The notes beneath the pieces were generated by a model, which did no database searches, was not told where the DNA came from, and saw only the letters and a program-made list of their open reading frames with translations. DNA of 63,818 bases, the filler included, from Limisphaerales bacterium (GTDB taxonomy: Bacteria; Verrucomicrobiota; Verrucomicrobiia; Limisphaerales; SIBE01): assembly GCA_044225505.1 (NCBI GenBank). It is 3 parts of 3 records of this genome, joined end to end, with 100 filler letters (N's around TTAATTAATTAA, not from the genome) between each part and the next. Parts side by side here need not be neighbours in the genome. Positions count along the whole stretch, not along the records: positions 1 to 23,888 come from JBGAIN010000135.1; positions 23,989 to 50,955 come from JBGAIN010000136.1; 1 more part is not named here. One strand, given 5' to 3'. Each line of letters starts with the position of its first letter. The stretch's first letter is position 1. Positions 1 to 63,818 of the stretch are shown piece by piece. Position numbers and translations under genes: made by a program.

Positions 1-144
1 CAAATCGCCCTCGCGGCCGGATTTGCCGACCAAGCCCATTTTTCCAGAACCTTTCTTCGGCTCGTTGGAATGACACCGGGACAATTCCGCATCGCGCGGC
101 GGCAATCCAAGGCGAAGCCATTCGCATTCCGGAAAGAAAGATAA
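1..144 (+). CDS. AraC-family transcriptional regulator, C-terminal end (5' partial)
   Basis: Frame 1 reads QIALAAGFADQAHFSRTFLRLVGMTPGQFR, the AraC second-HTH signature; TAA at 142-144. Confidence 0.9.
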   Translation, partial: QIALAAGFADQAHFSRTFLRLVGMTPGQFRIARRQSKAKPFAFRKER

Positions 145-193
145 GTAGCTTCGAGGACTTCAACTTGGGTTCAATGCTGCGCGGTTCTTTGGT

Positions 194-1708
194 TTAGTGG
201 CCTGCCGCGAGCTTGAGCGCCATTTCCAACGGCTCATCCACGCCGCGTAGCAGACTCGCAACTTTCGTCATGACCTTGTGGTCCGGAACCGTTCCTCTTC
301 CGTTATCTCCGCCAACGGCATTCCAATAGCCATATAATGGCAGCCGAATCTGGAAATGGGTGTTTGGCAGCGTTACGTGCACGAAGGCGCCTGAATTGTT
401 GCCGCCATATCCACCACCGGTTTCCTCGCCGACAAACGTCGCCCTGCCCAAATGATGAGTGATCGCGCAGAAGTCCGCCGCAGTGGAGAAAACTCCGCCA
501 TCGATCAAAACGATGACCTTTCCGCGGAAGGGGTATTTCCCCGGCGCTTGTTCGGCCAGGCCGGCATGCTTCACCTGGAATTCCCCGGAGGAACCGGGTA
601 TCGTTTCACGACTGAGTTCGCGCGTTCTTTCCTCCGACCAGTCCGCCTGAGCCTTAAAGCTCGGATCGATTGTCTTGGCAATGATATGATCAAAGTAGCG
701 GAACGGCCTGTCCATCAGGTACGACACCAACATTGCTCCGTGCATGTCCGGGCCGCCGCCATTGCCACGAAGGTCAATGATGAGTGTCCTTGTTCCTTGC
801 TCAGCCAATGTCTTGAAGATCGCGTCAACCCAGTGCGGGAAATTGTCGCCGTTAAACGAGCGGATGCGTAATTCCGCCAGATCAGGCTGTCTTAGGAAAC
901 GCCAGGCCAAATCATCTTGGGTCCAGTCGATCTTCTTCATTCCCGCTCGGATACGTGCATTGACGGGATTCTCGGATTTCCCCAACTCGTCACGAGTGAG
1001 CCCGGCAAGCTTGACTTCCAGCAGTTGGCCATCTGCAGCTTTCGCTTTCACGAAAAATGAGTCCGGTTGCTCGACTAGAAACCAGTAATACATGGCGAAA
1101 CCGCGTTGGATATGCACCCACTTGCTCGTCTGAATGGCGCCGTCCGAAGACTCGATCCGCGCAAACCGCCGGAGGAGCTCTGGAACCAAGTGTCCGTTGA
1201 TTTCGAGTAACTCCATATCGGGCGCGATGGTCTGATTGTCCGGAGTGTCATTCGATAAAACGATCAGGCGCCCATCTTCGATCATCACCCTCAGCGGAAA
1301 ACGCCGTGCCGTCTGCCAGCCCTGCATTGCTGTCTCGTCCGGATTAATGCTGGTATGCCCGCACTTTACTAAACCCAACGTCTCAGCAAACGTTTCGTAA
1401 CACCCAGACTTCGCCATCGGCTGGCTGAGCTTGGCGCGTTGCGCCGCAAATTTGCGGTCAAGTTCCGTCGCCGTCGCATAGCGGTAAAGTCCAGGGTGGG
1501 CTTCTTCGAGCACCTTCCGCATAAAATCGAAATCCGCCAGGGGCTGATCCGGCGACACATTATCGCTGGTGACGCTCGAAGCTCGACCGGCGGCGGTCGC
1601 ATTCGTGCCGAATTCAAGGACGATCCATACGAGGACAAATGCCCTTAACACGGCAAGCGGATAAGGGCACCGGCCCGTACCAGGCGGGGTGGTTAGGTAG
1701 AAGTTCAT
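194..1708 (-). CDS. S41-family peptidase, exported
   Basis: N-terminal hydrophobic signal; IIDLRGNGGG, FSTAADF and VGEETGG motifs typical of S41/IRBP-like proteases. Confidence 0.85.
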   Translation of the reverse strand: MNFYLTTPPGTGRCPYPLAVLRAFVLVWIVLEFGTNATAAGRASSVTSDNVSPDQPLADFDFMRKVLEEAHPGLYRYATATELDRKFAAQRAKLSQPMAKSGCYETFAETLGLVKCGHTSINPDETAMQGWQTARRFPLRVMIEDGRLIVLSNDTPDNQTIAPDMELLEINGHLVPELLRRFARIESSDGAIQTSKWVHIQRGFAMYYWFLVEQPDSFFVKAKAADGQLLEVKLAGLTRDELGKSENPVNARIRAGMKKIDWTQDDLAWRFLRQPDLAELRIRSFNGDNFPHWVDAIFKTLAEQGTRTLIIDLRGNGGGPDMHGAMLVSYLMDRPFRYFDHIIAKTIDPSFKAQADWSEERTRELSRETIPGSSGEFQVKHAGLAEQAPGKYPFRGKVIVLIDGGVFSTAADFCAITHHLGRATFVGEETGGGYGGNNSGAFVHVTLPNTHFQIRLPLYGYWNAVGGDNGRGTVPDHKVMTKVASLLRGVDEPLEMALKLAAGH

Positions 1709-1989
1709 TATCGCTGCACCTTAACCGCGATCGGGCTCGCCGTCTTGCATCGTTGAAAGAAATTGTCTAGCTCTACTCGACCTCACTCCACCAAAACCGA
1801 AAGAATGGCTCTCGAATGAATCGCAGGAGAGGGACGGCGTCCACTCCGCAGCGGCTGTCAACCAGGTGGCCATCGGACCCGAACCGCGATGTCCAAACAC
1901 GCCCGGGTCGGAGTTTTTCCGCTCTCCGAGAAGTCTAATGCGAAGGAAACGGGAGATTCGATGCGCAGGAGAATCAATTCTACTCCGGA

Positions 1990-2536
1990 AGCTCGCGGAT
2001 GGCCGGGGCGATACCCTGCCGCGTGACCCCAAAGCGATCGGATCAAATGACTTCATCTGCGCGAGTCTTCCGCTCTTCAAGCGCGCTTTCGACAAGAGAG
2101 ATGGCGTTTTGGTGACCATCGACGACTTCGAGACCGCAAGCCGAGCCTATCGAGCCATGTTCCAGAAATTATTCGATACGGTGCCCAATATCACTCCGGA
2201 GAAAAGCGCGTTGGGTGGCTTTTCGAACGGGGCGCACATGACGGCATTGTTGCTCGGAGGACAGGCCGTTTCATTCTGAAACATTTCCGCGCTTTCTATT
2301 TCGCAGAAGGGGGCAATCCACTGGCTGCGAATGTGCTGCATCGAGCTGCAATGAAGCCTTGTCGGTTTCTGTTGATGTGCGGCGACCAGGGACGTGATTA
2401 TTTGAGCCCTGCGGTGGAAGCTAGAGCTAGGGAGTGCGGTTTGGATTTCACGTTCATCACGATGCGAGACACTGGACACGAGTTTCCTTTGAAGTATCAG
2501 CGTTTGCTGGGACAGTGGATTCGTGGAGAGAGATGA
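1990..2536 (+). pseudogene. Truncated, frameshifted alpha/beta-hydrolase-like gene
   Basis: GGFSNGA nucleophile-elbow motif; reading continues in another frame after ~2265 (FILKHFRAFYFAEGG...TGHEFP); no convincing N-terminus. Confidence 0.5.
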
Positions 2537-3666
2537 GATCAAGTTGTTGATAGAACGGCGGGAATGACCGGTTACGAAAATTCCCTCGATTGCAGCGCGG
2601 AGATTTGCTCCGACCCGTTCGGCGTTCCGACAGGCTCGTAACGAGTGTTGGGCCAGTTTCTCCCTGGGCCAGCTGCGTCAGCGCGCCGACTGAACCCGGG
2701 TCGTGCGCGAGGCGTGGGTCCTTAGCCTCGGTGAGATGGGGTTTCATTCTCGGGAGCGACTATCCAACCGGCCTTTTCCCTATTCAGACAAAATCGCAAT
2801 AGCGCGACTTAGCGGCGCGGCCCACTTGCGAAACTGCAGACGATCAGATACTTAGAAAAGCGTCCACAAATGTGGACGCATCTCAACTCGGGCGAGGTTG
2901 GCTCCGACCCAATGATGCGGAGTGACGAATGGCGCACGACAATGCACAAGATATTAACATGGTGCAATGGGTGTGTATGAGTAGTGTAAGGCTCTACTTT
3001 TGCCATTACGAATTGACCTAAGCAGACTGGCACTGGCGCGTAGCGAGTGGGTCAGTGGACCCGTTCTTCACCCGACGGAGAGCGAGTCCCGTCATTTCTA
3101 AGCGGGCACCTCACACGGTTGCCCAGGCAAAGTTATAACCCTGCGAAATCTCAACGCGTCGCACCCTAGCTGCTTGCGGTTCAGTCGCCCCTCTTCCAAT
3201 GCTCGACCATGACGCGAACGTCCTTCGTTGCTCGAGGTGATCTCCTGAGGGCAGGGATATTCGTGTTCCGAGTTGGTTCGATTTGCTGTTTCAAGATTTC
3301 GCGGACATGGCGAACAGCCAGTACTTCGGCCAGAATGGACAACTCGATGCCCAGATTTTCGCGGACCGGGAAACAAGGACGTGAGAACAGAATGAAGAAT
3401 AGCGAGAATTGACGACAGTAGGACCACCACTGCTGCTGGCCCCACTTCGGCGGAGAAGCTCTGTGGAAGCCGATTAACCCGCTTGGGGGATCAGCAAGGG
3501 GTCGTTCAGGCGTCGGCTATGGAGGCGAGGTCTCGGATCGTCAATGGTGTGAGGTGTTTGGTCCGTTGCCACTGATAACGGTCTTTCCATCGCGGTTTCC
3601 AGGTCCACGGCGCTACATCGACACTTGGCTCGACATCATGCTCAGTATTGGCACACTGAACCTGTC

Positions 3667-4413
3667 ATGTCAGAGTCCGATATCGGGCAAGCCGCTCAGG
3701 CTCAATTCACGACCACGCACTGGAGTCTGGTGCTGGCGGCGAGCGGCAGCGGTGCGCCCGCCGCTCAGGATGCCCTGGAACGCCTTTGCCGCGCGTACTG
3801 GTATCCGCTCTACGTGTTCGTCCGCCGTCTCGGACATTCGCCCGCCGATGCCGAGGACTTGACGCAAGGATTCTTCGCCTATTTGCTGGAACATCAATTG
3901 GTGCCCAAGGCGGACCCACAAGCTGGCCGCTTCCGCTCCTTCTTACTCGGCTCGCTCAAACACTTCCTTGCGCACGAGCACGAGCGCGCCACCGCCCTCA
4001 AGCGTGGGGGCGGCCGACCCATCCTCTCCCTCGATGCCGTGGGCCCTGAGGAACGTTATGCATTGGAACCATTGGATGAGGCCACGCCTGACGTCCTCTT
4101 CGACCAGCGCTGGGCGTTACAGCAGATCGAGCAGGCTTTGAAACACCTCCGCGCCGAGTACGCATCTGCAGGTCGGGGCGGCCTTTTCGATCTTCTCAAG
4201 GAATGTGTCTGGGGCGAAAAGAACGCGCTTACGCTGGCTGAGATTGCAGAGCGCCTCGATTCGACCGAGGAGGCCATCAAAAAGTCCGTCCAACGGCTCC
4301 GCCAGCGGTTCCGCGACTGTCTTCGCGCCGAAATCGCCCAGACGGTCGGCGCCCCAGATCAGATCGACGCGGAACTCCGGCACCTGCGGGCGGCGCTGAC
4401 AGCAAGACATTGA
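3667..4413 (+). CDS. ECF sigma-70 factor of the kinase-associated type
   Basis: FTTTHWSLV, ALERLCRAYWYPLY, DAEDLTQGFF, GRFRSFLL and a C-terminal sigma4 HTH; directly upstream of a Ser/Thr kinase gene. Confidence 0.9.
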   Translation: MSESDIGQAAQAQFTTTHWSLVLAASGSGAPAAQDALERLCRAYWYPLYVFVRRLGHSPADAEDLTQGFFAYLLEHQLVPKADPQAGRFRSFLLGSLKHFLAHEHERATALKRGGGRPILSLDAVGPEERYALEPLDEATPDVLFDQRWALQQIEQALKHLRAEYASAGRGGLFDLLKECVWGEKNALTLAEIAERLDSTEEAIKKSVQRLRQRFRDCLRAEIAQTVGAPDQIDAELRHLRAALTARH

Positions 4414-4492
4414 TCCTCGAGGATTTCGGGCTCCGGACCCGGGTTTTCTTTTTCTGTCCCCTTTTACCGCTCTTTCCGGTAGTAACGGTAGA

Positions 4493-7400
4493 ATGGGCCA
4501 ACACCAGTATCCCATGACGATAACCCGGACATGCTACCGTTGCGGATCGGTCGTCCCAGCGTACGCGCCTGACAACCTCTGTCTGGGTTGCTTATTGGAT
4601 ACCGCCGTTGACCCCGATACAGATCTGTCCGGTTCGTCGAGCCAAGCCACCGCAGGCAAATTCGAGGAGAAGATCACGCCGCCCCCAGTTTTCGGCGATT
4701 ACGAGCTTCTCGGCGAATTAGGCCGAGGAGGCCAAGGGGTGGTGTATCGCGCGCGTCATCGCGGTCTGGGACGTTTGGTGGCATTGAAGGCCATCCCTCC
4801 GGCTCACCTGGCCGGCGCGCACGCGCGGGAACGTTTCCGCCTGGAGGCCAGCGCAGCGTCGCGCCTCGACCATCCCAACATCGTGCCGATCTTTGACGTC
4901 GGAGAGCGCGACGGTTTCTGCTTCTACAGCATGAAGCTGGTTGAAGGCGCCACCATCCAACAACTGGTCTCGCGAGGCGTTCCTGACGCTGCCGGCTGCC
5001 GTCGCATGGCCGCCATTTTGATCAAGATCGCCCAGGCCATCTACCACGCGCATCAGCGAGGGGTCCTGCACCGGGACCTGAAGCCGTCCAATGTCCTGCT
5101 CGACCACGAACACGACGTACGTGAGCGATTTTGGCCTCGCGCGGCAGACGGACGAAGACTCTTCGCTGACCGTCAGTCAGGCCCTAATCGGCACGCCCGC
5201 TTATCTGCCGCCAGAAGTCGCGATAGGTGGTGGCCGTCAAGCCACTGTGGCAGCGGACATCTACGGACTGGGAGCGATCCTTTATCAACTTCTTACCGGG
5301 CAGACACTTTTCGCCGGCGCTACCATAGCAGAGACGTTGCGGGCCGTGCAGGATAACGAACCGACCAAACCTCGCCGACTTAATCCCGCGGTTCCATCGG
5401 ACCTGGAAACGATCTGTCTGAAGTGTTTGGAGAAGGAGCCGGAGAAGCGTTATAGCACTGCGCCAGCACTGGCCGGAGATCTCAGTCGTTTCCTTCGAGA
5501 CGAGCCGATTCAGGCGCGTCCTGTCACGCGCGCCGAGCGCGTCTGGCGGTGGTGCCGTCGCAAGCCTGCCCTGGCCGGCGCACTGGGCACCGCGGCCGTT
5601 CTCCTCCTCGCCATGCTCATTGGTTCGCCGATCGCGTTGTGGCGCATCGATTACGAACGGCAGCGGGCGGAGAAAGGCGAGTCGGACGCCCGGCAAAAAG
5701 CTTACGCCTCAGACATGAACCGCGCGCTGCAAGCCTTCCAAGCCGATGAGTTCGATCAGACGCTCCAACTGTTGGACCAGCATCGGCCAAAAGTTAAATC
5801 CGGAATCCGAAATCCGAAATCCGAAGTCGATTTGCGCGGTTGGGAATGGCGCTACTTGTGGCGCCGATGCCAGGGGGAGCAACGGTTTATCCTCGGTGAG
5901 CACATCGACGGCGCTTCTGCCATCGGCATGTTGGCGGACGGGAAGACGGTGTTCTCCGCCGGCAACGACAAGGTTGTTCGGCTGTGGGATTTGGATTCCC
6001 GGCGTCCCATTGGCCTGCTGTCGCATCCGGAGGCCATCATCGGCGCCGCCGCTTCACCCGATGGCCGCTGGCTGGCGACGGCGATGGCGAAAGAAGCTGA
6101 GGGCCAACCCGTATTGCTTTGGGACCTGGCTTCTCGTCAGATCGCCGCCAAGCTCATCACGAGCACGCCCCAGTTCACCAATTTCTGGCTGCGGCCGCAG
6201 GGCATCACCTTTTCACCAGACAGCAAGTGGCTCGCGGTCGCGACCATGTGGGGCGGTGTTCGCCTCTGGAACGTGGACGCGCGGAGCGAAGTGGCTCCTC
6301 TGCCGTCGACCAATAATATTAGCTTCCTCATCGGACTGGCGTTCTCTCCCGACAGCCGCACCTTGGCGTGCAATGAAAACGATTTCGGCGCGATCTCGCT
6401 CTGGGACATCGCCAGCCATTCGGCAACCCGGCTGACCGGGCATGAGAGTGTGATCTCGGCCCTGGCCTTCTCACCCGATGGTCAAACGCTGGCTTCCGGC
6501 AGTCTCGACCGGACCGTCCGGCTGTGGAACCTGGCCGAGCGACGGGAGGAATTTCCATCCCTCACCGATCGAAGTGGTGGGATTACTAGCTTGGCGTTCT
6601 CTGCAGATGGCCGGACTTTGGCCATGGCGGGTGAGGGCGGAGCGGGGCGAGTCATCCGCCTGGTGGATGTTGAAACAGGCAGTCCGAAAGCCGAACTTCG
6701 CGGTCATCTCGAGAATGTTTCTGAGCTGGCGTTCACACCGGATGGAAAAACACTTCTCTCGGCCAGTGCCGATGGCACTCTTCGCGTTTGGGACTCGGTG
6801 CCGCGTGCCTCGCAACAGTCCGCTCACCTGTTCGCTCGAAACTTGATCAGCATTGCCTGGGGCAATTGCGGACCGGCTCTCTTCCTTTCGCCGGATGGCC
6901 GCCATCTTCTGACCATTTACTCGAATGAAACCTTCGCTATCTGGGACACGCTCCGGCTCGCGGAAGGAGCTCGCCACCCGCTTCCTTTTACCAACACGAC
7001 GATGGCATCCGTCGCTCCGGGCGGCCGGTTGGCCGCGTTCGGGAGCCGCGGTGGGGAACTAATGCTTTGGGATGTTGAGGCGAGCCAACCGCGGCCCATC
7101 TCCCAGCCCGGCATGGGCCGGATTCACCGCCTCGTCTTCTCGCCGGACGGCCGCTATTTGGCCGCCGTGGACGATTTCAAACTCTTGTCAGAGATGGCCG
7201 GCAGCAACGACGACCCAAGGCGGACCGTTCGGGTGTGGGATGTGGCCACCCAAAAACTGTCGCACGTCGTTTCTCCCGATGGCCAGTTTCTCTTCTCGGT
7301 GGCATTTTCAGCCGATTCCAAAGCACTCATCGCTGGCGACTGGAGAGGTTTGGTCAAGCTCTGGACCCTCGACGGACCTGCCGAAGTTTCAAGGTTTAAG

Positions 7401-7787
7401 GGACATTCCGGAACCGTCCACGGTCTGGCTTCCCTGCCCGGCGGACATACGCTCATCTCTGCCGGCTCGGACATTCGCTTTTGGGATGTCCGGACTTGCC
7501 GTGAAACCGGCAAGCTCAATTCGAGAAAGGGCGGGTTCATTAGCTTGTCCCTTTCGCCTGACGGCAGCCGTCTTGCCGCCGGAGGTTCGGACGGCCGGAT
7601 TACGATTTACGACTTCGTTTCACGCGAGGAGCGAGCGACGCTCGAGGGGCACCAAGAACAGGTGAGGCAATTGGCCTTTACTCCCGATGGCGATCATCTT
7701 GTTTCTGCCAGTCGCGACCAATTTCGCGTCTGGAGCGCTGCCTCGTGGGCAGAGACCGAGACCCCGGACAAGAGGGTGGGGAAATGA
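4493..7787 (+). CDS. Ser/Thr protein kinase - TM - WD40 repeat protein, with a frameshift at ~5112
   Basis: GRGGQG, VALK and HRDLKPSN in ORF 4493-5356; SDFG, GTPAYLPPE, a TM helix and >10 WD40 repeats in ORF 5091-7787. Confidence 0.88.
5797..5824 (+). repeat. Tandem heptamer repeat (AATCCGA/G)x4 inside the kinase gene
   Basis: aatccgg aatccga aatccga aatccga, within the KSGIRNPKSE coding stretch. Confidence 0.85.
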
Positions 7788-7963
7788 GTGTTGCCAGGAA
7801 GTGCATGAAGGGCGAATCCCGATCGACCCATGGAGCAGACCGAGGATTGGTCTGGTTCAAAGCGCGCAATCAATGATCGGTTCTTAACTGTTGCGCAAAC
7901 CAGCCAGGCCTTTTACCGCACGGTGCAGCCGTGAACCGTCCCCGCCAAAACAAGGAAAATCTG

Positions 7964-9658
7964 ATGAAACAAAAGCATCCACGCACGGTTCACACCGTCC
8001 TGATTCTCTTGCCCGTGACATGGCCGGCATGGTTTCGGAACACCCGAGTCCGACTCATCGCTGTCGCCATGTCCCTGGTCAGTTTTGCTCAAGCGTTCGG
8101 ACAGCCCGTCATCACGGTTCAGCCTACGGTTCAAATCACGACGCCGGGCGCCACGGTCACCTTTTCTGTTACAGCCACAGGCACGGTGCCGCTCGCTTAC
8201 CAATGGCGCTTCAACGACACGGACTTGCCCGACAAAACCAACCGCACCCTCGTGTTGGCCAACGCGCAGGCCAGCCATGCGGGCAACTACTCGGTTAGGG
8301 TGGCCAACGCTTCCGGCTCAGTCACCAGCCGAGTCGCCGGCCTGATGTTCACCACTGTTCATCGCATCGCGGGCATTTCGGCGAACCCAAATCTCAGCAT
8401 TTCGCTGAACCTGGAGGGGGTTGTCCCAAGGTCTTTTGCTCATTACTACGATATCTATCCACTGGAGGTTTCCACGGACCTTGTGGACTGGACTCCGTTG
8501 GTCACGCTCCAGCGTACCAACGATTCCACGGAGGTTTTGATCTTTCGCGACGACGATGCCACGAAATTCGGGCAACGATTCTATCGCACTTCGACCAATC
8601 ACTTATTGACTCCGTTTCCGAAACCTTCGGGCCCGTACCCTGTTGGGACGGTTTCGCGGCTGCTGACCGATCCTTCCCGCAGCAATCGCTATAATATCCG
8701 CACCAACAGCTCGTTTATGGTGACGATCTGGTATCCAGCCGAGGGTCGAGCCAGAGTATTGCCGGCTGCTTACGCCGAAAAGGAAGTCATTCCTATAAGT
8801 CCAAATCTCGTCGCGCAATTTGTGTCGCACGCGCTTCCTGGCGCAGCACTGGCTTCGATTAAAACCAGCTATCCTGTGGTCCTCTACTCACACGGGCTTA
8901 GGAATGGCCTGTACAGGCGGCAAAACAGTGACAAATCAGAGGAACTGGCCAGTCACGGATATGTAGTGGTGGCGGTGGATCACATCAACGCTGCCGTATC
9001 CGTGTTTCCAAACGGCCAGGTCGTCCATGGAACCGCACCCTCCTCGAACTGCGATCAGGCCTCTCTCCAAATCCTTCTCGACAATGCCATCAAGGATTTT
9101 CAGTTCGTTTTGGATGAACTGAGCACCCACGACACGCTTCTGGCAGGGCGAATGGACTTGGAGCGGTTGGGCGCCTTCGGTTTCTCCTGGGGATGTGCCC
9201 CGGTGGCGGAGTTTTGCAGAATCACCCCGGGTTGTAAGGGTGTGGTCCTGTTGGACGGCGGCTACCTTCTCGAGGCGCCGCCCGAGCTTGAACGGCTTGG
9301 ACTGCAAAAGCCGTTCCTTTCAATCAACGTCACGACGGGCTTTCCCGACGACCCTTGTCGTGCGGTAAGTGATTGGTTGTCATCCAGCCAAGCGTTTTTT
9401 GACCGCGCAACTCACGACGCATTCTGGTATCAACTTGAAGATTCCGCGCATGGCACTTTTGACGAGGCAATTGGCCTCATTTACGGTCCAACCTTGAGTT
9501 TCGAGGACGGTCCAACTCCCGCATCCAGGGCTGCTGACATGGCGCTGCGGGCCTGTACGCTCTCCTTCTTCAACAAGTACCTCAAAGGCGAGGACGACCA
9601 TTTGCTGGACGATCCCGCAGCGCTTTATCCCAACATCATCAACTTTCAGAAGAAATGA
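7964..9658 (+). CDS. Exported Ig-domain + PAF-acetylhydrolase-like alpha/beta hydrolase
   Basis: Signal peptide, Ig-like ITVQP...YQWRFN...YSVRV domain, PSGPYPVG, YPVVLYSHG, LASHGYVVVAVDH and GFSWG nucleophile. Confidence 0.8.
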   Translation: MKQKHPRTVHTVLILLPVTWPAWFRNTRVRLIAVAMSLVSFAQAFGQPVITVQPTVQITTPGATVTFSVTATGTVPLAYQWRFNDTDLPDKTNRTLVLANAQASHAGNYSVRVANASGSVTSRVAGLMFTTVHRIAGISANPNLSISLNLEGVVPRSFAHYYDIYPLEVSTDLVDWTPLVTLQRTNDSTEVLIFRDDDATKFGQRFYRTSTNHLLTPFPKPSGPYPVGTVSRLLTDPSRSNRYNIRTNSSFMVTIWYPAEGRARVLPAAYAEKEVIPISPNLVAQFVSHALPGAALASIKTSYPVVLYSHGLRNGLYRRQNSDKSEELASHGYVVVAVDHINAAVSVFPNGQVVHGTAPSSNCDQASLQILLDNAIKDFQFVLDELSTHDTLLAGRMDLERLGAFGFSWGCAPVAEFCRITPGCKGVVLLDGGYLLEAPPELERLGLQKPFLSINVTTGFPDDPCRAVSDWLSSSQAFFDRATHDAFWYQLEDSAHGTFDEAIGLIYGPTLSFEDGPTPASRAADMALRACTLSFFNKYLKGEDDHLLDDPAALYPNIINFQKK

Positions 9659-9729
9659 CCCGTGATTGCTGGAAGGGGTATCCACCATACCTGTGCTGCT
9701 CGCCTAAGCCAGGCCTAAGCCGGACCTGC

Positions 9730-12567
9730 ATGAAACCAACAATTCTCCTCGTGGCTGCTGTCTGCCTTGCGACGATAGTCATTCACTCGCACGGTCAAGA
9801 TGCTACCGGTGACGCCAAGCTGACCGTTCGCCGCTCATCTCAAGGCCTTGAACTCTCCTGGCCTGGCACCGTGCAGACGTCCGATGCTGCCATGGTTCGG
9901 CCCTACTTCGAGCTGCAGGGCAGCGCCGATTTGCTGAGCTGGCAGCCGATGGGGCAGCGCCAACGAGCGACGTCGGCAACGGCGGCTGAGTTGCTCGGCG
10001 TGACGCTGAGCGCCAGTGAGCCGTACTCCTTTTACCGGTTGCTGAGCGTCCAGCCGAGCAGCGTCGCCAAGCTCGGCTCGGGCGGCGCCGAAGTGTTCGG
10101 TTACGGCGACGCCTTCGCGCAAGAGTTGCAGCGCATCGGGCAGATTTCACCGGAGCAGTTTGCCGCCCTGTTTCCAAACGGAGCGAACTACCTGCCGGCC
10201 ATTTCCTGGGACCCAACCAGCGCACAGTATTGGGATCAGTTCAACGCCGACATCGAGCAAGTGAACAAGGGCAAGACATGGGGAGAACCTGGTTTTCGAT
10301 CCTTCGACACACGTCTTGACGCTGCGGAGTTCGCGGTTTTCAAGAAGAATGGATTCGTCGCCAGCGAGCGGCTCGGCGCGCGCAGTTTTGCCGATCTGTT
10401 CTACGCCCTTTGGCACAATGATCTGCCTGTCTTCATCTCCTGCGATGCCTTGCTCCAAGCCTGGCACCGCAGCTACGACGCCATGCTCGAGGAAATTGAA
10501 GAAACATATCTTTTCAACTCGGTGCAGACGATGCTCGATGGGATGACCGCTCAGGTTATCGCGGCGTCCACCGAAGCGGGCAACGGTGTTCTGAACGAGA
10601 GTTTGCTCGATGCGGACTATTTCTTGGCGGTCGCGCGCTCTTTGCTGACGGGCACGAACAGTCCGCCTATCACTCCACTGCCCGTCCTGAAAGCGCGTGT
10701 GGTGTCGACCCTTGCGGACATCCAAGATGAACAACTCAAGCAGGCTGGCGATTTCATGGGTTTCTGCAGGGTGGTGGACTTTTCGCAATTCAAGGTGCGC
10801 GGACATTACACGCACACCGAGCGGCTCGGTCGTTACTTCAAATGCGTGATGTGGCTCGGGCGTATCGATGTGCCAGTGGCCGGCGGGCCGTGGAAGCGTT
10901 GCCCCGGTCTCGAGCGGATGGCCTCACCGCGCGAGTTAGGCGTGGCCATCGTGCTCTGGCGCTTGCTCCACACCTCGGGTCAGTTCGAGCGTTGGCGCGA
11001 CCTGGAGCAGATCGTTCAAACCTTTGTCGGAGCCACCGATTCGATGACCTTTGGGCAATTGGGCGGGCTGCTCGCGGGCGCGGGCATTCAAACTTTGTCC
11101 GATGTGCGCGATCTTGCCACTCTCGAAAATTTGCAGAACGACATGGCGCGTGGTGAACTTGGAGTGCAGAGCATCCGCAGCGACTGGTTTGAACAACCCT
11201 TGGGTGGGGCCGCGCGCTACGCTCTGCCGCGGACTTTCACGGTCTTGGGACAGAAATTTGTGCCGGACAGCTGGGCGTTCTCTCAAACGGTCTTCGACAG
11301 CATTCTCCGGACGGAGAACGGCATGACCAACAAAGTGCAGCGGCGCGTTCCGGGCGCCCTGGATATCGCGTTTTCGGTTTTGGGCAACGATCAGATCGTT
11401 CCCGAGCTTTTGGCGCAAATGAATGGCCAGTTCGCCGACACAAATCGCCCACATGCCCAGCGCTTTCGGGACAGCCTGCCCTACCAGCAAAACTTGGCGG
11501 CGGTGCGCGGTGTGATCGATCTGCAGTCGTCCAGTGCCTGGGACAGTAATCTCTACACAAGCTGGCTGGCCTGCCTGCGAGAACTTTCCGCACCGACCAC
11601 TGCATTGACCTATCCCGAAGCACTGCGGACGCGCGCCTGGGCCATGAAGACACTCAACACGCAACTCGCTTCATGGACCCAACTTCGCCACGATACAGTG
11701 CTTTACGCCAAGCAGTCGTATACGGCTGCCGGTCAGTGCGTCTATCCGACTGGGTATGTTGAACCGCGCCTCGAGTTCTGGAGGCGCCTGAGGGCCATGG
11801 TAACTCGCGCCGCGGAACTGATCGCCAAGCTGCGATATGTTGGAGATTACCCGATGGTCACGGGCCGCCCACCTCAATTCGACCCCGAAACGGGCGAAGC
11901 CTACGATCCCGGCGAGTTGAAGACCAACCTCATCTCGCTCGTTGAAATCCAAGCCCGCCAGATGGCCCAACTTCAGAACTTTGGGCGCATCGTCTCCCGC
12001 TTGGAACTCCTGGCAACGAAGGAACTCGCCCATGAATGCTTCGGTGACGAGGATGAACGATTCATCGACGGAATGATGCAAGGAAGCACTCTCGCGGGAG
12101 CTTGTGGCGATTTTCCGAAGTTCAGCGGCTGGTACCCGCAACTGTTCTACCGGACAATCTACTGGACTGAAGACGAGCTGTTCCACACGACTTACGGGGC
12201 CGGAGCATTTGACGGTCTTGTGACGGACGTCCATACAGATGTCCCCTGCCTGGACTGTGGCGGTGATCCTGGCAGCGTGCTGCACGAAGCAACTGGGCGA
12301 GTGAACTTGCTGATGCTCGCCGTGGACAATGGCGCGGACCGCTTCATCTGCGCGGGTCCGGTGCTGAGCCATTACGAGTTTGAAGTCATCGGCGATCCTC
12401 GCCGGATCTCGGATCAAGAATGGCGCGGGCCAGGTGCTTGGTTTGACCAAAACGGTATTCTTCAAATGAATTTTCCCGACGACGTCCCGGCAAGCCGCAT
12501 CGAGGGCCTCGCACCTCCGGAATGGACCGGCAGTTACCTCGTCCCGGCGCCGAGAGGGTCACCATAG
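9730..12567 (+). CDS. Exported DUF3160-like protein
   Basis: Signal peptide; DFSQFKVRGHYT, LNTQLASWTQLRHDTVLYAKQSY, GYVEP and GPVLSHYEF motifs recalled from DUF3160. Confidence 0.8.
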   Translation: MKPTILLVAAVCLATIVIHSHGQDATGDAKLTVRRSSQGLELSWPGTVQTSDAAMVRPYFELQGSADLLSWQPMGQRQRATSATAAELLGVTLSASEPYSFYRLLSVQPSSVAKLGSGGAEVFGYGDAFAQELQRIGQISPEQFAALFPNGANYLPAISWDPTSAQYWDQFNADIEQVNKGKTWGEPGFRSFDTRLDAAEFAVFKKNGFVASERLGARSFADLFYALWHNDLPVFISCDALLQAWHRSYDAMLEEIEETYLFNSVQTMLDGMTAQVIAASTEAGNGVLNESLLDADYFLAVARSLLTGTNSPPITPLPVLKARVVSTLADIQDEQLKQAGDFMGFCRVVDFSQFKVRGHYTHTERLGRYFKCVMWLGRIDVPVAGGPWKRCPGLERMASPRELGVAIVLWRLLHTSGQFERWRDLEQIVQTFVGATDSMTFGQLGGLLAGAGIQTLSDVRDLATLENLQNDMARGELGVQSIRSDWFEQPLGGAARYALPRTFTVLGQKFVPDSWAFSQTVFDSILRTENGMTNKVQRRVPGALDIAFSVLGNDQIVPELLAQMNGQFADTNRPHAQRFRDSLPYQQNLAAVRGVIDLQSSSAWDSNLYTSWLACLRELSAPTTALTYPEALRTRAWAMKTLNTQLASWTQLRHDTVLYAKQSYTAAGQCVYPTGYVEPRLEFWRRLRAMVTRAAELIAKLRYVGDYPMVTGRPPQFDPETGEAYDPGELKTNLISLVEIQARQMAQLQNFGRIVSRLELLATKELAHECFGDEDERFIDGMMQGSTLAGACGDFPKFSGWYPQLFYRTIYWTEDELFHTTYGAGAFDGLVTDVHTDVPCLDCGGDPGSVLHEATGRVNLLMLAVDNGADRFICAGPVLSHYEFEVIGDPRRISDQEWRGPGAWFDQNGILQMNFPDDVPASRIEGLAPPEWTGSYLVPAPRGSP

Positions 12568-12682
12568 CACTGGCCACTTTCGCTCAAATCTTCATCAGCT
12601 CCCAATCCGCATGAAGAGCTGCCGATTCCATATGAGACCCCTCACTGCTTTTTCATCTTCGCGTTGGTGGCCCTGCAATCTG

Positions 12683-12875
12683 CCCAAAGCAAGTCCACAC
12701 CTCGGCCGTGAAGAAGTCGGCGGCCGCCAACGCCTCTTGGTGCGCTCGCATGAATTCCTTTCCGGCGGTTTGTGCCGTTCTGTGGCAGGCCCAATTCTGT
12801 GTCGCCGCAGGATATCGGCGACGGTGTGGTCACTAATCCTGTAGCCAGCTACTCCAGGGCGCCTTCAATCCAATC
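12683..12875 (-). pseudogene. IS transposase remnant (integrase-core/rve type)
   Basis: Manual translation across a stop and frameshifts: IEGALE*L/GYRISDHTVADILRRHRIGPATER/KEFMRAHQEALAAADFFTAEVWT. Confidence 0.75.
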
Positions 12876-13088
12876 AAATGCGCCATCCGTGCGGAGCAGC
12901 CCCAAGCGGTGTTTGAAAAGTCGACGGGGATACAGACTCAAAGCCTGCAGCCCGCCCCGCGCGAGATAGTGCTCGGCTGGCCGGTCGAATCTCTGCATCG
13001 GCTTCCGCGTGGGAGTGATGTGCTCGGCTCGAGATTAGCCGTCGAGTGCAGCGAAGGATCCACAGAACGAGCCCGGGTGCCGCAGTAG

Positions 13089-13325
13089 TCACCCTTCAGC
13101 TAGGTCTCCTCCGAACAGTTGAGGCAGGTCGATCATACCGTGCTTGATGCGTAGGATTTCGATGGTTTCCTCCTGCCAGCCATAGAATAGGCGGTAGCGT
13201 GGGTAGAGCTGCGCACGTGTAAGCTGCGAATGCCTGCAGGAGTCAAATCTCGCCGAAGCCGACCCAGGTCTGGCTGTTTTTCGACCCGCCTTACGGTTAC
13301 CATCACTTCCTCGTGTCAGCGAGCT
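13089..13325 (-). pseudogene. ParE/RelE-family toxin remnant
   Basis: R*HEEVMVTVRRVEKQPDLGRLRRDLTPAGIRSL / YPRYRLFYGWQEETIEILRIKHGMIDLPQLF; internal stop and frameshift; absent from the ORF track. Confidence 0.75.
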
Positions 13326-13713
13326 GCGGTTTCGGAAGACGCTTTCGGTGGAGTTAGAAAGTGGCGAGGCGTAGTTCGCCGGAGGCGTAGCAGAGCTTGG
13401 TGATCAGATCGGTTGTGGACCGATATCCTTCTACCGTCTTTTCATCTCCAGCGTTAGGATTCTTAGAAGACGGAACGTCCTCTCATGGGACGTGCTGGTG
13501 AGACGGAAAGTGGCGCGGCACGGCGTCGATTCTCCTGATCGAATTCTGCGCGTAGAATGGAATCTGGAAAGCCAGCCTGGCGGGCAAACTACTGTTCAGG
13601 ATTCAACGTCATGCTTGCAGCCGCCGAACCAGCGCAGGCGAAGCCGTGGGATCGGACAGGCCTGATCCTGCCAGTCCAGCGGTGTCCGCAATCTTGTGGC
13701 TGTCAGCCTCTCA

Positions 13714-13910
13714 TCAATTGGATGGCTGAGAAGCACGCTGCGGAATTTTGGCATGCTTAAGTTCAGGCAAATTTGTAAGGCCGGCGTAGAATGCCTTCGT
13801 TACCGTCGGATTTGAATGTCCCAAATACCGCTGCGCGACGAACAGACCGAAAGAGGTCGCCACGTAAGAGCCAAATTCCTTGCGAAGAAGCTGACAGGGA
13901 TTGCTCCCTC
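13714..13910 (-). pseudogene. Tyrosine recombinase/integrase C-terminal remnant
   Basis: LLRKEFGS...AQRYLGHSNPTVTKAFYA matches the box II (H-x-x-R ... LGH ... Y) motif, with the first His replaced by Gln. Confidence 0.75.
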
Positions 13911-14045
13911 GTTTCCGTCCTGAACTGTTGTTGGCTGCCCGCTGGTGTTTATGGTTCGATTCGATGATCACTCATTCCGTTCCGTCTGGTTACTGGCCAA
14001 AAGAGGACCTTGGCTGGACATGAGCCGACGATCTCAATCCCTTTG

Positions 14046-14085
14046 CATGATCGCTTGGTCGGAGGTTCAAATCCCTCTGGGCCAA
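14046..14085 (+). other. tRNA 3'-half fragment (Ile2/Met-CAT-like), probable att-site remnant
   Basis: CATGATCGCTTGGTCGGAGGTTCAAATCCCTCTGGGCCAA has a T-loop (GGTTCAAATCC) and acceptor 3' strand but no 5' half or D-arm; adjacent to the integrase remnant. Confidence 0.65.
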
Positions 14086-14172
14086 GGCTACTCGCAGGAT
14101 TTGGAGGTCAGCTTCCGCCGCCTCAATTTCTGGCTCTGATTTCGCTCCCCTACGAGACGAGACCGATTCGCG

Positions 14173-16491
14173 TCATTGTCCGTCCCAACGGTACGTTGTC
14201 CCCTGGGAAAGCTTCACCTCGCGCTTTACCGGGCCATAACGCAGTTGCGTAGCACCCCCGTTCGGAGAACGAATATTGGTTTCCAGTAACTTCCCGTCCC
14301 TCCACGTCACATCCACTTGAAACCCTCCGCGCGCTCGCAACCCTCTCACCGAACCGCTCGCCCACGCCTTGGGCAGTGCGGGCAAGAGCTCGATTTCGCC
14401 GGCACGGGATTGGACCAGCATCTCCGCAATTCCCGCTGCGCCCCCGAAATTGCCGTCAATTTGGAAAGGCGGATGGGCGTCAAACATGTTTGGGTAGGTG
14501 CGCTCAGGGCTGAGGAGGAATTTCAGGATCTCAAACGCATGGTCTCCATCGCCCAGGTGCGTCCACAGGCAGAGGCGCCAGGCCGTCGCCCAGCCGGTGG
14601 CTTTGTCCCCCCGGATTTCCAGGGACTTCTTTACGGCCGCGGCCAGTTCCGTGGTTCCGCGTCGTGTGATGTCTCGGCCAGGATAAAGGCCATAGAGGTG
14701 CGAAACGTGCCGGTGATGAATCTCGGGCGCTTTCATATCCCAGTCTTCGATCCATTCCTGCAATTGACCGGCGTTGCCAATTTGGTTCGGGGCCAGCCGA
14801 GCGCGGGTCGTCACGAGTTGATGGCGGAAAGTTTCATCGACGTCGAGGGTTTCCGACGCCTGGATCGTGTGGGCGAACAGGTCACGCAAGATTTGCATGT
14901 CCATCGTTGGACCGGCGCAGACGGCCGCACCGAACGGGTGACCATTTTCGGGCGAAAGCGAAGGATTGGTAACGAGCCATTTGTGATTCGGATCTTCCTG
15001 CAGGGTGTCGATGAAGAATTCCGCTGCGCCCTTGAGAATGGGGTAAATGCGTTTTAATTCCGCTTTGTCACCGCTATATTCGTAGCGGTCCCAAAGGTGC
15101 AGGCAAAGCCACGCACCGCCGCTCGGCCACATGCCCCAGTTCGGCCCATCAATTGGCGCTGACGCGCGCCAGAGATCCGTATTGTGATGCACCATCCAGC
15201 CGCTTGCGCCGTACATCTCCCGGGCCGTGCGGGCGCCGGTCACGGTGAGGTCGTTGACCATTGCGATCAAAGGCTCGACGCATTCAGCGAGGTTGCCAGA
15301 TTCAGCGGGCCAATAGTTCATTTCCGTGTTGATGTTGATGGTGTATTTGCTTTGCCAGGGCGGATTCAAACTGTCGTTCCACAGACCTTGAAGGTTCGCT
15401 GCCTGCCCACCTGGGCGCGAAGAACTAATGAGCAAATAGCGGCCGAACTGATAATAGAGCGCCGCCAGTTGCGGATCGTTGCCTTCAGCAAACTGCCGAA
15501 TGCGCACATCCGTCGGCAGCTTCATGGCATCGCTTTGCCCTAGGTCAATGGACACTCGTCGGAAAAGGGCTTGATGATCGGCAAGCTGCGTTGCGCGGAG
15601 GTCGGCAAAGGATTTTCGAGTCGCGGCCGCGAGTAGTTCTTGTACGATACTTTCTGGATCACCGCTTGCGTCATTGAAGTTCTTATAGCTCGTAGCAGCG
15701 CAGATGAGCAAAGTGACCGTGTCGGCGTCGGTCACCGAGATCTTCCCGGCTTCGGTGCTTGTTTTGCCTCCCTGTACAATTGTCTTAACGCGAGCTTCGA
15801 ATTTGACTTGGCCCTTGATGCCACCTGAGTCACCGCCTTTCCCACGCATGACCAAGGTGTCATTACCGTCGGACTCCACCGTAGCTTTCATCGGCGTTTT
15901 CATACTGGCTGTGAAAGAAATGCTCGCAGGTTTGTCGGCCGTCAGCCGCACGACAATGACACGGTCGGGCGCACTGGCAAAGATCTCCCGCGTGTAATGG
16001 ACGTCGTCCTTGCTATAACTGACGGTAGCCGTCGCACTATCGAGGTTCAGGTCGCGTCGATAATTCTCCACGGTTGCCTCGGGAAAACTCAGCAACAGAT
16101 CGCCCAAAGTCTGGTAGGGCATTTGCGCGAGTGGCTTGGCCATCACCTTCGCGCTGATGAGCGCGGTGGCTTCCTTGTATTTACCCTCGTTGATCAGCTG
16201 TCGGACGCGCGGCAGCGCTTCCTTGGCTTCGGGGTTCACCGGATCGTACGGCCCGCCGGCCCACAGCGTGCCTTCATTGAGCTGAAGTCGTTCTAGATTC
16301 TGTCCGCCAAAAACCATCGCGCCCATCCGTCCGTTACCGACGGGTAGCGCTTCCACCCATTTCGTCGCGGGCTTGTTATACCAAAGCACGAGGGAGTTTT
16401 CTCCAGCGAGCTGGGCCGCCATCGTTGGTCCCGTCGAGGCCATCAGGATTGCGAACACCGTACACTTTAGTAACTTGAACTGGGTATTCAT
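14173..16491 (-). CDS. GH95 alpha-L-fucosidase-like glycoside hydrolase, exported
   Basis: WVEALPVGNGRMGAM, FGRYLLISSSR, NLQGLWN, NINTEMNYW, HRHVSHL and HPPFQIDGNFG. Confidence 0.93.
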   Translation of the reverse strand: MNTQFKLLKCTVFAILMASTGPTMAAQLAGENSLVLWYNKPATKWVEALPVGNGRMGAMVFGGQNLERLQLNEGTLWAGGPYDPVNPEAKEALPRVRQLINEGKYKEATALISAKVMAKPLAQMPYQTLGDLLLSFPEATVENYRRDLNLDSATATVSYSKDDVHYTREIFASAPDRVIVVRLTADKPASISFTASMKTPMKATVESDGNDTLVMRGKGGDSGGIKGQVKFEARVKTIVQGGKTSTEAGKISVTDADTVTLLICAATSYKNFNDASGDPESIVQELLAAATRKSFADLRATQLADHQALFRRVSIDLGQSDAMKLPTDVRIRQFAEGNDPQLAALYYQFGRYLLISSSRPGGQAANLQGLWNDSLNPPWQSKYTININTEMNYWPAESGNLAECVEPLIAMVNDLTVTGARTAREMYGASGWMVHHNTDLWRASAPIDGPNWGMWPSGGAWLCLHLWDRYEYSGDKAELKRIYPILKGAAEFFIDTLQEDPNHKWLVTNPSLSPENGHPFGAAVCAGPTMDMQILRDLFAHTIQASETLDVDETFRHQLVTTRARLAPNQIGNAGQLQEWIEDWDMKAPEIHHRHVSHLYGLYPGRDITRRGTTELAAAVKKSLEIRGDKATGWATAWRLCLWTHLGDGDHAFEILKFLLSPERTYPNMFDAHPPFQIDGNFGGAAGIAEMLVQSRAGEIELLPALPKAWASGSVRGLRARGGFQVDVTWRDGKLLETNIRSPNGGATQLRYGPVKREVKLSQGTTYRWDGQ

Positions 16492-16614
16492 TTGTAAGGC
16501 GATTAGACATCGGTTTAGTCATCGGAGTAAAGCTTTCGAACATCAATGTTCGATCCTCCGCGAAACGATTCGTTGAGCGGGCGTGGGACACTTCCACGGC
16601 AAGCGGCACCGAAC

Positions 16615-17010
16615 TCACTTTTGATACTGTTCGTCGCTGACTTTCTCCAGCCAATCCACGGCTTTGCCATCAAGTTGTTCCTGGATGGCAATGTGGGTGA
16701 GCGCGGTAGCCGGAGACGCGCCATGCCAATGCTTCTCGCCCGGGGCGAACCAGACAACGTCGCCTGGCCGGACTTCTTCGATCGGACTTTCCCAGCGCTG
16801 CACCCAACCGAAACCGGCGGTGATGATCAGCGTCTGGCCGAGAGGGTGGGTGTGCCAGGCGGTTCGAGCCCCAGGCTCGAAGGTGACGACGGCGCCCGCA
16901 ACTCGGGCTGGTTCTGCCGCCTTGAAGGGGGAATCGATTCGGACCGCGCCTGTGAACCAATCGGCGGGACCTTTGCTGGAAGGCTGCGAGCCGGCTCTTT
17001 GGATGTTCAT
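16615..17010 (-). CDS. Cupin-domain protein
   Basis: [20 protein letters not shown]...PGEKHWHGA cupin motifs. Confidence 0.9.
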
Positions 17011-17294
17011 TTGAGATCGTTTTGTTGATTGAGTTGTAGAGCAAGTAAGGTTTTCCTAGAATCCCTGACTTGGGCGTTCCGGCCGCCAACTGTTTTCGCC
17101 CACGCCCAGACGCTGCATCCGTAACAGTGGCTTCCTTTCTATAGACGATTCAGTTACTCCGGGCGAGCCTTCATAGGTTGAAACAAATTCCGCTCGGCGG
17201 TGTCAAAAAGGGAATCTACGGCACGAATCACTTTGGTTAAAATTTTGTCGCCAGGCAACTGTAGGCAAGTACCGTGGAATGGTTACCAGTTAAA

Positions 17295-20081
17295 ATGTCC
17301 TTTATGAAATCGCATTTTGTAGGCGCATGTCTTGCGTTCTGCCTCGCCTTGAATTCTACCCGGGCGGGCGTCGTAATTAACGAGATCTTCTACAATGGGC
17401 CCGATGAAGAACAAAACGTCGAGTTTGTAGAGCTCTACAACCCGTCCGACGCGGCGGTGAATCTGTCAGGGTGGCGGCTCGATAAAGATGTGGAGTTCAC
17501 GTTTCCAACGGGGACAACCCTTGCTGCGGACGGTTATCTTGTGCTCGCCGCCGAGGCGGAATCCTTCCGGCAAGCCTACGGAACAGATCCTGCCGGTGTC
17601 TTCAAAGGCCGACTGGGACATCGAGCGGGCCGGATTCGCCTCGTGAACGCCAAAGGGAAGAAGGTCGACCAGGTTCGATACAAAGATCAGGCACCCTGGC
17701 CTACTGGAGCTGATGGCTACTCTGCCTCCTTGGAGCGTATCTGTCCTATGGTCGATGGCGAGAAGCCAGAGAATTGGGCCGCCTCTCCTTTACCGCCGGA
17801 CGAGCCAAGGCCAAGCGGAACGCCGGGCAAGCGCAATGTAAACTATGCGGCGGTCCTGCCACCGGTGATCGCCGGAGTAACATTTTTGCCCGAGCGGCCT
17901 CTTCCCGGTCAAGCGGTGACGGTTCGAGCCGAAGTGAAGGATGCTAGCGGAGTGGGGGAAGTTACCGTCCGTTTCCGGGGGGTGAGCAGTCCGGGGGCGG
18001 ATGTCAAAGAAATGGTGGTGCCAATGACGGGGGACGGTCCGCACTATGTTGCGACTATTCCCGGGCAAGCGAACAACCAGCTCGTCAGGTTCGTCGTTCA
18101 GGCAACGAACAGGAAAGGCGCTACTCGTGTCTGGCCGGCAATGGGCGAGCCGCGGCCAGCGGTTTCTTTCTTAGTCCACGAGCCGTTTCAACTGGGGAAG
18201 GTTCCGCTCGCGTTTGTCATGAACACGGACGCGAATGAAGCCAAATCCATGGAGAAGCACTTGCGCTCTCCGAACCAGCGCGGTTTCACGGAGGAGGACC
18301 AGATTCGGATGATGACTCGGATGCAGCTTGAAGCGGGACTGGACTTGGCACCGGTCTGGTTCGAGTTGGCAGGGGCAAAGGCGACATCGATCGACAGGTT
18401 AGCTGCGCTCCGGACGGTGATCACAAATCGGGCAGCAGCGGCGGAGAAACTGATCACGGAAACTCTCGAGTCCGGAGATTTGAAAGAGAAGGCCAAGACC
18501 ATTCCGGATCTCGCACGGACATTTCAGCACGAGTTAACGGAGGACCTCGCGTTCCGGATCGATGAAGCGCAGAAGAAGCGGATCACCGGCTTACAAGACG
18601 AGGCCCTCAAGGCGATAGCGGGTGGCCCGAGAGGATTCACGGCTGACATGCTGCTGAAACGGTTTCTGAACTTGGAAAGTTCCTTTTACAGGATCACCAC
18701 TCGTGCAGATATCACGCAGGCGCAGTTGGAGCGAGCGGCAGATTTGTTTCGATCGGCCGTGGCGCAGCGGGCGGCGCTAACAAACCTCGCCCAAGCCTTG
18801 ATTGATGGGCGCGGTGATTTCATGGATTTCCGTGAGAAAACTCAAACCATCAACGAGGATATCGCCAAGAAGTTGAAAGGCGTTTTGACGGCAGACCAGA
18901 ACCGAGATTGGTCTCGTTGGCGAAAACAAGCGGAGGCGTTTATGCCTGGCCAAGGTCGCTCGAAAGAACCTCAGCCTCCTCAAGGGCGATCTGCGTTTCT
19001 CTACGTGGACCCGCAGACCCGCGAAGCGGAGCTCTACGACTTCGTGACCGTCACAGAGCGCAATGCTGGATTAAACATCCATTTCCACAAGGACCGGCTG
19101 TTCCGGAAGATGAGCACTCTCAACGTTCTGTTTGAATCCAACGACCGATTTGTATTGGCAGAGCCGTTGGCCTATGAGTTTTACAGGCGCTTGGACAATG
19201 CTGCGCCGCTTGCCGGGTATTTGCGCTTGCAAGTGGATGGCAATCCTATGGGGTATTATGAATACATCGAACAGCCCAATCGATCATTTCTGCAACGCAA
19301 TCGATTGGGCGGAGATGGGAACCTCTACAAGATTTTGTGGTTCGAGAGCGGCGTAACCGGCCAGCACGAAAAAAAGACCAACCGGCAAAGCGGGCACGAC
19401 GATATTGTGCAATTGGTTGATCTCCTCGAGAAGTCAAAGGCCAACCCAGACGAACAGTGGGCCGTCATTCGAAAGCACTTCAATGTCGAGCAGGTGATCA
19501 ACTATTTTGCCGCCAACATGTGTCTGTCGCATTGGGATGGCTTTTTCAATAACTACTTCACATACCATGATCCTGTCCGTGGCAAATGGGAAATGTACCC
19601 ATGGGATCAAGATAAGACTTGGGGCTTTTACGATGGCCTCCCGGAGGGCGAGCAGTTTTACGACATGCCTATTACTTTTGGAATGGAAGGGGACATTCCT
19701 CCAGGGTGGCCAAAAGATCGCCCCGCTCCGCGCGGGTTCGGAGAGGGGCCTCAATGGTGGCGTCCCGGCGGTTATTTCTCCAAACCGCTGCTCGCGAACC
19801 CGCAGTTCCGGAAGCATTTTCTCGCCCGCACCAGAGAGATCCTTGATAGCATTTACACCGAGCGGGTTTTCTTCCCGTTAATTGACAGCACGGTCGAGCA
19901 GTTACGCGACGAAGTCCGGCTTCGTGCGGAACTTCGGCATGAGCCGCCAGAGGAGGCGGTGGAACGTTTGAAACGGAACGCGCAGTCGCTGAAAGAGCAC
20001 CTCTTGAAGCGTCGAAAATTCCTGTTGGAGCAGGACGAGATTCGATCTGCTGGGAAATACGTGCGGAGCGAGCTAAACTGA
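17295..20081 (+). CDS. Lamin-tail-domain + CotH kinase-family exported protein
   Basis: Signal peptide; VVINEIFYN...EFVELYN lamin-tail domain; CotH motifs EPLAYEFYR, WDGFFNNY and PWDQDKTWG. Confidence 0.85.
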   Translation: MSFMKSHFVGACLAFCLALNSTRAGVVINEIFYNGPDEEQNVEFVELYNPSDAAVNLSGWRLDKDVEFTFPTGTTLAADGYLVLAAEAESFRQAYGTDPAGVFKGRLGHRAGRIRLVNAKGKKVDQVRYKDQAPWPTGADGYSASLERICPMVDGEKPENWAASPLPPDEPRPSGTPGKRNVNYAAVLPPVIAGVTFLPERPLPGQAVTVRAEVKDASGVGEVTVRFRGVSSPGADVKEMVVPMTGDGPHYVATIPGQANNQLVRFVVQATNRKGATRVWPAMGEPRPAVSFLVHEPFQLGKVPLAFVMNTDANEAKSMEKHLRSPNQRGFTEEDQIRMMTRMQLEAGLDLAPVWFELAGAKATSIDRLAALRTVITNRAAAAEKLITETLESGDLKEKAKTIPDLARTFQHELTEDLAFRIDEAQKKRITGLQDEALKAIAGGPRGFTADMLLKRFLNLESSFYRITTRADITQAQLERAADLFRSAVAQRAALTNLAQALIDGRGDFMDFREKTQTINEDIAKKLKGVLTADQNRDWSRWRKQAEAFMPGQGRSKEPQPPQGRSAFLYVDPQTREAELYDFVTVTERNAGLNIHFHKDRLFRKMSTLNVLFESNDRFVLAEPLAYEFYRRLDNAAPLAGYLRLQVDGNPMGYYEYIEQPNRSFLQRNRLGGDGNLYKILWFESGVTGQHEKKTNRQSGHDDIVQLVDLLEKSKANPDEQWAVIRKHFNVEQVINYFAANMCLSHWDGFFNNYFTYHDPVRGKWEMYPWDQDKTWGFYDGLPEGEQFYDMPITFGMEGDIPPGWPKDRPAPRGFGEGPQWWRPGGYFSKPLLANPQFRKHFLARTREILDSIYTERVFFPLIDSTVEQLRDEVRLRAELRHEPPEEAVERLKRNAQSLKEHLLKRRKFLLEQDEIRSAGKYVRSELN

Positions 20082-20229
20082 GCGGAAGGCGCAAGATCGG
20101 GGTGATCCGCGAAAGATTTCGTCGGCGTAGAGGCTGCCGTTGCTCGATGGGCGGCACAATGCGTCACCATCGGACAGTCCGCTCCGGGGGCGCGGCTTCA
20201 TTCCATAGTTTGACCGGCTTGCCGATTCC

Positions 20230-21204
20230 CTAATCCAAAGCGATGCGAAACGCGCGGAATCTGCGCTCAGCCTCGGGAAGCGATTTGCAGTCCTCTCCCC
20301 GAACCTGTAGTGCCCCGTCGTCGCTCAACATCAAGAAATCAGGTCGAGTGCCAGAGTCATGAAAGCAAATGCCTTCCAGGCTTAGTCCAGAGAGAGCGAT
20401 CCCTTCGACTGGGCTAGGCTTGGCGGCTATTCCGTCCCACACAAACAAACGACAGTCTTCCTGCCGGTCGATCGGCCCAGCCATGATATAGTGACTCCGG
20501 CCGGCTGAGCCTATCCCGCGAAAGCCGAGACCTCCGAGATCGAGGAGGAGCGGATCGCCAAATTTAGGTTGGGATCCGGAGACCACAGCGACTGGATTTA
20601 GGAGTGGAATGGCCAGGGCTTTTCCATTAGGCACGGGGTTACGAAAACCGATAAGTAAACGGCCGTCCGTTAAATCTGTGAGCGCCTCAATATTAAGACC
20701 ACCAGGTGTTTTGGGCGCGAGTTTGGCGCTTTCTTCCAGGCGAAATTCTGCGAGGCGAGGTTCGCGGATGAGATCTTGGACCAGATTTGTATACGGCTTG
20801 CCTGAAGGCACAATGGCGATCGTCGAGTTGGTTTGCCGAATCTCGAAAGCGAAGAGTCGATGCCGGTACGGCGCCGCTTTACCTGTCGCATTGCGGCCGT
20901 GCGAACTGATGCAGAAGATCCGATCACCGAGACGTGCCATTCCTTCGAGATCGGTTTCCGGCGCTTTCCGTTTCCCAGTGAGAAGAGGGTTCAGACTATG
21001 GGTTGAAGCGGGAGGACCCGGCTGACTAAGGCGGTAAATGCGCAGGAGATTATCTTCGTCGTTGGCGACGGCGAAAGCGTCGTCGTTCAAGGCGACGGCC
21101 GCGGAAGCATCGCACATCCCCCAGAAAGTGACAGGCTCGCTCAGGGAAGCAGCGGATGCGTTATTAATCAAGACAACCCCTAAAAGGAGTAAGAACCGGC
21201 TCAT
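20230..21204 (-). CDS. Exported DUF3616-like beta-propeller protein
   Basis: Signal peptide; CDASAAV, VANDEDN, DLEG, SHGRN, GGLNIEAL and IGFRNP motifs. Confidence 0.7.
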   Translation of the reverse strand: MSRFLLLLGVVLINNASAASLSEPVTFWGMCDASAAVALNDDAFAVANDEDNLLRIYRLSQPGPPASTHSLNPLLTGKRKAPETDLEGMARLGDRIFCISSHGRNATGKAAPYRHRLFAFEIRQTNSTIAIVPSGKPYTNLVQDLIREPRLAEFRLEESAKLAPKTPGGLNIEALTDLTDGRLLIGFRNPVPNGKALAIPLLNPVAVVSGSQPKFGDPLLLDLGGLGFRGIGSAGRSHYIMAGPIDRQEDCRLFVWDGIAAKPSPVEGIALSGLSLEGICFHDSGTRPDFLMLSDDGALQVRGEDCKSLPEAERRFRAFRIALD

Positions 21205-21645
21205 CCCATTTCATACCTCTGCTTTCGCCTGAGTCAAGGGGACTTGGTCCACCACTTCGTAAAGATGTCCTTGCCAGCGGCTTGCCTCGTCGCGGCGTAA
21301 AAGCCGCTCCTTCGTTCGGCAGAGAACGATCAAACTAAAGCAAACCGCGAGAGTGGCTTGCTTGGGAAGATCTAATGCTGAAGGCTTATTGTTGGGGCGC
21401 AGCAAGTGATTTAGAAGCCTTCTATGCCATACGATGAGGCAACCTTGACCGAGCTCGGCGAAGCTCCATTTTCCGAAGATAAAAAGCGTAAATCAATGTT
21501 GCGAGAGGCGAGTCCTCCAGAAACATCAATGCCCGCGTTGTCGGACCGATTCATTCCGACCGGGCCGCGAGGACATCGGCATCTGGTTTCGGGGAGTTTC
21601 GTGAGCGCGTCTCGATGCGCTTCGGTTCTGACGCCGGTTGCTTTC

Positions 21646-23013
21646 ATGGTTAATCTAACGCGGCGCTTGTTTACCGGGTGGAGGTCGATGCCCACAGGCA
21701 GATTGCGCCGCACGCAAAACGATTCTCATGGCGCGTGCCCTGGAAGCGAGGACTCCGAACAAGAAAAAGAGTTTGCGCATTTAATGCTCGTCAGCGAAGC
21801 GCGGCGGTTTGCGATTCTTGCACGGCTACTCACGGGGTTGACTGGGCTGGTGGCCGCGTTCGGAGTGGTGGCCTATGGGCGAGGGGTAGTTCCCGCTGGT
21901 TACAGCTGGATTCTGATGATCAGCAGTCTTGCCTGTACTTATGAGTGGGTCGCCAGTTGGTATATCGCAGAGGCAGTGCGACGGAGATTGGAGCCTGCAC
22001 GATTCCGATTCTACCTTAACGCGCTGGTTGAATTAAGCATTCCGGTGGCCATGACAATGATTGCAGCAGCCTATACCAACCCAGCCCACGCCCTGGCGGG
22101 ACCCGCCAGCTACAGCTATTTCTTATTTATTACCCTGTCGGCTCTGCGGCTCGACTTCTTTCTCTGCCTTTTTACGGGCGTTATGGCCGCTCTAGCCTAT
22201 TTCTCTATTGGCATGATGCACTGGAGCAGCCTGCAACAGGCATCCTCCGAGCCGGCCTTGACTCTGCAATTCAGCCTGTTTGTGCGATCGCTCCTCTTTG
22301 CTCTGGGCGGACTGGTCGCTGCCTTGGTCAGCCTTCGAATCCGGGTTTCGTTGATGGACACGCTCCGGTCGATGCGGGAACGCGAGCGAGTGATTGGTCT
22401 CTTTGGTCAGCACGTGTCACAGCAAGTGGTCGATCGGTTGCTCTCTCAACCTGCCGATGATCCGCCTCATTTGCGAGGCGTCTGTGTCCTCGTTCTGGAT
22501 CTTCGGAGTTTCACGACATTTGCTGAAAAGCGCTCACCCAAGGAGGTGGTCCTGCTGCTGAACGCCTTGTGGGATTTCATGGTCCGCGCCGTGAACGAGA
22601 ATCATGGATTTATCAATAAGTTCCTCGGCGATGGCTTTCTCGCTGTCTTTGGCGCTCCGTTTTCTGCCGGCAATGACTGTCAAAATGCGGCCCACGCGGC
22701 CTGCCGGATCTTGCGTGAATTAGATGAGCACTCTCGCAGCGGAGCGTTGCCTCCAATCCAGGTAGGCATGGCGATTCACGCTGGCAACGCCATCGTAGGC
22801 AACATTGGCTCGGCGGAGCGCAAGGAGTATACGGTCATAGGCGACGTGGTAAACGTCGCCTTCCGGTTGGAAGCATGCAACAAAGAGTTCGGCTCACGGT
22901 TGCTCGTGTCGGAGCCTGTGTGGACATCGGTTGCGGGGATCGGAGGAGAATCCGTAGGGAAGATTGGCGTGCGAGGCCGAGAGGAGCCTATCGAAGTCTT
23001 CCAAATTGCCTGA
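21646..23013 (+). CDS. Membrane-bound class III adenylate/guanylate cyclase (start uncertain)
   Basis: About six TM helices, then VLVLDLRSFT, NKFLGDG and EYTVIGDVVNVAFRLE. Confidence 0.9.
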   Translation: MVNLTRRLFTGWRSMPTGRLRRTQNDSHGACPGSEDSEQEKEFAHLMLVSEARRFAILARLLTGLTGLVAAFGVVAYGRGVVPAGYSWILMISSLACTYEWVASWYIAEAVRRRLEPARFRFYLNALVELSIPVAMTMIAAAYTNPAHALAGPASYSYFLFITLSALRLDFFLCLFTGVMAALAYFSIGMMHWSSLQQASSEPALTLQFSLFVRSLLFALGGLVAALVSLRIRVSLMDTLRSMRERERVIGLFGQHVSQQVVDRLLSQPADDPPHLRGVCVLVLDLRSFTTFAEKRSPKEVVLLLNALWDFMVRAVNENHGFINKFLGDGFLAVFGAPFSAGNDCQNAAHAACRILRELDEHSRSGALPPIQVGMAIHAGNAIVGNIGSAERKEYTVIGDVVNVAFRLEACNKEFGSRLLVSEPVWTSVAGIGGESVGKIGVRGREEPIEVFQIA

Positions 23014-23103
23014 GTTCAAGAGAAGGCCTGACAAAAACCCTCAGATTCGGGCGCTCGGATGTTGGTTCCGAGCGCCGTGGCTCGCAATCCCTGGCGGGTT
23101 TGC

Positions 23104-23888
23104 TCAATCGCCGAAGAAAGGAAAGAGTCGAGTCAGCTCTTGTTTGTCAGGTTTTCGCCCGTACTCACAAATCTCAAAGGCTTCCGCGAACTTAACGGCT
23201 TCGCCTCGAGCCGTGCCGTATTTCTTAACCAGGAGATGACGGAATCGCTTTGCCGTGGCGGCAAAGGCGGCGCCCCAATCATCCCGGACCGCTTTAACCC
23301 GAGCTGCAACGGCGTTCGAATTGGTTGGATCCGGGACGAGGGCTGGACTGCCGTTAGCCCCACCTTCGTAAAATTGGGATTCCAACGCGTCGACGGCCGC
23401 CAGTTTCTTTTCGATGACGTCGTCAATCGAAACGACCACGTCGGCGGTAAATGGATTCGGTCGTTGGAATTCGTCCTCGGAAAAGAGAAAGACCGGGTTT
23501 TTGGTCAAATAGGGCACGTCCGGACAGAAGAATGGCACGGTCACCATGTAAGCCGCATCCATGACGAGAACCCCAACGTAGCGGTGATCCGGATGGTAAT
23601 CATTGGGTCGATGGCTGATCACGATGTCTGCTTCCCACTCACGGATAAGCCGGCAGATCGCACGCCGGTTTTCCATGGTCACCATCAGCTCTCCATCGTG
23701 AATGTCGAGAATCTCGGATTGGTTTCCCAGGATCTGAGCACATTTCTGCACTTCTGCGGCCCTGCGCCGCGCGAGGGGACCGCCTGCCATTTTCCAATGG
23801 CCAATGTCGCCGTTGGTGCAAGAGACGAACTTCACGTGATGCCCAAGAGCCGCCCATTTTGCAGCGGTACCACCGGCGCTCAGCTCAC
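23104..23888 (-). CDS. PIG-L/LmbE-family deacetylase (5' partial at contig end)
   Basis: ELSAGGTAAKW, TNGD, RRAAE and DYHPDHR motifs; frame open up to the gap. Confidence 0.85.
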
Positions 23889-23988
23889 NNNNNNNNNNNN
23901 NNNNNNNNNNNNNNNNNNNNNNNNNNNNNNNNTTAATTAATTAANNNNNNNNNNNNNNNNNNNNNNNNNNNNNNNNNNNNNNNNNNNN
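23889..23988. other. Artificial contig-joining spacer
   Basis: N-run with a central TTAATTAATTAA (stop codons in all frames). Confidence 0.98.
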
Positions 23989-25117
23989 CATTGCGAGCGC
24001 GGCCGGCAAAAAGCCCAGCCAGCTGGCCTTCGACGGCCTGCACGACACCTTCAATTGGCAATTCGGAGAAGCGGATCCCGAGATTCTGCGCCAATGCGGC
24101 CGCATCCGTTAAGCTGCCGGAACTGGAGAATTTGGAAGGCATCGCGACACCCATCACGTTTTCCGCCCCCAGGGCGTCAACCGCCAAGACGGCCGTCAAG
24201 GCGGAGTCAATTCCGCCGGACAACCCGACGACGACGGACTTGAAGTTGCACTTGCGAACGTAGTCTCGGATCCCCATGGACAAAGCGCGGAAAAGTTGCT
24301 CTTCGGGCGTTGGCCAGGTGACCGCCGCCCGAGCAGGAACCGTCTCGCCTTTGGCCCCGATGTCAACGACGAGGACGTCTTCGGCAAAACCTGCGCCAAT
24401 GGCAATAAGTTCACCCCGGGAATTCAAAGCGATGCTATGCCCGTCGAAGATTAATTCGTCGTTAGCCCCGACGAGATTTACTTGCACCAGCGGGACCTGC
24501 TCGTCCTTGGCGACCTCCTGCAGCATGGCCAATCGGGTATGTTCCTTGCCCACAAACCAAGGTGATGCCGACAGGTTGATGATCAGATCCGCGCCCTGCG
24601 ACAATAGTTCTTTGACGGGATCTCGGCCATAGAGACGTTCCGGCCAAAAATCCTCGTCATTCCAAACATCCTCACAAATGGTGATGGCCAGGAGACGATC
24701 TTGGAAGGGAACCACAGCGACCGAGGTAGCCGGTTCGAAGTAGCGCGCCTCGTCGAAGACGTCGTAGGTCGGCAACAAAGACTTGTGGATACGCTGGACA
24801 ATGGCGCCGTTCTGCAGGACGGCCGCAGAATTACGCAAGGGCTTCCCGGGTCGGGTCGCATTTTCGTCCACGAAGCCGACGCAGAGCGGGACAGGCCCAA
24901 CTTGCTGTGCGGACTGATCGAGCGCAGCCAGGTTCTGACGAATGAAATCGGTCCGAAGGAGCAGGTCTCGTGGAGGGTAACCGCAGATAAACAGTTCGGG
25001 AGCGACGACAAAATCCGCTCCCATTTGACAGGCGCGCTGATAACCCTCAATCAGTTTGCGCACGGCCCCGGCGAAATCGCCGATCGTTGAGTTCAGCTGC
25101 AGAATGCCAACTTTCAC
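23989..25117 (-). CDS. nadE: Glutamine-dependent NAD+ synthetase (3' partial)
   Basis: Nitrilase domain (PEL, K.LLPTYDVFDE, ICED) plus GLSGGIDSA ATP-binding motif. Confidence 0.93.
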
Positions 25118-25215
25118 GTCGCCAATGTAACGAAAGCCTCAGCCCTGCCGCAAGCTATGGCTGACCGGAAGCCCAGAAGCAAGTTCACGCCGGTTGGCTC
25201 GGTGAAGCGGCTCGT

Positions 25216-25998
25216 TCATGGCGACTTACCAAGCAGTTGGTTCAATTTGTCGCGGTAGTTCCGGCTTAAGTTCAATCGGGCGCCATTCTTTAAAATCACA
25301 ACGTAGTCCCCGTGAAACATCGGCTGCATTTCTTTGATACGTTCAATATTTACGATCGTCGATCGGCTGATCCGCAAGAAAAGTGAGGGAGGGAGTTTTG
25401 CCTCAAGTGATGCCATCGTCTCACGATGGAGATGCTCATCCGCGCCCACATGAACACTGACATAGTTGTCGGCCGCTTCGATCCAGTCGATATCGTCGAT
25501 CTTGAAAAACAGAACCCGGCCCTCCGCTTTGATGGCCAGTCGATCCAGGTACTTAGATTCGGCTTTCTCGGGTTTGAGATCAGTGATCAACGACGAAAGG
25601 CGCTTGCTCAGATCACCGGTCTGACGCTGCTGGACAAGGGTACGAGCGCGCTCCAGCGCTTTTTGAAATCGTTCCCGATCAAACGGCTTTAGAAGATAGT
25701 CAAGTGCGTGGACTTCAAACGCCTTCAGGGCAAAACGGTCATACGCCGTCACAAAGACGATCGCTGGAAGCGGATCCAATTGAAGGCCGGCGACCACGCC
25801 GAAGCCATCGAGTTCGGGCATCTGCACGTCGAGAAAAATGAGGTCCGGCCGATTTTGGTTCGCCAGTTCTAGCGCCTCGTGACCGTTCGAAGCTTCCCCG
25901 ACCACCTGAATGTCCGACTCGGCTTCGAGTAGTTTGCGGAGTCGCTCCCGCGCCAGAGGTTCATCATCAACAATGAGCGTTTTCACTTTCATAGTCAC
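25216..25998 (-). CDS. LytTR-family response regulator
   Basis: IVDDE, FLDVQMP, VFVTAYD and DYLLKP receiver motifs; C-terminal LytTR domain (FLRISRSTIVN). Confidence 0.93.
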   Translation of the reverse strand: MTMKVKTLIVDDEPLARERLRKLLEAESDIQVVGEASNGHEALELANQNRPDLIFLDVQMPELDGFGVVAGLQLDPLPAIVFVTAYDRFALKAFEVHALDYLLKPFDRERFQKALERARTLVQQRQTGDLSKRLSSLITDLKPEKAESKYLDRLAIKAEGRVLFFKIDDIDWIEAADNYVSVHVGADEHLHRETMASLEAKLPPSLFLRISRSTIVNIERIKEMQPMFHGDYVVILKNGARLNLSRNYRDKLNQLLGKSP

Positions 25999-26013
25999 AT
26001 CGCGATTCGCGCT

Positions 26014-27120
26014 TCATTTCGAGTCGGCCACGAATCGGCAAGGAATGGCCACGTGCACAACCAAGCCTCCCTCAGGCGCGTTGTGGAACTCAAACCGATA
26101 CCGCGAGCCGTAAAGTTCTGCTAACCGAGCCCGCGTATTGGACAGTCCCACTCCTTCCTCCGGAACCGTGTTGCCATTCTTCAATCCGCCCCCATTATCA
26201 CGCACTTCGAGGTGGAGAAGACTTTGCGCCCGGCTCGCCGAGAGTTTGATTTCACCAGTTCGAGCATGCGGCTCGATCCCATGACGAATCGCATTTTCGA
26301 CGAGCGGTTGCAGAATCAGGTTGGGGACTTGAACGTCCAGCAGATCCGACGCTATCTCCTTGCGCACGAGCAGTCGGTCGCCAAAACGGGTCTGCTCGAT
26401 TTCCAAATATCGCTCCAAGAAGGCCAGTTCCTGCCGGAGCGGAACTTCCTGGGCATCGGTGCTTTCCAAGGCATAACGTAGTAGATCACTCAGGCGAGCG
26501 ATCATACGGTCCGCAGCTTCCACATCTTTGTGCATCAATGCGGAAATCGCGTGGAGCGTGTTGAATAGAAAATGCGGATTCAACTGCATTTGGAGCGCCT
26601 GCAATCGAGCCTGCGCCAAATGGCGTTCTAGCTCGGAGGTGCGCAGTTCCCGTTCTTGAACCTCACGATAGTACGTAAAGGCATGACCCACCGCAACGAT
26701 CACCCCATAGATCAGGAAATTGAGGTGAAAGGATTTGACCAAAAGGGGCTGGAACGCTTCTCCAAAATCGGCCGGGTGCCCATTGATCGAGCCCTGCACC
26801 TGCGCTGCCCACGCGCGCAATACGATAAACAGAAACGAAAATACCGCACCCGCCACCAGATGCAGTGGAATGTTCACTTTCCAGGTGCTGAGATGCACGG
26901 GAAACCGCCTGGACAACGCGGCCACTGGAATGGACAGCAACGCAAATACATACCAATCCAAAAGTGCGTAACTAACCGCGTCCCACCAAAAAACTGGACG
27001 ACCCAACCGTGAGTTGGAGATATAGAATTGGGCGGCAAAGGAAAGACCAATGGCGGTCCATAGGCCAAACAACAACATCCACCGAACCGATCGGCGACGG
27101 ATGATCGGTTCTGGAGTCAT
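26014..27120 (-). CDS. LytS/YehU-type sensor histidine kinase
   Basis: TM helices; QLNPHFLFNTL, LQPLVENAIRHG, DNGGG and GVGLSN. Confidence 0.93.
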   Translation of the reverse strand: MTPEPIIRRRSVRWMLLFGLWTAIGLSFAAQFYISNSRLGRPVFWWDAVSYALLDWYVFALLSIPVAALSRRFPVHLSTWKVNIPLHLVAGAVFSFLFIVLRAWAAQVQGSINGHPADFGEAFQPLLVKSFHLNFLIYGVIVAVGHAFTYYREVQERELRTSELERHLAQARLQALQMQLNPHFLFNTLHAISALMHKDVEAADRMIARLSDLLRYALESTDAQEVPLRQELAFLERYLEIEQTRFGDRLLVRKEIASDLLDVQVPNLILQPLVENAIRHGIEPHARTGEIKLSASRAQSLLHLEVRDNGGGLKNGNTVPEEGVGLSNTRARLAELYGSRYRFEFHNAPEGGLVVHVAIPCRFVADSK

Positions 27121-27183
27121 ACGGCCGAGAACGGGATTTCAGCTTTAAAAGCGCTCACTTCTGCGAGATACTTCGACCATCCT

Positions 27184-29076
27184 ATGCCGAAAGATCCGGT
27201 GGAGAAAGCCAAGAATTCTGCGGAGGCCAGCCCGCCCCAGCCCCAGATCGCGGCCGGAAGCCGGGTAAGCTCTCCTGCGTCTCACGATGGCTCTCCCTGG
27301 AAAGGTTGGTCCATCTTGGTCGGCGGTCTTATTGTTTTGGCTGTGGCAGTCCTGTTTTGGGCGAATCATGCTCGTCTCAAAGGCTTTGCCACCGCCAAAT
27401 CGCCGGTCGGCATCGACAAAGCGCTGCTTCGCCAAGTCCCGAATGCTCGCTTCACGGACATTACCAAGTCCGCCGGAATCGACTTTGTCCACAATAACGG
27501 TGCCTACGGGGAAAAGCTCTTACCGGAAACGACCGGTGGCGGCTGCGCCTTCTTTGACTTTGATAACGACGGGGCTCCCGACATACTTTTCGTGAATTCG
27601 ACATCTTGGCCTTGGCACGACCCGGGTGGCACCGCCGCAACCCGGCTTGCCCTCTACCGAAACGATGGCAAGGGGCATTTCAAAGACGTGACGCCGAATT
27701 CCGGCCTCGATATCAGCGTTTACGGAATGGGTGTCGCGGTTGGGGATTACGACAACGATGGCTGGGTCGATGTCTTTGTCTCGGGCGTCGGATTGAACCA
27801 CTTGTTCCGCAATCTCGGCCAAGGCCGCTTTTCAGATGTGACGCAGGCCGCTGGCGTGGGCGGAACACCTCAGCAATGGAGCACCAGTTGCGCCTGGTTG
27901 GATATAGATAACGACGGGGACCTTGATCTCTTCGTGTGCAATTATGTGAATTGGTCCTATCAGATCGATCTGGAGGTCAACTATCAACTCCCAGGCATCG
28001 GCCGGGCCTATGGCCCACCCATGAACTTCGTCGGAACTTTTCCCTACCTTTATCGAAATGATGGAGGCGGGCATTTCACCGACATCTCTGCCACAGCTGG
28101 CATTCAAATCCAAAAACCGGGCACTCAACTGCCCATGGCAAAATCGTTGGGTGTTGCTCCCGTCGACCTGGATGGCGACGGTTGGATCGACCTCATCGTC
28201 GCCAATGACACCGTGCAGAATTTCGCTTTCCAAAACCAGCGGAACGGAACGTTTAAGGAGGTCGGTGCCGTGCGTGGCCTGGCTTATAGCAGCTTCGGTG
28301 GAGTTCGCGGTGCCATGGGAATCGATTCCAGCCGGTTCCGTGACGACAATAATCTGGCTATTGCCATCGGTAATTTCGCCAACGAGATGACAGCCCTTTA
28401 CGTCAACCAGCGTGATCCTTTCGTTTTTACGGATGAGGCCATTCAGCAGGGGATCGGCACGGCCAGCCGAGAACGGTTAACGTTCGGCGTCTTCTTCTTT
28501 GACTATGACCTGGATGGGTGGCTGGACCTCCTGACCGCCAATGGCCATATTGAACCGGACATCGCAGCGGTGCATGCCAACCAGCAGTACCGCCAGCCCG
28601 CGCAGCTTTTCTGGAATGCCCACGACACCGGCCACATCCCAGCTTTCGTTCCCGTGCCGACCGAGAAATGTGGCGCGGACCTGTTAACGCCGATCGTCGG
28701 GCGCGGCTCGGCCTATGCTGACCTCGATGGTGACGGAGATCTGGACGTCGTGTTAACCCAGATTGGCGGTCCCCCATTGCTGCTTAGAAACGACCAAACG
28801 CTCAATCACCACTGGATTCGCTTCAAACTGGTCGGCAAAGAGTCTAACCGGGACGCCATTGGATCCTGGGTGAAACTACGAATTGGCAAGAAGGTCCTTT
28901 CGCGCCAGGTCATGCCAACCCGCGGCTTCCTCTCGCAATCGGAGCTTCCCGTCACCTTCGGATTGGCCGATGCCAAACTCGTTGATGAAGTGACGATTGT
29001 CTGGCCCGGCGGGAATCAGCAGCGACTCACCCAGGTTCAGGTGGACTCGCTGAATGTCATCGAGGAAAAACACTGA
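27184..29076 (+). CDS. CRTAC1-like FG-GAP repeat / ASPIC-UnbV protein, membrane-anchored
   Basis: Repeated DxDxDG.xD motifs; C-terminal SNRDAIG...SQSELPVTFGL...WPGG. Confidence 0.88.
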   Translation: MPKDPVEKAKNSAEASPPQPQIAAGSRVSSPASHDGSPWKGWSILVGGLIVLAVAVLFWANHARLKGFATAKSPVGIDKALLRQVPNARFTDITKSAGIDFVHNNGAYGEKLLPETTGGGCAFFDFDNDGAPDILFVNSTSWPWHDPGGTAATRLALYRNDGKGHFKDVTPNSGLDISVYGMGVAVGDYDNDGWVDVFVSGVGLNHLFRNLGQGRFSDVTQAAGVGGTPQQWSTSCAWLDIDNDGDLDLFVCNYVNWSYQIDLEVNYQLPGIGRAYGPPMNFVGTFPYLYRNDGGGHFTDISATAGIQIQKPGTQLPMAKSLGVAPVDLDGDGWIDLIVANDTVQNFAFQNQRNGTFKEVGAVRGLAYSSFGGVRGAMGIDSSRFRDDNNLAIAIGNFANEMTALYVNQRDPFVFTDEAIQQGIGTASRERLTFGVFFFDYDLDGWLDLLTANGHIEPDIAAVHANQQYRQPAQLFWNAHDTGHIPAFVPVPTEKCGADLLTPIVGRGSAYADLDGDGDLDVVLTQIGGPPLLLRNDQTLNHHWIRFKLVGKESNRDAIGSWVKLRIGKKVLSRQVMPTRGFLSQSELPVTFGLADAKLVDEVTIVWPGGNQQRLTQVQVDSLNVIEEKH

Positions 29077-29110
29077 CGCCCCGATCGTTCAGGCTCCTGC
29101 TAAAACATTG

Positions 29111-29143
29111 AGTGCCAAGAGCCTCCGATTGTCTCTTGGCACT
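29111..29143 (-). terminator. Hairpin between convergent genes, likely intrinsic terminator
   Basis: AGTGCCAAGAG-11 nt-CTCTTGGCACT perfect 11-bp stem, with a T-rich tail on the minus strand. Confidence 0.7.
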
Positions 29144-29154
29144 ACCCCAGTCGC

Positions 29155-29481
29155 TTACTTCTTGAATGTCCGGATGTGAGCCAGTAGGGCTTTGATATCG
29201 GCGTCGCTCAGATCGGCAAAGCCTTTCATCTTTGTCTTGTCCCCGTCTTTCTTCCCTTCCTTGATAATCTTGATCATTTCGTCGTCCTTCAAGCCCGCTT
29301 GGACTTTGGCGTCGGTATAGTCTTTGACTTCAAGCTTCTTTCCCATCTTGGTGTCGCCCTTGCCATCAGCCCCGTGGCACTTAGCGCATTGTTTGTCCCA
29401 AACCTCCTTGACATCCGCCGCCTGCGCCGCAGCGGCCAGACCCAAGAGACCAAGAGTAACCAGTAGAAGTGTTTTTTTCAT
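29155..29481 (-). CDS. Small basic monoheme cytochrome c
   Basis: Signal peptide, CAKCH, distal Met (KMKGF), Lys-rich. Confidence 0.92.
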   Translation of the reverse strand: MKKTLLLVTLGLLGLAAAAQAADVKEVWDKQCAKCHGADGKGDTKMGKKLEVKDYTDAKVQAGLKDDEMIKIIKEGKKDGDKTKMKGFADLSDADIKALLAHIRTFKK

Positions 29482-29671
29482 AAGTGTCTGTTTGACGATC
29501 GAACGCTCGGAAATATTTCTTTCCGGAGACTGGGGGGGAACCTAAGGCTTGCCCTGCGACACCGGCTATACAGAAGTTGCTCACTCTTCACCCTCTATTG
29601 ACTCCCGCGTCAACGATTCTAGCCACTAATAGAGCCGAATGGTCTTGACTATCAGCCACATATAGGCTCAA

Positions 29672-30577
29672 ATGGCACTGCCAGTCAGCGAACCGGCTAT
29701 GAGTCTTACAACTCCTGAACCTGACCACGCCGCTGCAGATTTGTCCGCTTCGGGAGCGGAAGTCGGCCCACCCAGCCGGGCTGAGACACCCAAGGTCAGC
29801 CAAGCGGCCGTGACGCCGGTCCGGCGAATTTACATTGTTGAAGAGCACCCCGTTGTAATCCGTGGATTAATGAAGCTCTTCAGCGAAGAACCCCGCTGGC
29901 AGATCTGCGGAACAACTTCCAACTACGGAACAGCCCTAGAGGAGATTGAGGGTATTCAGCCAGACTTGGTCATCGCGGATCTCAACCTAAAAGGACGGAG
30001 CGGTTTGGATCTAGTCAGGAAGCTTCGGCGGTTGCGACCGCGTCCACGGACACTCATTTTCTCGACATCGGATGAATGCCTTTATGCGTTTCGCGCGTTA
30101 CGGGCGGGAGCATCTGGCTACGTAATGAAGATCGAGAGTCGTGAGACGGTGCTGATGGCCGTGCGTCAGATCTTGGAGGGTCGCACCTATCTCAGCCCAG
30201 GCTTAATTGCGCAACGAGCCGCTGCGGAAAAGCTAAGCCCATTCTCTACGATCGCAGAGCGACTGCAGCACTTAACGAATCGTGAACTAGATGTTCTTCG
30301 GCTCATTGGACAAGGCCAAACCACCCGAGAGGTGGCGCAGTTGCTAGGGTTGAGCATCAAGACAATCGGATCACACCGCGCGAACATTATGGCTAAGCTC
30401 GGGCTGACGACCGCCAGCCAGCTGGTGCAACATGCCATTGAGTTTGGCGCCCAGGAGCCTTGCTCGGACATCCTCCCTCCCGCCCCTGCGCGAGGCCCAC
30501 GCAAGAAGCCGAATGCAAATCTCATCCAAGTCCTTCCAGATAACGAGGATTACTTCGTCGAAGAAACAACCGGTTAG
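29672..30577 (+). CDS. NarL/LuxR-family response regulator
   Basis: Receiver IVEEHP..ADL..K, then LTNRELDVLRLIGQG LuxR HTH. Confidence 0.88.
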   Translation: MALPVSEPAMSLTTPEPDHAAADLSASGAEVGPPSRAETPKVSQAAVTPVRRIYIVEEHPVVIRGLMKLFSEEPRWQICGTTSNYGTALEEIEGIQPDLVIADLNLKGRSGLDLVRKLRRLRPRPRTLIFSTSDECLYAFRALRAGASGYVMKIESRETVLMAVRQILEGRTYLSPGLIAQRAAAEKLSPFSTIAERLQHLTNRELDVLRLIGQGQTTREVAQLLGLSIKTIGSHRANIMAKLGLTTASQLVQHAIEFGAQEPCSDILPPAPARGPRKKPNANLIQVLPDNEDYFVEETTG

Positions 30578-30753
30578 AGCATTTTTGTCGAATCGCTGAC
30601 CTGCGTTGGTCAGCAATGAGTCACAGGTCCTCCAAGCCATCGGAGAGTCCTGAGCGTATGTGTTGTCTCGACGCCACAGGGTGAGTGTGTTGAACCCCGG
30701 ATTGGTTTCCGTACCAGGCGCGCTTGAATTCTGCCTGCGGACGCCAAGCTCGC

Positions 30754-32115
30754 ATGAGTGTCTGGCCATTGCTCCGCGGACTGATGATCCGTGCTGCCGC
30801 ATTCGCTTTGACCAGCGAACAAGGCTGGGCGCAACCCAAAGAGGCCGCTCTACCGACCCTGACGAATATTTTGCAGGTGCTGCAACTCCCGCGATCCGAA
30901 GCAGAACGCGGCTATCCGGTTCAACTTCAAGCCACCGTCACGTATAATGACACCGCCTGGAGCTTGCTGTTTCTCCAAGACCAGACCGCGGGTATTTATG
31001 TGCATCAACTCGGAGGATCCGCAGCAGCACAAGTCGGCGACCATTTCTTTGTTCGCGCATCGACTGGCGAAGGATTGTTCTCGCCGATCTTGCAGTCCGC
31101 TCGGTTAGAGCTGATTGCGAAAGGGAACCGACCGGTCGCGCGCGCGATCGGAATTGCCGAACTGAATGATGGGGGCGCGGATAGTCAACTCGTGGAGGTC
31201 GAAGGGATGGTGCAGGAAGAGGAAATGGCAGGAAATCACCCGCTCCCCCTCTAGCCGTCGGCGATCGTGTCGATGCCGTTGGTTTTCATCGGTTTGAACC
31301 GTTTGCAGTCTGCCTGCAATCGGCGGTCGTGCGCAATCTGGGCAAGGGAGACGTCCCAGCGGCGATGGCCGTCCCGAATGTCCGAACACTTCAGGAAATG
31401 CAGCTCACCGGCGAATTGGTGCAGATCGATGCCGAAGTGATCGGGACCCAGGTCTCAACCGGCGAATTCTCCGCCGTCCTGTGGGACAAAGAACGATCTT
31501 TTCGAGCCATCCTTAAGATCTCAAACCCGGCGGCAGTTCTCGCGCGCTGTTCCGCAGGCGCTCGTTTGAAAGTGACGGGCGCCGTCCAGATCCTATCGGG
31601 GGGTCATCACGCGGCACCGGAGGTCGTCGTGTGGCTGCGGAGTGCAGACGATTTGCAGGTTTTGGAAGAGCCCTGGTCGACGAACCCAAGGGCGGCCATG
31701 TATCTCGCGAGTAGCTTAGGTCTCGGCTTGGTATGCGCTGGCTTGCCTCTCCTTTGGGTAAGACGCCGAGCGCGCCTACGGGTCGAACGGACGTCGGAAG
31801 AAAACGAACGCCATGCATCACTTGACCCCGCATCAAGCGACGCACTTGCTCAATATTGCCAAGGAAGCGATGAGCAATAGTTTGCGGCATGCCCGAGCCC
31901 GTAAGACCCGCGTCAGCCTGGCTTTTGCGGGTGATCATGTTCGGTTAGAGATTGCTGACGACGGCGCGGGCTTTGACCGGTCAGCCCCGTCCGACGGCAA
32001 CGGCCTCCGTAATGTCGCTTTTCGAGCTCAGGAACTAGGCGCTCGGCTGGAGATTTTGACTGCTCCAGGTGAAGGAACTCGTTTACGTGTGGATCTACCT
32101 CCAGTTTCCCAATGA
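30754..32115 (+). pseudogene. Sensor histidine kinase (HisKA_3 type) with internal deletions and frameshifts
   Basis: Three collinear pieces in different frames: extracytoplasmic repeat, second repeat + TM, and HATPase (KEAMSNSLRH, DDGAG, GNGLRN); phosphoacceptor helix absent. Confidence 0.75.
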
Positions 32116-32798
32116 CGTCATCCTCTCTTTCTGACATTCCTCCTACCGTCGCCGACCGCAAACAGGTCCGCGTCCTGCTTGTCGATGACCATGTGGTCAC
32201 TCGCCTCGGCTTACGAACTTTGTTAAGCGGGTTTGCCCAACTGCAAATCGTAGGCGAGGCCGGGTCAGTTGCAACCGCTTTTACGGAAGCGCAACGCTGC
32301 ACGCCCGACGTCATCCTCCTTGACGTCCGTTTGCCCGACGGCAACGGCTTTGACGTCTGCCGATCTCTGGAATCCCATGGCATCCATTCTGGAGTGTTAA
32401 TCCTAACTTCCTACGCAGATGACGAAACGGTTTTCCAGTGCATTGCCGCTGGCGCCGATGGCTACTTGTTGAAGGAAATCGATCCCGAGGGCTTGGTGCG
32501 TGCCATCGAAACGGTCGCCGAAGGCAAATCTGTTCTGGATCCTTCCATCACGCGGCAGGTGCTGAGCCGGGTCCGCCTGGATGGCATTCCCAGCGAGCGA
32601 GGCAACTGTTTGGACATTCTCTCGGCCCAAGAACGCCGGGTGCTTGCGTTGGTCGCGCAGGGCAAGACAAACAAGGAGATCGCTGCTGAGATGAAGCTGA
32701 GCGATAAGACGGTGAAGAATTATCTCAGCAACACGTTGGACAAGCTCAAGGTGAGCCGTCGCTCGCAGGCGGCTGCACTCTTTGTGCAGCACACCTAG
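32112..32798 (+). CDS. DevR/NarL-family response regulator
   Basis: LVDDH, LLDVRLPD, GYLLK and LSAQERRVL..GKTNKEIA. Confidence 0.92.
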   Translation: MTSSSLSDIPPTVADRKQVRVLLVDDHVVTRLGLRTLLSGFAQLQIVGEAGSVATAFTEAQRCTPDVILLDVRLPDGNGFDVCRSLESHGIHSGVLILTSYADDETVFQCIAAGADGYLLKEIDPEGLVRAIETVAEGKSVLDPSITRQVLSRVRLDGIPSERGNCLDILSAQERRVLALVAQGKTNKEIAAEMKLSDKTVKNYLSNTLDKLKVSRRSQAAALFVQHT

Positions 32799-32861
32799 AA
32801 TCCCGCCGCTTGGCCGGCAAGAATAATCTGCGGAACTTGGGTGGGCGCCGCTTTCGTCCGC

Positions 32862-34598
32862 CTACTCTCCCGCCACCGCATTGAGCACATTCGTCTTGGC
32901 GACGTTCAGCAGGTAGCGCGAGTACTCTCCGTTATGCGCTCCGTAACTGCCGTCGTTTTCCACCAAATACAGGTTTAACCGAGCCTGTTTAATGCTATCG
33001 GGAACCTTGGCCTGCTCGGCCGTTGTCGGCCCACGCAAGCTGGCATCGTTGGTCGGATTCGAGAGTTGCCCAGGGACATTGTACTCCCAAGCCAGGCGAC
33101 CGTATTTCGTCTGGAGATCCGCTGGAGCATTATTCGTTGCCCAAGAGTCCAAGAGGGCACGCACGTCGGCGATTTGGGCTTTAGTGTTGGTCTGGGTGCG
33201 GGCCAGCACGCGCTGCGCCGTCGCGGTGCTCAGGTGGCATTCCGCGCAATTCTCGATGCGCACCTCAAAGGCGTGGCCTGTGTAATTCGGCGTCCCTTCG
33301 GACGGGGTCGTGGCAGTGTGGGGATGAGTGTGGCATTGCACACATTGATTCTCAATCTCGCCGTGCCCTGCCATGATCGGTTTGCCCAAATCGAACCCGC
33401 CCTGACCAATCAGCAGGTTGTACTGAGGCGAATGATGAGGCGGCCGCGACGTGTCTTGCCAGCGCGCGCCGCGCATGTTGTGACATTGTCCGCACAGCTG
33501 CACGTTGGGATTGTACTGAGCCGCGAACGAGGTGTTTGTCGACGTGCTATAGGAGAAATTAATCGTCGAGAACATTGGGTTCCGCAATTGAGGATCAGGC
33601 GACTTGGAAGGGTTGCTCATGTTCGAGTGCGGGTCGTGACACACTGCGCAGGTGATAGGGAAATAGGCAGCGTCTTGCCGGCTAGGCAAGGGAGTGCCTG
33701 GATGTTCCAACCCTTCCAGGAGCGATTCGCGAACCGCGCCGGAGTGACAAACACCACACGCCAACATCCGAGGTTCGCCTTGCTGCAGAATGGACGCACT
33801 GACATCCGCATTAGGCACAGCGTGCGCAGACGATTTCCATTCGTCAAAAGTCGGGTGATGAAAATCCGTATGGCAGCCCCCGCAGACTTCGGCGGCCATG
33901 GTAACCTTGGGTCGAGCTGAGACGTCGCGCACGTTGGCCACGTGACTTCCGCCTGGTCCGTGACAGTTCTCGCATTGAACGCCGGCCAGGTGGGGTGTGG
34001 AACTCTCGTCCTTGAAACCGAGCGGCGTGCCATAGCCGACGGTGTGGCAAACGAGGCAAGCGCTGTTCTTTTCCTGCTTGATCGCCTTCAACGTTTCCAG
34101 GGCGCGCGCGTGACCCGTTTGCGCCCAATTTTCATGGGCGTCGCCATGGCAATCCATGCACACGGTCGCTCCGACGTAGTTGAGCGTTCCGCCCGTCTCG
34201 GTGCTGGAGACGGGGCGCCCGCTCAAGACGCGAAAGAACCCAAGATCTCCTGGAATCGAGACGTCCAGGCGGGAGCCGAAGGTTGGCTGGCCCAGGTTAA
34301 CCCAAAGGTTGCTGTTGGCTTCGGTGCTATGAAGCACTTGAAACGGTCCTTGAATCCCGAACCACTGGACGGTGACAACGTCCTGGGTCTTCGTGACCGA
34401 CGTAATCACCGGGTGCAAGCTCAAGCCGCCAGGGATAGCCACGGGCGGCTTCACCATGAGATTGGTGTTCTCCGCCAGGGCCACGCTAACAGGCCACGTC
34501 ATCAGGATCGTCCAGACCGCGAGGGTCAACGGAACGACTTTCCGCGCGCGGCCGGCGCGATCCTCAATCCAGTGCGATGTCGACAGCTTCATAAGCAT
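32862..34598 (-). CDS. Nonaheme c-type cytochrome, exported
   Basis: Nine CxxCH motifs (CMDCH, CLVCH, CENCH, CGGCH, CGVCH, CAVCH, CGQCH, CVQCH, CAECH); signal peptide; C-terminal helical region with GAHN. Confidence 0.9.
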   Translation of the reverse strand: MLMKLSTSHWIEDRAGRARKVVPLTLAVWTILMTWPVSVALAENTNLMVKPPVAIPGGLSLHPVITSVTKTQDVVTVQWFGIQGPFQVLHSTEANSNLWVNLGQPTFGSRLDVSIPGDLGFFRVLSGRPVSSTETGGTLNYVGATVCMDCHGDAHENWAQTGHARALETLKAIKQEKNSACLVCHTVGYGTPLGFKDESSTPHLAGVQCENCHGPGGSHVANVRDVSARPKVTMAAEVCGGCHTDFHHPTFDEWKSSAHAVPNADVSASILQQGEPRMLACGVCHSGAVRESLLEGLEHPGTPLPSRQDAAYFPITCAVCHDPHSNMSNPSKSPDPQLRNPMFSTINFSYSTSTNTSFAAQYNPNVQLCGQCHNMRGARWQDTSRPPHHSPQYNLLIGQGGFDLGKPIMAGHGEIENQCVQCHTHPHTATTPSEGTPNYTGHAFEVRIENCAECHLSTATAQRVLARTQTNTKAQIADVRALLDSWATNNAPADLQTKYGRLAWEYNVPGQLSNPTNDASLRGPTTAEQAKVPDSIKQARLNLYLVENDGSYGAHNGEYSRYLLNVAKTNVLNAVAGE

Positions 34599-34653
34599 AT
34601 GGGTTCTCGGTCATCCCGAATTGGCAGGACACCAACTCAGGAAGCGCGACACA

Positions 34654-36813
34654 CTAAAATCGGTAATGCAAGGACGTATAGATCAGGTGCGCCTGATAAT
34701 CGTTTTGATTTCCCGCCGTGCGGTCTTCTCCATCAAAGAAGCCGTACTTCACGCTCACGCGCATGCGTTCGCTGATGCGCCGAGTCACCGTCGCGGTCAC
34801 GCCGTGTTCTTGGGCATCCGCTCCGTAGGGCAGCCCGGCCACAGAGTTATTCTCAAAATTATCCGCACGATAATACAAATACTGAAGTTGCAAGTCGGTC
34901 TTATCGTCCAAGGCATAGCCGATCAGTGAGTTCCCAGTCCAATAATTGTTCTTACCCTTCAGCACGGCGGCGGTCGCTTCGTCCGCGGGTGTGTCAGTCT
35001 GATCCCAAACATAGTTCAATCCGGCTTGCAGATAGAGCCTTTGCAATGGCGTCCAACTAATTGTGCCACTGACAATATGACTCGTCATCTCGGCCGCTTC
35101 CGTCTTGGACAATCCGGAGCTAGGGTCGGGCTTGCTATCGATCGTGGAGAGCTGGAAATCATAGCGACCGACCAAGGTCAGGTTGTTCAGAGGACGCCAG
35201 GTCACACGGAAGTTCGCATCGTCCGTGGAGAAATCTTGCGCTGTCAGGAACGCGGGGTAAGCGGAGACAGGCAAACTCGCGAGCACGTTCGGGTTCGAAT
35301 CCCGCGTGTGATCAAATTCGTTCCAACGTTCCTTGTGATAGTACTGCGCTCCGAAATTGAGGCGGCGCAACGGATACCAATTGGCTCCCACGGTATACGT
35401 TTGCCAAAAACGGTCCGAATCGGTCGATCGCTGCACAACGGGCGCTCCGGTACCCAGATTGTTCCAATCTTGCTTCAGATCCCCGGATCCTTGCAGCCAT
35501 TCACCGCGCGTATAAAACACCCAGTTCGTCACCCCGGTGTAACGCAAGTCAATCTTCTCCGTCACGTCGAGCAACCCGCGCTCGCTGTTCGCGCCGTAAG
35601 GGAATGAAGAGAGGGGCGCAGCGGGTGCATCGTAGGTGGATTGACTGTCCGTGTCTTCCCGTTCAATGCGCAACGACGGCACCAGCACGAGTGAATCCGT
35701 CAACTGCCACATGAGGTTCAAGTTCGCCACGTGCTGCTTCAGCTCAGATCCGCCATTCAGATTCTGGAAGGTGTCTGGAATAGGCAAGCGTTGGGCGAAA
35801 ACCGGGTCGTAAGTCGTCCCGTAGACTCGATAACCCGAAAGATCCGTCTCGAGCGTCGTGAACGAGTAACCACTCGTGAAGAGCACCTTGTCATTGAACC
35901 GCGTTTCGCTGAATGCGTGAACATTGAACAAGTCCGTCTCGACCTTGTCTCGCTGAGTGCCATAGCGCGACGTCAGACCGCCCGGATCCCTCAAGATATT
36001 GCGTCGATTGTCGTTCCCTGAAATCTCGTAGCGCAAGCCCAAGCCCAACGTGGTGTTGCCAAGCGTATGCTTCACGTCGCCCGCAAAAATGTCGCGGGTC
36101 TCATCGATATCCCAAAATCCGGGAACCACTTTGCGAATGCCGTAGCCCGGAATCGTCAAATCGCCCCACGCGGTCGAGTCTTTCTCTCCATCCCGAAACA
36201 TGTGGTCGAAACGGAAACTCACTTGCGGTTTGTTCGGCAAGGTCAATCCCGCTTCAAAAAATGCGTCGCCACGTTCGAGAATCAACCCGTCGTTGAACGG
36301 GGTGATCCAGGCTCCGGTCGGGTGAAAAAAGCCGCCGCTCCCATCAGAATAGGTTCGATACTCGCGATACCCACCGCGCACGTAACCAATATCTGGGTGC
36401 TCGACATCGAACTTCAGGGAGTAATCGTGGTTGTCGAAGAGACCGCGACCATCCACCTTGAAAATCCCCTTCTTGCCAATGTCCTGTTCGTAGTGAAAGT
36501 CCTCCACGCCGCCAAAGGCGGTGGTGGGCAATCCATAACGCCGCTGGTAAGCGGCTTTGTCGCCGTCCACCATCACCCCGCCGACTGAGACATCAAACCA
36601 GTTGCGGTACTCCGTCGCTTCTTCTTTCTTTTCCTCGCTCTTCGGCTTTTCAGCATCGGCTTTGGCATCCGCTTTCGCGTCCGCTTTAGCATCGTCTGCG
36701 GCCGGTTCCGCTGCCCAAGCGGTGCGTCCTAACGCCAGCATTGCCCCCATGGCCAGCGCCGAGGCGCGGGAGTATTTGCGAAGGTAACGGGCCAGTCTCT
36801 GGTGTCGTTTCAT
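34654..36813 (-). CDS. MtrB/PioB-like large outer-membrane beta-barrel
   Basis: Signal peptide, alternating amphipathic strands, C-terminal LHYRF BAM-type ending; located between two multiheme cytochrome genes. Confidence 0.8.
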   Translation of the reverse strand: MKRHQRLARYLRKYSRASALAMGAMLALGRTAWAAEPAADDAKADAKADAKADAEKPKSEEKKEEATEYRNWFDVSVGGVMVDGDKAAYQRRYGLPTTAFGGVEDFHYEQDIGKKGIFKVDGRGLFDNHDYSLKFDVEHPDIGYVRGGYREYRTYSDGSGGFFHPTGAWITPFNDGLILERGDAFFEAGLTLPNKPQVSFRFDHMFRDGEKDSTAWGDLTIPGYGIRKVVPGFWDIDETRDIFAGDVKHTLGNTTLGLGLRYEISGNDNRRNILRDPGGLTSRYGTQRDKVETDLFNVHAFSETRFNDKVLFTSGYSFTTLETDLSGYRVYGTTYDPVFAQRLPIPDTFQNLNGGSELKQHVANLNLMWQLTDSLVLVPSLRIEREDTDSQSTYDAPAAPLSSFPYGANSERGLLDVTEKIDLRYTGVTNWVFYTRGEWLQGSGDLKQDWNNLGTGAPVVQRSTDSDRFWQTYTVGANWYPLRRLNFGAQYYHKERWNEFDHTRDSNPNVLASLPVSAYPAFLTAQDFSTDDANFRVTWRPLNNLTLVGRYDFQLSTIDSKPDPSSGLSKTEAAEMTSHIVSGTISWTPLQRLYLQAGLNYVWDQTDTPADEATAAVLKGKNNYWTGNSLIGYALDDKTDLQLQYLYYRADNFENNSVAGLPYGADAQEHGVTATVTRRISERMRVSVKYGFFDGEDRTAGNQNDYQAHLIYTSLHYRF

Positions 36814-36832
36814 AGGCTATTGGTCCTGGCGG

Positions 36833-37651
36833 CTAGTAACGAAGAGAAGAACCGATCTGCGATCCGTGCACCGCTTCATGGCAACCTGCACTCCAGCACG
36901 TTCCGCGAGTGACAAGGCTCGAGTGGTCAATCCCGCCAATCTGAATGCGTCCTGGAGTCATTTGCTGCTGGAAATGACACTTTAAGCAAAGCGTTTGATT
37001 GCGCTCCGTGAGCAGCTTGGCATTCACCGAACCGTGCACTGCATGGCAACTGGTGCAACCTTCGCGCATCGCCTCATGCTCAAAGACGAACGGCCCGCGC
37101 TGGGCCGTGTGGCACTTCACGCAACTCTCGTCCGCTTTGGCAAACGTCGTCCCCATCCCGCGCACCCCAGACCCTTGATGCGGATTGTGACAATCACTGC
37201 AGCTTAGCTTGCCCTCGGGCACCGGATGGTGATTGGGCAAGCTAAACTCCCCACGCTTATCTAAATGGCAATCAAAGCAAACTTCCGGCGAACGATTGGG
37301 ATTGATAATGTTCCCGCGCCCGCCACCCGCGTCGACATGCACACTGCCGCCGCCGTGGCAAGATTCACATCCCATCTCCACCGCGTTCGGCCCTTTGGCG
37401 CGCAAATTGGCATGCGCCGCGTTCTTAAAGGGTTTGGTGATCGTCTCGTGGCAATCGGCACAACTTTCCGATCCGACGAATTTGGCGCCCTCGATCTGGG
37501 GCGGTGCGAGCAACACGCGGTTGGTGCTCATGCACGAAATCAACACCAGCGTGGCCAGGAGCCCCATGGCGCTCAGCCCTAGTTGAGTGGCATGTGACCT
37601 AACCCAGCGGCCACACTGTCGTAACTTCGGAAACTCGGGTGTCAGTTTCAT
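36833..37651 (-). CDS. MtrA/DmsE-like octaheme cytochrome c, probable lipoprotein
   Basis: Seven CxxCH plus a terminal CWSAGCH; DmsE-like GPFVFEH, CxxCHNPH and VHGS; candidate lipobox LISC. Confidence 0.88.
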   Translation of the reverse strand: MKLTPEFPKLRQCGRWVRSHATQLGLSAMGLLATLVLISCMSTNRVLLAPPQIEGAKFVGSESCADCHETITKPFKNAAHANLRAKGPNAVEMGCESCHGGGSVHVDAGGGRGNIINPNRSPEVCFDCHLDKRGEFSLPNHHPVPEGKLSCSDCHNPHQGSGVRGMGTTFAKADESCVKCHTAQRGPFVFEHEAMREGCTSCHAVHGSVNAKLLTERNQTLCLKCHFQQQMTPGRIQIGGIDHSSLVTRGTCWSAGCHEAVHGSQIGSSLRY

Positions 37652-38115
37652 AGGAATCGCATTCCGCCATTCAAAACGAGAGTCTTGCGCATCGGGATCG
37701 TGGCTGTTGAGCGGCTATAGTATCAGGGACCAATCTGGCAGACCAGACCGAAGGTGAAGGGAGGCGCCACCGGATGGAAACACAGCGCGCGCTACTCTGT
37801 TGAGGGGCCAGGCTCACAATATCGTGTGAGTGTGGCCTTCAGCCGCGCTTATCCTCTACGCGTCGATTGGCCAAACCTGAACATTTCTTGCGAGCCGTCC
37901 CCCGAAAACACTCCAACCCTATGGGTTAAACCTGGTTGAGAGAGGAAGAAGGGAAAGTCGCGGGACGACGAAGCGGCAACGGCCGAGCACGCTGCGGCGC
38001 GTTGTCGTGGTGTTTGTGCGCTCTAGGAAGCGCGACCGGGTTGAGCAGAGGACAGAGGCCTCCAGGTGTCGCTCGTTCGAGAACGCGAGCTCAACGCCCG
38101 CGTTCGGCGAGCAAC

Positions 38116-38310
38116 TTAGGCGTAGGTATCCAAACGACCCGTTTGCGGATTTGGTCCGCTTTGGTCGATCATCTGGATAAGCGCTTCACCTTGCTGCTTG
38201 GCAGCATCTTGGGCCTTCTTGAGCACGGTCACGTCGATTTCCTGCTGTGTCGTTTTCGAAGATAAAACACTGTCGAGCAGCGACGAGGTTGAAGAACCTG
38301 AAATGGTCAT
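38116..38310 (-). CDS. YjfB-like putative motility protein
   Basis: 64 aa; VTVLKKAQD...LIQMI...GRLDTYA pattern. Confidence 0.75.
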   Translation of the reverse strand: MTISGSSTSSLLDSVLSSKTTQQEIDVTVLKKAQDAAKQQGEALIQMIDQSGPNPQTGRLDTYA

Positions 38311-38318
38311 TTGATAGC

Positions 38319-38346
38319 CTATCGGCATTTTCGCGGCAGAACTTGA
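38319..38346 (-). promoter_or_regulatory. Sigma-28 (FliA)-type promoter
   Basis: Minus strand TCAAG-N15-GCCGATAG, 8 nt before the ATG of the YjfB-like gene. Confidence 0.75.
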
Positions 38347-38513
38347 GTTTTACCGTTTTCCTCCCCGCCAGCGCGCCAGCTCAAGACCAGCGTTTGTGAC
38401 CTAACGCGCCCGGGCGTCTGCCACACCCAAGATGCTGGCACGCAAACAATAGCGCCACGGATCTCCAGTGGGCTTGATCCCGATGAAAACGGCTTAGCTC
38501 TGCTTTTCAGAGC

Positions 38514-40208
38514 TTATGGATTGGCGACCCGGTAAAAGCGCTGGGAGGAACTCGCAACGGCTGGATCCGCGATTTCGACCGCGCCGCTGCGATTGGTGAT
38601 GGTGAGGCTGGCTAAAGCCGACCAATGAACGAGGTCGCTTGAGGATTGCAACTGACACTGGCCACGTGCGCCACGGAGCGAAAGCACGGTGGCACCCTGG
38701 CGAACGGCAGCCTGGAGGCGCGGGGGTTCGACATAGGTTCGGAGTTGCCGAACTGGCACGTCGTTAAATTCCTGCACGCTCCCGGATGGCCACTCGATGC
38801 GGACCCGATCGGCCTTGGCCGCATCGCCAAGTCCGAAATGGGCCGTCAAGGGCATGCCTCGACCGCCATCGTTAATCTCCCGCACCTGCACAACCGCCTT
38901 CCCTCCAATGGTCGCCGAGACACGAAGCTTCGCGCCAATCGCGGCGGCGTTGCCAGCTGTGCCCAGGAGGCTGACTTCCAGCCAGGAATTCGCATTGCCG
39001 GTATTGTGATAGAGTGCATTCGAGACATCCTCGCCGTTGCGAGTGACAAACAGGTCGAGCGCCCCGTCATTGTCATAGTCCACCCAATCCGCGACCCAGC
39101 AATCGACGCTGGTCTGATCATCGGTGACCGGAGTTCCCTCCATGATTTCGGTGAAGGTGCCATCGCCCTGGTTGTGAAAGAGCCGGTTGCCCCCATTCGA
39201 GGACGTGACGAACAAATCGAGGTGACCGTCATTATCATAATCGCCCCAGGTACCACCTAAGGTAGCGGAATCGAAGCGCCGTGCCGCCATGGGGGTATTG
39301 GCTACCGCCGTAAAGGTCCCATCCCGATTGTTTTTATAAAGGCGATCCTCGCTTCCATCGTAGCCGGCAACAAAGAGATCAAACCAGCCGTCGTTATCGA
39401 AATCGCCCCAAGCGGCGCCAACTGCTCCGTTCGACCACCGATCGGAGCTGACGGCGTTGGCCGCGCGAGAGAAAGTGCCATTGCCGTTGTTGTGATAGAG
39501 GAAGTTGGACGCGTTGGGCGAAGCGTTGATGACGAGCAGATCCGCGAAGCCGTCGTTGTCATAGTCAGCCCACAAACAGTCAAACCCCACGCTGACGTCG
39601 TTGACGATAGATCCAGCCGTGATGCGAGTAAAAGTGCCGTCGCCAGCATTATGGAACAAGCGGTTCCGGCCGCCTTCATTGTTGGAACTGCCGTGGTCTG
39701 TGACAAACAAGTCCACCCATCCATCGCGGTCGAAGTCTGCCCAGGTGCATGGACCAAAGAAGCCCGGCGATGTGGCGATTGAGCTACCGCTGACGCGGGT
39801 GAAGGTGCCGTTGCCCTCGTTGTGGTAAAGGCTTGTGGGCAGCGGTTGCGGCGCGCCGACACCTGAGGTGACGACGAGATCCAGAGAGCCGTCGTTATCA
39901 TAGTCCGCAGCGGCGGCGCCGATTTGATCATCGGAGGTATCCTGGGCGGGATACCCTTCGGCGATTTTGGTGAAAGTGCCATTGCCGTTATTGCGGTAGA
40001 ACCCGTTCTGGGTGCCGCCCCCATTGCAGACAAATAAGTCCAGGAAACCGTCGTTATTGAAGTCAGCCCAGACCGCGCCGATCCAGGAACCGAGGTCGAG
40101 GACGATATCGCCCGTTGTCACGGTGGCAAACGGGGCGACCTGCCCCGGGCTTGGGCCGGTGGTTAGTCCCAGAAGGATGGTAGCAAATAAGCTCGCTTTG
40201 GCTTTCAT
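38514..40208 (-). CDS. Exported FG-GAP/ASPIC-UnbV protein with C-terminal 'FYR' module
   Basis: Signal peptide; about seven WxDYDNDGxxDL repeats; AIGA..AHFGLG..EWPSG; ends in QRFYRVANP. Confidence 0.88.
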   Translation of the reverse strand: MKAKASLFATILLGLTTGPSPGQVAPFATVTTGDIVLDLGSWIGAVWADFNNDGFLDLFVCNGGGTQNGFYRNNGNGTFTKIAEGYPAQDTSDDQIGAAAADYDNDGSLDLVVTSGVGAPQPLPTSLYHNEGNGTFTRVSGSSIATSPGFFGPCTWADFDRDGWVDLFVTDHGSSNNEGGRNRLFHNAGDGTFTRITAGSIVNDVSVGFDCLWADYDNDGFADLLVINASPNASNFLYHNNGNGTFSRAANAVSSDRWSNGAVGAAWGDFDNDGWFDLFVAGYDGSEDRLYKNNRDGTFTAVANTPMAARRFDSATLGGTWGDYDNDGHLDLFVTSSNGGNRLFHNQGDGTFTEIMEGTPVTDDQTSVDCWVADWVDYDNDGALDLFVTRNGEDVSNALYHNTGNANSWLEVSLLGTAGNAAAIGAKLRVSATIGGKAVVQVREINDGGRGMPLTAHFGLGDAAKADRVRIEWPSGSVQEFNDVPVRQLRTYVEPPRLQAAVRQGATVLSLRGARGQCQLQSSSDLVHWSALASLTITNRSGAVEIADPAVASSSQRFYRVANP

Positions 40209-40296
40209 TGATGGTGAACTGCGCTGCCCGGGCTGAATCTTTCAAAAAAAGTGCAAGAAACGTGATGTTGCCAGCAGTAACTACCGGATACATCCA

Positions 40297-40929
40297 ATGA
40301 ACGATGCCGAATCCGACTTGAATCCCACCCGGGAGAGCCTGTTAGGCCGGCTCAAGAATTGGGCTGACCAGGAAAGCTGGCACGACTTCTTTAATACCTA
40401 TTGGCGCCTTCTCTACAACACCGCGGTCAAGTCCGGCCTGAATGACGCGGAAGCCCAGGACGTCGTTCAAGATACGGTTATCACCGTCGCAAAAAAGATG
40501 GAGGAGTTCACATACAACCCGGCCGTTGACTCGTTCAAAGGTTGGCTGCTCTATCTGACGCGCAAGCGCATCGCCCTCCAGTACCGCCGCCGTGCCCGCG
40601 ACCGGGGCCAGACTAGAACCGATGGCGAGGTCGTCGAATGGACTCCGGCCGCTGAAGAAATTCCGGATCCAGCAGGATCAAAGTTGGACGACATCTGGGA
40701 GGAAGAATGGGAGAGGAGCCTTTGGAACGTCGCTCTCGCCAGGGTCAAGGATCAGGTAGCTCCCAAGCAATTCCAAATGTTCCAGCTCTATGTCTTGAAG
40801 GAGCTGCCAGCTCCCGAAGTGGCCCGGACGTTTCAGGTGACCGTGGCCCAGGTCTATCTCGCCAAGCACCGCCTTTCCACCCTGCTCCAGAAGGAACTCC
40901 TCCGGCTCCAGCGGGGCTCGATCCCCTGA
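40297..40929 (+). CDS. ECF sigma-70 factor of the kinase-associated type
   Basis: TRESLLGRL, SWHDFFNTY, AQDVVQD, SFKGWL and VYLAKHR. Confidence 0.92.
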   Translation: MNDAESDLNPTRESLLGRLKNWADQESWHDFFNTYWRLLYNTAVKSGLNDAEAQDVVQDTVITVAKKMEEFTYNPAVDSFKGWLLYLTRKRIALQYRRRARDRGQTRTDGEVVEWTPAAEEIPDPAGSKLDDIWEEEWERSLWNVALARVKDQVAPKQFQMFQLYVLKELPAPEVARTFQVTVAQVYLAKHRLSTLLQKELLRLQRGSIP

Positions 40930-41013
40930 CCTGGAGCTTGCCCATTCTCTCAGCCTTCCCTAAGCTACCGCGCGGACCGAGTCGGAAGGCCACCAGAACG
41001 AGCCGGTCCGATT

Positions 41014-44000
41014 ATGCCCGATCCCCCGTTTTCTCCGGACCCGAACCAGCACTCCCCGCGGGTGTGGCCCGTGCCCTCGGTGGCCATCCCGGATCACGAA
41101 CTGCTTCGTTGTATCGGCCGCGGCAGCTATGGAACCGTCTGGCTCGCTCGGAGCGTGATCGGCAGCTGGCGCGCCGTCAAAATCGTCCGCCGCGATCTGT
41201 TTACTGAAGTCGGCCCGTTTGAAAGAGAATTGGCCGGCATCCAACAGTTCGAGCCCGTATCCCGAACGCACCCCGGATTAGTGAGTATTTTGCATGTGGG
41301 GAAAAAAGAGTCGGACGAATGTTTCTACTACATCATGGAGTTGGCGGACGACGCCGCGGGAGGCGAGACCATTGAACCGCAAAACTACGCCGCCAGAACG
41401 TTGAGTCGTGACCTGCGCCGGCACGGCCGGTTGCCGCTCAGCGTGTGCCTTCGGCTGGGCCTCGCCTTGAGCAACGCCATGGAGCACCTTCATCGGCACG
41501 GCCTGGTCCATTGCGACCTCAAACCCTCGAACATCATCTTTGTGCGGGGCGTTCCAAAGCTGGCCGATGCCGGTCTGGTGGCCGCTGCCTTTCACGACGG
41601 CGGTTCCGCCGGAACGCGGGCCTACCAAGCGCCGGAGGGACCCGGCACACCCGCTGCCGACGTGTTTAGCCTGGGCAAGCTCCTCTACGAGATCAGCACG
41701 GGTTACGACCCTTTGCGCTTCCCCGAGTTGCCCAACGAACCGCACGGCTCTCTCGAGGAAAGTCGCCTGTTCGGGCATCTCAACGAGGTATTACTGCGGA
41801 CCTGCGAGCCAGATCCAACAAAACGACTGGCCAGCGCCGGCGCCCTCGCAGCGGCTTTGGCCCAAGGCGATGTTCCTCGCGGAGCCGGGCGCAGAGTCGA
41901 ACGTCGCGCGGCGGCTCAGTTGACAGGCACACTCCTTCCCAGCCACGGCGAACGCAAACTCGTCACCGTTCTGGCGGTGAACGTCAATCCGCGGCGTCGG
42001 CTAGACCCCGAGCGGCTCCAACAGTTACTGCGAGCTTTCCTGGAAGTGATCCGCTCCGTGACACTCACTTTTGGGGCGGCGCCCATCCCGTTAGGGAGCG
42101 ATGGAGTTTGGGTCACTTTTGGCGCCCCTGCCGCCTGCGAAGATCACGCCAGGCGGGCAACGGAGTGCGCGCTGGCAATCGCGCACCGTTTTGAGTGCCG
42201 GCCGCCCTCAGACGGGCCAACGGATCAAGGCGATTTCGAAGTGCGGTTCGGGCTCAGCACCGGCCTGGCTATCAGCGCCGAAGAAGACGCTTCCGCTCCG
42301 CTGCCCGTTCTGGGAGAACCGGTCACGGTCGCTGGCCGGTTGGCCGTCGCCGCCCGGCCGGGGGAGATCCTGATTGGGGAAGACACCCACCGCGCAGCCC
42401 ACCAGTATTTTGTCACCCACCCGGCGGCCGGCGGCTTGCTGCCCGAACCTTGGCACAATCTACGCGTCTTTCGAGTCCAAGGGGCTCGCCCGTTGCGGAC
42501 CCGGCTGCAAATCACGGCGGAGCGAGGGCTCACCCCTTATGTCGGCCGTGTTCGAGAACTGGAACTGCTCCACAATCGCTTCGAACAGGCCCGCGCTGGT
42601 CGCGGGCAAATAGTGCTGCTGGCGGGCGAGGCAGGTATCGGTAAATCCCGGCTGCTACTCGAGTTCCGTCGGTCAATCGCCGACGCCGGGACGCGCTGGC
42701 TGGAAGGACGGTCGGTCTCGTTTGGCAGCCGGATGAGCTATTTGCCCATCATCGACCTGGTCAAGCGGCTCTTTGAAATCGAAGACACGGACGACGATCG
42801 GATCGTCACCGCAAAACTGGATGCGCGCCTGAACCTATCCCCGGACGGGGACGAATTGCTCCGGCCACTGCTCCGCGCGTTGCTCTCGTTGCAGAGTGAT
42901 GATCCGGCCGTTCTTCACATGGACGCGCAGCAGCGCCGCATCCGGACCTTCGAAGGCTTGCGCCACATGATCCTGCGGCACGCCCGCCACCAACCTCTGG
43001 TCCTGGCCATTGAAGACCTGCACTGGCTGGACAAAACGTCCGAAGAGTTCTTGGTCTCGCTCTCGGAGGCGTTGTCCGAAGCGCCCGTATTGCTCCTCCT
43101 GACCTTTCGGCGGGACTATCGAGATCCGTTCCCGGCCCACGCTGCCGTCACAAGGACTTCGCTTACTCCCTTGACCAGGGCCGAGAGCCTGGAGTTGGCG
43201 AGTTGGGTCCTGGCGGGGGCGCGCTTGCCCTTGGAACTGGAACAGTTGGTCAGTGCGAAAGCCGAGGGCAATCCCTTCTTTGTCGAGGAGATGCTTCGCT
43301 CCCTGCTCTCGACGGGAAGACTCCAGCTGGAAGGCCATCAGTGCCGGACCACAGACTTGCTCTGGGACTCACAGGTTCCGGATACCGTCCAGGACGTTAT
43401 CATGAGCCGCATCGACCGGCTGGAGGCGGGTCCAAGGCAAACACTACAACTGGCCTCGGTGATCGGCCGCGAGTTCAGCGTCGGACTCCTCGCCACCCTC
43501 GCCGGGTTGGACGAGCCTTTGGCGGTCTCGCTCGGCCAGTTACGCGACCTTGAATTCATTGACGACAGCTCGGTCTTTCCCGACCACATCTGCCTCTTTA
43601 AGCACGCCTTGACTCAGGAGGTGGCCTACAACAGCCTGCTCCTGCAGCGTCGCAAGGAATTGCATTGTCTGGTCGCCGCTGCCATTGAGGAGCTTTACGC
43701 GACCCGCCTGCCCGAATTCTACAGTCTCGTCGCCTACCATTACGAACGCGGCGAAGAGTGGGATCGGGCCCTGGACTTCCTCATCCGAGCTGCGGAACGT
43801 TGCCACGCCGCCGCCGCTTACCGGGAAGAAGAACCATTGCTCAGCCGGGCCATGGCCATTTCCGAGCGCCTTGGCCACCCCGCTTTGCTCACGGAACTCC
43901 GCGGGCGCCGCGGGTCCGCGCGTCTCCGCCTCGGTGCCTGGGCCGAGGCTAAGCCGGATCTGGAAAGCGCCTTGGCCCAGGTCCCCCCCGATCAGATCGA

Positions 44001-45147
44001 GCGGCGCGCGGAATGGCTCCATGATCTAGCCAGCGCCTGCTTTTGGGACGTAGATATTCCTCGAGTGGCCAAGTGCGCGGCAGAGGGGCACTCGCTGGCG
44101 GTCCGGGCGGGGCGTGATGACCTCATCGCCGGCATGCTCGGCTGGCTGGGCGCGGAACGCCAGACCGAGGGCGACCTGAGCGGAGCAGCCTCGTTCTACG
44201 AAGAAGCCCTGGTCAAGGGGCACGGTTTCTGCGTCGCATCCCTGGCCAATTACGCGATGGTCCTTTACTGGCAGGGGCGCCTTCCCGAGGCCATCGCGCG
44301 CGCGCGCGAATCGACCCGGATGTATCGCAACCTCAGTGACGACTTTGCCCTGTGCTTTGCCTACCCCACCTCGGCTTGAGCTTGGCCGCGGCCGGCCGCT
44401 ATCGTGAGGCGGAAGAAGTATTTCAGCAGGCGATTCAGCTGGCGGAATCACGTCAGATTGCCACCTTTTTCGCCAGGTCCTCTGCCATGTCCGCAGGGTT
44501 TTACCTCGACCTGTGCGACTTCGCCCCGCATGAGCGGCTGGTCCAAGAAGTGCGAGAACTCGGACAGTCCGCCGGATTCGGAGCGGTCGTGGTCAGCACT
44601 TGCCTGGACCTGGCCTTCAATTACGCCCGCCAGGGCGAAGCTGGTCGAGCTGAACCCCTTCTTGCCCCCGATTGCCGCCGGAGCTACGAACCTGGGCGGA
44701 TGGCATCGCTGGCTCTGGGAAATCCGGTTGGTCCAAGTCCGCGCGGAAATCGCCCTGGCGCGCCAGGACTGGGACGCCGCTCTCAGCTGGTCAACCCAGT
44801 CCATCGCCTCGAGCCAGCAGCGGGGCCGGGTCAAATACTTCGTCGCCGGCCTGGTGGCGCGCGCCCAAGCCCTCGCGGGCAGAGGACGCAAAACGGAGGC
44901 GCTCGCTGATCTACGGCGGGCTATGTCCGTGGCACGGTCCGCCAGCGACCCCGCCCTTTTCTTGCGAGCCGGACTGGCCGCCATCGCTTTGGAACCGGAT
45001 GAAGCCGTGTTTCTCGAGGCCCAGGGAACGGCCCGAAAGATCCTGACGGAATTGCCTGAGAAAATGAAAACCCGCTTCCAAAACGGCGCCTGGATCGCAC
45101 CGCCGCGCGTCTCGGGAACATCGGTCACGCCCGGGATGGCTTGCTGA
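41014..45147 (+). CDS. Ser/Thr kinase + cyclase-homology domain + STAND/AAA ATPase + TPR fusion (frameshifts near 44370 and 44665)
   Basis: GRGSYG/HCDLKPSN kinase; ERKLVTVL..EDHARRA cyclase-like domain; VGRVREL, GEAGIGKS, IEDLHW, GNPFFVEE and FKHAL; TPR-like helices continue in ORFs 44352 and 44404. Confidence 0.85.
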
Positions 45148-45413
45148 CTTCTGCCCCTTCAAGGCGTTTCCCGGGCTTGAGTCGTGTTCAGGTCTTACCC
45201 CGAGTCCAACGCGTTGCCGGGCGCGGAATCCTGAATCGCATGACCCAAGTGCCTCCTCGCAAGGCCATCGACACTCTGGCCAAAGGTACGCTTGACCAGC
45301 CTCGGGTTGTCTCCCGGCTTGAACTTCGGTCCGCTCTGGCTTTACTCTTCGCTGGCGATCGACTCGCGCGGGGTTGCGACCGGCACACTCGCAACAGCCC
45401 AGTAACTCGCACC

Positions 45414-45903
45414 ATGAATGTAGACCACATCCTGCGGACTTTGAATGAAAGCCAAGTGGACTACGTGCTGATTGGAGGGATGAACTTCCTCATTAGACAC
45501 CTGCCGGAACTGACCTTCGACGTGGACATTTGGGTGCAGGATACGGTCGAAAATCGGACTCGACTGAATCGATGCTTGCGATTGTTGGGGGCGGCGTGGG
45601 GACGCACGGAGGCCGAATGGCGCCCCGTCTCCGACGACCCGCGCTGGCTCGAAAGCCAGGGCGTTTTCTGCTGACCACTACTCACGGCGCGTTGGACATC
45701 TTCCGCGATGTTCGCGGATTGGAGGGAAGTATAGGAAGTGCAAAGCCCGCGGTGTTCCAACCACGACGGCCGCCGGCGTCTCGTTCATCGGACTTTCAGA
45801 TCCCGATATGCTCGCTTGTCAGGAAGCCTTGCCGCCCCACGAACGAAAGACCCGTCGCATGGAAGTCTTGCGCCGGGCCATCGCCCGTCGCGGCAACCCT
45901 TGA
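45414..45903 (+). CDS. Nucleotidyltransferase-fold protein (two frameshifts)
   Basis: YVLIGG...TFDVDIW NTase motif; continues as LTTTHGALDIF and GLSDPDML to TGA at 45901-45903. Confidence 0.65.
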
Positions 45904-45906
45904 CCC

Positions 45907-46104
45907 ATGGACGCTGACGCCATAAAACGAGCTGAGGAAGCAAAACGTGACGCCGCCTATGATCCCGCGGCGCGTTGGCTGCACTTGCAGCAAACGATTA
46001 CCTGGGCGGAGGAGAATATGCCACGCCACCTCCGGCGCAATCGCCCCCGGACGCATCCGAGCCAGGCTGCGGCTTCGACTCCAAACGACACGCCGAACCA
46101 TTGA
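45907..46104 (+). CDS. Small hypothetical protein, partner of the nucleotidyltransferase
   Basis: ATG 3 nt after the upstream stop; 65-aa helical sequence. Confidence 0.55.
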   Translation: MDADAIKRAEEAKRDAAYDPAARWLHLQQTITWAEENMPRHLRRNRPRTHPSQAAASTPNDTPNH

Positions 46105-46144
46105 CCGGCGTTCCGCGCGGGAGTAAGGTTGCACTGCGGTCTAA

Positions 46145-47237
46145 AAAGAGTTGACATCTTCTGCTGGAGAGCCGCGACAAAGCGTTGGCGCTTCGGATCC
46201 TCGGGCAGCGCCTGCGCAAATCGCTTCACCCCTGGGCTGCCGCCTGGTACTTGACCCCCACCTCTGGCACCACTTCCGCCAAACGCAGCCCTCCATACCG
46301 CGTCGCCACATACATCACGCATCCCGCGTCCAGTCCCCATGCCGATCCGCCCACCCCTCCCACTTCTCTTTTCGGATCTTCTCCGCCGCTCTCACCAGCT
46401 CGGTCCACCTCACTCGCTCCCGCATCCGCCGAACTGGGGTTTGTTCCTCCTCGCTCACCTTTCGTCCCGTCAGCACCCAGCGCGCATACTCCCTCTCGCC
46501 CAGCACCACTCCTCCCACCAACCCTTCCCAGGGACTCTCCACCCCCCTTGCCGGATCGGCTCCTCCGTATACGCCTGCAACGCCGCCTTCCGCTCCGCCC
46601 GGCTCCGTCCTCCGCAGGCTTTGCCGATCACCCCCGGCTTCCAGCCACCCTGGATTATCCTCCGCTCCCAGATAAATCCTCCACGAACTCCAGCGATATT
46701 CCCTGAGCACTTCCAATCGGCGCTTCACCAATTCCTCCCCTGGATTCTTACAACCCAGCACCCGCGCCCGCCGCTGGTCCTCCTTGCTCAAACCCAAGCC
46801 CCCGATCCGCACCGGATTTAGATGGAGATATCGTGCCACCTCCACCGCTTTGCCCTCCTCCTGGATCAACACCGATTTGAACCGGCCCTGAAACACCGTC
46901 CCGTGGGAGCGGTGCGCCCAGTTGAACTTGACGGCGTAACTCACATTGAGCCAACGAATCGCGTGGCTCAGGTTGGCCTCCCCTGTCCGCAACAGCAGGT
47001 GATAGTGGTTGTCCATCAGCACAAAGGCGTGCACCTCCAGCCCATAGCGTTCCGGCAACTCCGCCACCGCGCCCAGAAACCGCTGCCGATCCGCGTCGTC
47101 CAAAAACAACGCTTCTCCTCGATGCCCCCGATTCATGACGTGATACCACGCCCCGGCCACGTCCACACGTAACGCTCTTGCCATCCCTCCAGCATCCAAG
47201 CGTCACACTCTCCTGTCAACTCTTTAGATACGACCCC
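46145..47237 (-). mobile_element. Y1 (HUH) tyrosine transposase, RAYT/TIRYT-like, flanked by inverted repeats; frameshifted C-terminal HTH
   Basis: YHVMNRG, VLMDNHYHLL, FQGRFKS, RYLHLNPVR and YRWSS; AAAGAGTTGACA (46145-46156) vs TGTCAACTCTTT (47214-47225). Confidence 0.85.
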
Positions 47238-47245
47238 ATTGCCTC

Positions 47246-48117
47246 CTATTCATATGGCGGTGGGCATACCGACTTTGTTGAGCGTCCGCCAGCAATCATG
47301 CCATCCATCAGTAGCTTTCGTGAGCGGCAACGGTAATCGGTCGGTGTCATCCGGCAACGGATCTTGAACTGCTCGGCGAAGCTGCTGGCGTCCACAAAAC
47401 CGGTCCGGGAGGCGATTTCGCTGACTGTGAGATTGGACTCTTCAAGCAGACGTGCGGCTGCAAGGACGCGGGTGCGGATGAGGAATTCCCGGGCGGTGAT
47501 GCCAAAGGCCGCATTGAACCGCCGCTGGAAGCTGTCGCACCGACTCCCCGCAGGCGGCGGCGACCTCGGCGATGATGAGAGGCTTGGCATAGTCTGGCGG
47601 ATGACGGAGACCGCTTTGGAGACGGTTTGAAAAAGGGCAGCTTCATCTCCTGGCCGCCGACTCTGCGAAGGATGCCCATGACGCCATGCGGACGGCCCTG
47701 TTTGTCGAGCAGGGGTAGCTTGGTGACGAGAAACCAGTCTGGCAGCCCAAGACGGTCAAACCAGAGTTCAATGCGCTCCACTCGTTTGGCAGCTCCTTTG
47801 AGCAATAGTTCGTCGTCGCGGACGTAGCTCTCCGCCATCGGGTCGGGGTTTATCTCGAAATCCGTCAAACCCAGCATCTCGGTTTCAGCCTGCATTTGGT
47901 AACGTTCGAGGATGCGATGGCTGGCAAACATCGTCCGCCCCTCGCGATCCTTGGCAAAGAAAGAAATGCCGGGGATGTAATCGAATAGCTCCAGAAACGG
48001 AGCCTCCGAGGCCAGCGAGGCCAGCCATTGGGTGCGGTGCTTCTTGAGCCCGACAATCTCCGACCTGCTGCGGAGTCGGCGTCTCAGCTTCGGACGCAGT
48101 ATTGTCGCTTTTGGCAT
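47246..48117 (-). CDS. PAS-domain AraC-family regulator (frameshifted)
   Basis: FFAKDREGR..VTKLPLLDKQG PAS-like domain; TVSEIASRTGFVDASSF..MTPTDYR AraC HTH in a second frame. Confidence 0.8.
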
Positions 48118-48189
48118 AGCCTTTGTCGTAACCACGGCGGCCGAGAAATGCAACATTCTTAACATATTTCAACGCGAGCCTGCGCAGCC

Positions 48190-48265
48190 TGCCGGTCATC
48201 GCATTCTCGCCATCGAGATTGGCGGAACGAAGCAGCAGGTGGCGGCCGGCACAGTTGACCACTAA
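48190..48265 (+). pseudogene. ROK-family (sugar kinase) N-terminal remnant
   Basis: RILAIEIGGTKQQVA resembles the ROK phosphate-1 motif, followed by an abrupt stop. Confidence 0.5.
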
Positions 48266-48341
48266 CACCAACGCAAATAATTGCCGTTGACCAGACGGCA
48301 GGCCGCCAGACCTCAAATCAACCCAACGGCCCTACAACGTT

Positions 48342-50561
48342 ATGAAAAAGCAATTATTGCTAACAGGATTAATCTGTTTCTTTTGCAGCCAGCTTAAAGC
48401 CCAAACAAACCTGATCCTTGCAGATTATGATGGTACCGATCTGAATTTCAGTAAATGGGGAGGCAACGTTTCATTTGCGATAGTTCCGAACCCTGACACA
48501 TCCGGAGCGAATACCTCTACAAGTGTCGGTGAGTTTACGTGGGGAGGGCCATCTTACGGGATAGAGAGTGCCCAGTTGCCTGGTGGAGTCATTGACTTTG
48601 GTGCAACGCCCTATGGCACAATGAAAATCTGGTCGGCAAAACCCATCAAAGTTGAACTTCAGTTCCAAAACTTTAGTGATTGGACATCCTCGGCGGTAGT
48701 GTCGTACACGTTAAAGGCGAGTCAGACAAATAAATGGGTTCAACTGGCTTTTGATTTCACGGGAGTAACGAAGACCGATCTTGACCGGGTGGTACTGTTT
48801 CTGGACCGTGCGGGTATCTACTCGGCGGATCAGGACAAGATTTATTTTGATGACATACAAGTAAGCAGTAAAAAGCCTGTCATACCATTGCTCGATGTGA
48901 TGCTTGCCGATTACGATGGAACCAATCTAACTTTCAGTACATGGGGAGGCAGCGGTTCATTTGCAAAAGTTGCCAACCCTCATCCATCCGGAGTAAATAC
49001 CTCTACCAATGTCGGTAAGTTTGCCTGGGGAGGGGTTACCTACGGGATAGAAAGTGCACAGTTACCGGGTGGCGCCATTGACTTTAGTGTAACGCCTTAT
49101 GGCATACTGAAAATCTGGTCGCCGAAACCCATAAAGGTTGAGCTTCAGTTCCAGGCCTTTAGTGATTGGACATCTTCGGCGGTAAGGTCTTACCAGTTGA
49201 CGGAAAGTCAGACCAATCAATGGGTTGAACTGGCTTTTGATTTTACCGGAGTAACGAAGACCAATCTCGATAGGGTAGTACTATTTCTGGACCGTGCGGG
49301 CACGTTCTCGAAGGGTCAGGACAAGTATTATTTTGATGACATAAGAGTCAGCGATGAAATGCCTGTAATGCCTGCACCTGATGTGATGCTAGCAAATTAC
49401 GATGGAACCGACCTGACTTTCAGTAAATCGGGAGGCAACGTTTCATTTGCAAAAGTCGCCAACCCTCATGCATTCGGAGTAAATACCTCCGGAAATGTCG
49501 GTAAGTTTGCCTGGGGAGGGGTTACCTATGGGATAGAAAGTGCACCGTTACCGGGTGGCGCCATTAATTTTGGTGCCACCCCTTATGGCGCAATGAAGAT
49601 CTGGTCGGCAAAACCCATACTGGTTGAGCTTCAGTTCCAGGCCTCTAGTGATAGGACATCTTCGGCGGTAAGGTCTTACCAGTTGACGGAAAGTCTGACC
49701 AATAAATGGGTTGAACTGGGTTTTGATTTTTCCAGGTTAACGATGACCAATCTCGACAGGGTGGTACTATTTCTTGATCGTGCGGGCACGTTCTCGACGG
49801 GCCAGGACAACTATTATTTTGATGACATAAGAGTCAGCAGTCAGAAGCCTCCAAAGCCGCCGGTTGACAGGATGCTGGCCGATTATGATGGAACCGACCT
49901 GACTTTCAGTAAATGGGGAGGCAACGTTTCATTTGCCATCGTTCCGAACCCTGACACATCCGGGGCAAATACCTCTGGAAATGTCAGTGAGTTTACGTGG
50001 GGAGGTCAGACTTTTGGGATGGAAAGTGCCCAGTTACCGGGTGGAGCTATTGACTTTAGCGGAACCCCTTATGGCAAGATGAAAATCTGGTCGGCAAACC
50101 CCATACTCGTTGAACTTCAGTTCCAGAACTTCGGTGATTGGACATCCTCGGCGGTAAGAACTTACCAGTTGACGGAAAGTCAGACCAATCAATGGGTTCA
50201 ACTGCTTTTTGATTTTACCGGATTGAAGAAGACCGATCTTGACCGCGTAGTACTGTTTCTGGACCGTGCGGGTATCTACTCGGCGGATCAGGATAAGTAT
50301 TACTTTGATGACATAGAGGTGGTGGTGCCCCACCCACCCTTCGACGTGACCCACATTGCGGTATCACTCACGGAGGTCGCCCTCACTTGGACCTCCGTCC
50401 CCTCTGCCACCTATACCATTGAAGGAACGACGAGTGTGTCGGACCCGACCGCGTGGGCCGTCGTGGCGCAAGACATCCCCTCCGGCGGCACCACCACCGC
50501 CAAGTCCGTGCCGCGCGACAATGCGAACGCGAAATTCTACCGCGTGAAGAACCAGCCTTGA
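48342..50561 (+). CDS. Exported protein with four tandem ~162-aa CBM-like domains and a C-terminal 'FYR' module
   Basis: Four repeats LADYDGT...LDRVVLFLDRAG...YFDDI with a period of ~486 nt; signal peptide ending LKA-Q. Confidence 0.85.
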   Translation: MKKQLLLTGLICFFCSQLKAQTNLILADYDGTDLNFSKWGGNVSFAIVPNPDTSGANTSTSVGEFTWGGPSYGIESAQLPGGVIDFGATPYGTMKIWSAKPIKVELQFQNFSDWTSSAVVSYTLKASQTNKWVQLAFDFTGVTKTDLDRVVLFLDRAGIYSADQDKIYFDDIQVSSKKPVIPLLDVMLADYDGTNLTFSTWGGSGSFAKVANPHPSGVNTSTNVGKFAWGGVTYGIESAQLPGGAIDFSVTPYGILKIWSPKPIKVELQFQAFSDWTSSAVRSYQLTESQTNQWVELAFDFTGVTKTNLDRVVLFLDRAGTFSKGQDKYYFDDIRVSDEMPVMPAPDVMLANYDGTDLTFSKSGGNVSFAKVANPHAFGVNTSGNVGKFAWGGVTYGIESAPLPGGAINFGATPYGAMKIWSAKPILVELQFQASSDRTSSAVRSYQLTESLTNKWVELGFDFSRLTMTNLDRVVLFLDRAGTFSTGQDNYYFDDIRVSSQKPPKPPVDRMLADYDGTDLTFSKWGGNVSFAIVPNPDTSGANTSGNVSEFTWGGQTFGMESAQLPGGAIDFSGTPYGKMKIWSANPILVELQFQNFGDWTSSAVRTYQLTESQTNQWVQLLFDFTGLKKTDLDRVVLFLDRAGIYSADQDKYYFDDIEVVVPHPPFDVTHIAVSLTEVALTWTSVPSATYTIEGTTSVSDPTAWAVVAQDIPSGGTTTAKSVPRDNANAKFYRVKNQP

Positions 50562-50816
50562 TTTTTGCCTCTTCTCGGAATCGAGTGGGTAGTTGTTGGT
50601 CGGCACGATTGGAGTTACGGTAAACTCGCCGAGCCGATTAACCGGTTTGCCTGCGGGCTAGAGCGGTTGTCAGAATGGGAACGTTCGCGGTTTTTGATGG
50701 AGGGCTTCGTCACGCTGCGGATGCAAACACTCTCCTCGTTTTCATCCACAACTTTACATGCGTGCGGGGTCGGACCTGAGGAACCGTTTGGAGTTGGCCT
50801 AGTTAGGCCGTCTAGC

Positions 50817-50865
50817 CGTTAGCGCTCACCGAAATTGACCCGTCTCTGCTCACGGAAATTGACCC
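50817..50865. mobile_element. Probable IS21-family terminal repeat region
   Basis: CGTTAGC followed by two copies of GCTCAC(C/G)GAAATTGACCC with a 24-bp period, 90 nt from the contig end. Confidence 0.6.
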
Positions 50866-50955
50866 ACGTATTGGCGGATAAGCGTCGTTGAGGAGTTGGG
50901 AGCGGCCGCACTGAGCAGAGCGAAAATCCCCTTGCCCCGCCTCGACAGCTGAAAG

Positions 50956-51055
50956 NNNNNNNNNNNNNNNNNNNNNNNNNNNNNNNNNNNNNNNNNNNNT
51001 TAATTAATTAANNNNNNNNNNNNNNNNNNNNNNNNNNNNNNNNNNNNNNNNNNNN
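50956..51055. other. Artificial contig-joining spacer
   Basis: N-run with a central TTAATTAATTAA. Confidence 0.98.
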
Positions 51056-51056
51056 T

Positions 51057-52874
51057 ATTGCACGTCCGAGAACGCCGGAGCTTGCTCAAGCGGAGAGCGG
51101 AACTTCTCAACGCGGGCTAGACCTAGAGTTCAGTGGTTCCATGAATGAGCGCCGGAACGCGGTCGGCGCGGGATCCGATCCAGGGGGCGCTCCACTCATC
51201 GAAGGATCGACTGTCGAGGGGGCGAACTCGCGACCCTCTCAGCGCGATTTGGCGCTGGCCTTAAACCAGACCTCGGGAAGCTCTCACGCGGTTTTGTCAG
51301 AACCGAGCTCAGCGGTGGCGAACGCTCGCGCGCTGAATCTGGAAGGGACGCCCAGCGAAACGTACCAGGCCATCCACGCGTCGGAGCTTTCAACGGCTCG
51401 ACCCATGCGCGTCGGCCCGCTTGGCGCGGTCACTGACGCGCGCCTCGTCGGGCGCTGGGACGTGACCGAGGTTTCTTTGAATTCGGATTCGCGAACAACG
51501 ATTATTGAAGATGCGCCTCTTGCCGGTGCAAGGGACTCGTTCTTGGCAATTTCGTCTGAAAAAAGGCCCGACGTGGCTCAGAAGAGTCAGTTCCCAGCAG
51601 TCGGTAAAGCGCTGATAGCAGAGGGACCCGCGCACGAAGAGGCTACCGATCTTGAATCCAGTGCGGCACTTTCAGCCCTCCCGGCAGAAATTGCACCCGA
51701 TGCCGATCAGGCTCTTCACGAGAATGAGAACAACCCTGCGGTTTCAGCATCAGCGCCATTGGTTGACTCGACGACAGAGCCTTCTGGCTCCACCACCATC
51801 TTCGAGACGACAAGCTCGATCGAAGAAGCCGTCGGAAACCAGAGTCAGGGCAAAGTGGAATTTTCGACCAATTCCACTCCGCCGCCCGGCGTTGACTCGG
51901 TCGCCGCGCCGTTAACTCAACGCAGGCCCGTGGAACCACGTGGCACTCGCGCGGCATCCAGGACTGAGGCCCAGGCAGTGCGCGTGGCTATGGGGGAAAC
52001 GGGGACAGTGCGGACGCCAGTGGGAACGGATGTTGCGCCCGTGGAAGTCGATTCTGACCAGCTCATTCGTCGGATCGTGGCAACCGCCGTTGGACCTGCC
52101 GCCGTGGATGGAGGGCGACGGATGGAGCGTCGGGAGCGTGTTTCAGAATCCTCTGGCACATCTGTTGCTCAGACAGACAACCAGATGAAACGTGCTGCGA
52201 ACAAGTATGAATTTGCCTCCTCGAGCCTGCAAGATTTGCCGGGGGGGGCAGGACGTTCTCTACCATCGAAAGATGGGGTGGAAACCAAGGTTGCAGCAAA
52301 TCGATTGGTCAGTGACCCATCGAACGATTCTGCGGCGTGGTCGACCAGTGCCAACGGCGCGTCGTCGAACAGCAGTCTCAACGTCGGCGAAGCCCATGAA
52401 ACCGGGAGTCGCCGCGGCGAGGTGGCTGAGCGCTTGGCGCAACTAATCCAAGCTGAAGCGCAGGGCTTGGGCCGGACGAAACCGGAACGTGTGTTGGTGC
52501 GTTTGCGTCCCGACGAAGAGACCGAGATCGTGCTGCGTTTGCATCTGCAAAACGGAGCTGTTGAAGCGCAGGCGCACTGCGATCGCGGCAACCTTGAGGC
52601 GTTGGGTGCTCAATGGAGCCAATTACAAGAGACGCTTTCGTCTTGTGGCGTGCGTTTAGGGCCGCTTCATACTGGACCCGCGTCTGACTCGCCAGCTCAA
52701 CACCCGCATTCGGCGCCGTTCGCCAATGGCGAATCCTCTCAAAACCAACGTCACTCCAGGCCAGCACCGTCGGTTCGGGAACTGGAAGGGGATCGGGTTG
52801 CGTCAAATCGGCCGCAGAGCCGTCGCGTGTCGACGGCGCAGAAGTCAGGGCGAATCTTAGAACTTTGGGCGTAA
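51057..52874 (+). CDS. fliK: Flagellar hook-length control protein (5' partial)
   Basis: Long Ser/Ala-rich disordered region, C-terminal VRLRPD..LQETL domain, directly upstream of flgD; frame open from the contig start. Confidence 0.7.
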   Translation: MARPRTPELAQAESGTSQRGLDLEFSGSMNERRNAVGAGSDPGGAPLIEGSTVEGANSRPSQRDLALALNQTSGSSHAVLSEPSSAVANARALNLEGTPSETYQAIHASELSTARPMRVGPLGAVTDARLVGRWDVTEVSLNSDSRTTIIEDAPLAGARDSFLAISSEKRPDVAQKSQFPAVGKALIAEGPAHEEATDLESSAALSALPAEIAPDADQALHENENNPAVSASAPLVDSTTEPSGSTTIFETTSSIEEAVGNQSQGKVEFSTNSTPPPGVDSVAAPLTQRRPVEPRGTRAASRTEAQAVRVAMGETGTVRTPVGTDVAPVEVDSDQLIRRIVATAVGPAAVDGGRRMERRERVSESSGTSVAQTDNQMKRAANKYEFASSSLQDLPGGAGRSLPSKDGVETKVAANRLVSDPSNDSAAWSTSANGASSNSSLNVGEAHETGSRRGEVAERLAQLIQAEAQGLGRTKPERVLVRLRPDEETEIVLRLHLQNGAVEAQAHCDRGNLEALGAQWSQLQETLSSCGVRLGPLHTGPASDSPAQHPHSAPFANGESSQNQRHSRPAPSVRELEGDRVASNRPQSRRVSTAQKSGRILELWA

Positions 52875-52875
52875 T

Positions 52876-53373
52876 ATGAGCTCTCCAATCTCTCCAACTG
52901 GTGCTACGAGCAGCAAGAATGGGATTTCCGACCCGAATTGGACGCCAGGATCGTCACGGGTTCGAGTCACATCGCTCGGACAAAACGATTTTCTAAAGCT
53001 GCTCGTTACGCAGATGACCGCGCAAGATCCAATGAATCCTAAAGCAGACACTGAGTTCATCGCACAAATGGCCCAGTTCAGTGCTTTGGAGCAGGCCAAG
53101 TCGACGCAGGCAGAAATGACTAAGATCAGCGCGGACCAAGATTTGATCCGAGCCAACGGATTGCTGGGGAAAACAGTGGAACTGCAAATGGATGCGGATC
53201 TAACAGCGCAGGGGACGGTGAGCGCTGTGCAAGTAGAGGCAGGGACGCCCAAACTCGTCGTGAACGGAGAACTATTCGACTTAGACCAGGTGATAACCAT
53301 CGCCTCTGGTCTCGATTCAACCTCAACTTCTACTCTAAACAACTATGCTAGGATCTCTCAACTCGGGCGTTAG
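52876..53373 (+). CDS. flgD: Flagellar hook capping protein
   Basis: LGQNDFLKLLVTQMTAQDPMNP..FIAQMAQFSALEQ. Confidence 0.93.
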   Translation: MSSPISPTGATSSKNGISDPNWTPGSSRVRVTSLGQNDFLKLLVTQMTAQDPMNPKADTEFIAQMAQFSALEQAKSTQAEMTKISADQDLIRANGLLGKTVELQMDADLTAQGTVSAVQVEAGTPKLVVNGELFDLDQVITIASGLDSTSTSTLNNYARISQLGR

Positions 53374-54187
53374 CGGACTTCGTCAGTTTCAGAATGAAAT
53401 GGACGTCATTGGCAACAACATTGCCAACTCCAATACGTTGGGCTTCAAGTCTGCGCGCGCGGACTTTGCCGATGCCCTCAGCCAGACTCTGCAAGCGCCG
53501 ACCAACGGCCCTTCCATGCAGCTGGGCAGCGGTGTGACTACGGCCGCAGTCAAGACGATTTTTGACCAAGGATCCCTGACCAGGACGGGAGTTAAAACGG
53601 ATCTCGCGATTTCCGGAGAGGGATTCTTTGTTGTGAAGGACACCATCGACGATCGAGAATACGCCACACGAGCCGGCGATTTCCGCGTCGACGACAACGG
53701 ATACCTGGTGACCAACGGTGGATTTCGTGTCCAAGGCTTCAGTGATTCCGGATTGACCACACGGGGTGATCTCCTCATCGACGGAACCGGGCGCCCGGCG
53801 ACGTCGAGCGCGACCGCCACCGTGCAGGGTTTCAGTATTGACCAGACCGGCAAAGTGACGGTGCACCTTTCCGACAACACCGACTTTGTTCGAGGTGAAA
53901 TTCTACTCCAGAGATTTCAAAACCCCCACGCGCTTGTGAAGGAAGGCAACAGTCTTTACTCGGGTATTGCTGACGCCGGACCGATGGGGGGGGCGACACC
54001 GCAAAGCGAGGCCCCCGGCAGCAATGGCCTTGGCCAAATCCAGAGCGGCACGTTGGAATTATCCAATGTCGATTTGACGAATGAGTTCGCCAACCTGATC
54101 ACCACACAGCGCGGCTTTCAAGCGAGCGCGCGTATAATCACGACCAGTGACGAGTTACTGCAGGAACTGGTCAACCTCAAACGATAG
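53345..54187 (+). CDS. flgE: Flagellar hook protein, short form
   Basis: IGNNIANSNTLGFK, DLAISGEGFF, TRAGDF and LELSNVDL; follows flgD. Confidence 0.88.
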   Translation: MLGSLNSGVSGLRQFQNEMDVIGNNIANSNTLGFKSARADFADALSQTLQAPTNGPSMQLGSGVTTAAVKTIFDQGSLTRTGVKTDLAISGEGFFVVKDTIDDREYATRAGDFRVDDNGYLVTNGGFRVQGFSDSGLTTRGDLLIDGTGRPATSSATATVQGFSIDQTGKVTVHLSDNTDFVRGEILLQRFQNPHALVKEGNSLYSGIADAGPMGGATPQSEAPGSNGLGQIQSGTLELSNVDLTNEFANLITTQRGFQASARIITTSDELLQELVNLKR

Positions 54188-54195
54188 GCTAGGTT

Positions 54196-54765
54196 ATGGC
54201 CACGGAACGTCCAGAATCCCAAAAGTCTCCAGAGCCCGAAAAGACGGGCGCCGAAGCCCAGGCAAACACCGCAGCGGCAGCGGGTTCGGGGGGGATCAAG
54301 GCCTGGATTCCGTTGCTAGCGAACGTGGTTCTTATGCCGGTCGTCGCTTATTTTAGCACGACGATGCTTTTGGCTCCGAAATTAAAAGGGGGGCATGCCG
54401 CAAGCGGCGCCCACGAAGCGCCGACCGGACACGGCGAAGGCGCTGCTGCTGGCGGCAAAACCAAATTCACTGTTCCCCTGAACGGCAAAGTGCTGGTCAA
54501 TATCTCGGGTACCGCGGGAACTCGTTACCTCTTGGCCAACCTCTCTCTCGTTGGAGCTCAAGCGACATTAAAAGAGTCGGTGGAAAAGAACGAAGCGGAA
54601 TTGCGAGACGTCGCAGCGGGGGTGCTTTCGACAAAAACTATTGCAGACCTGGAGAAGCCCGGAGCCCGAAACTTAATCCGTGCTGAGCTCATCTCGGTCT
54701 TTAACAACGTGCTTGGAGAGGGCGCTGTCCAAGAATTGTTTCTGACCGAATTCGCTATTCAATAA
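54196..54765 (+). CDS. fliL: Flagellar basal body-associated protein
   Basis: Single TM helix; LVNISG..RYL; LFLTEFAIQ ending. Confidence 0.88.
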   Translation: MATERPESQKSPEPEKTGAEAQANTAAAAGSGGIKAWIPLLANVVLMPVVAYFSTTMLLAPKLKGGHAASGAHEAPTGHGEGAAAGGKTKFTVPLNGKVLVNISGTAGTRYLLANLSLVGAQATLKESVEKNEAELRDVAAGVLSTKTIADLEKPGARNLIRAELISVFNNVLGEGAVQELFLTEFAIQ

Positions 54766-54775
54766 ACTCACGCGC

Positions 54776-55795
54776 ATGTCTGCCACCGAGCTCAGCATCG
54801 CAGATCAAGAACTCCTCTCCACAGTAGACGTGGAGCGCCTAATAGCGGAGATATCCAAAGAAGCTCATCCGGCTACTGATTCGGTTAAACAAACACCGCT
54901 CCCCACTCCCGAGCCGGAGGTTCAACCGTTTGACTTTCGAGGTCCGTCACTTCCGACGCCTCGGGAACTGCGCTCATTCCAGGCGCAGCTCGAAGGGGTG
55001 GCTGATCTCTTGACCGACCGTTTGTCGAGCTATTTGCACGGAGACTTTACGCTGTGCGTTACCGACGTTCAAACTCGGACCTATGCGGAGTTTGTGAAGG
55101 ACATTCCGCCTTCCTGTCACTTGACCTTATTCAAGGTGGAACCGTTGCGGGGTATTTGCATTCTAGAGCTCAATGCCCGCCTTGCGCTGGCCATGAGCGA
55201 TCGGTTGATGGGCGGTAAAGGAACTCCACCGTCTGACTCACGCGAATTGACTCAGGTGGAAGTCGCTTTGTTGGAGCCGGCCGTTCAATTGGTCCTGAGT
55301 GAATGGTGTGCGTACTGGTCGAAAGTCCAAGCGCTCACCCCGATGCTGCTTGGGCACGAAAGCACCGCTCGGTTTCTTCGGACATCTGCCCCGGATGCCA
55401 CCATGATTCTCATCGTCATGGAAGCAAGGTTGGGTGATTGTGTGGAGATGCTTCACCTCGCGTTTCCAAGTGCGACCTTGGAACCGCTGCTCCTCGAGCT
55501 TCGAGCCAAAGCCAGCCTGGCAGTGGAACAGTTGCTCGAACCAACCCCGGCGGTTAAGCCTAAGTGGAAGCATGATTTCGACGAGATTCCGATCTCGATT
55601 GTCGCCCATTGGCCTGGAATGAAAGTGCGGGCCGGTCAACTGACAACACTGGCAGTGGGCGATGTCATTCCGCTGCCTCCAGAGTTTGCCAGCCGCATTC
55701 GCCTCTCCCTGGCCCGGGCAGCCAAGTTTTCCGGCCGGCTTGGGACGAGCGAGGACTGCTGGGCCGTGGAAATTACCGAAGTCTTAAAACCCTGA
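54776..55795 (+). CDS. fliM: Flagellar motor switch protein
   Basis: PFDFR, DRLMGGKG, RELTQVE and a C-terminal SpoA domain. Confidence 0.88.
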   Translation: MSATELSIADQELLSTVDVERLIAEISKEAHPATDSVKQTPLPTPEPEVQPFDFRGPSLPTPRELRSFQAQLEGVADLLTDRLSSYLHGDFTLCVTDVQTRTYAEFVKDIPPSCHLTLFKVEPLRGICILELNARLALAMSDRLMGGKGTPPSDSRELTQVEVALLEPAVQLVLSEWCAYWSKVQALTPMLLGHESTARFLRTSAPDATMILIVMEARLGDCVEMLHLAFPSATLEPLLLELRAKASLAVEQLLEPTPAVKPKWKHDFDEIPISIVAHWPGMKVRAGQLTTLAVGDVIPLPPEFASRIRLSLARAAKFSGRLGTSEDCWAVEITEVLKP

Positions 55796-55807
55796 AGAGC
55801 TCACTTT

Positions 55808-56068
55808 GTGAACGCAACTCAAGATTATCCCCCCAATCTCGACATCCTTTTGGATGTGCCCGTCCAGGTTACTGTCCAACTCGGCGCTTGCCAATTGCCG
55901 ATGCGCGAAGTGCTGCAATTGAACGTTGGTTCGGTGGTGCAGTTGGACAAGCCTTCCGATGCTCCGGTTGAGCTTCAGGTAAATGACAAACTGATCGCAC
56001 GGGGCGCGGTGGTGGTAGTCGAGAATCGCTTTGGATTGAAGATCACCGAACTGGTGGCCAAGCAATGA
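55808..56068 (+). CDS. fliN: Flagellar motor switch protein
   Basis: LDILLDVPVQVTVQLG..GSVVQLDK..FGLKITE. Confidence 0.93.
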   Translation: MNATQDYPPNLDILLDVPVQVTVQLGACQLPMREVLQLNVGSVVQLDKPSDAPVELQVNDKLIARGAVVVVENRFGLKITELVAKQ

Positions 56069-56568
56069 ATCTCAGGGAATCAATGCGGCGCGATTCGAGG
56101 TTTGGTGGGCTCGCCCGATGGTTGACTGGCCTCGTGGTCGCGATTTCGTCCGAAAGCATCTTGCGCAGCGAGGCTGTTCAGCCCTTGGTTGCGCCCACGG
56201 CGCCAGGCGCAGGAGCGACTTTCTTTTCGATGATCCGGGTCCTTGGGGCGTTCGCTTTAGTTCTGGCGGTTTTTTTTGGTGGCTTGTGGGTGTGGCGTAA
56301 TTGGCAGCGGCTCGCCGTTGGCCGACCGGTCAAAGCGCCCAGATTGAGTATTTTGGAAGGGCGATCGTTGGGGCAACGTCAATCCATCTTTGTCATCGGC
56401 TATGAGCAACAGCGGATGCTGGTCGCCACTTCTCCAAGTGGCGTCACACTGTTGACCCAATTGCCGCCGGAACAATCAGCGCCCGAGGTTGCCGTGGCCG
56501 ATTCGAGTCCGTCGCCTGTGCCAGCTTTTGGAGCGCTTTTATTGCGTGCTATCGCTCATCGATCATGA
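56065..56568 (+). CDS. fliO: Flagellar export chaperone
   Basis: TM helix then LSILEGRSLGQRQSIFV; located between fliN and fliP. Confidence 0.8.
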   Translation: MNLRESMRRDSRFGGLARWLTGLVVAISSESILRSEAVQPLVAPTAPGAGATFFSMIRVLGAFALVLAVFFGGLWVWRNWQRLAVGRPVKAPRLSILEGRSLGQRQSIFVIGYEQQRMLVATSPSGVTLLTQLPPEQSAPEVAVADSSPSPVPAFGALLLRAIAHRS

Positions 56569-57386
56569 CTTCTTGGCTCTCACCGAAACAGAAATGCCTG
56601 ACCTGTCTCTGTTGGGTGACGTTAGTGCTGCTGGTTGGCTTTGTGACTTCACTTGCCGCGGAAGCACCGGGCGGTGCAGCCTCGAGCACGTCGACGGGAA
56701 CGGCCGGTATTGCGCCGCTGCGTCTGAGCTTCGGAATGGAAGCCGCGCAACAACCCCAGGATGTCGATGTGGCAATCAAGATTCTGTTTGCCATCACCCT
56801 GTTAAGTCTAGCGCCTTCCATCATTCTATTGATGACCTGCTTCACGCGGATCGTGATTGTTTTGTCGTTTGTGCGATCGGCGTTGTCATTGCAGGGAACA
56901 CCAGCGAATCAAATTATTGTCGGTCTGGCATTATTCATTACGTACTTCATTATGTCGCCGGTCTGGTCTCAAATCGACGACCGAGCGCTCCAGCCGTACA
57001 TGGCCAAACAGATCACGAGTGAGCAAGCGTTGGAGGAAGCCTCTAAGCCTATCCGCGGCTTCATGCTGAAGCAGGCCCGACCCAAGGATGTGGAACTCTT
57101 TGTGGCTTTGGGCAAGCTGCCTCCCACGGCACCTGACCAATTGCCGCTCAAAGCCGTGGTGCCAGGATTTGTGCTCAGTGAATTGCGCACCGCTTTCCAG
57201 ATGGGTTTCCTTCTCTTTGTTCCGTTCATCTTGATCGACCTCGTGGTATCGACCGTGCTCATGAGCATGGGGATGATGATGATGCCGCCGGCCACGATTG
57301 CCTTGCCGCTTAAACTTCTGTTGTTTGTTCTCGTGGATGGATGGGAGTTGGTGGTCCGCTCGCTGATCCTAAGTTTCGGAAGCTAA
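56565..57386 (+). CDS. fliP: Flagellar export gate protein
   Basis: MTCFTRIVIVL, PANQ, MGMMMMPP and LFVLVDGW. Confidence 0.96.
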   Translation: MTSWLSPKQKCLTCLCWVTLVLLVGFVTSLAAEAPGGAASSTSTGTAGIAPLRLSFGMEAAQQPQDVDVAIKILFAITLLSLAPSIILLMTCFTRIVIVLSFVRSALSLQGTPANQIIVGLALFITYFIMSPVWSQIDDRALQPYMAKQITSEQALEEASKPIRGFMLKQARPKDVELFVALGKLPPTAPDQLPLKAVVPGFVLSELRTAFQMGFLLFVPFILIDLVVSTVLMSMGMMMMPPATIALPLKLLLFVLVDGWELVVRSLILSFGS

Positions 57387-57440
57387 TTCGAGGACGGCGC
57401 ACTTCGTGCTGTGTAGCTCCTGGAAAGCAGATTCCAAGCT

Positions 57441-57710
57441 ATGAACCCAGAATTCGCAGTCGAGTTGATCAAGAACATGATGCTCCAGTCGGTTAGCCTA
57501 GTCTGGCCGATCTTGACCACGGCCATGACCATCGGTCTGGGCATCAGTCTTTTCCAAGCGGTCACATCCATCCATGAGCAGACCTTGAGTTTTGTTCCGA
57601 AAGCCCTTGGATTGGTCGCTCTCATCATTTTGCTCCTGCCCGCTATGCTCCGGTCTCAGGTTGAATTTACGCGGGCGATCTTCGAGAAAATCCCGCAAAT
57701 GGTTCGGTAG
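57441..57710 (+). CDS. fliQ: Flagellar export gate protein
   Basis: FQAVTSIHEQTLSFVPK. Confidence 0.95.
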   Translation: MNPEFAVELIKNMMLQSVSLVWPILTTAMTIGLGISLFQAVTSIHEQTLSFVPKALGLVALIILLLPAMLRSQVEFTRAIFEKIPQMVR

Positions 57711-57746
57711 CGAGGTCTTAATCCTGATGCTCTCCGCTCTGGATTT

Positions 57747-58514
57747 ATGTTTGCCTCCGCATTTGCGAACTGGCTGATTGTCTTTGCCAGAGTCGGCGCC
57801 TTGCTCGCGGTTCTTCCTCTCTTCTCGCTGCCAAACGTGCCAGCGCGATTGCGAGTGTCCATGAGCGGAATGCTAGCCTTGTTATTAACTCCCTTCCTGC
57901 CTTCCCCCAATGTCGAAACGATGGCGACGGGCGCCTTGGTTCGCCTGCTTTTCCTGGAGATTAGTGTGGGACTGCTGCTCGGATTTGCCTGCCGCGTGGT
58001 ATTTTTTGCCCTCGACGCGGCCGGGCATTTGATCGCCACAGAGATCGGTTTGACAATGTCAGCCGAGATGAATCCGATGAGCGGAGCCCAATCGTCGGTT
58101 CCAGGGATGCTTCTTTACTGGATGGCGCTCATGTTGTGGTTCAGCCTGGATTTGCATCACTGGATGATCGCGGGTTTGCAACGGAGCTACGCTCTTGTGC
58201 CAATGGGGGCAGCCCACGTAAGTGAGGCTTTGCTTCAAGAAGGGATCCGGCGTAGCGCGTCGGTTTTCGGTATGGCCGTGCAATTGTCGGCACCCATGAT
58301 CGGCGTTTCGTTTGGCCTCTCTTTGGTTTTGGCTCTCCTCGGCCGAGCGGTTCCTCAAATGAACGTCTTTTCAGAGAGTTTTCCAATTCGGACTTTGGTC
58401 GGGTTAACCGTTTTTGGGTCGACTTGCATGTTCATGGGCCAGCACGTCGCTAACTACCTACGTCGGCTTCCAGAGGACGTCCTGCGTATCGCCAGTCTGT
58501 TGGGGACGGGTTGA
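57747..58514 (+). CDS. fliR: Flagellar export gate protein
   Basis: Multi-TM protein; AGHLIATEIGL and GRAVPQMNVF. Confidence 0.93.
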   Translation: MFASAFANWLIVFARVGALLAVLPLFSLPNVPARLRVSMSGMLALLLTPFLPSPNVETMATGALVRLLFLEISVGLLLGFACRVVFFALDAAGHLIATEIGLTMSAEMNPMSGAQSSVPGMLLYWMALMLWFSLDLHHWMIAGLQRSYALVPMGAAHVSEALLQEGIRRSASVFGMAVQLSAPMIGVSFGLSLVLALLGRAVPQMNVFSESFPIRTLVGLTVFGSTCMFMGQHVANYLRRLPEDVLRIASLLGTG

Positions 58515-58547
58515 CCTTACGGATTGCCGACATAACCCCACGTACTC

Positions 58548-59666
58548 ATGTCTGAGCAACTCGGCGAGAAGACAGAGCATCCGACGCACAAGCGCCTGGA
58601 AGAGGCGATCAAGCAGGGGCAGTTTCCCAGAAGCGCGGAGGTTCAGACGGTTTTTGTGCTCATGGCAGGTTTGGTCGCGCTGAAAATGGCCGGACCCGAC
58701 ATTTGGCGGACGATTGTGCTCTCGTTAACTTCGGTATTTAGCCATCTGCACGACGTGCCAGTGACCATGGAAGCGATGCCGGCCTATGCGATTCGAGCAG
58801 TGCTCGTGGTGTCGACCTGCGTCTCACCAATCGTCGTTGCCACGATGGTGGCGGGCTTGCTGGCCGGAGGAATTCAAAACCGATTTCAAACGGCCTCCGA
58901 AGCACTTACGCCGAAATGGGAGCGTCTTGATCCCATGGCTGGGCTAAAGAGAGTTTTCTCAGGTCAATCGGTAGTGCCGACAACAGTTGCGTCGCTCAAA
59001 CTCAGCCTGGTCGTTGGAGTCTCCTATTCCAAAATCCACGCGATTCTCACAGACGCCACTCTCTACTCGGCCTCCAGTGTCGCGGGAATTGCCGCAGCGG
59101 TGACAGGTGCGGCGGTGGGGATCCTCTGGAGGATTATTTTTGGTCTGATGCTTCTCTCGGCCATCGACTATGCTTACCAGTTTTGGAAAACCAGCCGGGA
59201 CCTAATGATGACTCGGCAAGAGGTAAAAGAGGAAATTAAGAACAGCGAAGGCAATCCTCAAGTGAAGGCTCGTCAGCGGCGGCGTCGCACCAAAACGATT
59301 CGGCAGATGCTCTTGGATGTGGCCAAGGCGGACGTAGTGGTTACCAACCCGACCCATTTGGCCGTCGCTCTCCGGTATGACCGAAAGACGATGAAAGCCC
59401 CGCGGATCGTAGCTAAAGGAAGCCGGTTGAACGCACTCCGCATTCGTGAGATTGCAGCGCGGCATTCTATCCCAGTTTTAGAGAACAAACCCCTGGCGCG
59501 AACGATGTTTAAGTACGGCCGTGTGGGTGGTGAGATTCCTGCTCAGCTCTATGTCGCCGTGGCGGAGATATTGGCCTATGTCTATCGAATTAATCGGTAC
59601 CGCTATTATGCGGAGGAGAACCAAACTGCTGGTGTGCAACCAGATGTGATGAAAGCGTCGCCATGA
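58548..59666 (+). CDS. flhB: Flagellar export switch protein
   Basis: EKTEHPT, EGNPQVK and the NPTH autocleavage motif. Confidence 0.96.
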   Translation: MSEQLGEKTEHPTHKRLEEAIKQGQFPRSAEVQTVFVLMAGLVALKMAGPDIWRTIVLSLTSVFSHLHDVPVTMEAMPAYAIRAVLVVSTCVSPIVVATMVAGLLAGGIQNRFQTASEALTPKWERLDPMAGLKRVFSGQSVVPTTVASLKLSLVVGVSYSKIHAILTDATLYSASSVAGIAAAVTGAAVGILWRIIFGLMLLSAIDYAYQFWKTSRDLMMTRQEVKEEIKNSEGNPQVKARQRRRRTKTIRQMLLDVAKADVVVTNPTHLAVALRYDRKTMKAPRIVAKGSRLNALRIREIAARHSIPVLENKPLARTMFKYGRVGGEIPAQLYVAVAEILAYVYRINRYRYYAEENQTAGVQPDVMKASP

Positions 59667-59824
59667 TCCGAGGACCTCTGCCATCCCTTGCCCTCCTTCG
59701 TCGGGAGGCTTCGAATGGGGAAACGATCCGAGAACGGCAATTCCTGCCGGTGAGATCGCTTAAGGTCGGCCCTCGGAGAGTGGCTCAGCGGGTTTGGCAA
59801 TTTTCTTAACGGCAATCGCAGCCT

Positions 59825-61918
59825 ATGGAACGAGCACGAACGAGTTTAATGAAGGTGCTGCAGCAAGCCGACCTATGGCTCATACTGGGCGTCTTTGGCA
59901 CAGTGCTGCTGTTGATTCTGCCGGTTCCTCCGGTCCTGCTGGACGTGCTTCTCACCGTCAGTATTGCCCTTTCGCTGTTGGTTCTGCTCATTATTCTTTA
60001 TGTCCAGGAGGCGGCGGACTTCACGGTCTTTCCGACACTCTTGCTGTTTATCACTCTATTTCGCTTAGCCTTGAACGTCGCTTCCACTCGCCTGATTCTT
60101 TTGGATGGTTATGCTGGCCACATCATCGAAGCTTTCGGCAATTTCGTGGTGCGAAGCAACTACGTGGTGGGCTTGGTGGTCTTCCTAATCCTCGTCTTGA
60201 TCAATTTCGTTGTCATTACCAAAGGTGCAGGCCGTATCGCGGAAGTTGCGGCACGATTCACTCTCGATGCCATGCCCGGCAAACAAATGGCGATCGACGC
60301 CGAACTTAGCGCGGGGGTGATCAACGAGGCAGAAGCCCGCACCCGTCGCCGGAAAGTTGAGCAAGAGGCGGATTTTTACGGAGCGATGGATGGTGCGAGT
60401 AAGTTCGTGCGCGGGGATGCCGTTGCCGCCGTGCTCATCACTCTGATCAACGTTTTGGGTGGTTTTGCGATCGGGATTATGCAACGCGGGATGAGCGTCG
60501 CGGAAGCTCTCCAACGCTTTACGCTCTTATCGATCGGGGATGGACTCGTCTCGCAAGTCCCCGCTCTCGTTACCTCGATGGCTGCGGGCATGCTAGTTAC
60601 GCGAGCCGCCACCCGCAATAGCCTGGGTGAAGAACTTGGAAGTCAGCTTTTGTTTTATCCGCGCGCCATGGCGATGCTGAGTGGCATGCTGGGCGTGATG
60701 TCGCTTGTGCCAGGGCTACCGACTATGCCTTTCGTCGTTCTCGCAGCGGTTTCAGGCGCTGTGGCCGTGCGACTGAAGCGGACTAAATCCCAAACTGCAG
60801 CGTCGTCGAAAGGCACAGCCTCCGCCGCGGCCGGTGCAGCCGCAGGAGCCTCAGGGCCTCAATCGCCAGCACCGGAGAAACTCGAGACCTTGCTCAATGT
60901 GGACGCCCTGCAGATCGATCTCGGTTATGGACTTGTGCCTTTGGCGGACACCAGACGGGGAGGGGACCTACTCGAGCGAGTTACCGGGGTCCGGCGTAAT
61001 TTCGCTCAAGAGATGGGTCTAATTGTCCCATCCATACGGCTCCGGGATAACTTACAGATTGGAGCGAACGAGTATCGATTCCTCCTTAAGGGCGAACCCG
61101 TTGCGCAAGGGAACCTGATGCCAAACTATTGGCTGGCTATGAATGCCACCAATAGCCGCGCCCCGCTGAAAGGCGTTCCTACAGTCGAGCCCGTATTTCA
61201 GCTGCCTGCAACTTGGATCACGGACGTCGAGCGGAAGCATGCGGAGTCAGCCGGATACACCGTGGTGGACGCAGCCTCCGTTTTGGCGACGCACCTATTG
61301 GAGATTATTAAGCGGAATTGCTCTCAAATCCTCAGCCGGCAGGATGTGCAACTATTGCTCGATAACCTGAAGCAGACCCATCCGACGGTGGTGAACGAGT
61401 TGATCCCAGCTCAGCTTACGGTCGGGCAGGTGCAACGGATTTTGCAGAACCTGTTGGCAGAAGGGATATCGATTCGTAACTTGGTCGGAATCCTGGAAAA
61501 GGTCAGCGACTATGCCACGTTAACGAAGAACCCAGACGAGCTGTCTGAGCACGCTCGCCGAGCGCTCGGGACGCAATTGGTGAAGCCATTCCAGTCCGAC
61601 TCAGGGCCAGTGCGGGCTATCACTCTAGACCCGAGATTAGAGCAACAGATCGCTCAGGGCGTGCGTCAATCACCCACAGAGATCTCGTTGTTACTTGAGC
61701 CAAGGTTGGCGCGGCACATTGTGGAGTCGCTTTCAAAACACTTGCAGCAATTGCTGTCTGCTGGACATCCGCCGCTGGTCCTTTGTGCACCGCAGATTCG
61801 ACTCGCTTTCCGGCGCTTCTTTGAGAGCACCTTCTCAGATCTAGCTGTGCTATCGTACGCGGAACTGCCCGCCCGCGTTGAGGTGCAGAGCGCCGCGGTC
61901 GTTCCTGGACTGGAGTGA
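59825..61918 (+). CDS. flhA: Flagellar export protein
   Basis: RIAEVAARFTLDAMPGKQMAIDA and FYGAMDGASKFV (FHIPEP). Confidence 0.97.
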   Translation: MERARTSLMKVLQQADLWLILGVFGTVLLLILPVPPVLLDVLLTVSIALSLLVLLIILYVQEAADFTVFPTLLLFITLFRLALNVASTRLILLDGYAGHIIEAFGNFVVRSNYVVGLVVFLILVLINFVVITKGAGRIAEVAARFTLDAMPGKQMAIDAELSAGVINEAEARTRRRKVEQEADFYGAMDGASKFVRGDAVAAVLITLINVLGGFAIGIMQRGMSVAEALQRFTLLSIGDGLVSQVPALVTSMAAGMLVTRAATRNSLGEELGSQLLFYPRAMAMLSGMLGVMSLVPGLPTMPFVVLAAVSGAVAVRLKRTKSQTAASSKGTASAAAGAAAGASGPQSPAPEKLETLLNVDALQIDLGYGLVPLADTRRGGDLLERVTGVRRNFAQEMGLIVPSIRLRDNLQIGANEYRFLLKGEPVAQGNLMPNYWLAMNATNSRAPLKGVPTVEPVFQLPATWITDVERKHAESAGYTVVDAASVLATHLLEIIKRNCSQILSRQDVQLLLDNLKQTHPTVVNELIPAQLTVGQVQRILQNLLAEGISIRNLVGILEKVSDYATLTKNPDELSEHARRALGTQLVKPFQSDSGPVRAITLDPRLEQQIAQGVRQSPTEISLLLEPRLARHIVESLSKHLQQLLSAGHPPLVLCAPQIRLAFRRFFESTFSDLAVLSYAELPARVEVQSAAVVPGLE

Positions 61919-62001
61919 AGACGGGAGCTCGAACCGCGGGGTGCCCCTTACAGGATTTATTTTGATGCAGTGCGCCTAGTTTCCGTAGCATCCTCTTGCC
62001 A

Positions 62002-63108
62002 ATGCAAGTTCACACGTTCATTGCCGACTCCGCTTCCGATGCTGTTGCGCAAATTCGCGCCCAGCTCGGGCCTCAGGCGGTGGTCCTAAACGTGCGGCCC
62101 GTGCCTGGCGAAGGCTTGGCAAGGTTGTGGCAGAAACGTCGGATTGAAGTGCTTGCCTACCTTCCAGAGGCTGAAGCACCCGTTTCCAAGGCGGCGGACG
62201 CTTTAGTCGAAAAGCGCTTGGAAACCCCAGCCAGCCGACAGAACTCGCTCCAGGACGCCTCTGTGGTTGAGCCTCGCGTGGAGGGAATCGGACAAAACTC
62301 GATTAAAGGGGTCTACAGTCGTCCGGAAACGCGCTCTTCGTCGCCGCCCCAAGCCTGGCGCATCGGTGCGCTGTTGCAGAACAGCGGAATGCTACCTATT
62401 CATGCGGAAAGAGTTCTGGATGAATTGCGAGCGTTGCATGGCGATGTGCCGCCGGCCACTTTGGCCCGTGAAATGGAACTGACCAGGGCGCTGCTGCGGA
62501 TGTTGTGGAATAAACCTGACAGTATGCCGGGCCTGGCGCGAAGCGAAGGGATGCACGTGTTGATTGGAGCACCTGGCGTCGGAAAGACCGTTTGTCTGTG
62601 TAAGTGGTTGGCTCAGGTAGTCTTACTTGAAGGGCGGCCAGCGCAAGTCTGGCGGTTGGACGGCCGAACGGCCAATACCGCTGAGGCCCTAAGTATCTAC
62701 GCAGAGATTTTGAATGTTCCGGTCGAACGATCCTTGCCGGTTGGGCCTCGGGATTCGTCGGATTTGTTACTTGTTGATCTGCCGGGGGTTAACTGGGTTG
62801 AAAAGGAAGCAGTGGAACAGCTCGGGCAGCAAATAGCGCAGATGCCCGGAGCGACCGTCCACCTCGTCCTTAACGCCGCTTACGAGATCCCGATACTGCT
62901 CTCGCAAATTCGAGCCTTTTCCGCGTTACCCATCGCTGACTTGATCGTCACACACCTCGACGAAGAGCTGCGCTGGGGCAAACTTTGGAATCTGGCGCTC
63001 GGCACAAATTTCACTTTGGGCTATCTCAGTGCTGGGCAGAATATTCCCGGCGCCTGGATTCTAGCCACTCCCGACGAGATTCTCACTCGTCAATTCCCTT
63101 CAAAATAG
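62002..63108 (+). CDS. flhF: FlhF-like SRP-family GTPase, divergent
   Basis: N-terminal IRAQLGPQAVVL, GAPGVGKT P-loop, DLPG, THLDE and GQNIP; follows flhA. Confidence 0.8.
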   Translation: MQVHTFIADSASDAVAQIRAQLGPQAVVLNVRPVPGEGLARLWQKRRIEVLAYLPEAEAPVSKAADALVEKRLETPASRQNSLQDASVVEPRVEGIGQNSIKGVYSRPETRSSSPPQAWRIGALLQNSGMLPIHAERVLDELRALHGDVPPATLAREMELTRALLRMLWNKPDSMPGLARSEGMHVLIGAPGVGKTVCLCKWLAQVVLLEGRPAQVWRLDGRTANTAEALSIYAEILNVPVERSLPVGPRDSSDLLLVDLPGVNWVEKEAVEQLGQQIAQMPGATVHLVLNAAYEIPILLSQIRAFSALPIADLIVTHLDEELRWGKLWNLALGTNFTLGYLSAGQNIPGAWILATPDEILTRQFPSK

Positions 63109-63133
63109 GCCTGTTTGCAGCCTTTCTGCCTGC

Positions 63134-63149
63134 TGGCAAACCGCTTGCT
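63134..63149 (+). promoter_or_regulatory. Sigma-54 (-24/-12) promoter candidate
   Basis: TGGCAAACCGCTTGCT with exact GG-N10-GC spacing, 20 nt upstream of the ATG at 63170. Confidence 0.65.
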
Positions 63150-63169
63150 GAGCCTACGCTCGGCAAACG

Positions 63170-63418
63170 ATGAAAAAGTTCATGATGGCAGGCGGTTTTC
63201 TCGGATTTCTGATCGGCTTGGTCTCCGGCACTCTTCAGCGCGGAGCTTGGCCGTCGGTCCTATGGCGAGCTAGCGTTTCTGCCCTCTGCGCCGGCATTCT
63301 GATGCGCTGGTGGGCGGGAATCTGGGTGAGGAGCTTGCAGAACGCCTGTCAAGAACCAGCCGTTGCGACAACTTCGGACCCTACCACCAAACCGAGTCCA
63401 ACGACCGTAAAGCGTTAG
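63170..63418 (+). CDS. Small two-TM hypothetical protein upstream of fliA
   Basis: 82 aa with two hydrophobic segments; ends 9 nt before fliA. Confidence 0.7.
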   Translation: MKKFMMAGGFLGFLIGLVSGTLQRGAWPSVLWRASVSALCAGILMRWWAGIWVRSLQNACQEPAVATTSDPTTKPSPTTVKR

Positions 63419-63427
63419 CCTAACCTC

Positions 63428-63818
63428 ATGTCAACTCTGGTCGAGAAACAATCTGCTCTCCCTCACCGACGAAAGTACCCCGGGGCAGCTCGAGCGCGGG
63501 GTGCGGTCGCCCCGGGCAGTGCCATGGAAGAAGCCCTGGTTAAGGAGCACTTGCCCTTGGTAAAGACCGTCGTGGGACGCCTCGCAATGAGCTTGCCAGC
63601 CCATGTGGACATTGACGACCTGCACAGCGCCGGGTTGGTCGGACTGCTCAACGCCGTCCGACAGTACGACCCGCGTGCCGGCAGTTCGTTCGAGTCCTAT
63701 GCGCGAGTTCGAATCCGCGGCGCGATTTTTGATGAACTTCGCCGCCTGGATTGGGTTCCTCGTTCCGTGCATGAAAAAGCCCGTAAAGTGCAGACCGTGA
63801 TGCAAGAACTGGAACAGC
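63428..63818 (+). CDS. fliA: Flagellar sigma factor sigma-28 (3' partial)
   Basis: Manual translation: HLPLVKTVVGRL..DDLHSAGLVGLL..FESYARVRIRGAIFDELRRLDWVPRS. Confidence 0.93.
   Translation, partial: MSTLVEKQSALPHRRKYPGAARARGAVAPGSAMEEALVKEHLPLVKTVVGRLAMSLPAHVDIDDLHSAGLVGLLNAVRQYDPRAGSSFESYARVRIRGAIFDELRRLDWVPRSVHEKARKVQTVMQELEQ

Follow-up and report, generated by a model that had tools for sequence, protein, structure and literature searches.

A recurrent FN3-like module on exported proteins of a Limisphaerales bacterium as a putative outer-membrane export address

Module copies and the porin-cytochrome operon

The window, i.e., the whole stretch of 63,818 nucleotides analysed here, encodes five exported proteins with unrelated cargo that bear the same short module (Table 1), as proposed by the initial annotation; the five ORFs were confirmed, with the segments located where it had placed them. 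Signal peptides of the carriers were assessed by eye and hydrophobicity only. Pfam identified the first two cargos as a PAF-AH-like alpha/beta-hydrolase and a DUF3160 protein (E 3e-137). The five segments align with W, F and R invariant, and over the family conserved E/Q, W, F, Y/F and R are found within 55–75 residues. The length of 65 residues originally given has to be revised to about 70–75 (55 in a short subfamily), and the DL pair described ahead of W is partly conserved rather than fixed (D 37%, L 73%).

Table 1. Positions of the module copies and of the porin-cytochrome genes along the window.
Feature	Position	Strand	Remarks
Module copy 1	8381..8599	+	In alpha/beta-hydrolase (PAF-AH-like) gene 7931-9658, after one Ig domain
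Module copy 2	9811..10050	+	N-terminal, behind signal-like peptide of DUF3160 protein 9655-12567
Nonaheme cytochrome, OcwA-like, with module copy 3	32862..34598	-	9 CXXCH; Foldseek
Module copy 3	34218..34427	-	Divergent, N-terminal, nonaheme cytochrome 32862-34598
MtrB-like outer-membrane barrel, no module	34654..36813	-	Atlas neighbours at 0.98-0.99
MtrA/DmsE-like multiheme cytochrome, no module	36833..37651	-	7 CXXCH and one atypical motif
Module copy 4	38517..38738	-	Extreme C-terminus, FG-GAP/ASPIC-UnbV protein 38514-40208
Module copy 5	50319..50558	+	Extreme C-terminus, four-repeat protein 48342-50561

The test profile was built from 253 copies of the genome, leaving out the five of the window; those 253 had been gathered by iterating from the five, therefore the scoring is not fully independent. 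Four window copies reached 31–54 bits on it (hydrolase, 31.2 bits, iE 1.2e-6; DUF3160 protein, 32.7 bits, iE 4.1e-7; FG-GAP protein, 53.8 bits; four-repeat protein, 38.9 bits), bearing out that the module is real and recurrent, and reversed-ORF decoys gave no match at iE<0.1 vs. 319 real domains. The profile search found no sixth copy in the window. The cytochrome copy (14.3 bits, iE 0.23) is not significant alone, yet it is supported by homologs and by the fold model: 92 of 119 homologs scored at least 15 bits for the module in the same N-terminal place (reversed decoys 0/119), and the AlphaFold model presents the same six strands at this position (pLDDT about 90). The FG-GAP copy was modelled with a pLDDT of 85.9, and the C-terminal module is retained in 114 of 119 homologs of that protein. 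The hydrolase copy, previously considered internal, is preferably regarded as an N-terminal one preceded by a single Ig domain, given that the same sequence follows an N-terminal module in three other carriers.

The best Foldseek matches of the nonaheme cytochrome were OcwA (6i5b, E 7e-11) and the undecaheme 6qvm (E 3e-9). The neighbouring barrel had no Pfam match; one cluster among its Atlas neighbours is named MtrB/PioB family, and PF11854 is present on 10% of the members of the top cluster. The following multiheme cytochrome matched the NCBIfam models GSU2203 (E 6e-53) and DmsE (E 4e-47), both under the cut-off. With the module at its N-terminus, the nonaheme cytochrome occupies the MtrC position of the operon and is a candidate surface terminal oxidoreductase; MtrC requires the T2SS to arrive at the surface (PMC12175506). 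A loose pattern detected a lipobox in 10 of 119 homologs of the OcwA-like cytochrome.

Placement, cargo and fold of the module

The genome holds 331 module carriers, 282 C-terminal, 36 N-terminal and 13 internal, and 252 of them end at most three residues past the module. A single copy was present in 299 of 304 carriers and tandem copies in 5, and database representatives have several copies per protein at most. The number of these representatives, 93,595, should be taken as a maximum, since canonical FN3 adds to it, and 61 of the best 150 are FN3-like repeats. The suggested check for an existing family returned no match for 98 copies in either Pfam (E<=0.05) or NCBIfam (E<=0.1), and the Atlas neighbours at 0.95–0.96 are unnamed Verrucomicrobiota clusters. 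No description of the module was found in the literature searched, mainly open-access main texts, and it may be listed in more recent Pfam/InterPro releases. Amuc_1099 was rejected as the module family, its weak match in one carrier falling on a TSP3-like linker that precedes some modules (profile positions about 99–193).

Pfam matches were obtained for 40 of 65 scanned carriers, and all were judged extracellular-type by reading. None of 283 carriers had two or more later transmembrane helices (463 of 4241 other genes), and an N-terminal hydrophobic stretch was found in 176 of 257 carriers vs. 36 of 167 Walker-A proteins; a first signal-peptide heuristic, with 41% background, was given little weight. 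On like cargo, Verrucomicrobiota have the module where other lineages have a dockerin, a lipid anchor or a tail of T9SS type. Of 14 Verrucomicrobiota-titled loci with FG-GAP cargo, 11 end it with the module; the 26 complete other loci include 14 with Por_Secre_tail/FlgD_ig and 3 with dockerin at this end. Homologs of the four-repeat cargo showed PF18962 in 37 of 102 cases, a lipobox-like motif in 50 (1 having both) and the module in 1, and none of the 102 combined module and CTD. The T9SS CTD, an export signal, is the commonest exchange partner of known role. Within the same genome 23 of 29 FG-GAP paralogs are without module, and the module is present on 1 of 15 PEP-tailed genes. Terminal placement, extracellular-type cargo and lineage-specific tail exchange support a putative envelope address, in which form the portable tag of the initial annotation is retained, and the module probably labels its carriers for the cell surface.

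The models of the FG-GAP and cytochrome copies consist of six strands in an FN3-like sandwich without strand G, and a G-strand motif was absent after the module in all 43 N-terminal or internal copies examined. Among solved structures, the Fn3 domain of PelI/Pel3 came nearest (Z 7.4; 66 residues superposed at rmsd 2.2), tied with DUF3244 and tissue factor, and many FN3 chains match at Z 5.5–7.4, a Z of 7.4 being within the range usual for a common fold. The best of the fold matches listed were FN3-type domains, and no T9SS CTD was among them. Read in the FN3 register, the last strand would turn its conserved F and R outward; together with the edge left open by the missing G strand, these two residues could offer a docking site.

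The module could also lack a sorting role and be an FN3-derived spacer, cap or weak glycan-binding domain spread among extracellular proteins, in line with profile cross-matches to FN3con (E 3.8e-4) and, partially, to CBM32 (E 4.7e-5; only profile positions 12–57 match, and CBM32 chains have a TM of about 0.39), with the FN3-like repeats among the best representatives and with the FN3 domains that bacterial carbohydrate-active enzymes often bear (PMC7949064). We regard this as improbable, because ordinary FN3 is not a domain tied to the last residues in 76% of hosts, the FG-GAP homologs and, N-terminally, the cytochrome family keep the module, it exchanges with known tails, and cytochromes and peptidases, which share no ligand, are among its cargo.

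Distribution, candidate partners and function

Of the 250 genomes of the phylum that were sampled, 112 have the module. Among module-rich genomes 55 of 56 had GspK, and the proportion was 28/31 in the mid class, 15/25 in the low class and 38/138 in genomes without module; it was 83 of the 87 with at least three copies, the other four giving weaker GspK matches. PEP-CTERM performed equally well (56/56, 30/31, 15/25 and 51/138 in the same classes; 86 of the 87), and the co-occurrence profile thus largely reflects lineage, kin not being independent. A broader profile found 1–2 copies in 5 of the 38 GspK-positive genomes otherwise without module. The genome under study harbors three GspK genes and two contiguous T2SS operons. 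GspG was discarded as a T2SS marker, being confounded by threshold and reduced operons, and a quick GspK tree was used solely to choose the core T2SS copy. Clustering of 39 T2SS regions revealed no operon gene specific to module-rich genomes, and GspC was not recognised by this clustering. A linkage of carriers to secretin or T2SS operons was likewise rejected, as no clustering appeared in 20 + 20 regions of other genomes (module ORFs numbered 5 in 398 kb of T2SS operon surroundings and 1 in 384 kb flanking Amuc_1098-like secretins vs. 9 in 368 kb of control DNA).

Our best reading, with a probability of about 0.45, is that the module is a putative outer-membrane export address read by the T2SS. 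It is favoured because of the 282 C-terminal copies out of 331, the extracellular-type cargo, the tail exchange, the cytochrome in the MtrC position, the PelI/Pel3 fold match and the GspK co-occurrence. The carrier would enter the periplasm via Sec and fold there, and the T2SS of the phylum, through secretin N-domains or pseudopilus, would recognise the module and move the carrier out; since a folded surface would be recognised and no terminal cleavage needed, the module would be usable at either end. Somewhat more tentatively, the truncated FN3 domain may be a universal, position-independent T2SS tag in Verrucomicrobiota, on hundreds of substrates per genome. The T2SS reading is weakened by the equal tracking of PEP-CTERM, the 38 GspK-positive genomes without module, the lack of clustering near secretin or T2SS operons, a fold Z typical of a common fold, the FG-GAP paralogs without module, and the composite, substrate-specific nature of known T2SS signals (PMC7949064).

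The main rival, a non-covalent surface tether, is considered less likely than the T2SS reading. Cargo would exit by a general route and the module would bind a surface receptor, for which LPS/EPS, an S-layer or a PEP-CTERM-anchored scaffold are candidates, in a dockerin- or SLH-like action. The tether fits because the module exchanges with dockerin (3 loci) and lipid anchors (lipobox in 50/102 homologs), tandem copies exist, and the terminal OcwA-like cytochrome, mostly without lipobox, must remain on the cell; a function at either end, PEP-CTERM in nearly all genomes with at least three copies and an exosortase in the genome agree with it. On the other hand, the commonest exchange partner of known role is an export signal, nearly all carriers have one copy, 24 zero-module genomes have PEP-CTERM and no GspK match, and PEP-CTERM genomes reach at least three copies in 82 of 121 cases with GspK vs. 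4 of 31 without it (16 of the 31 from one genus).

The undescribed translocon invoked by the initial annotation is not needed, as a T2SS-like gene set was present in all module-rich genomes checked. That such a dedicated machinery, or an Amuc_1098-type secretin system, reads the module seems improbable. The 38 GspK-positive genomes without module would suit an insufficient T2SS, and the Amuc_1098-like secretin occurs in 54 of 56 module-rich genomes, with carriers directly after two secretin operons in the genome under study; however, it also occurs in 106 of 138 zero genomes, and a carrier lies nearby in only 1 of 20 other genomes, so that the two operons seem local cases. The secretin, near-universal in the phylum, was rejected as a specific partner.

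In soil, fresh water and the sea, Verrucomicrobiota play a major part in degrading polysaccharides, and to our knowledge the crossing of the outer membrane by their enzymes is poorly described. New here are the tail exchange by lineage, the module on an OcwA-like cytochrome, the PelI/Pel3 fold match and the GspK co-occurrence. A module on 331 proteins of one genome would allow exoproteome prediction by sequence alone. If the T2SS tag is true, it would be the first T2SS signal that is both general and recognisable from sequence, and a functional counterpart of the Bacteroidota T9SS CTD for polysaccharide-degrading enzymes and surface cytochromes, and its portability would make substrate recruitment directly testable and provide a possible secretion handle. 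If a tether instead, the module would define a surface-display system of which no description was found in the literature searched.

Comparison with known systems

Like the module, the type A T9SS CTD (Por_Secre_tail, PF18962) and the FlgD_ig tails of the FCB group are small beta-sandwiches that form the extreme C-terminus of a great many Sec-type cargos. The analogy initially drawn with the T9SS CTD holds for position, which is the same on homologous cargo, and fails elsewhere: the module has an FN3-like six-strand fold without strand G, N-terminal or internal positions account for 49 of 331 copies whereas the CTD is always at the extreme C-terminus, and none of 98 copies matched Por_Secre_tail or TIGR04183 profiles, although the Pfam model did find CTDs on homologous cargo. 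PorV (PF19572) gave no match in the 95% complete genome, a control genome being positive; SprA (TIGR04189) matched neither this genome nor any control genome. Cleavage and A-LPS attachment after export are features of the CTD. The module is not a T9SS CTD.

Dockerin type I and lipoprotein anchors are, as the module, terminal addresses swapped in on the same cargo, and PEP-CTERM/exosortase is found in the same genomes; the module is instead a folded all-beta domain without calcium-loop repeats, lipobox or transmembrane tail, unlike the short motif, transmembrane helix and basic tail of PEP-CTERM and GlyGly-CTERM. The discoidin fold of CBM32 (F5-F8 type C) extends over about 130 residues vs. 55–75 in the module. 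Pfam fn3 shares with it the strand order and residue pattern of strands A–F, and the profiles cross-match, but strand G is missing in the module, 0 of 98 copies match fn3, and placement is terminal.

T2SS substrates are considered to have no common signal, and the Fn3 of the pectate lyases PelI/Pel3 has seven strands, is limited to few gammaproteobacterial lyases and belongs to a species-specific composite signal, loop 3 of the domain being a T2SS signal that touches GspC and GspD (PMC7949064). This Fn3 (PDB 3b4n, 4u49) is, like the module, a terminal accessory folded domain on a secreted enzyme, whereas the module, at 12–22% identity to it, is carried by hundreds of unrelated cargos.

Extent of the module family and its cargo

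The initial annotation had described one recurrent module on five otherwise unrelated proteins of the window, and the five segments were indeed recovered in place on an Ig plus alpha/beta-hydrolase protein, a DUF3160 protein, a nonaheme cytochrome, an FG-GAP/ASPIC protein and a four-repeat protein; named homologs of the window proteins were mostly from Verrucomicrobiota. With the five excluded from the profile, four copies scored 31-54 bits and the cytochrome copy 14.3; the latter is further supported by at least 15 bits in 92 of 119 homologs (no decoys), a paralog in the source genome and the predicted structure. An iterated profile search of all six-frame ORFs of this genome (9.0 Mb, 342 contigs, 95% complete) retrieved 304 proteins with 312 domains at iE < 0.05, while reversed decoys gave none below iE 0.1, and a shorter subfamily, related by homology to the main family (hhalign probability 98), added 27 carriers. 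The module was C-terminal in 280 of the resulting 331 carriers, C-terminal at contig ends in 2, N-terminal in 36 and internal in 13, and the protein ended at most three residues after it in 252. The family is real and large. It is also uncatalogued, no family in Pfam or NCBIfam covering it and the literature searches made for this analysis finding no description. Among cluster representatives 93,595 proteins matched at E ≤ 0.001, an upper bound since 61 of the best 150 were FN3-like repeats (crude motif test); 78 of the remaining 89 bore a C-terminal module.

Of the 331 carriers, 100 were retrieved and 65 of these scanned for cargo; Pfam domains were matched in 40 of the 65, comprising S8 and M4 peptidases, LamG, PA14, FG-GAP, NHL, CotH/LTD, Ig, PKD, cadherin, DUF5122, DUF4082, esterase and haloperoxidase. 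Multiple TM helices were predicted in 0/283 carriers vs. 463/4241 other genes, Walker A motifs in 7/331 vs. 231/4335, Tat motifs in 0/331 vs. 65/4335, and an N-terminal hydrophobic stretch in 176/257 vs. 1175/2615 other genes and 36/167 Walker-A proteins; these measures, crude and based on our own gene calls, reject the case that cytoplasmic proteins use the module equally often. An acidic TSP3-like linker precedes the module in 23 of 256 C-terminal carriers of the source genome, and the same motif accounts for weak Amuc_1099-family matches. Likely signal cleavage leaves glutamine exposed in four of the five window carriers (window 7931-50561), reminiscent of the Bacteroidetes Q-rule (PMC5837995). 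Both ECF sigma factor/kinase pairs of the window adjoin module-bearing genes and are possible regulators of exported cargo.

Coordinates of features in the window and in the source genome (C, contig; L, extracted locus)
Feature	Location	Strand
N runs	window 23889-23988 and 50956-51055	
NAD synthase gene, interrupted by the first N run	window 23933-25117	
Two ECF sigma factor + Ser/Thr kinase pairs (kinase-WD40; kinase-cyclase-AAA-TPR)	window 3625-7787 and 40297-45147	
Porin-cytochrome conduit: MtrA/DmsE-like multiheme, MtrB-like barrel, OcwA-like nonaheme	window 32862-37651	-
Flagellar cluster past the second N run: FliK-like, FlgD-like, FlgE, FliL-like, FliM, FliP, FliR, FlhB, FlhA, FlhF-like	window 51141-63817	
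T2SS operons	C303 and C260	
Long secretin ending a T2SS operon (L050)	C260:88460-101443	-
Third GspK; secretin	C68; C188	
Secretin operons followed by module-bearing genes (L047, L048)	C78 and C208	
Amuc_1098-1101-like operon; pilMNO-Q operon	source genome	
Module-bearing nonaheme paralog	C198:14750	

Tail exchange and the cytochrome conduit

Among the 119 best homologs of the FG-GAP cargo, 114 ended in the module, one had the module plus an extension, two had PF18962 (Por_Secre_tail) in its place and two were truncated. Across genomes, the ASPIC domain was located in 75 of 80 loci: the 14 with Verrucomicrobiota titles were module-ended in 11 cases (one weak), without tail in 2 and cut in 1, whereas the other 61 comprised 35 cut by the flank and 26 complete, the latter bearing Por_Secre_tail or FlgD_ig (14), Dockerin_1 (3), the module (2; one unclassified, one of doubtful title) and something else or nothing (7). 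Homologs of the four-repeat cargo, mostly Bacteroidota where named, carried PF18962 in 37 of 102 cases, a lipobox-like motif in 50 (both in one), the module in one and neither label in 15. The module thus occupies the place of other lineages' export signal or anchor, and an addressing role, which is likely, finds its best support in this exchange; some role of this kind at the envelope is quite probable. Tail exchange does not separate export from anchoring. A surface tether is rather unlikely in our estimate.

[quoted passage not shown] Shewanella MtrC, in the same operon position, is a lipoprotein exported by T2SS (PMC12175506, in part), whereas the cytochrome has its N-terminal module where the lipobox would be and, by analogy, may also be located at the surface. 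As this copy shows, the module need not be C-terminal. The nonaheme family has a wide distribution (1843 matches among 8000 scored), and the paralog in the source genome adjoins other multiheme genes.

Distribution and secretion machinery

The module was present in 112 of 250 genomes sampled across the phylum, at most 23 candidates being scored per genome. In genomes with at least 10 (n = 56), 3-9 (n = 31), 1-2 (n = 25) and no copies (n = 138), GspK was found in 55, 28, 15 and 38, GspG in 50, 27, 18 and 82, an Amuc_1098-like secretin in 54, 25, 22 and 106, and PEP-CTERM in 56, 30, 15 and 51, respectively. Five module-rich genomes below the GspG threshold had GspG, GspK and secretins that are divergent, and in the four exceptions for GspK the matches were weaker; this rescue is one-sided, relaxed thresholds having been applied to module-bearing exceptions only. 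A cross-genome profile added 1-2 copies in 8 of 80 zero genomes, and the short subfamily was positive in 1 of 79. Given the GspK distribution, T2SS looks necessary for the module but insufficient; that of PEP-CTERM is the same, and lineage therefore explains much of the pattern. A module without sorting role is improbable in our view, tail exchange arguing against it. Carriers did not cluster near either type of secretin, with 1 ORF over 384 kb (Amuc_1098-like) and 5 over 398 kb (T2SS), vs. 9 over 368 kb of controls.

The source genome gave six secretin matches. One full T2SS operon closes with a 4328-residue secretin in which 22 stretches match the GspD profile, apparently a long N-domain array, vs. 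typically 700-1150 residues in related operons. T2SS operons of the phylum (L096-L134) share a G-H-I-J-K-L-M-D core in which no GspC gene was recognised, and D, E, F, G and K alone were seen in three loci whose families lack the module. Two secretin operons have module-bearing genes directly after them on the same strand; carriers directly after the Amuc_1098-like operon were not found again in 20 other genomes.

In view of the class of fold, the placement, the kind of cargo, the exchange of tails and the co-occurrence observed, we favor, at somewhat below even odds (about 0.45), an address read by T2SS: the carrier would be exported by Sec and fold in the periplasm, a T2SS component would recognise the conserved face of the module, and the carrier would pass through the secretin. 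T2SS substrates are reported to have no common linear signal (PMC7949064, in part), and a cultured relative is reported to have T2SS, Sec and Tat (PMC5148204, in part); the available portions of PMC5148204 and PMC3482391 do not mention the module.

Fold and relation to known systems

The AlphaFold model from a 98-row alignment has six strands (pLDDT 85.9), and that of the N-terminal cytochrome copy the same six and no seventh; conserved columns are W (95%), F (86%), Y/F (96%), R (95%), E/Q (88%) and L (73%). Fold searches returned FN3-type domains, the alignment reaching as far as strand F, with PelI/Pel3 Fn3 on top (Z 7.4, rmsd 2.2) and tissue factor and DUF3244 within ~1 Z, and the sequence profile also matched FN3con, titin FN3 and part of a CBM32. 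The module thus derives from FN3, strand G being absent.

PorV was not found in the source genome (control positive), and SprA and PF18962 gave no match, their controls being likewise silent. A translocon other than T2SS reading the module is very improbable. Compared with known systems, the module derives from fibronectin type III but is incomplete, and its likeness to the PelI Fn3 determinant is limited to the fold. The portable sorting tag analogous to the T9SS CTD, as initially proposed, with a possibly undescribed pathway, holds in part: the module departs from membership in profile, position and PorV, and resembles that domain in placement and breadth.
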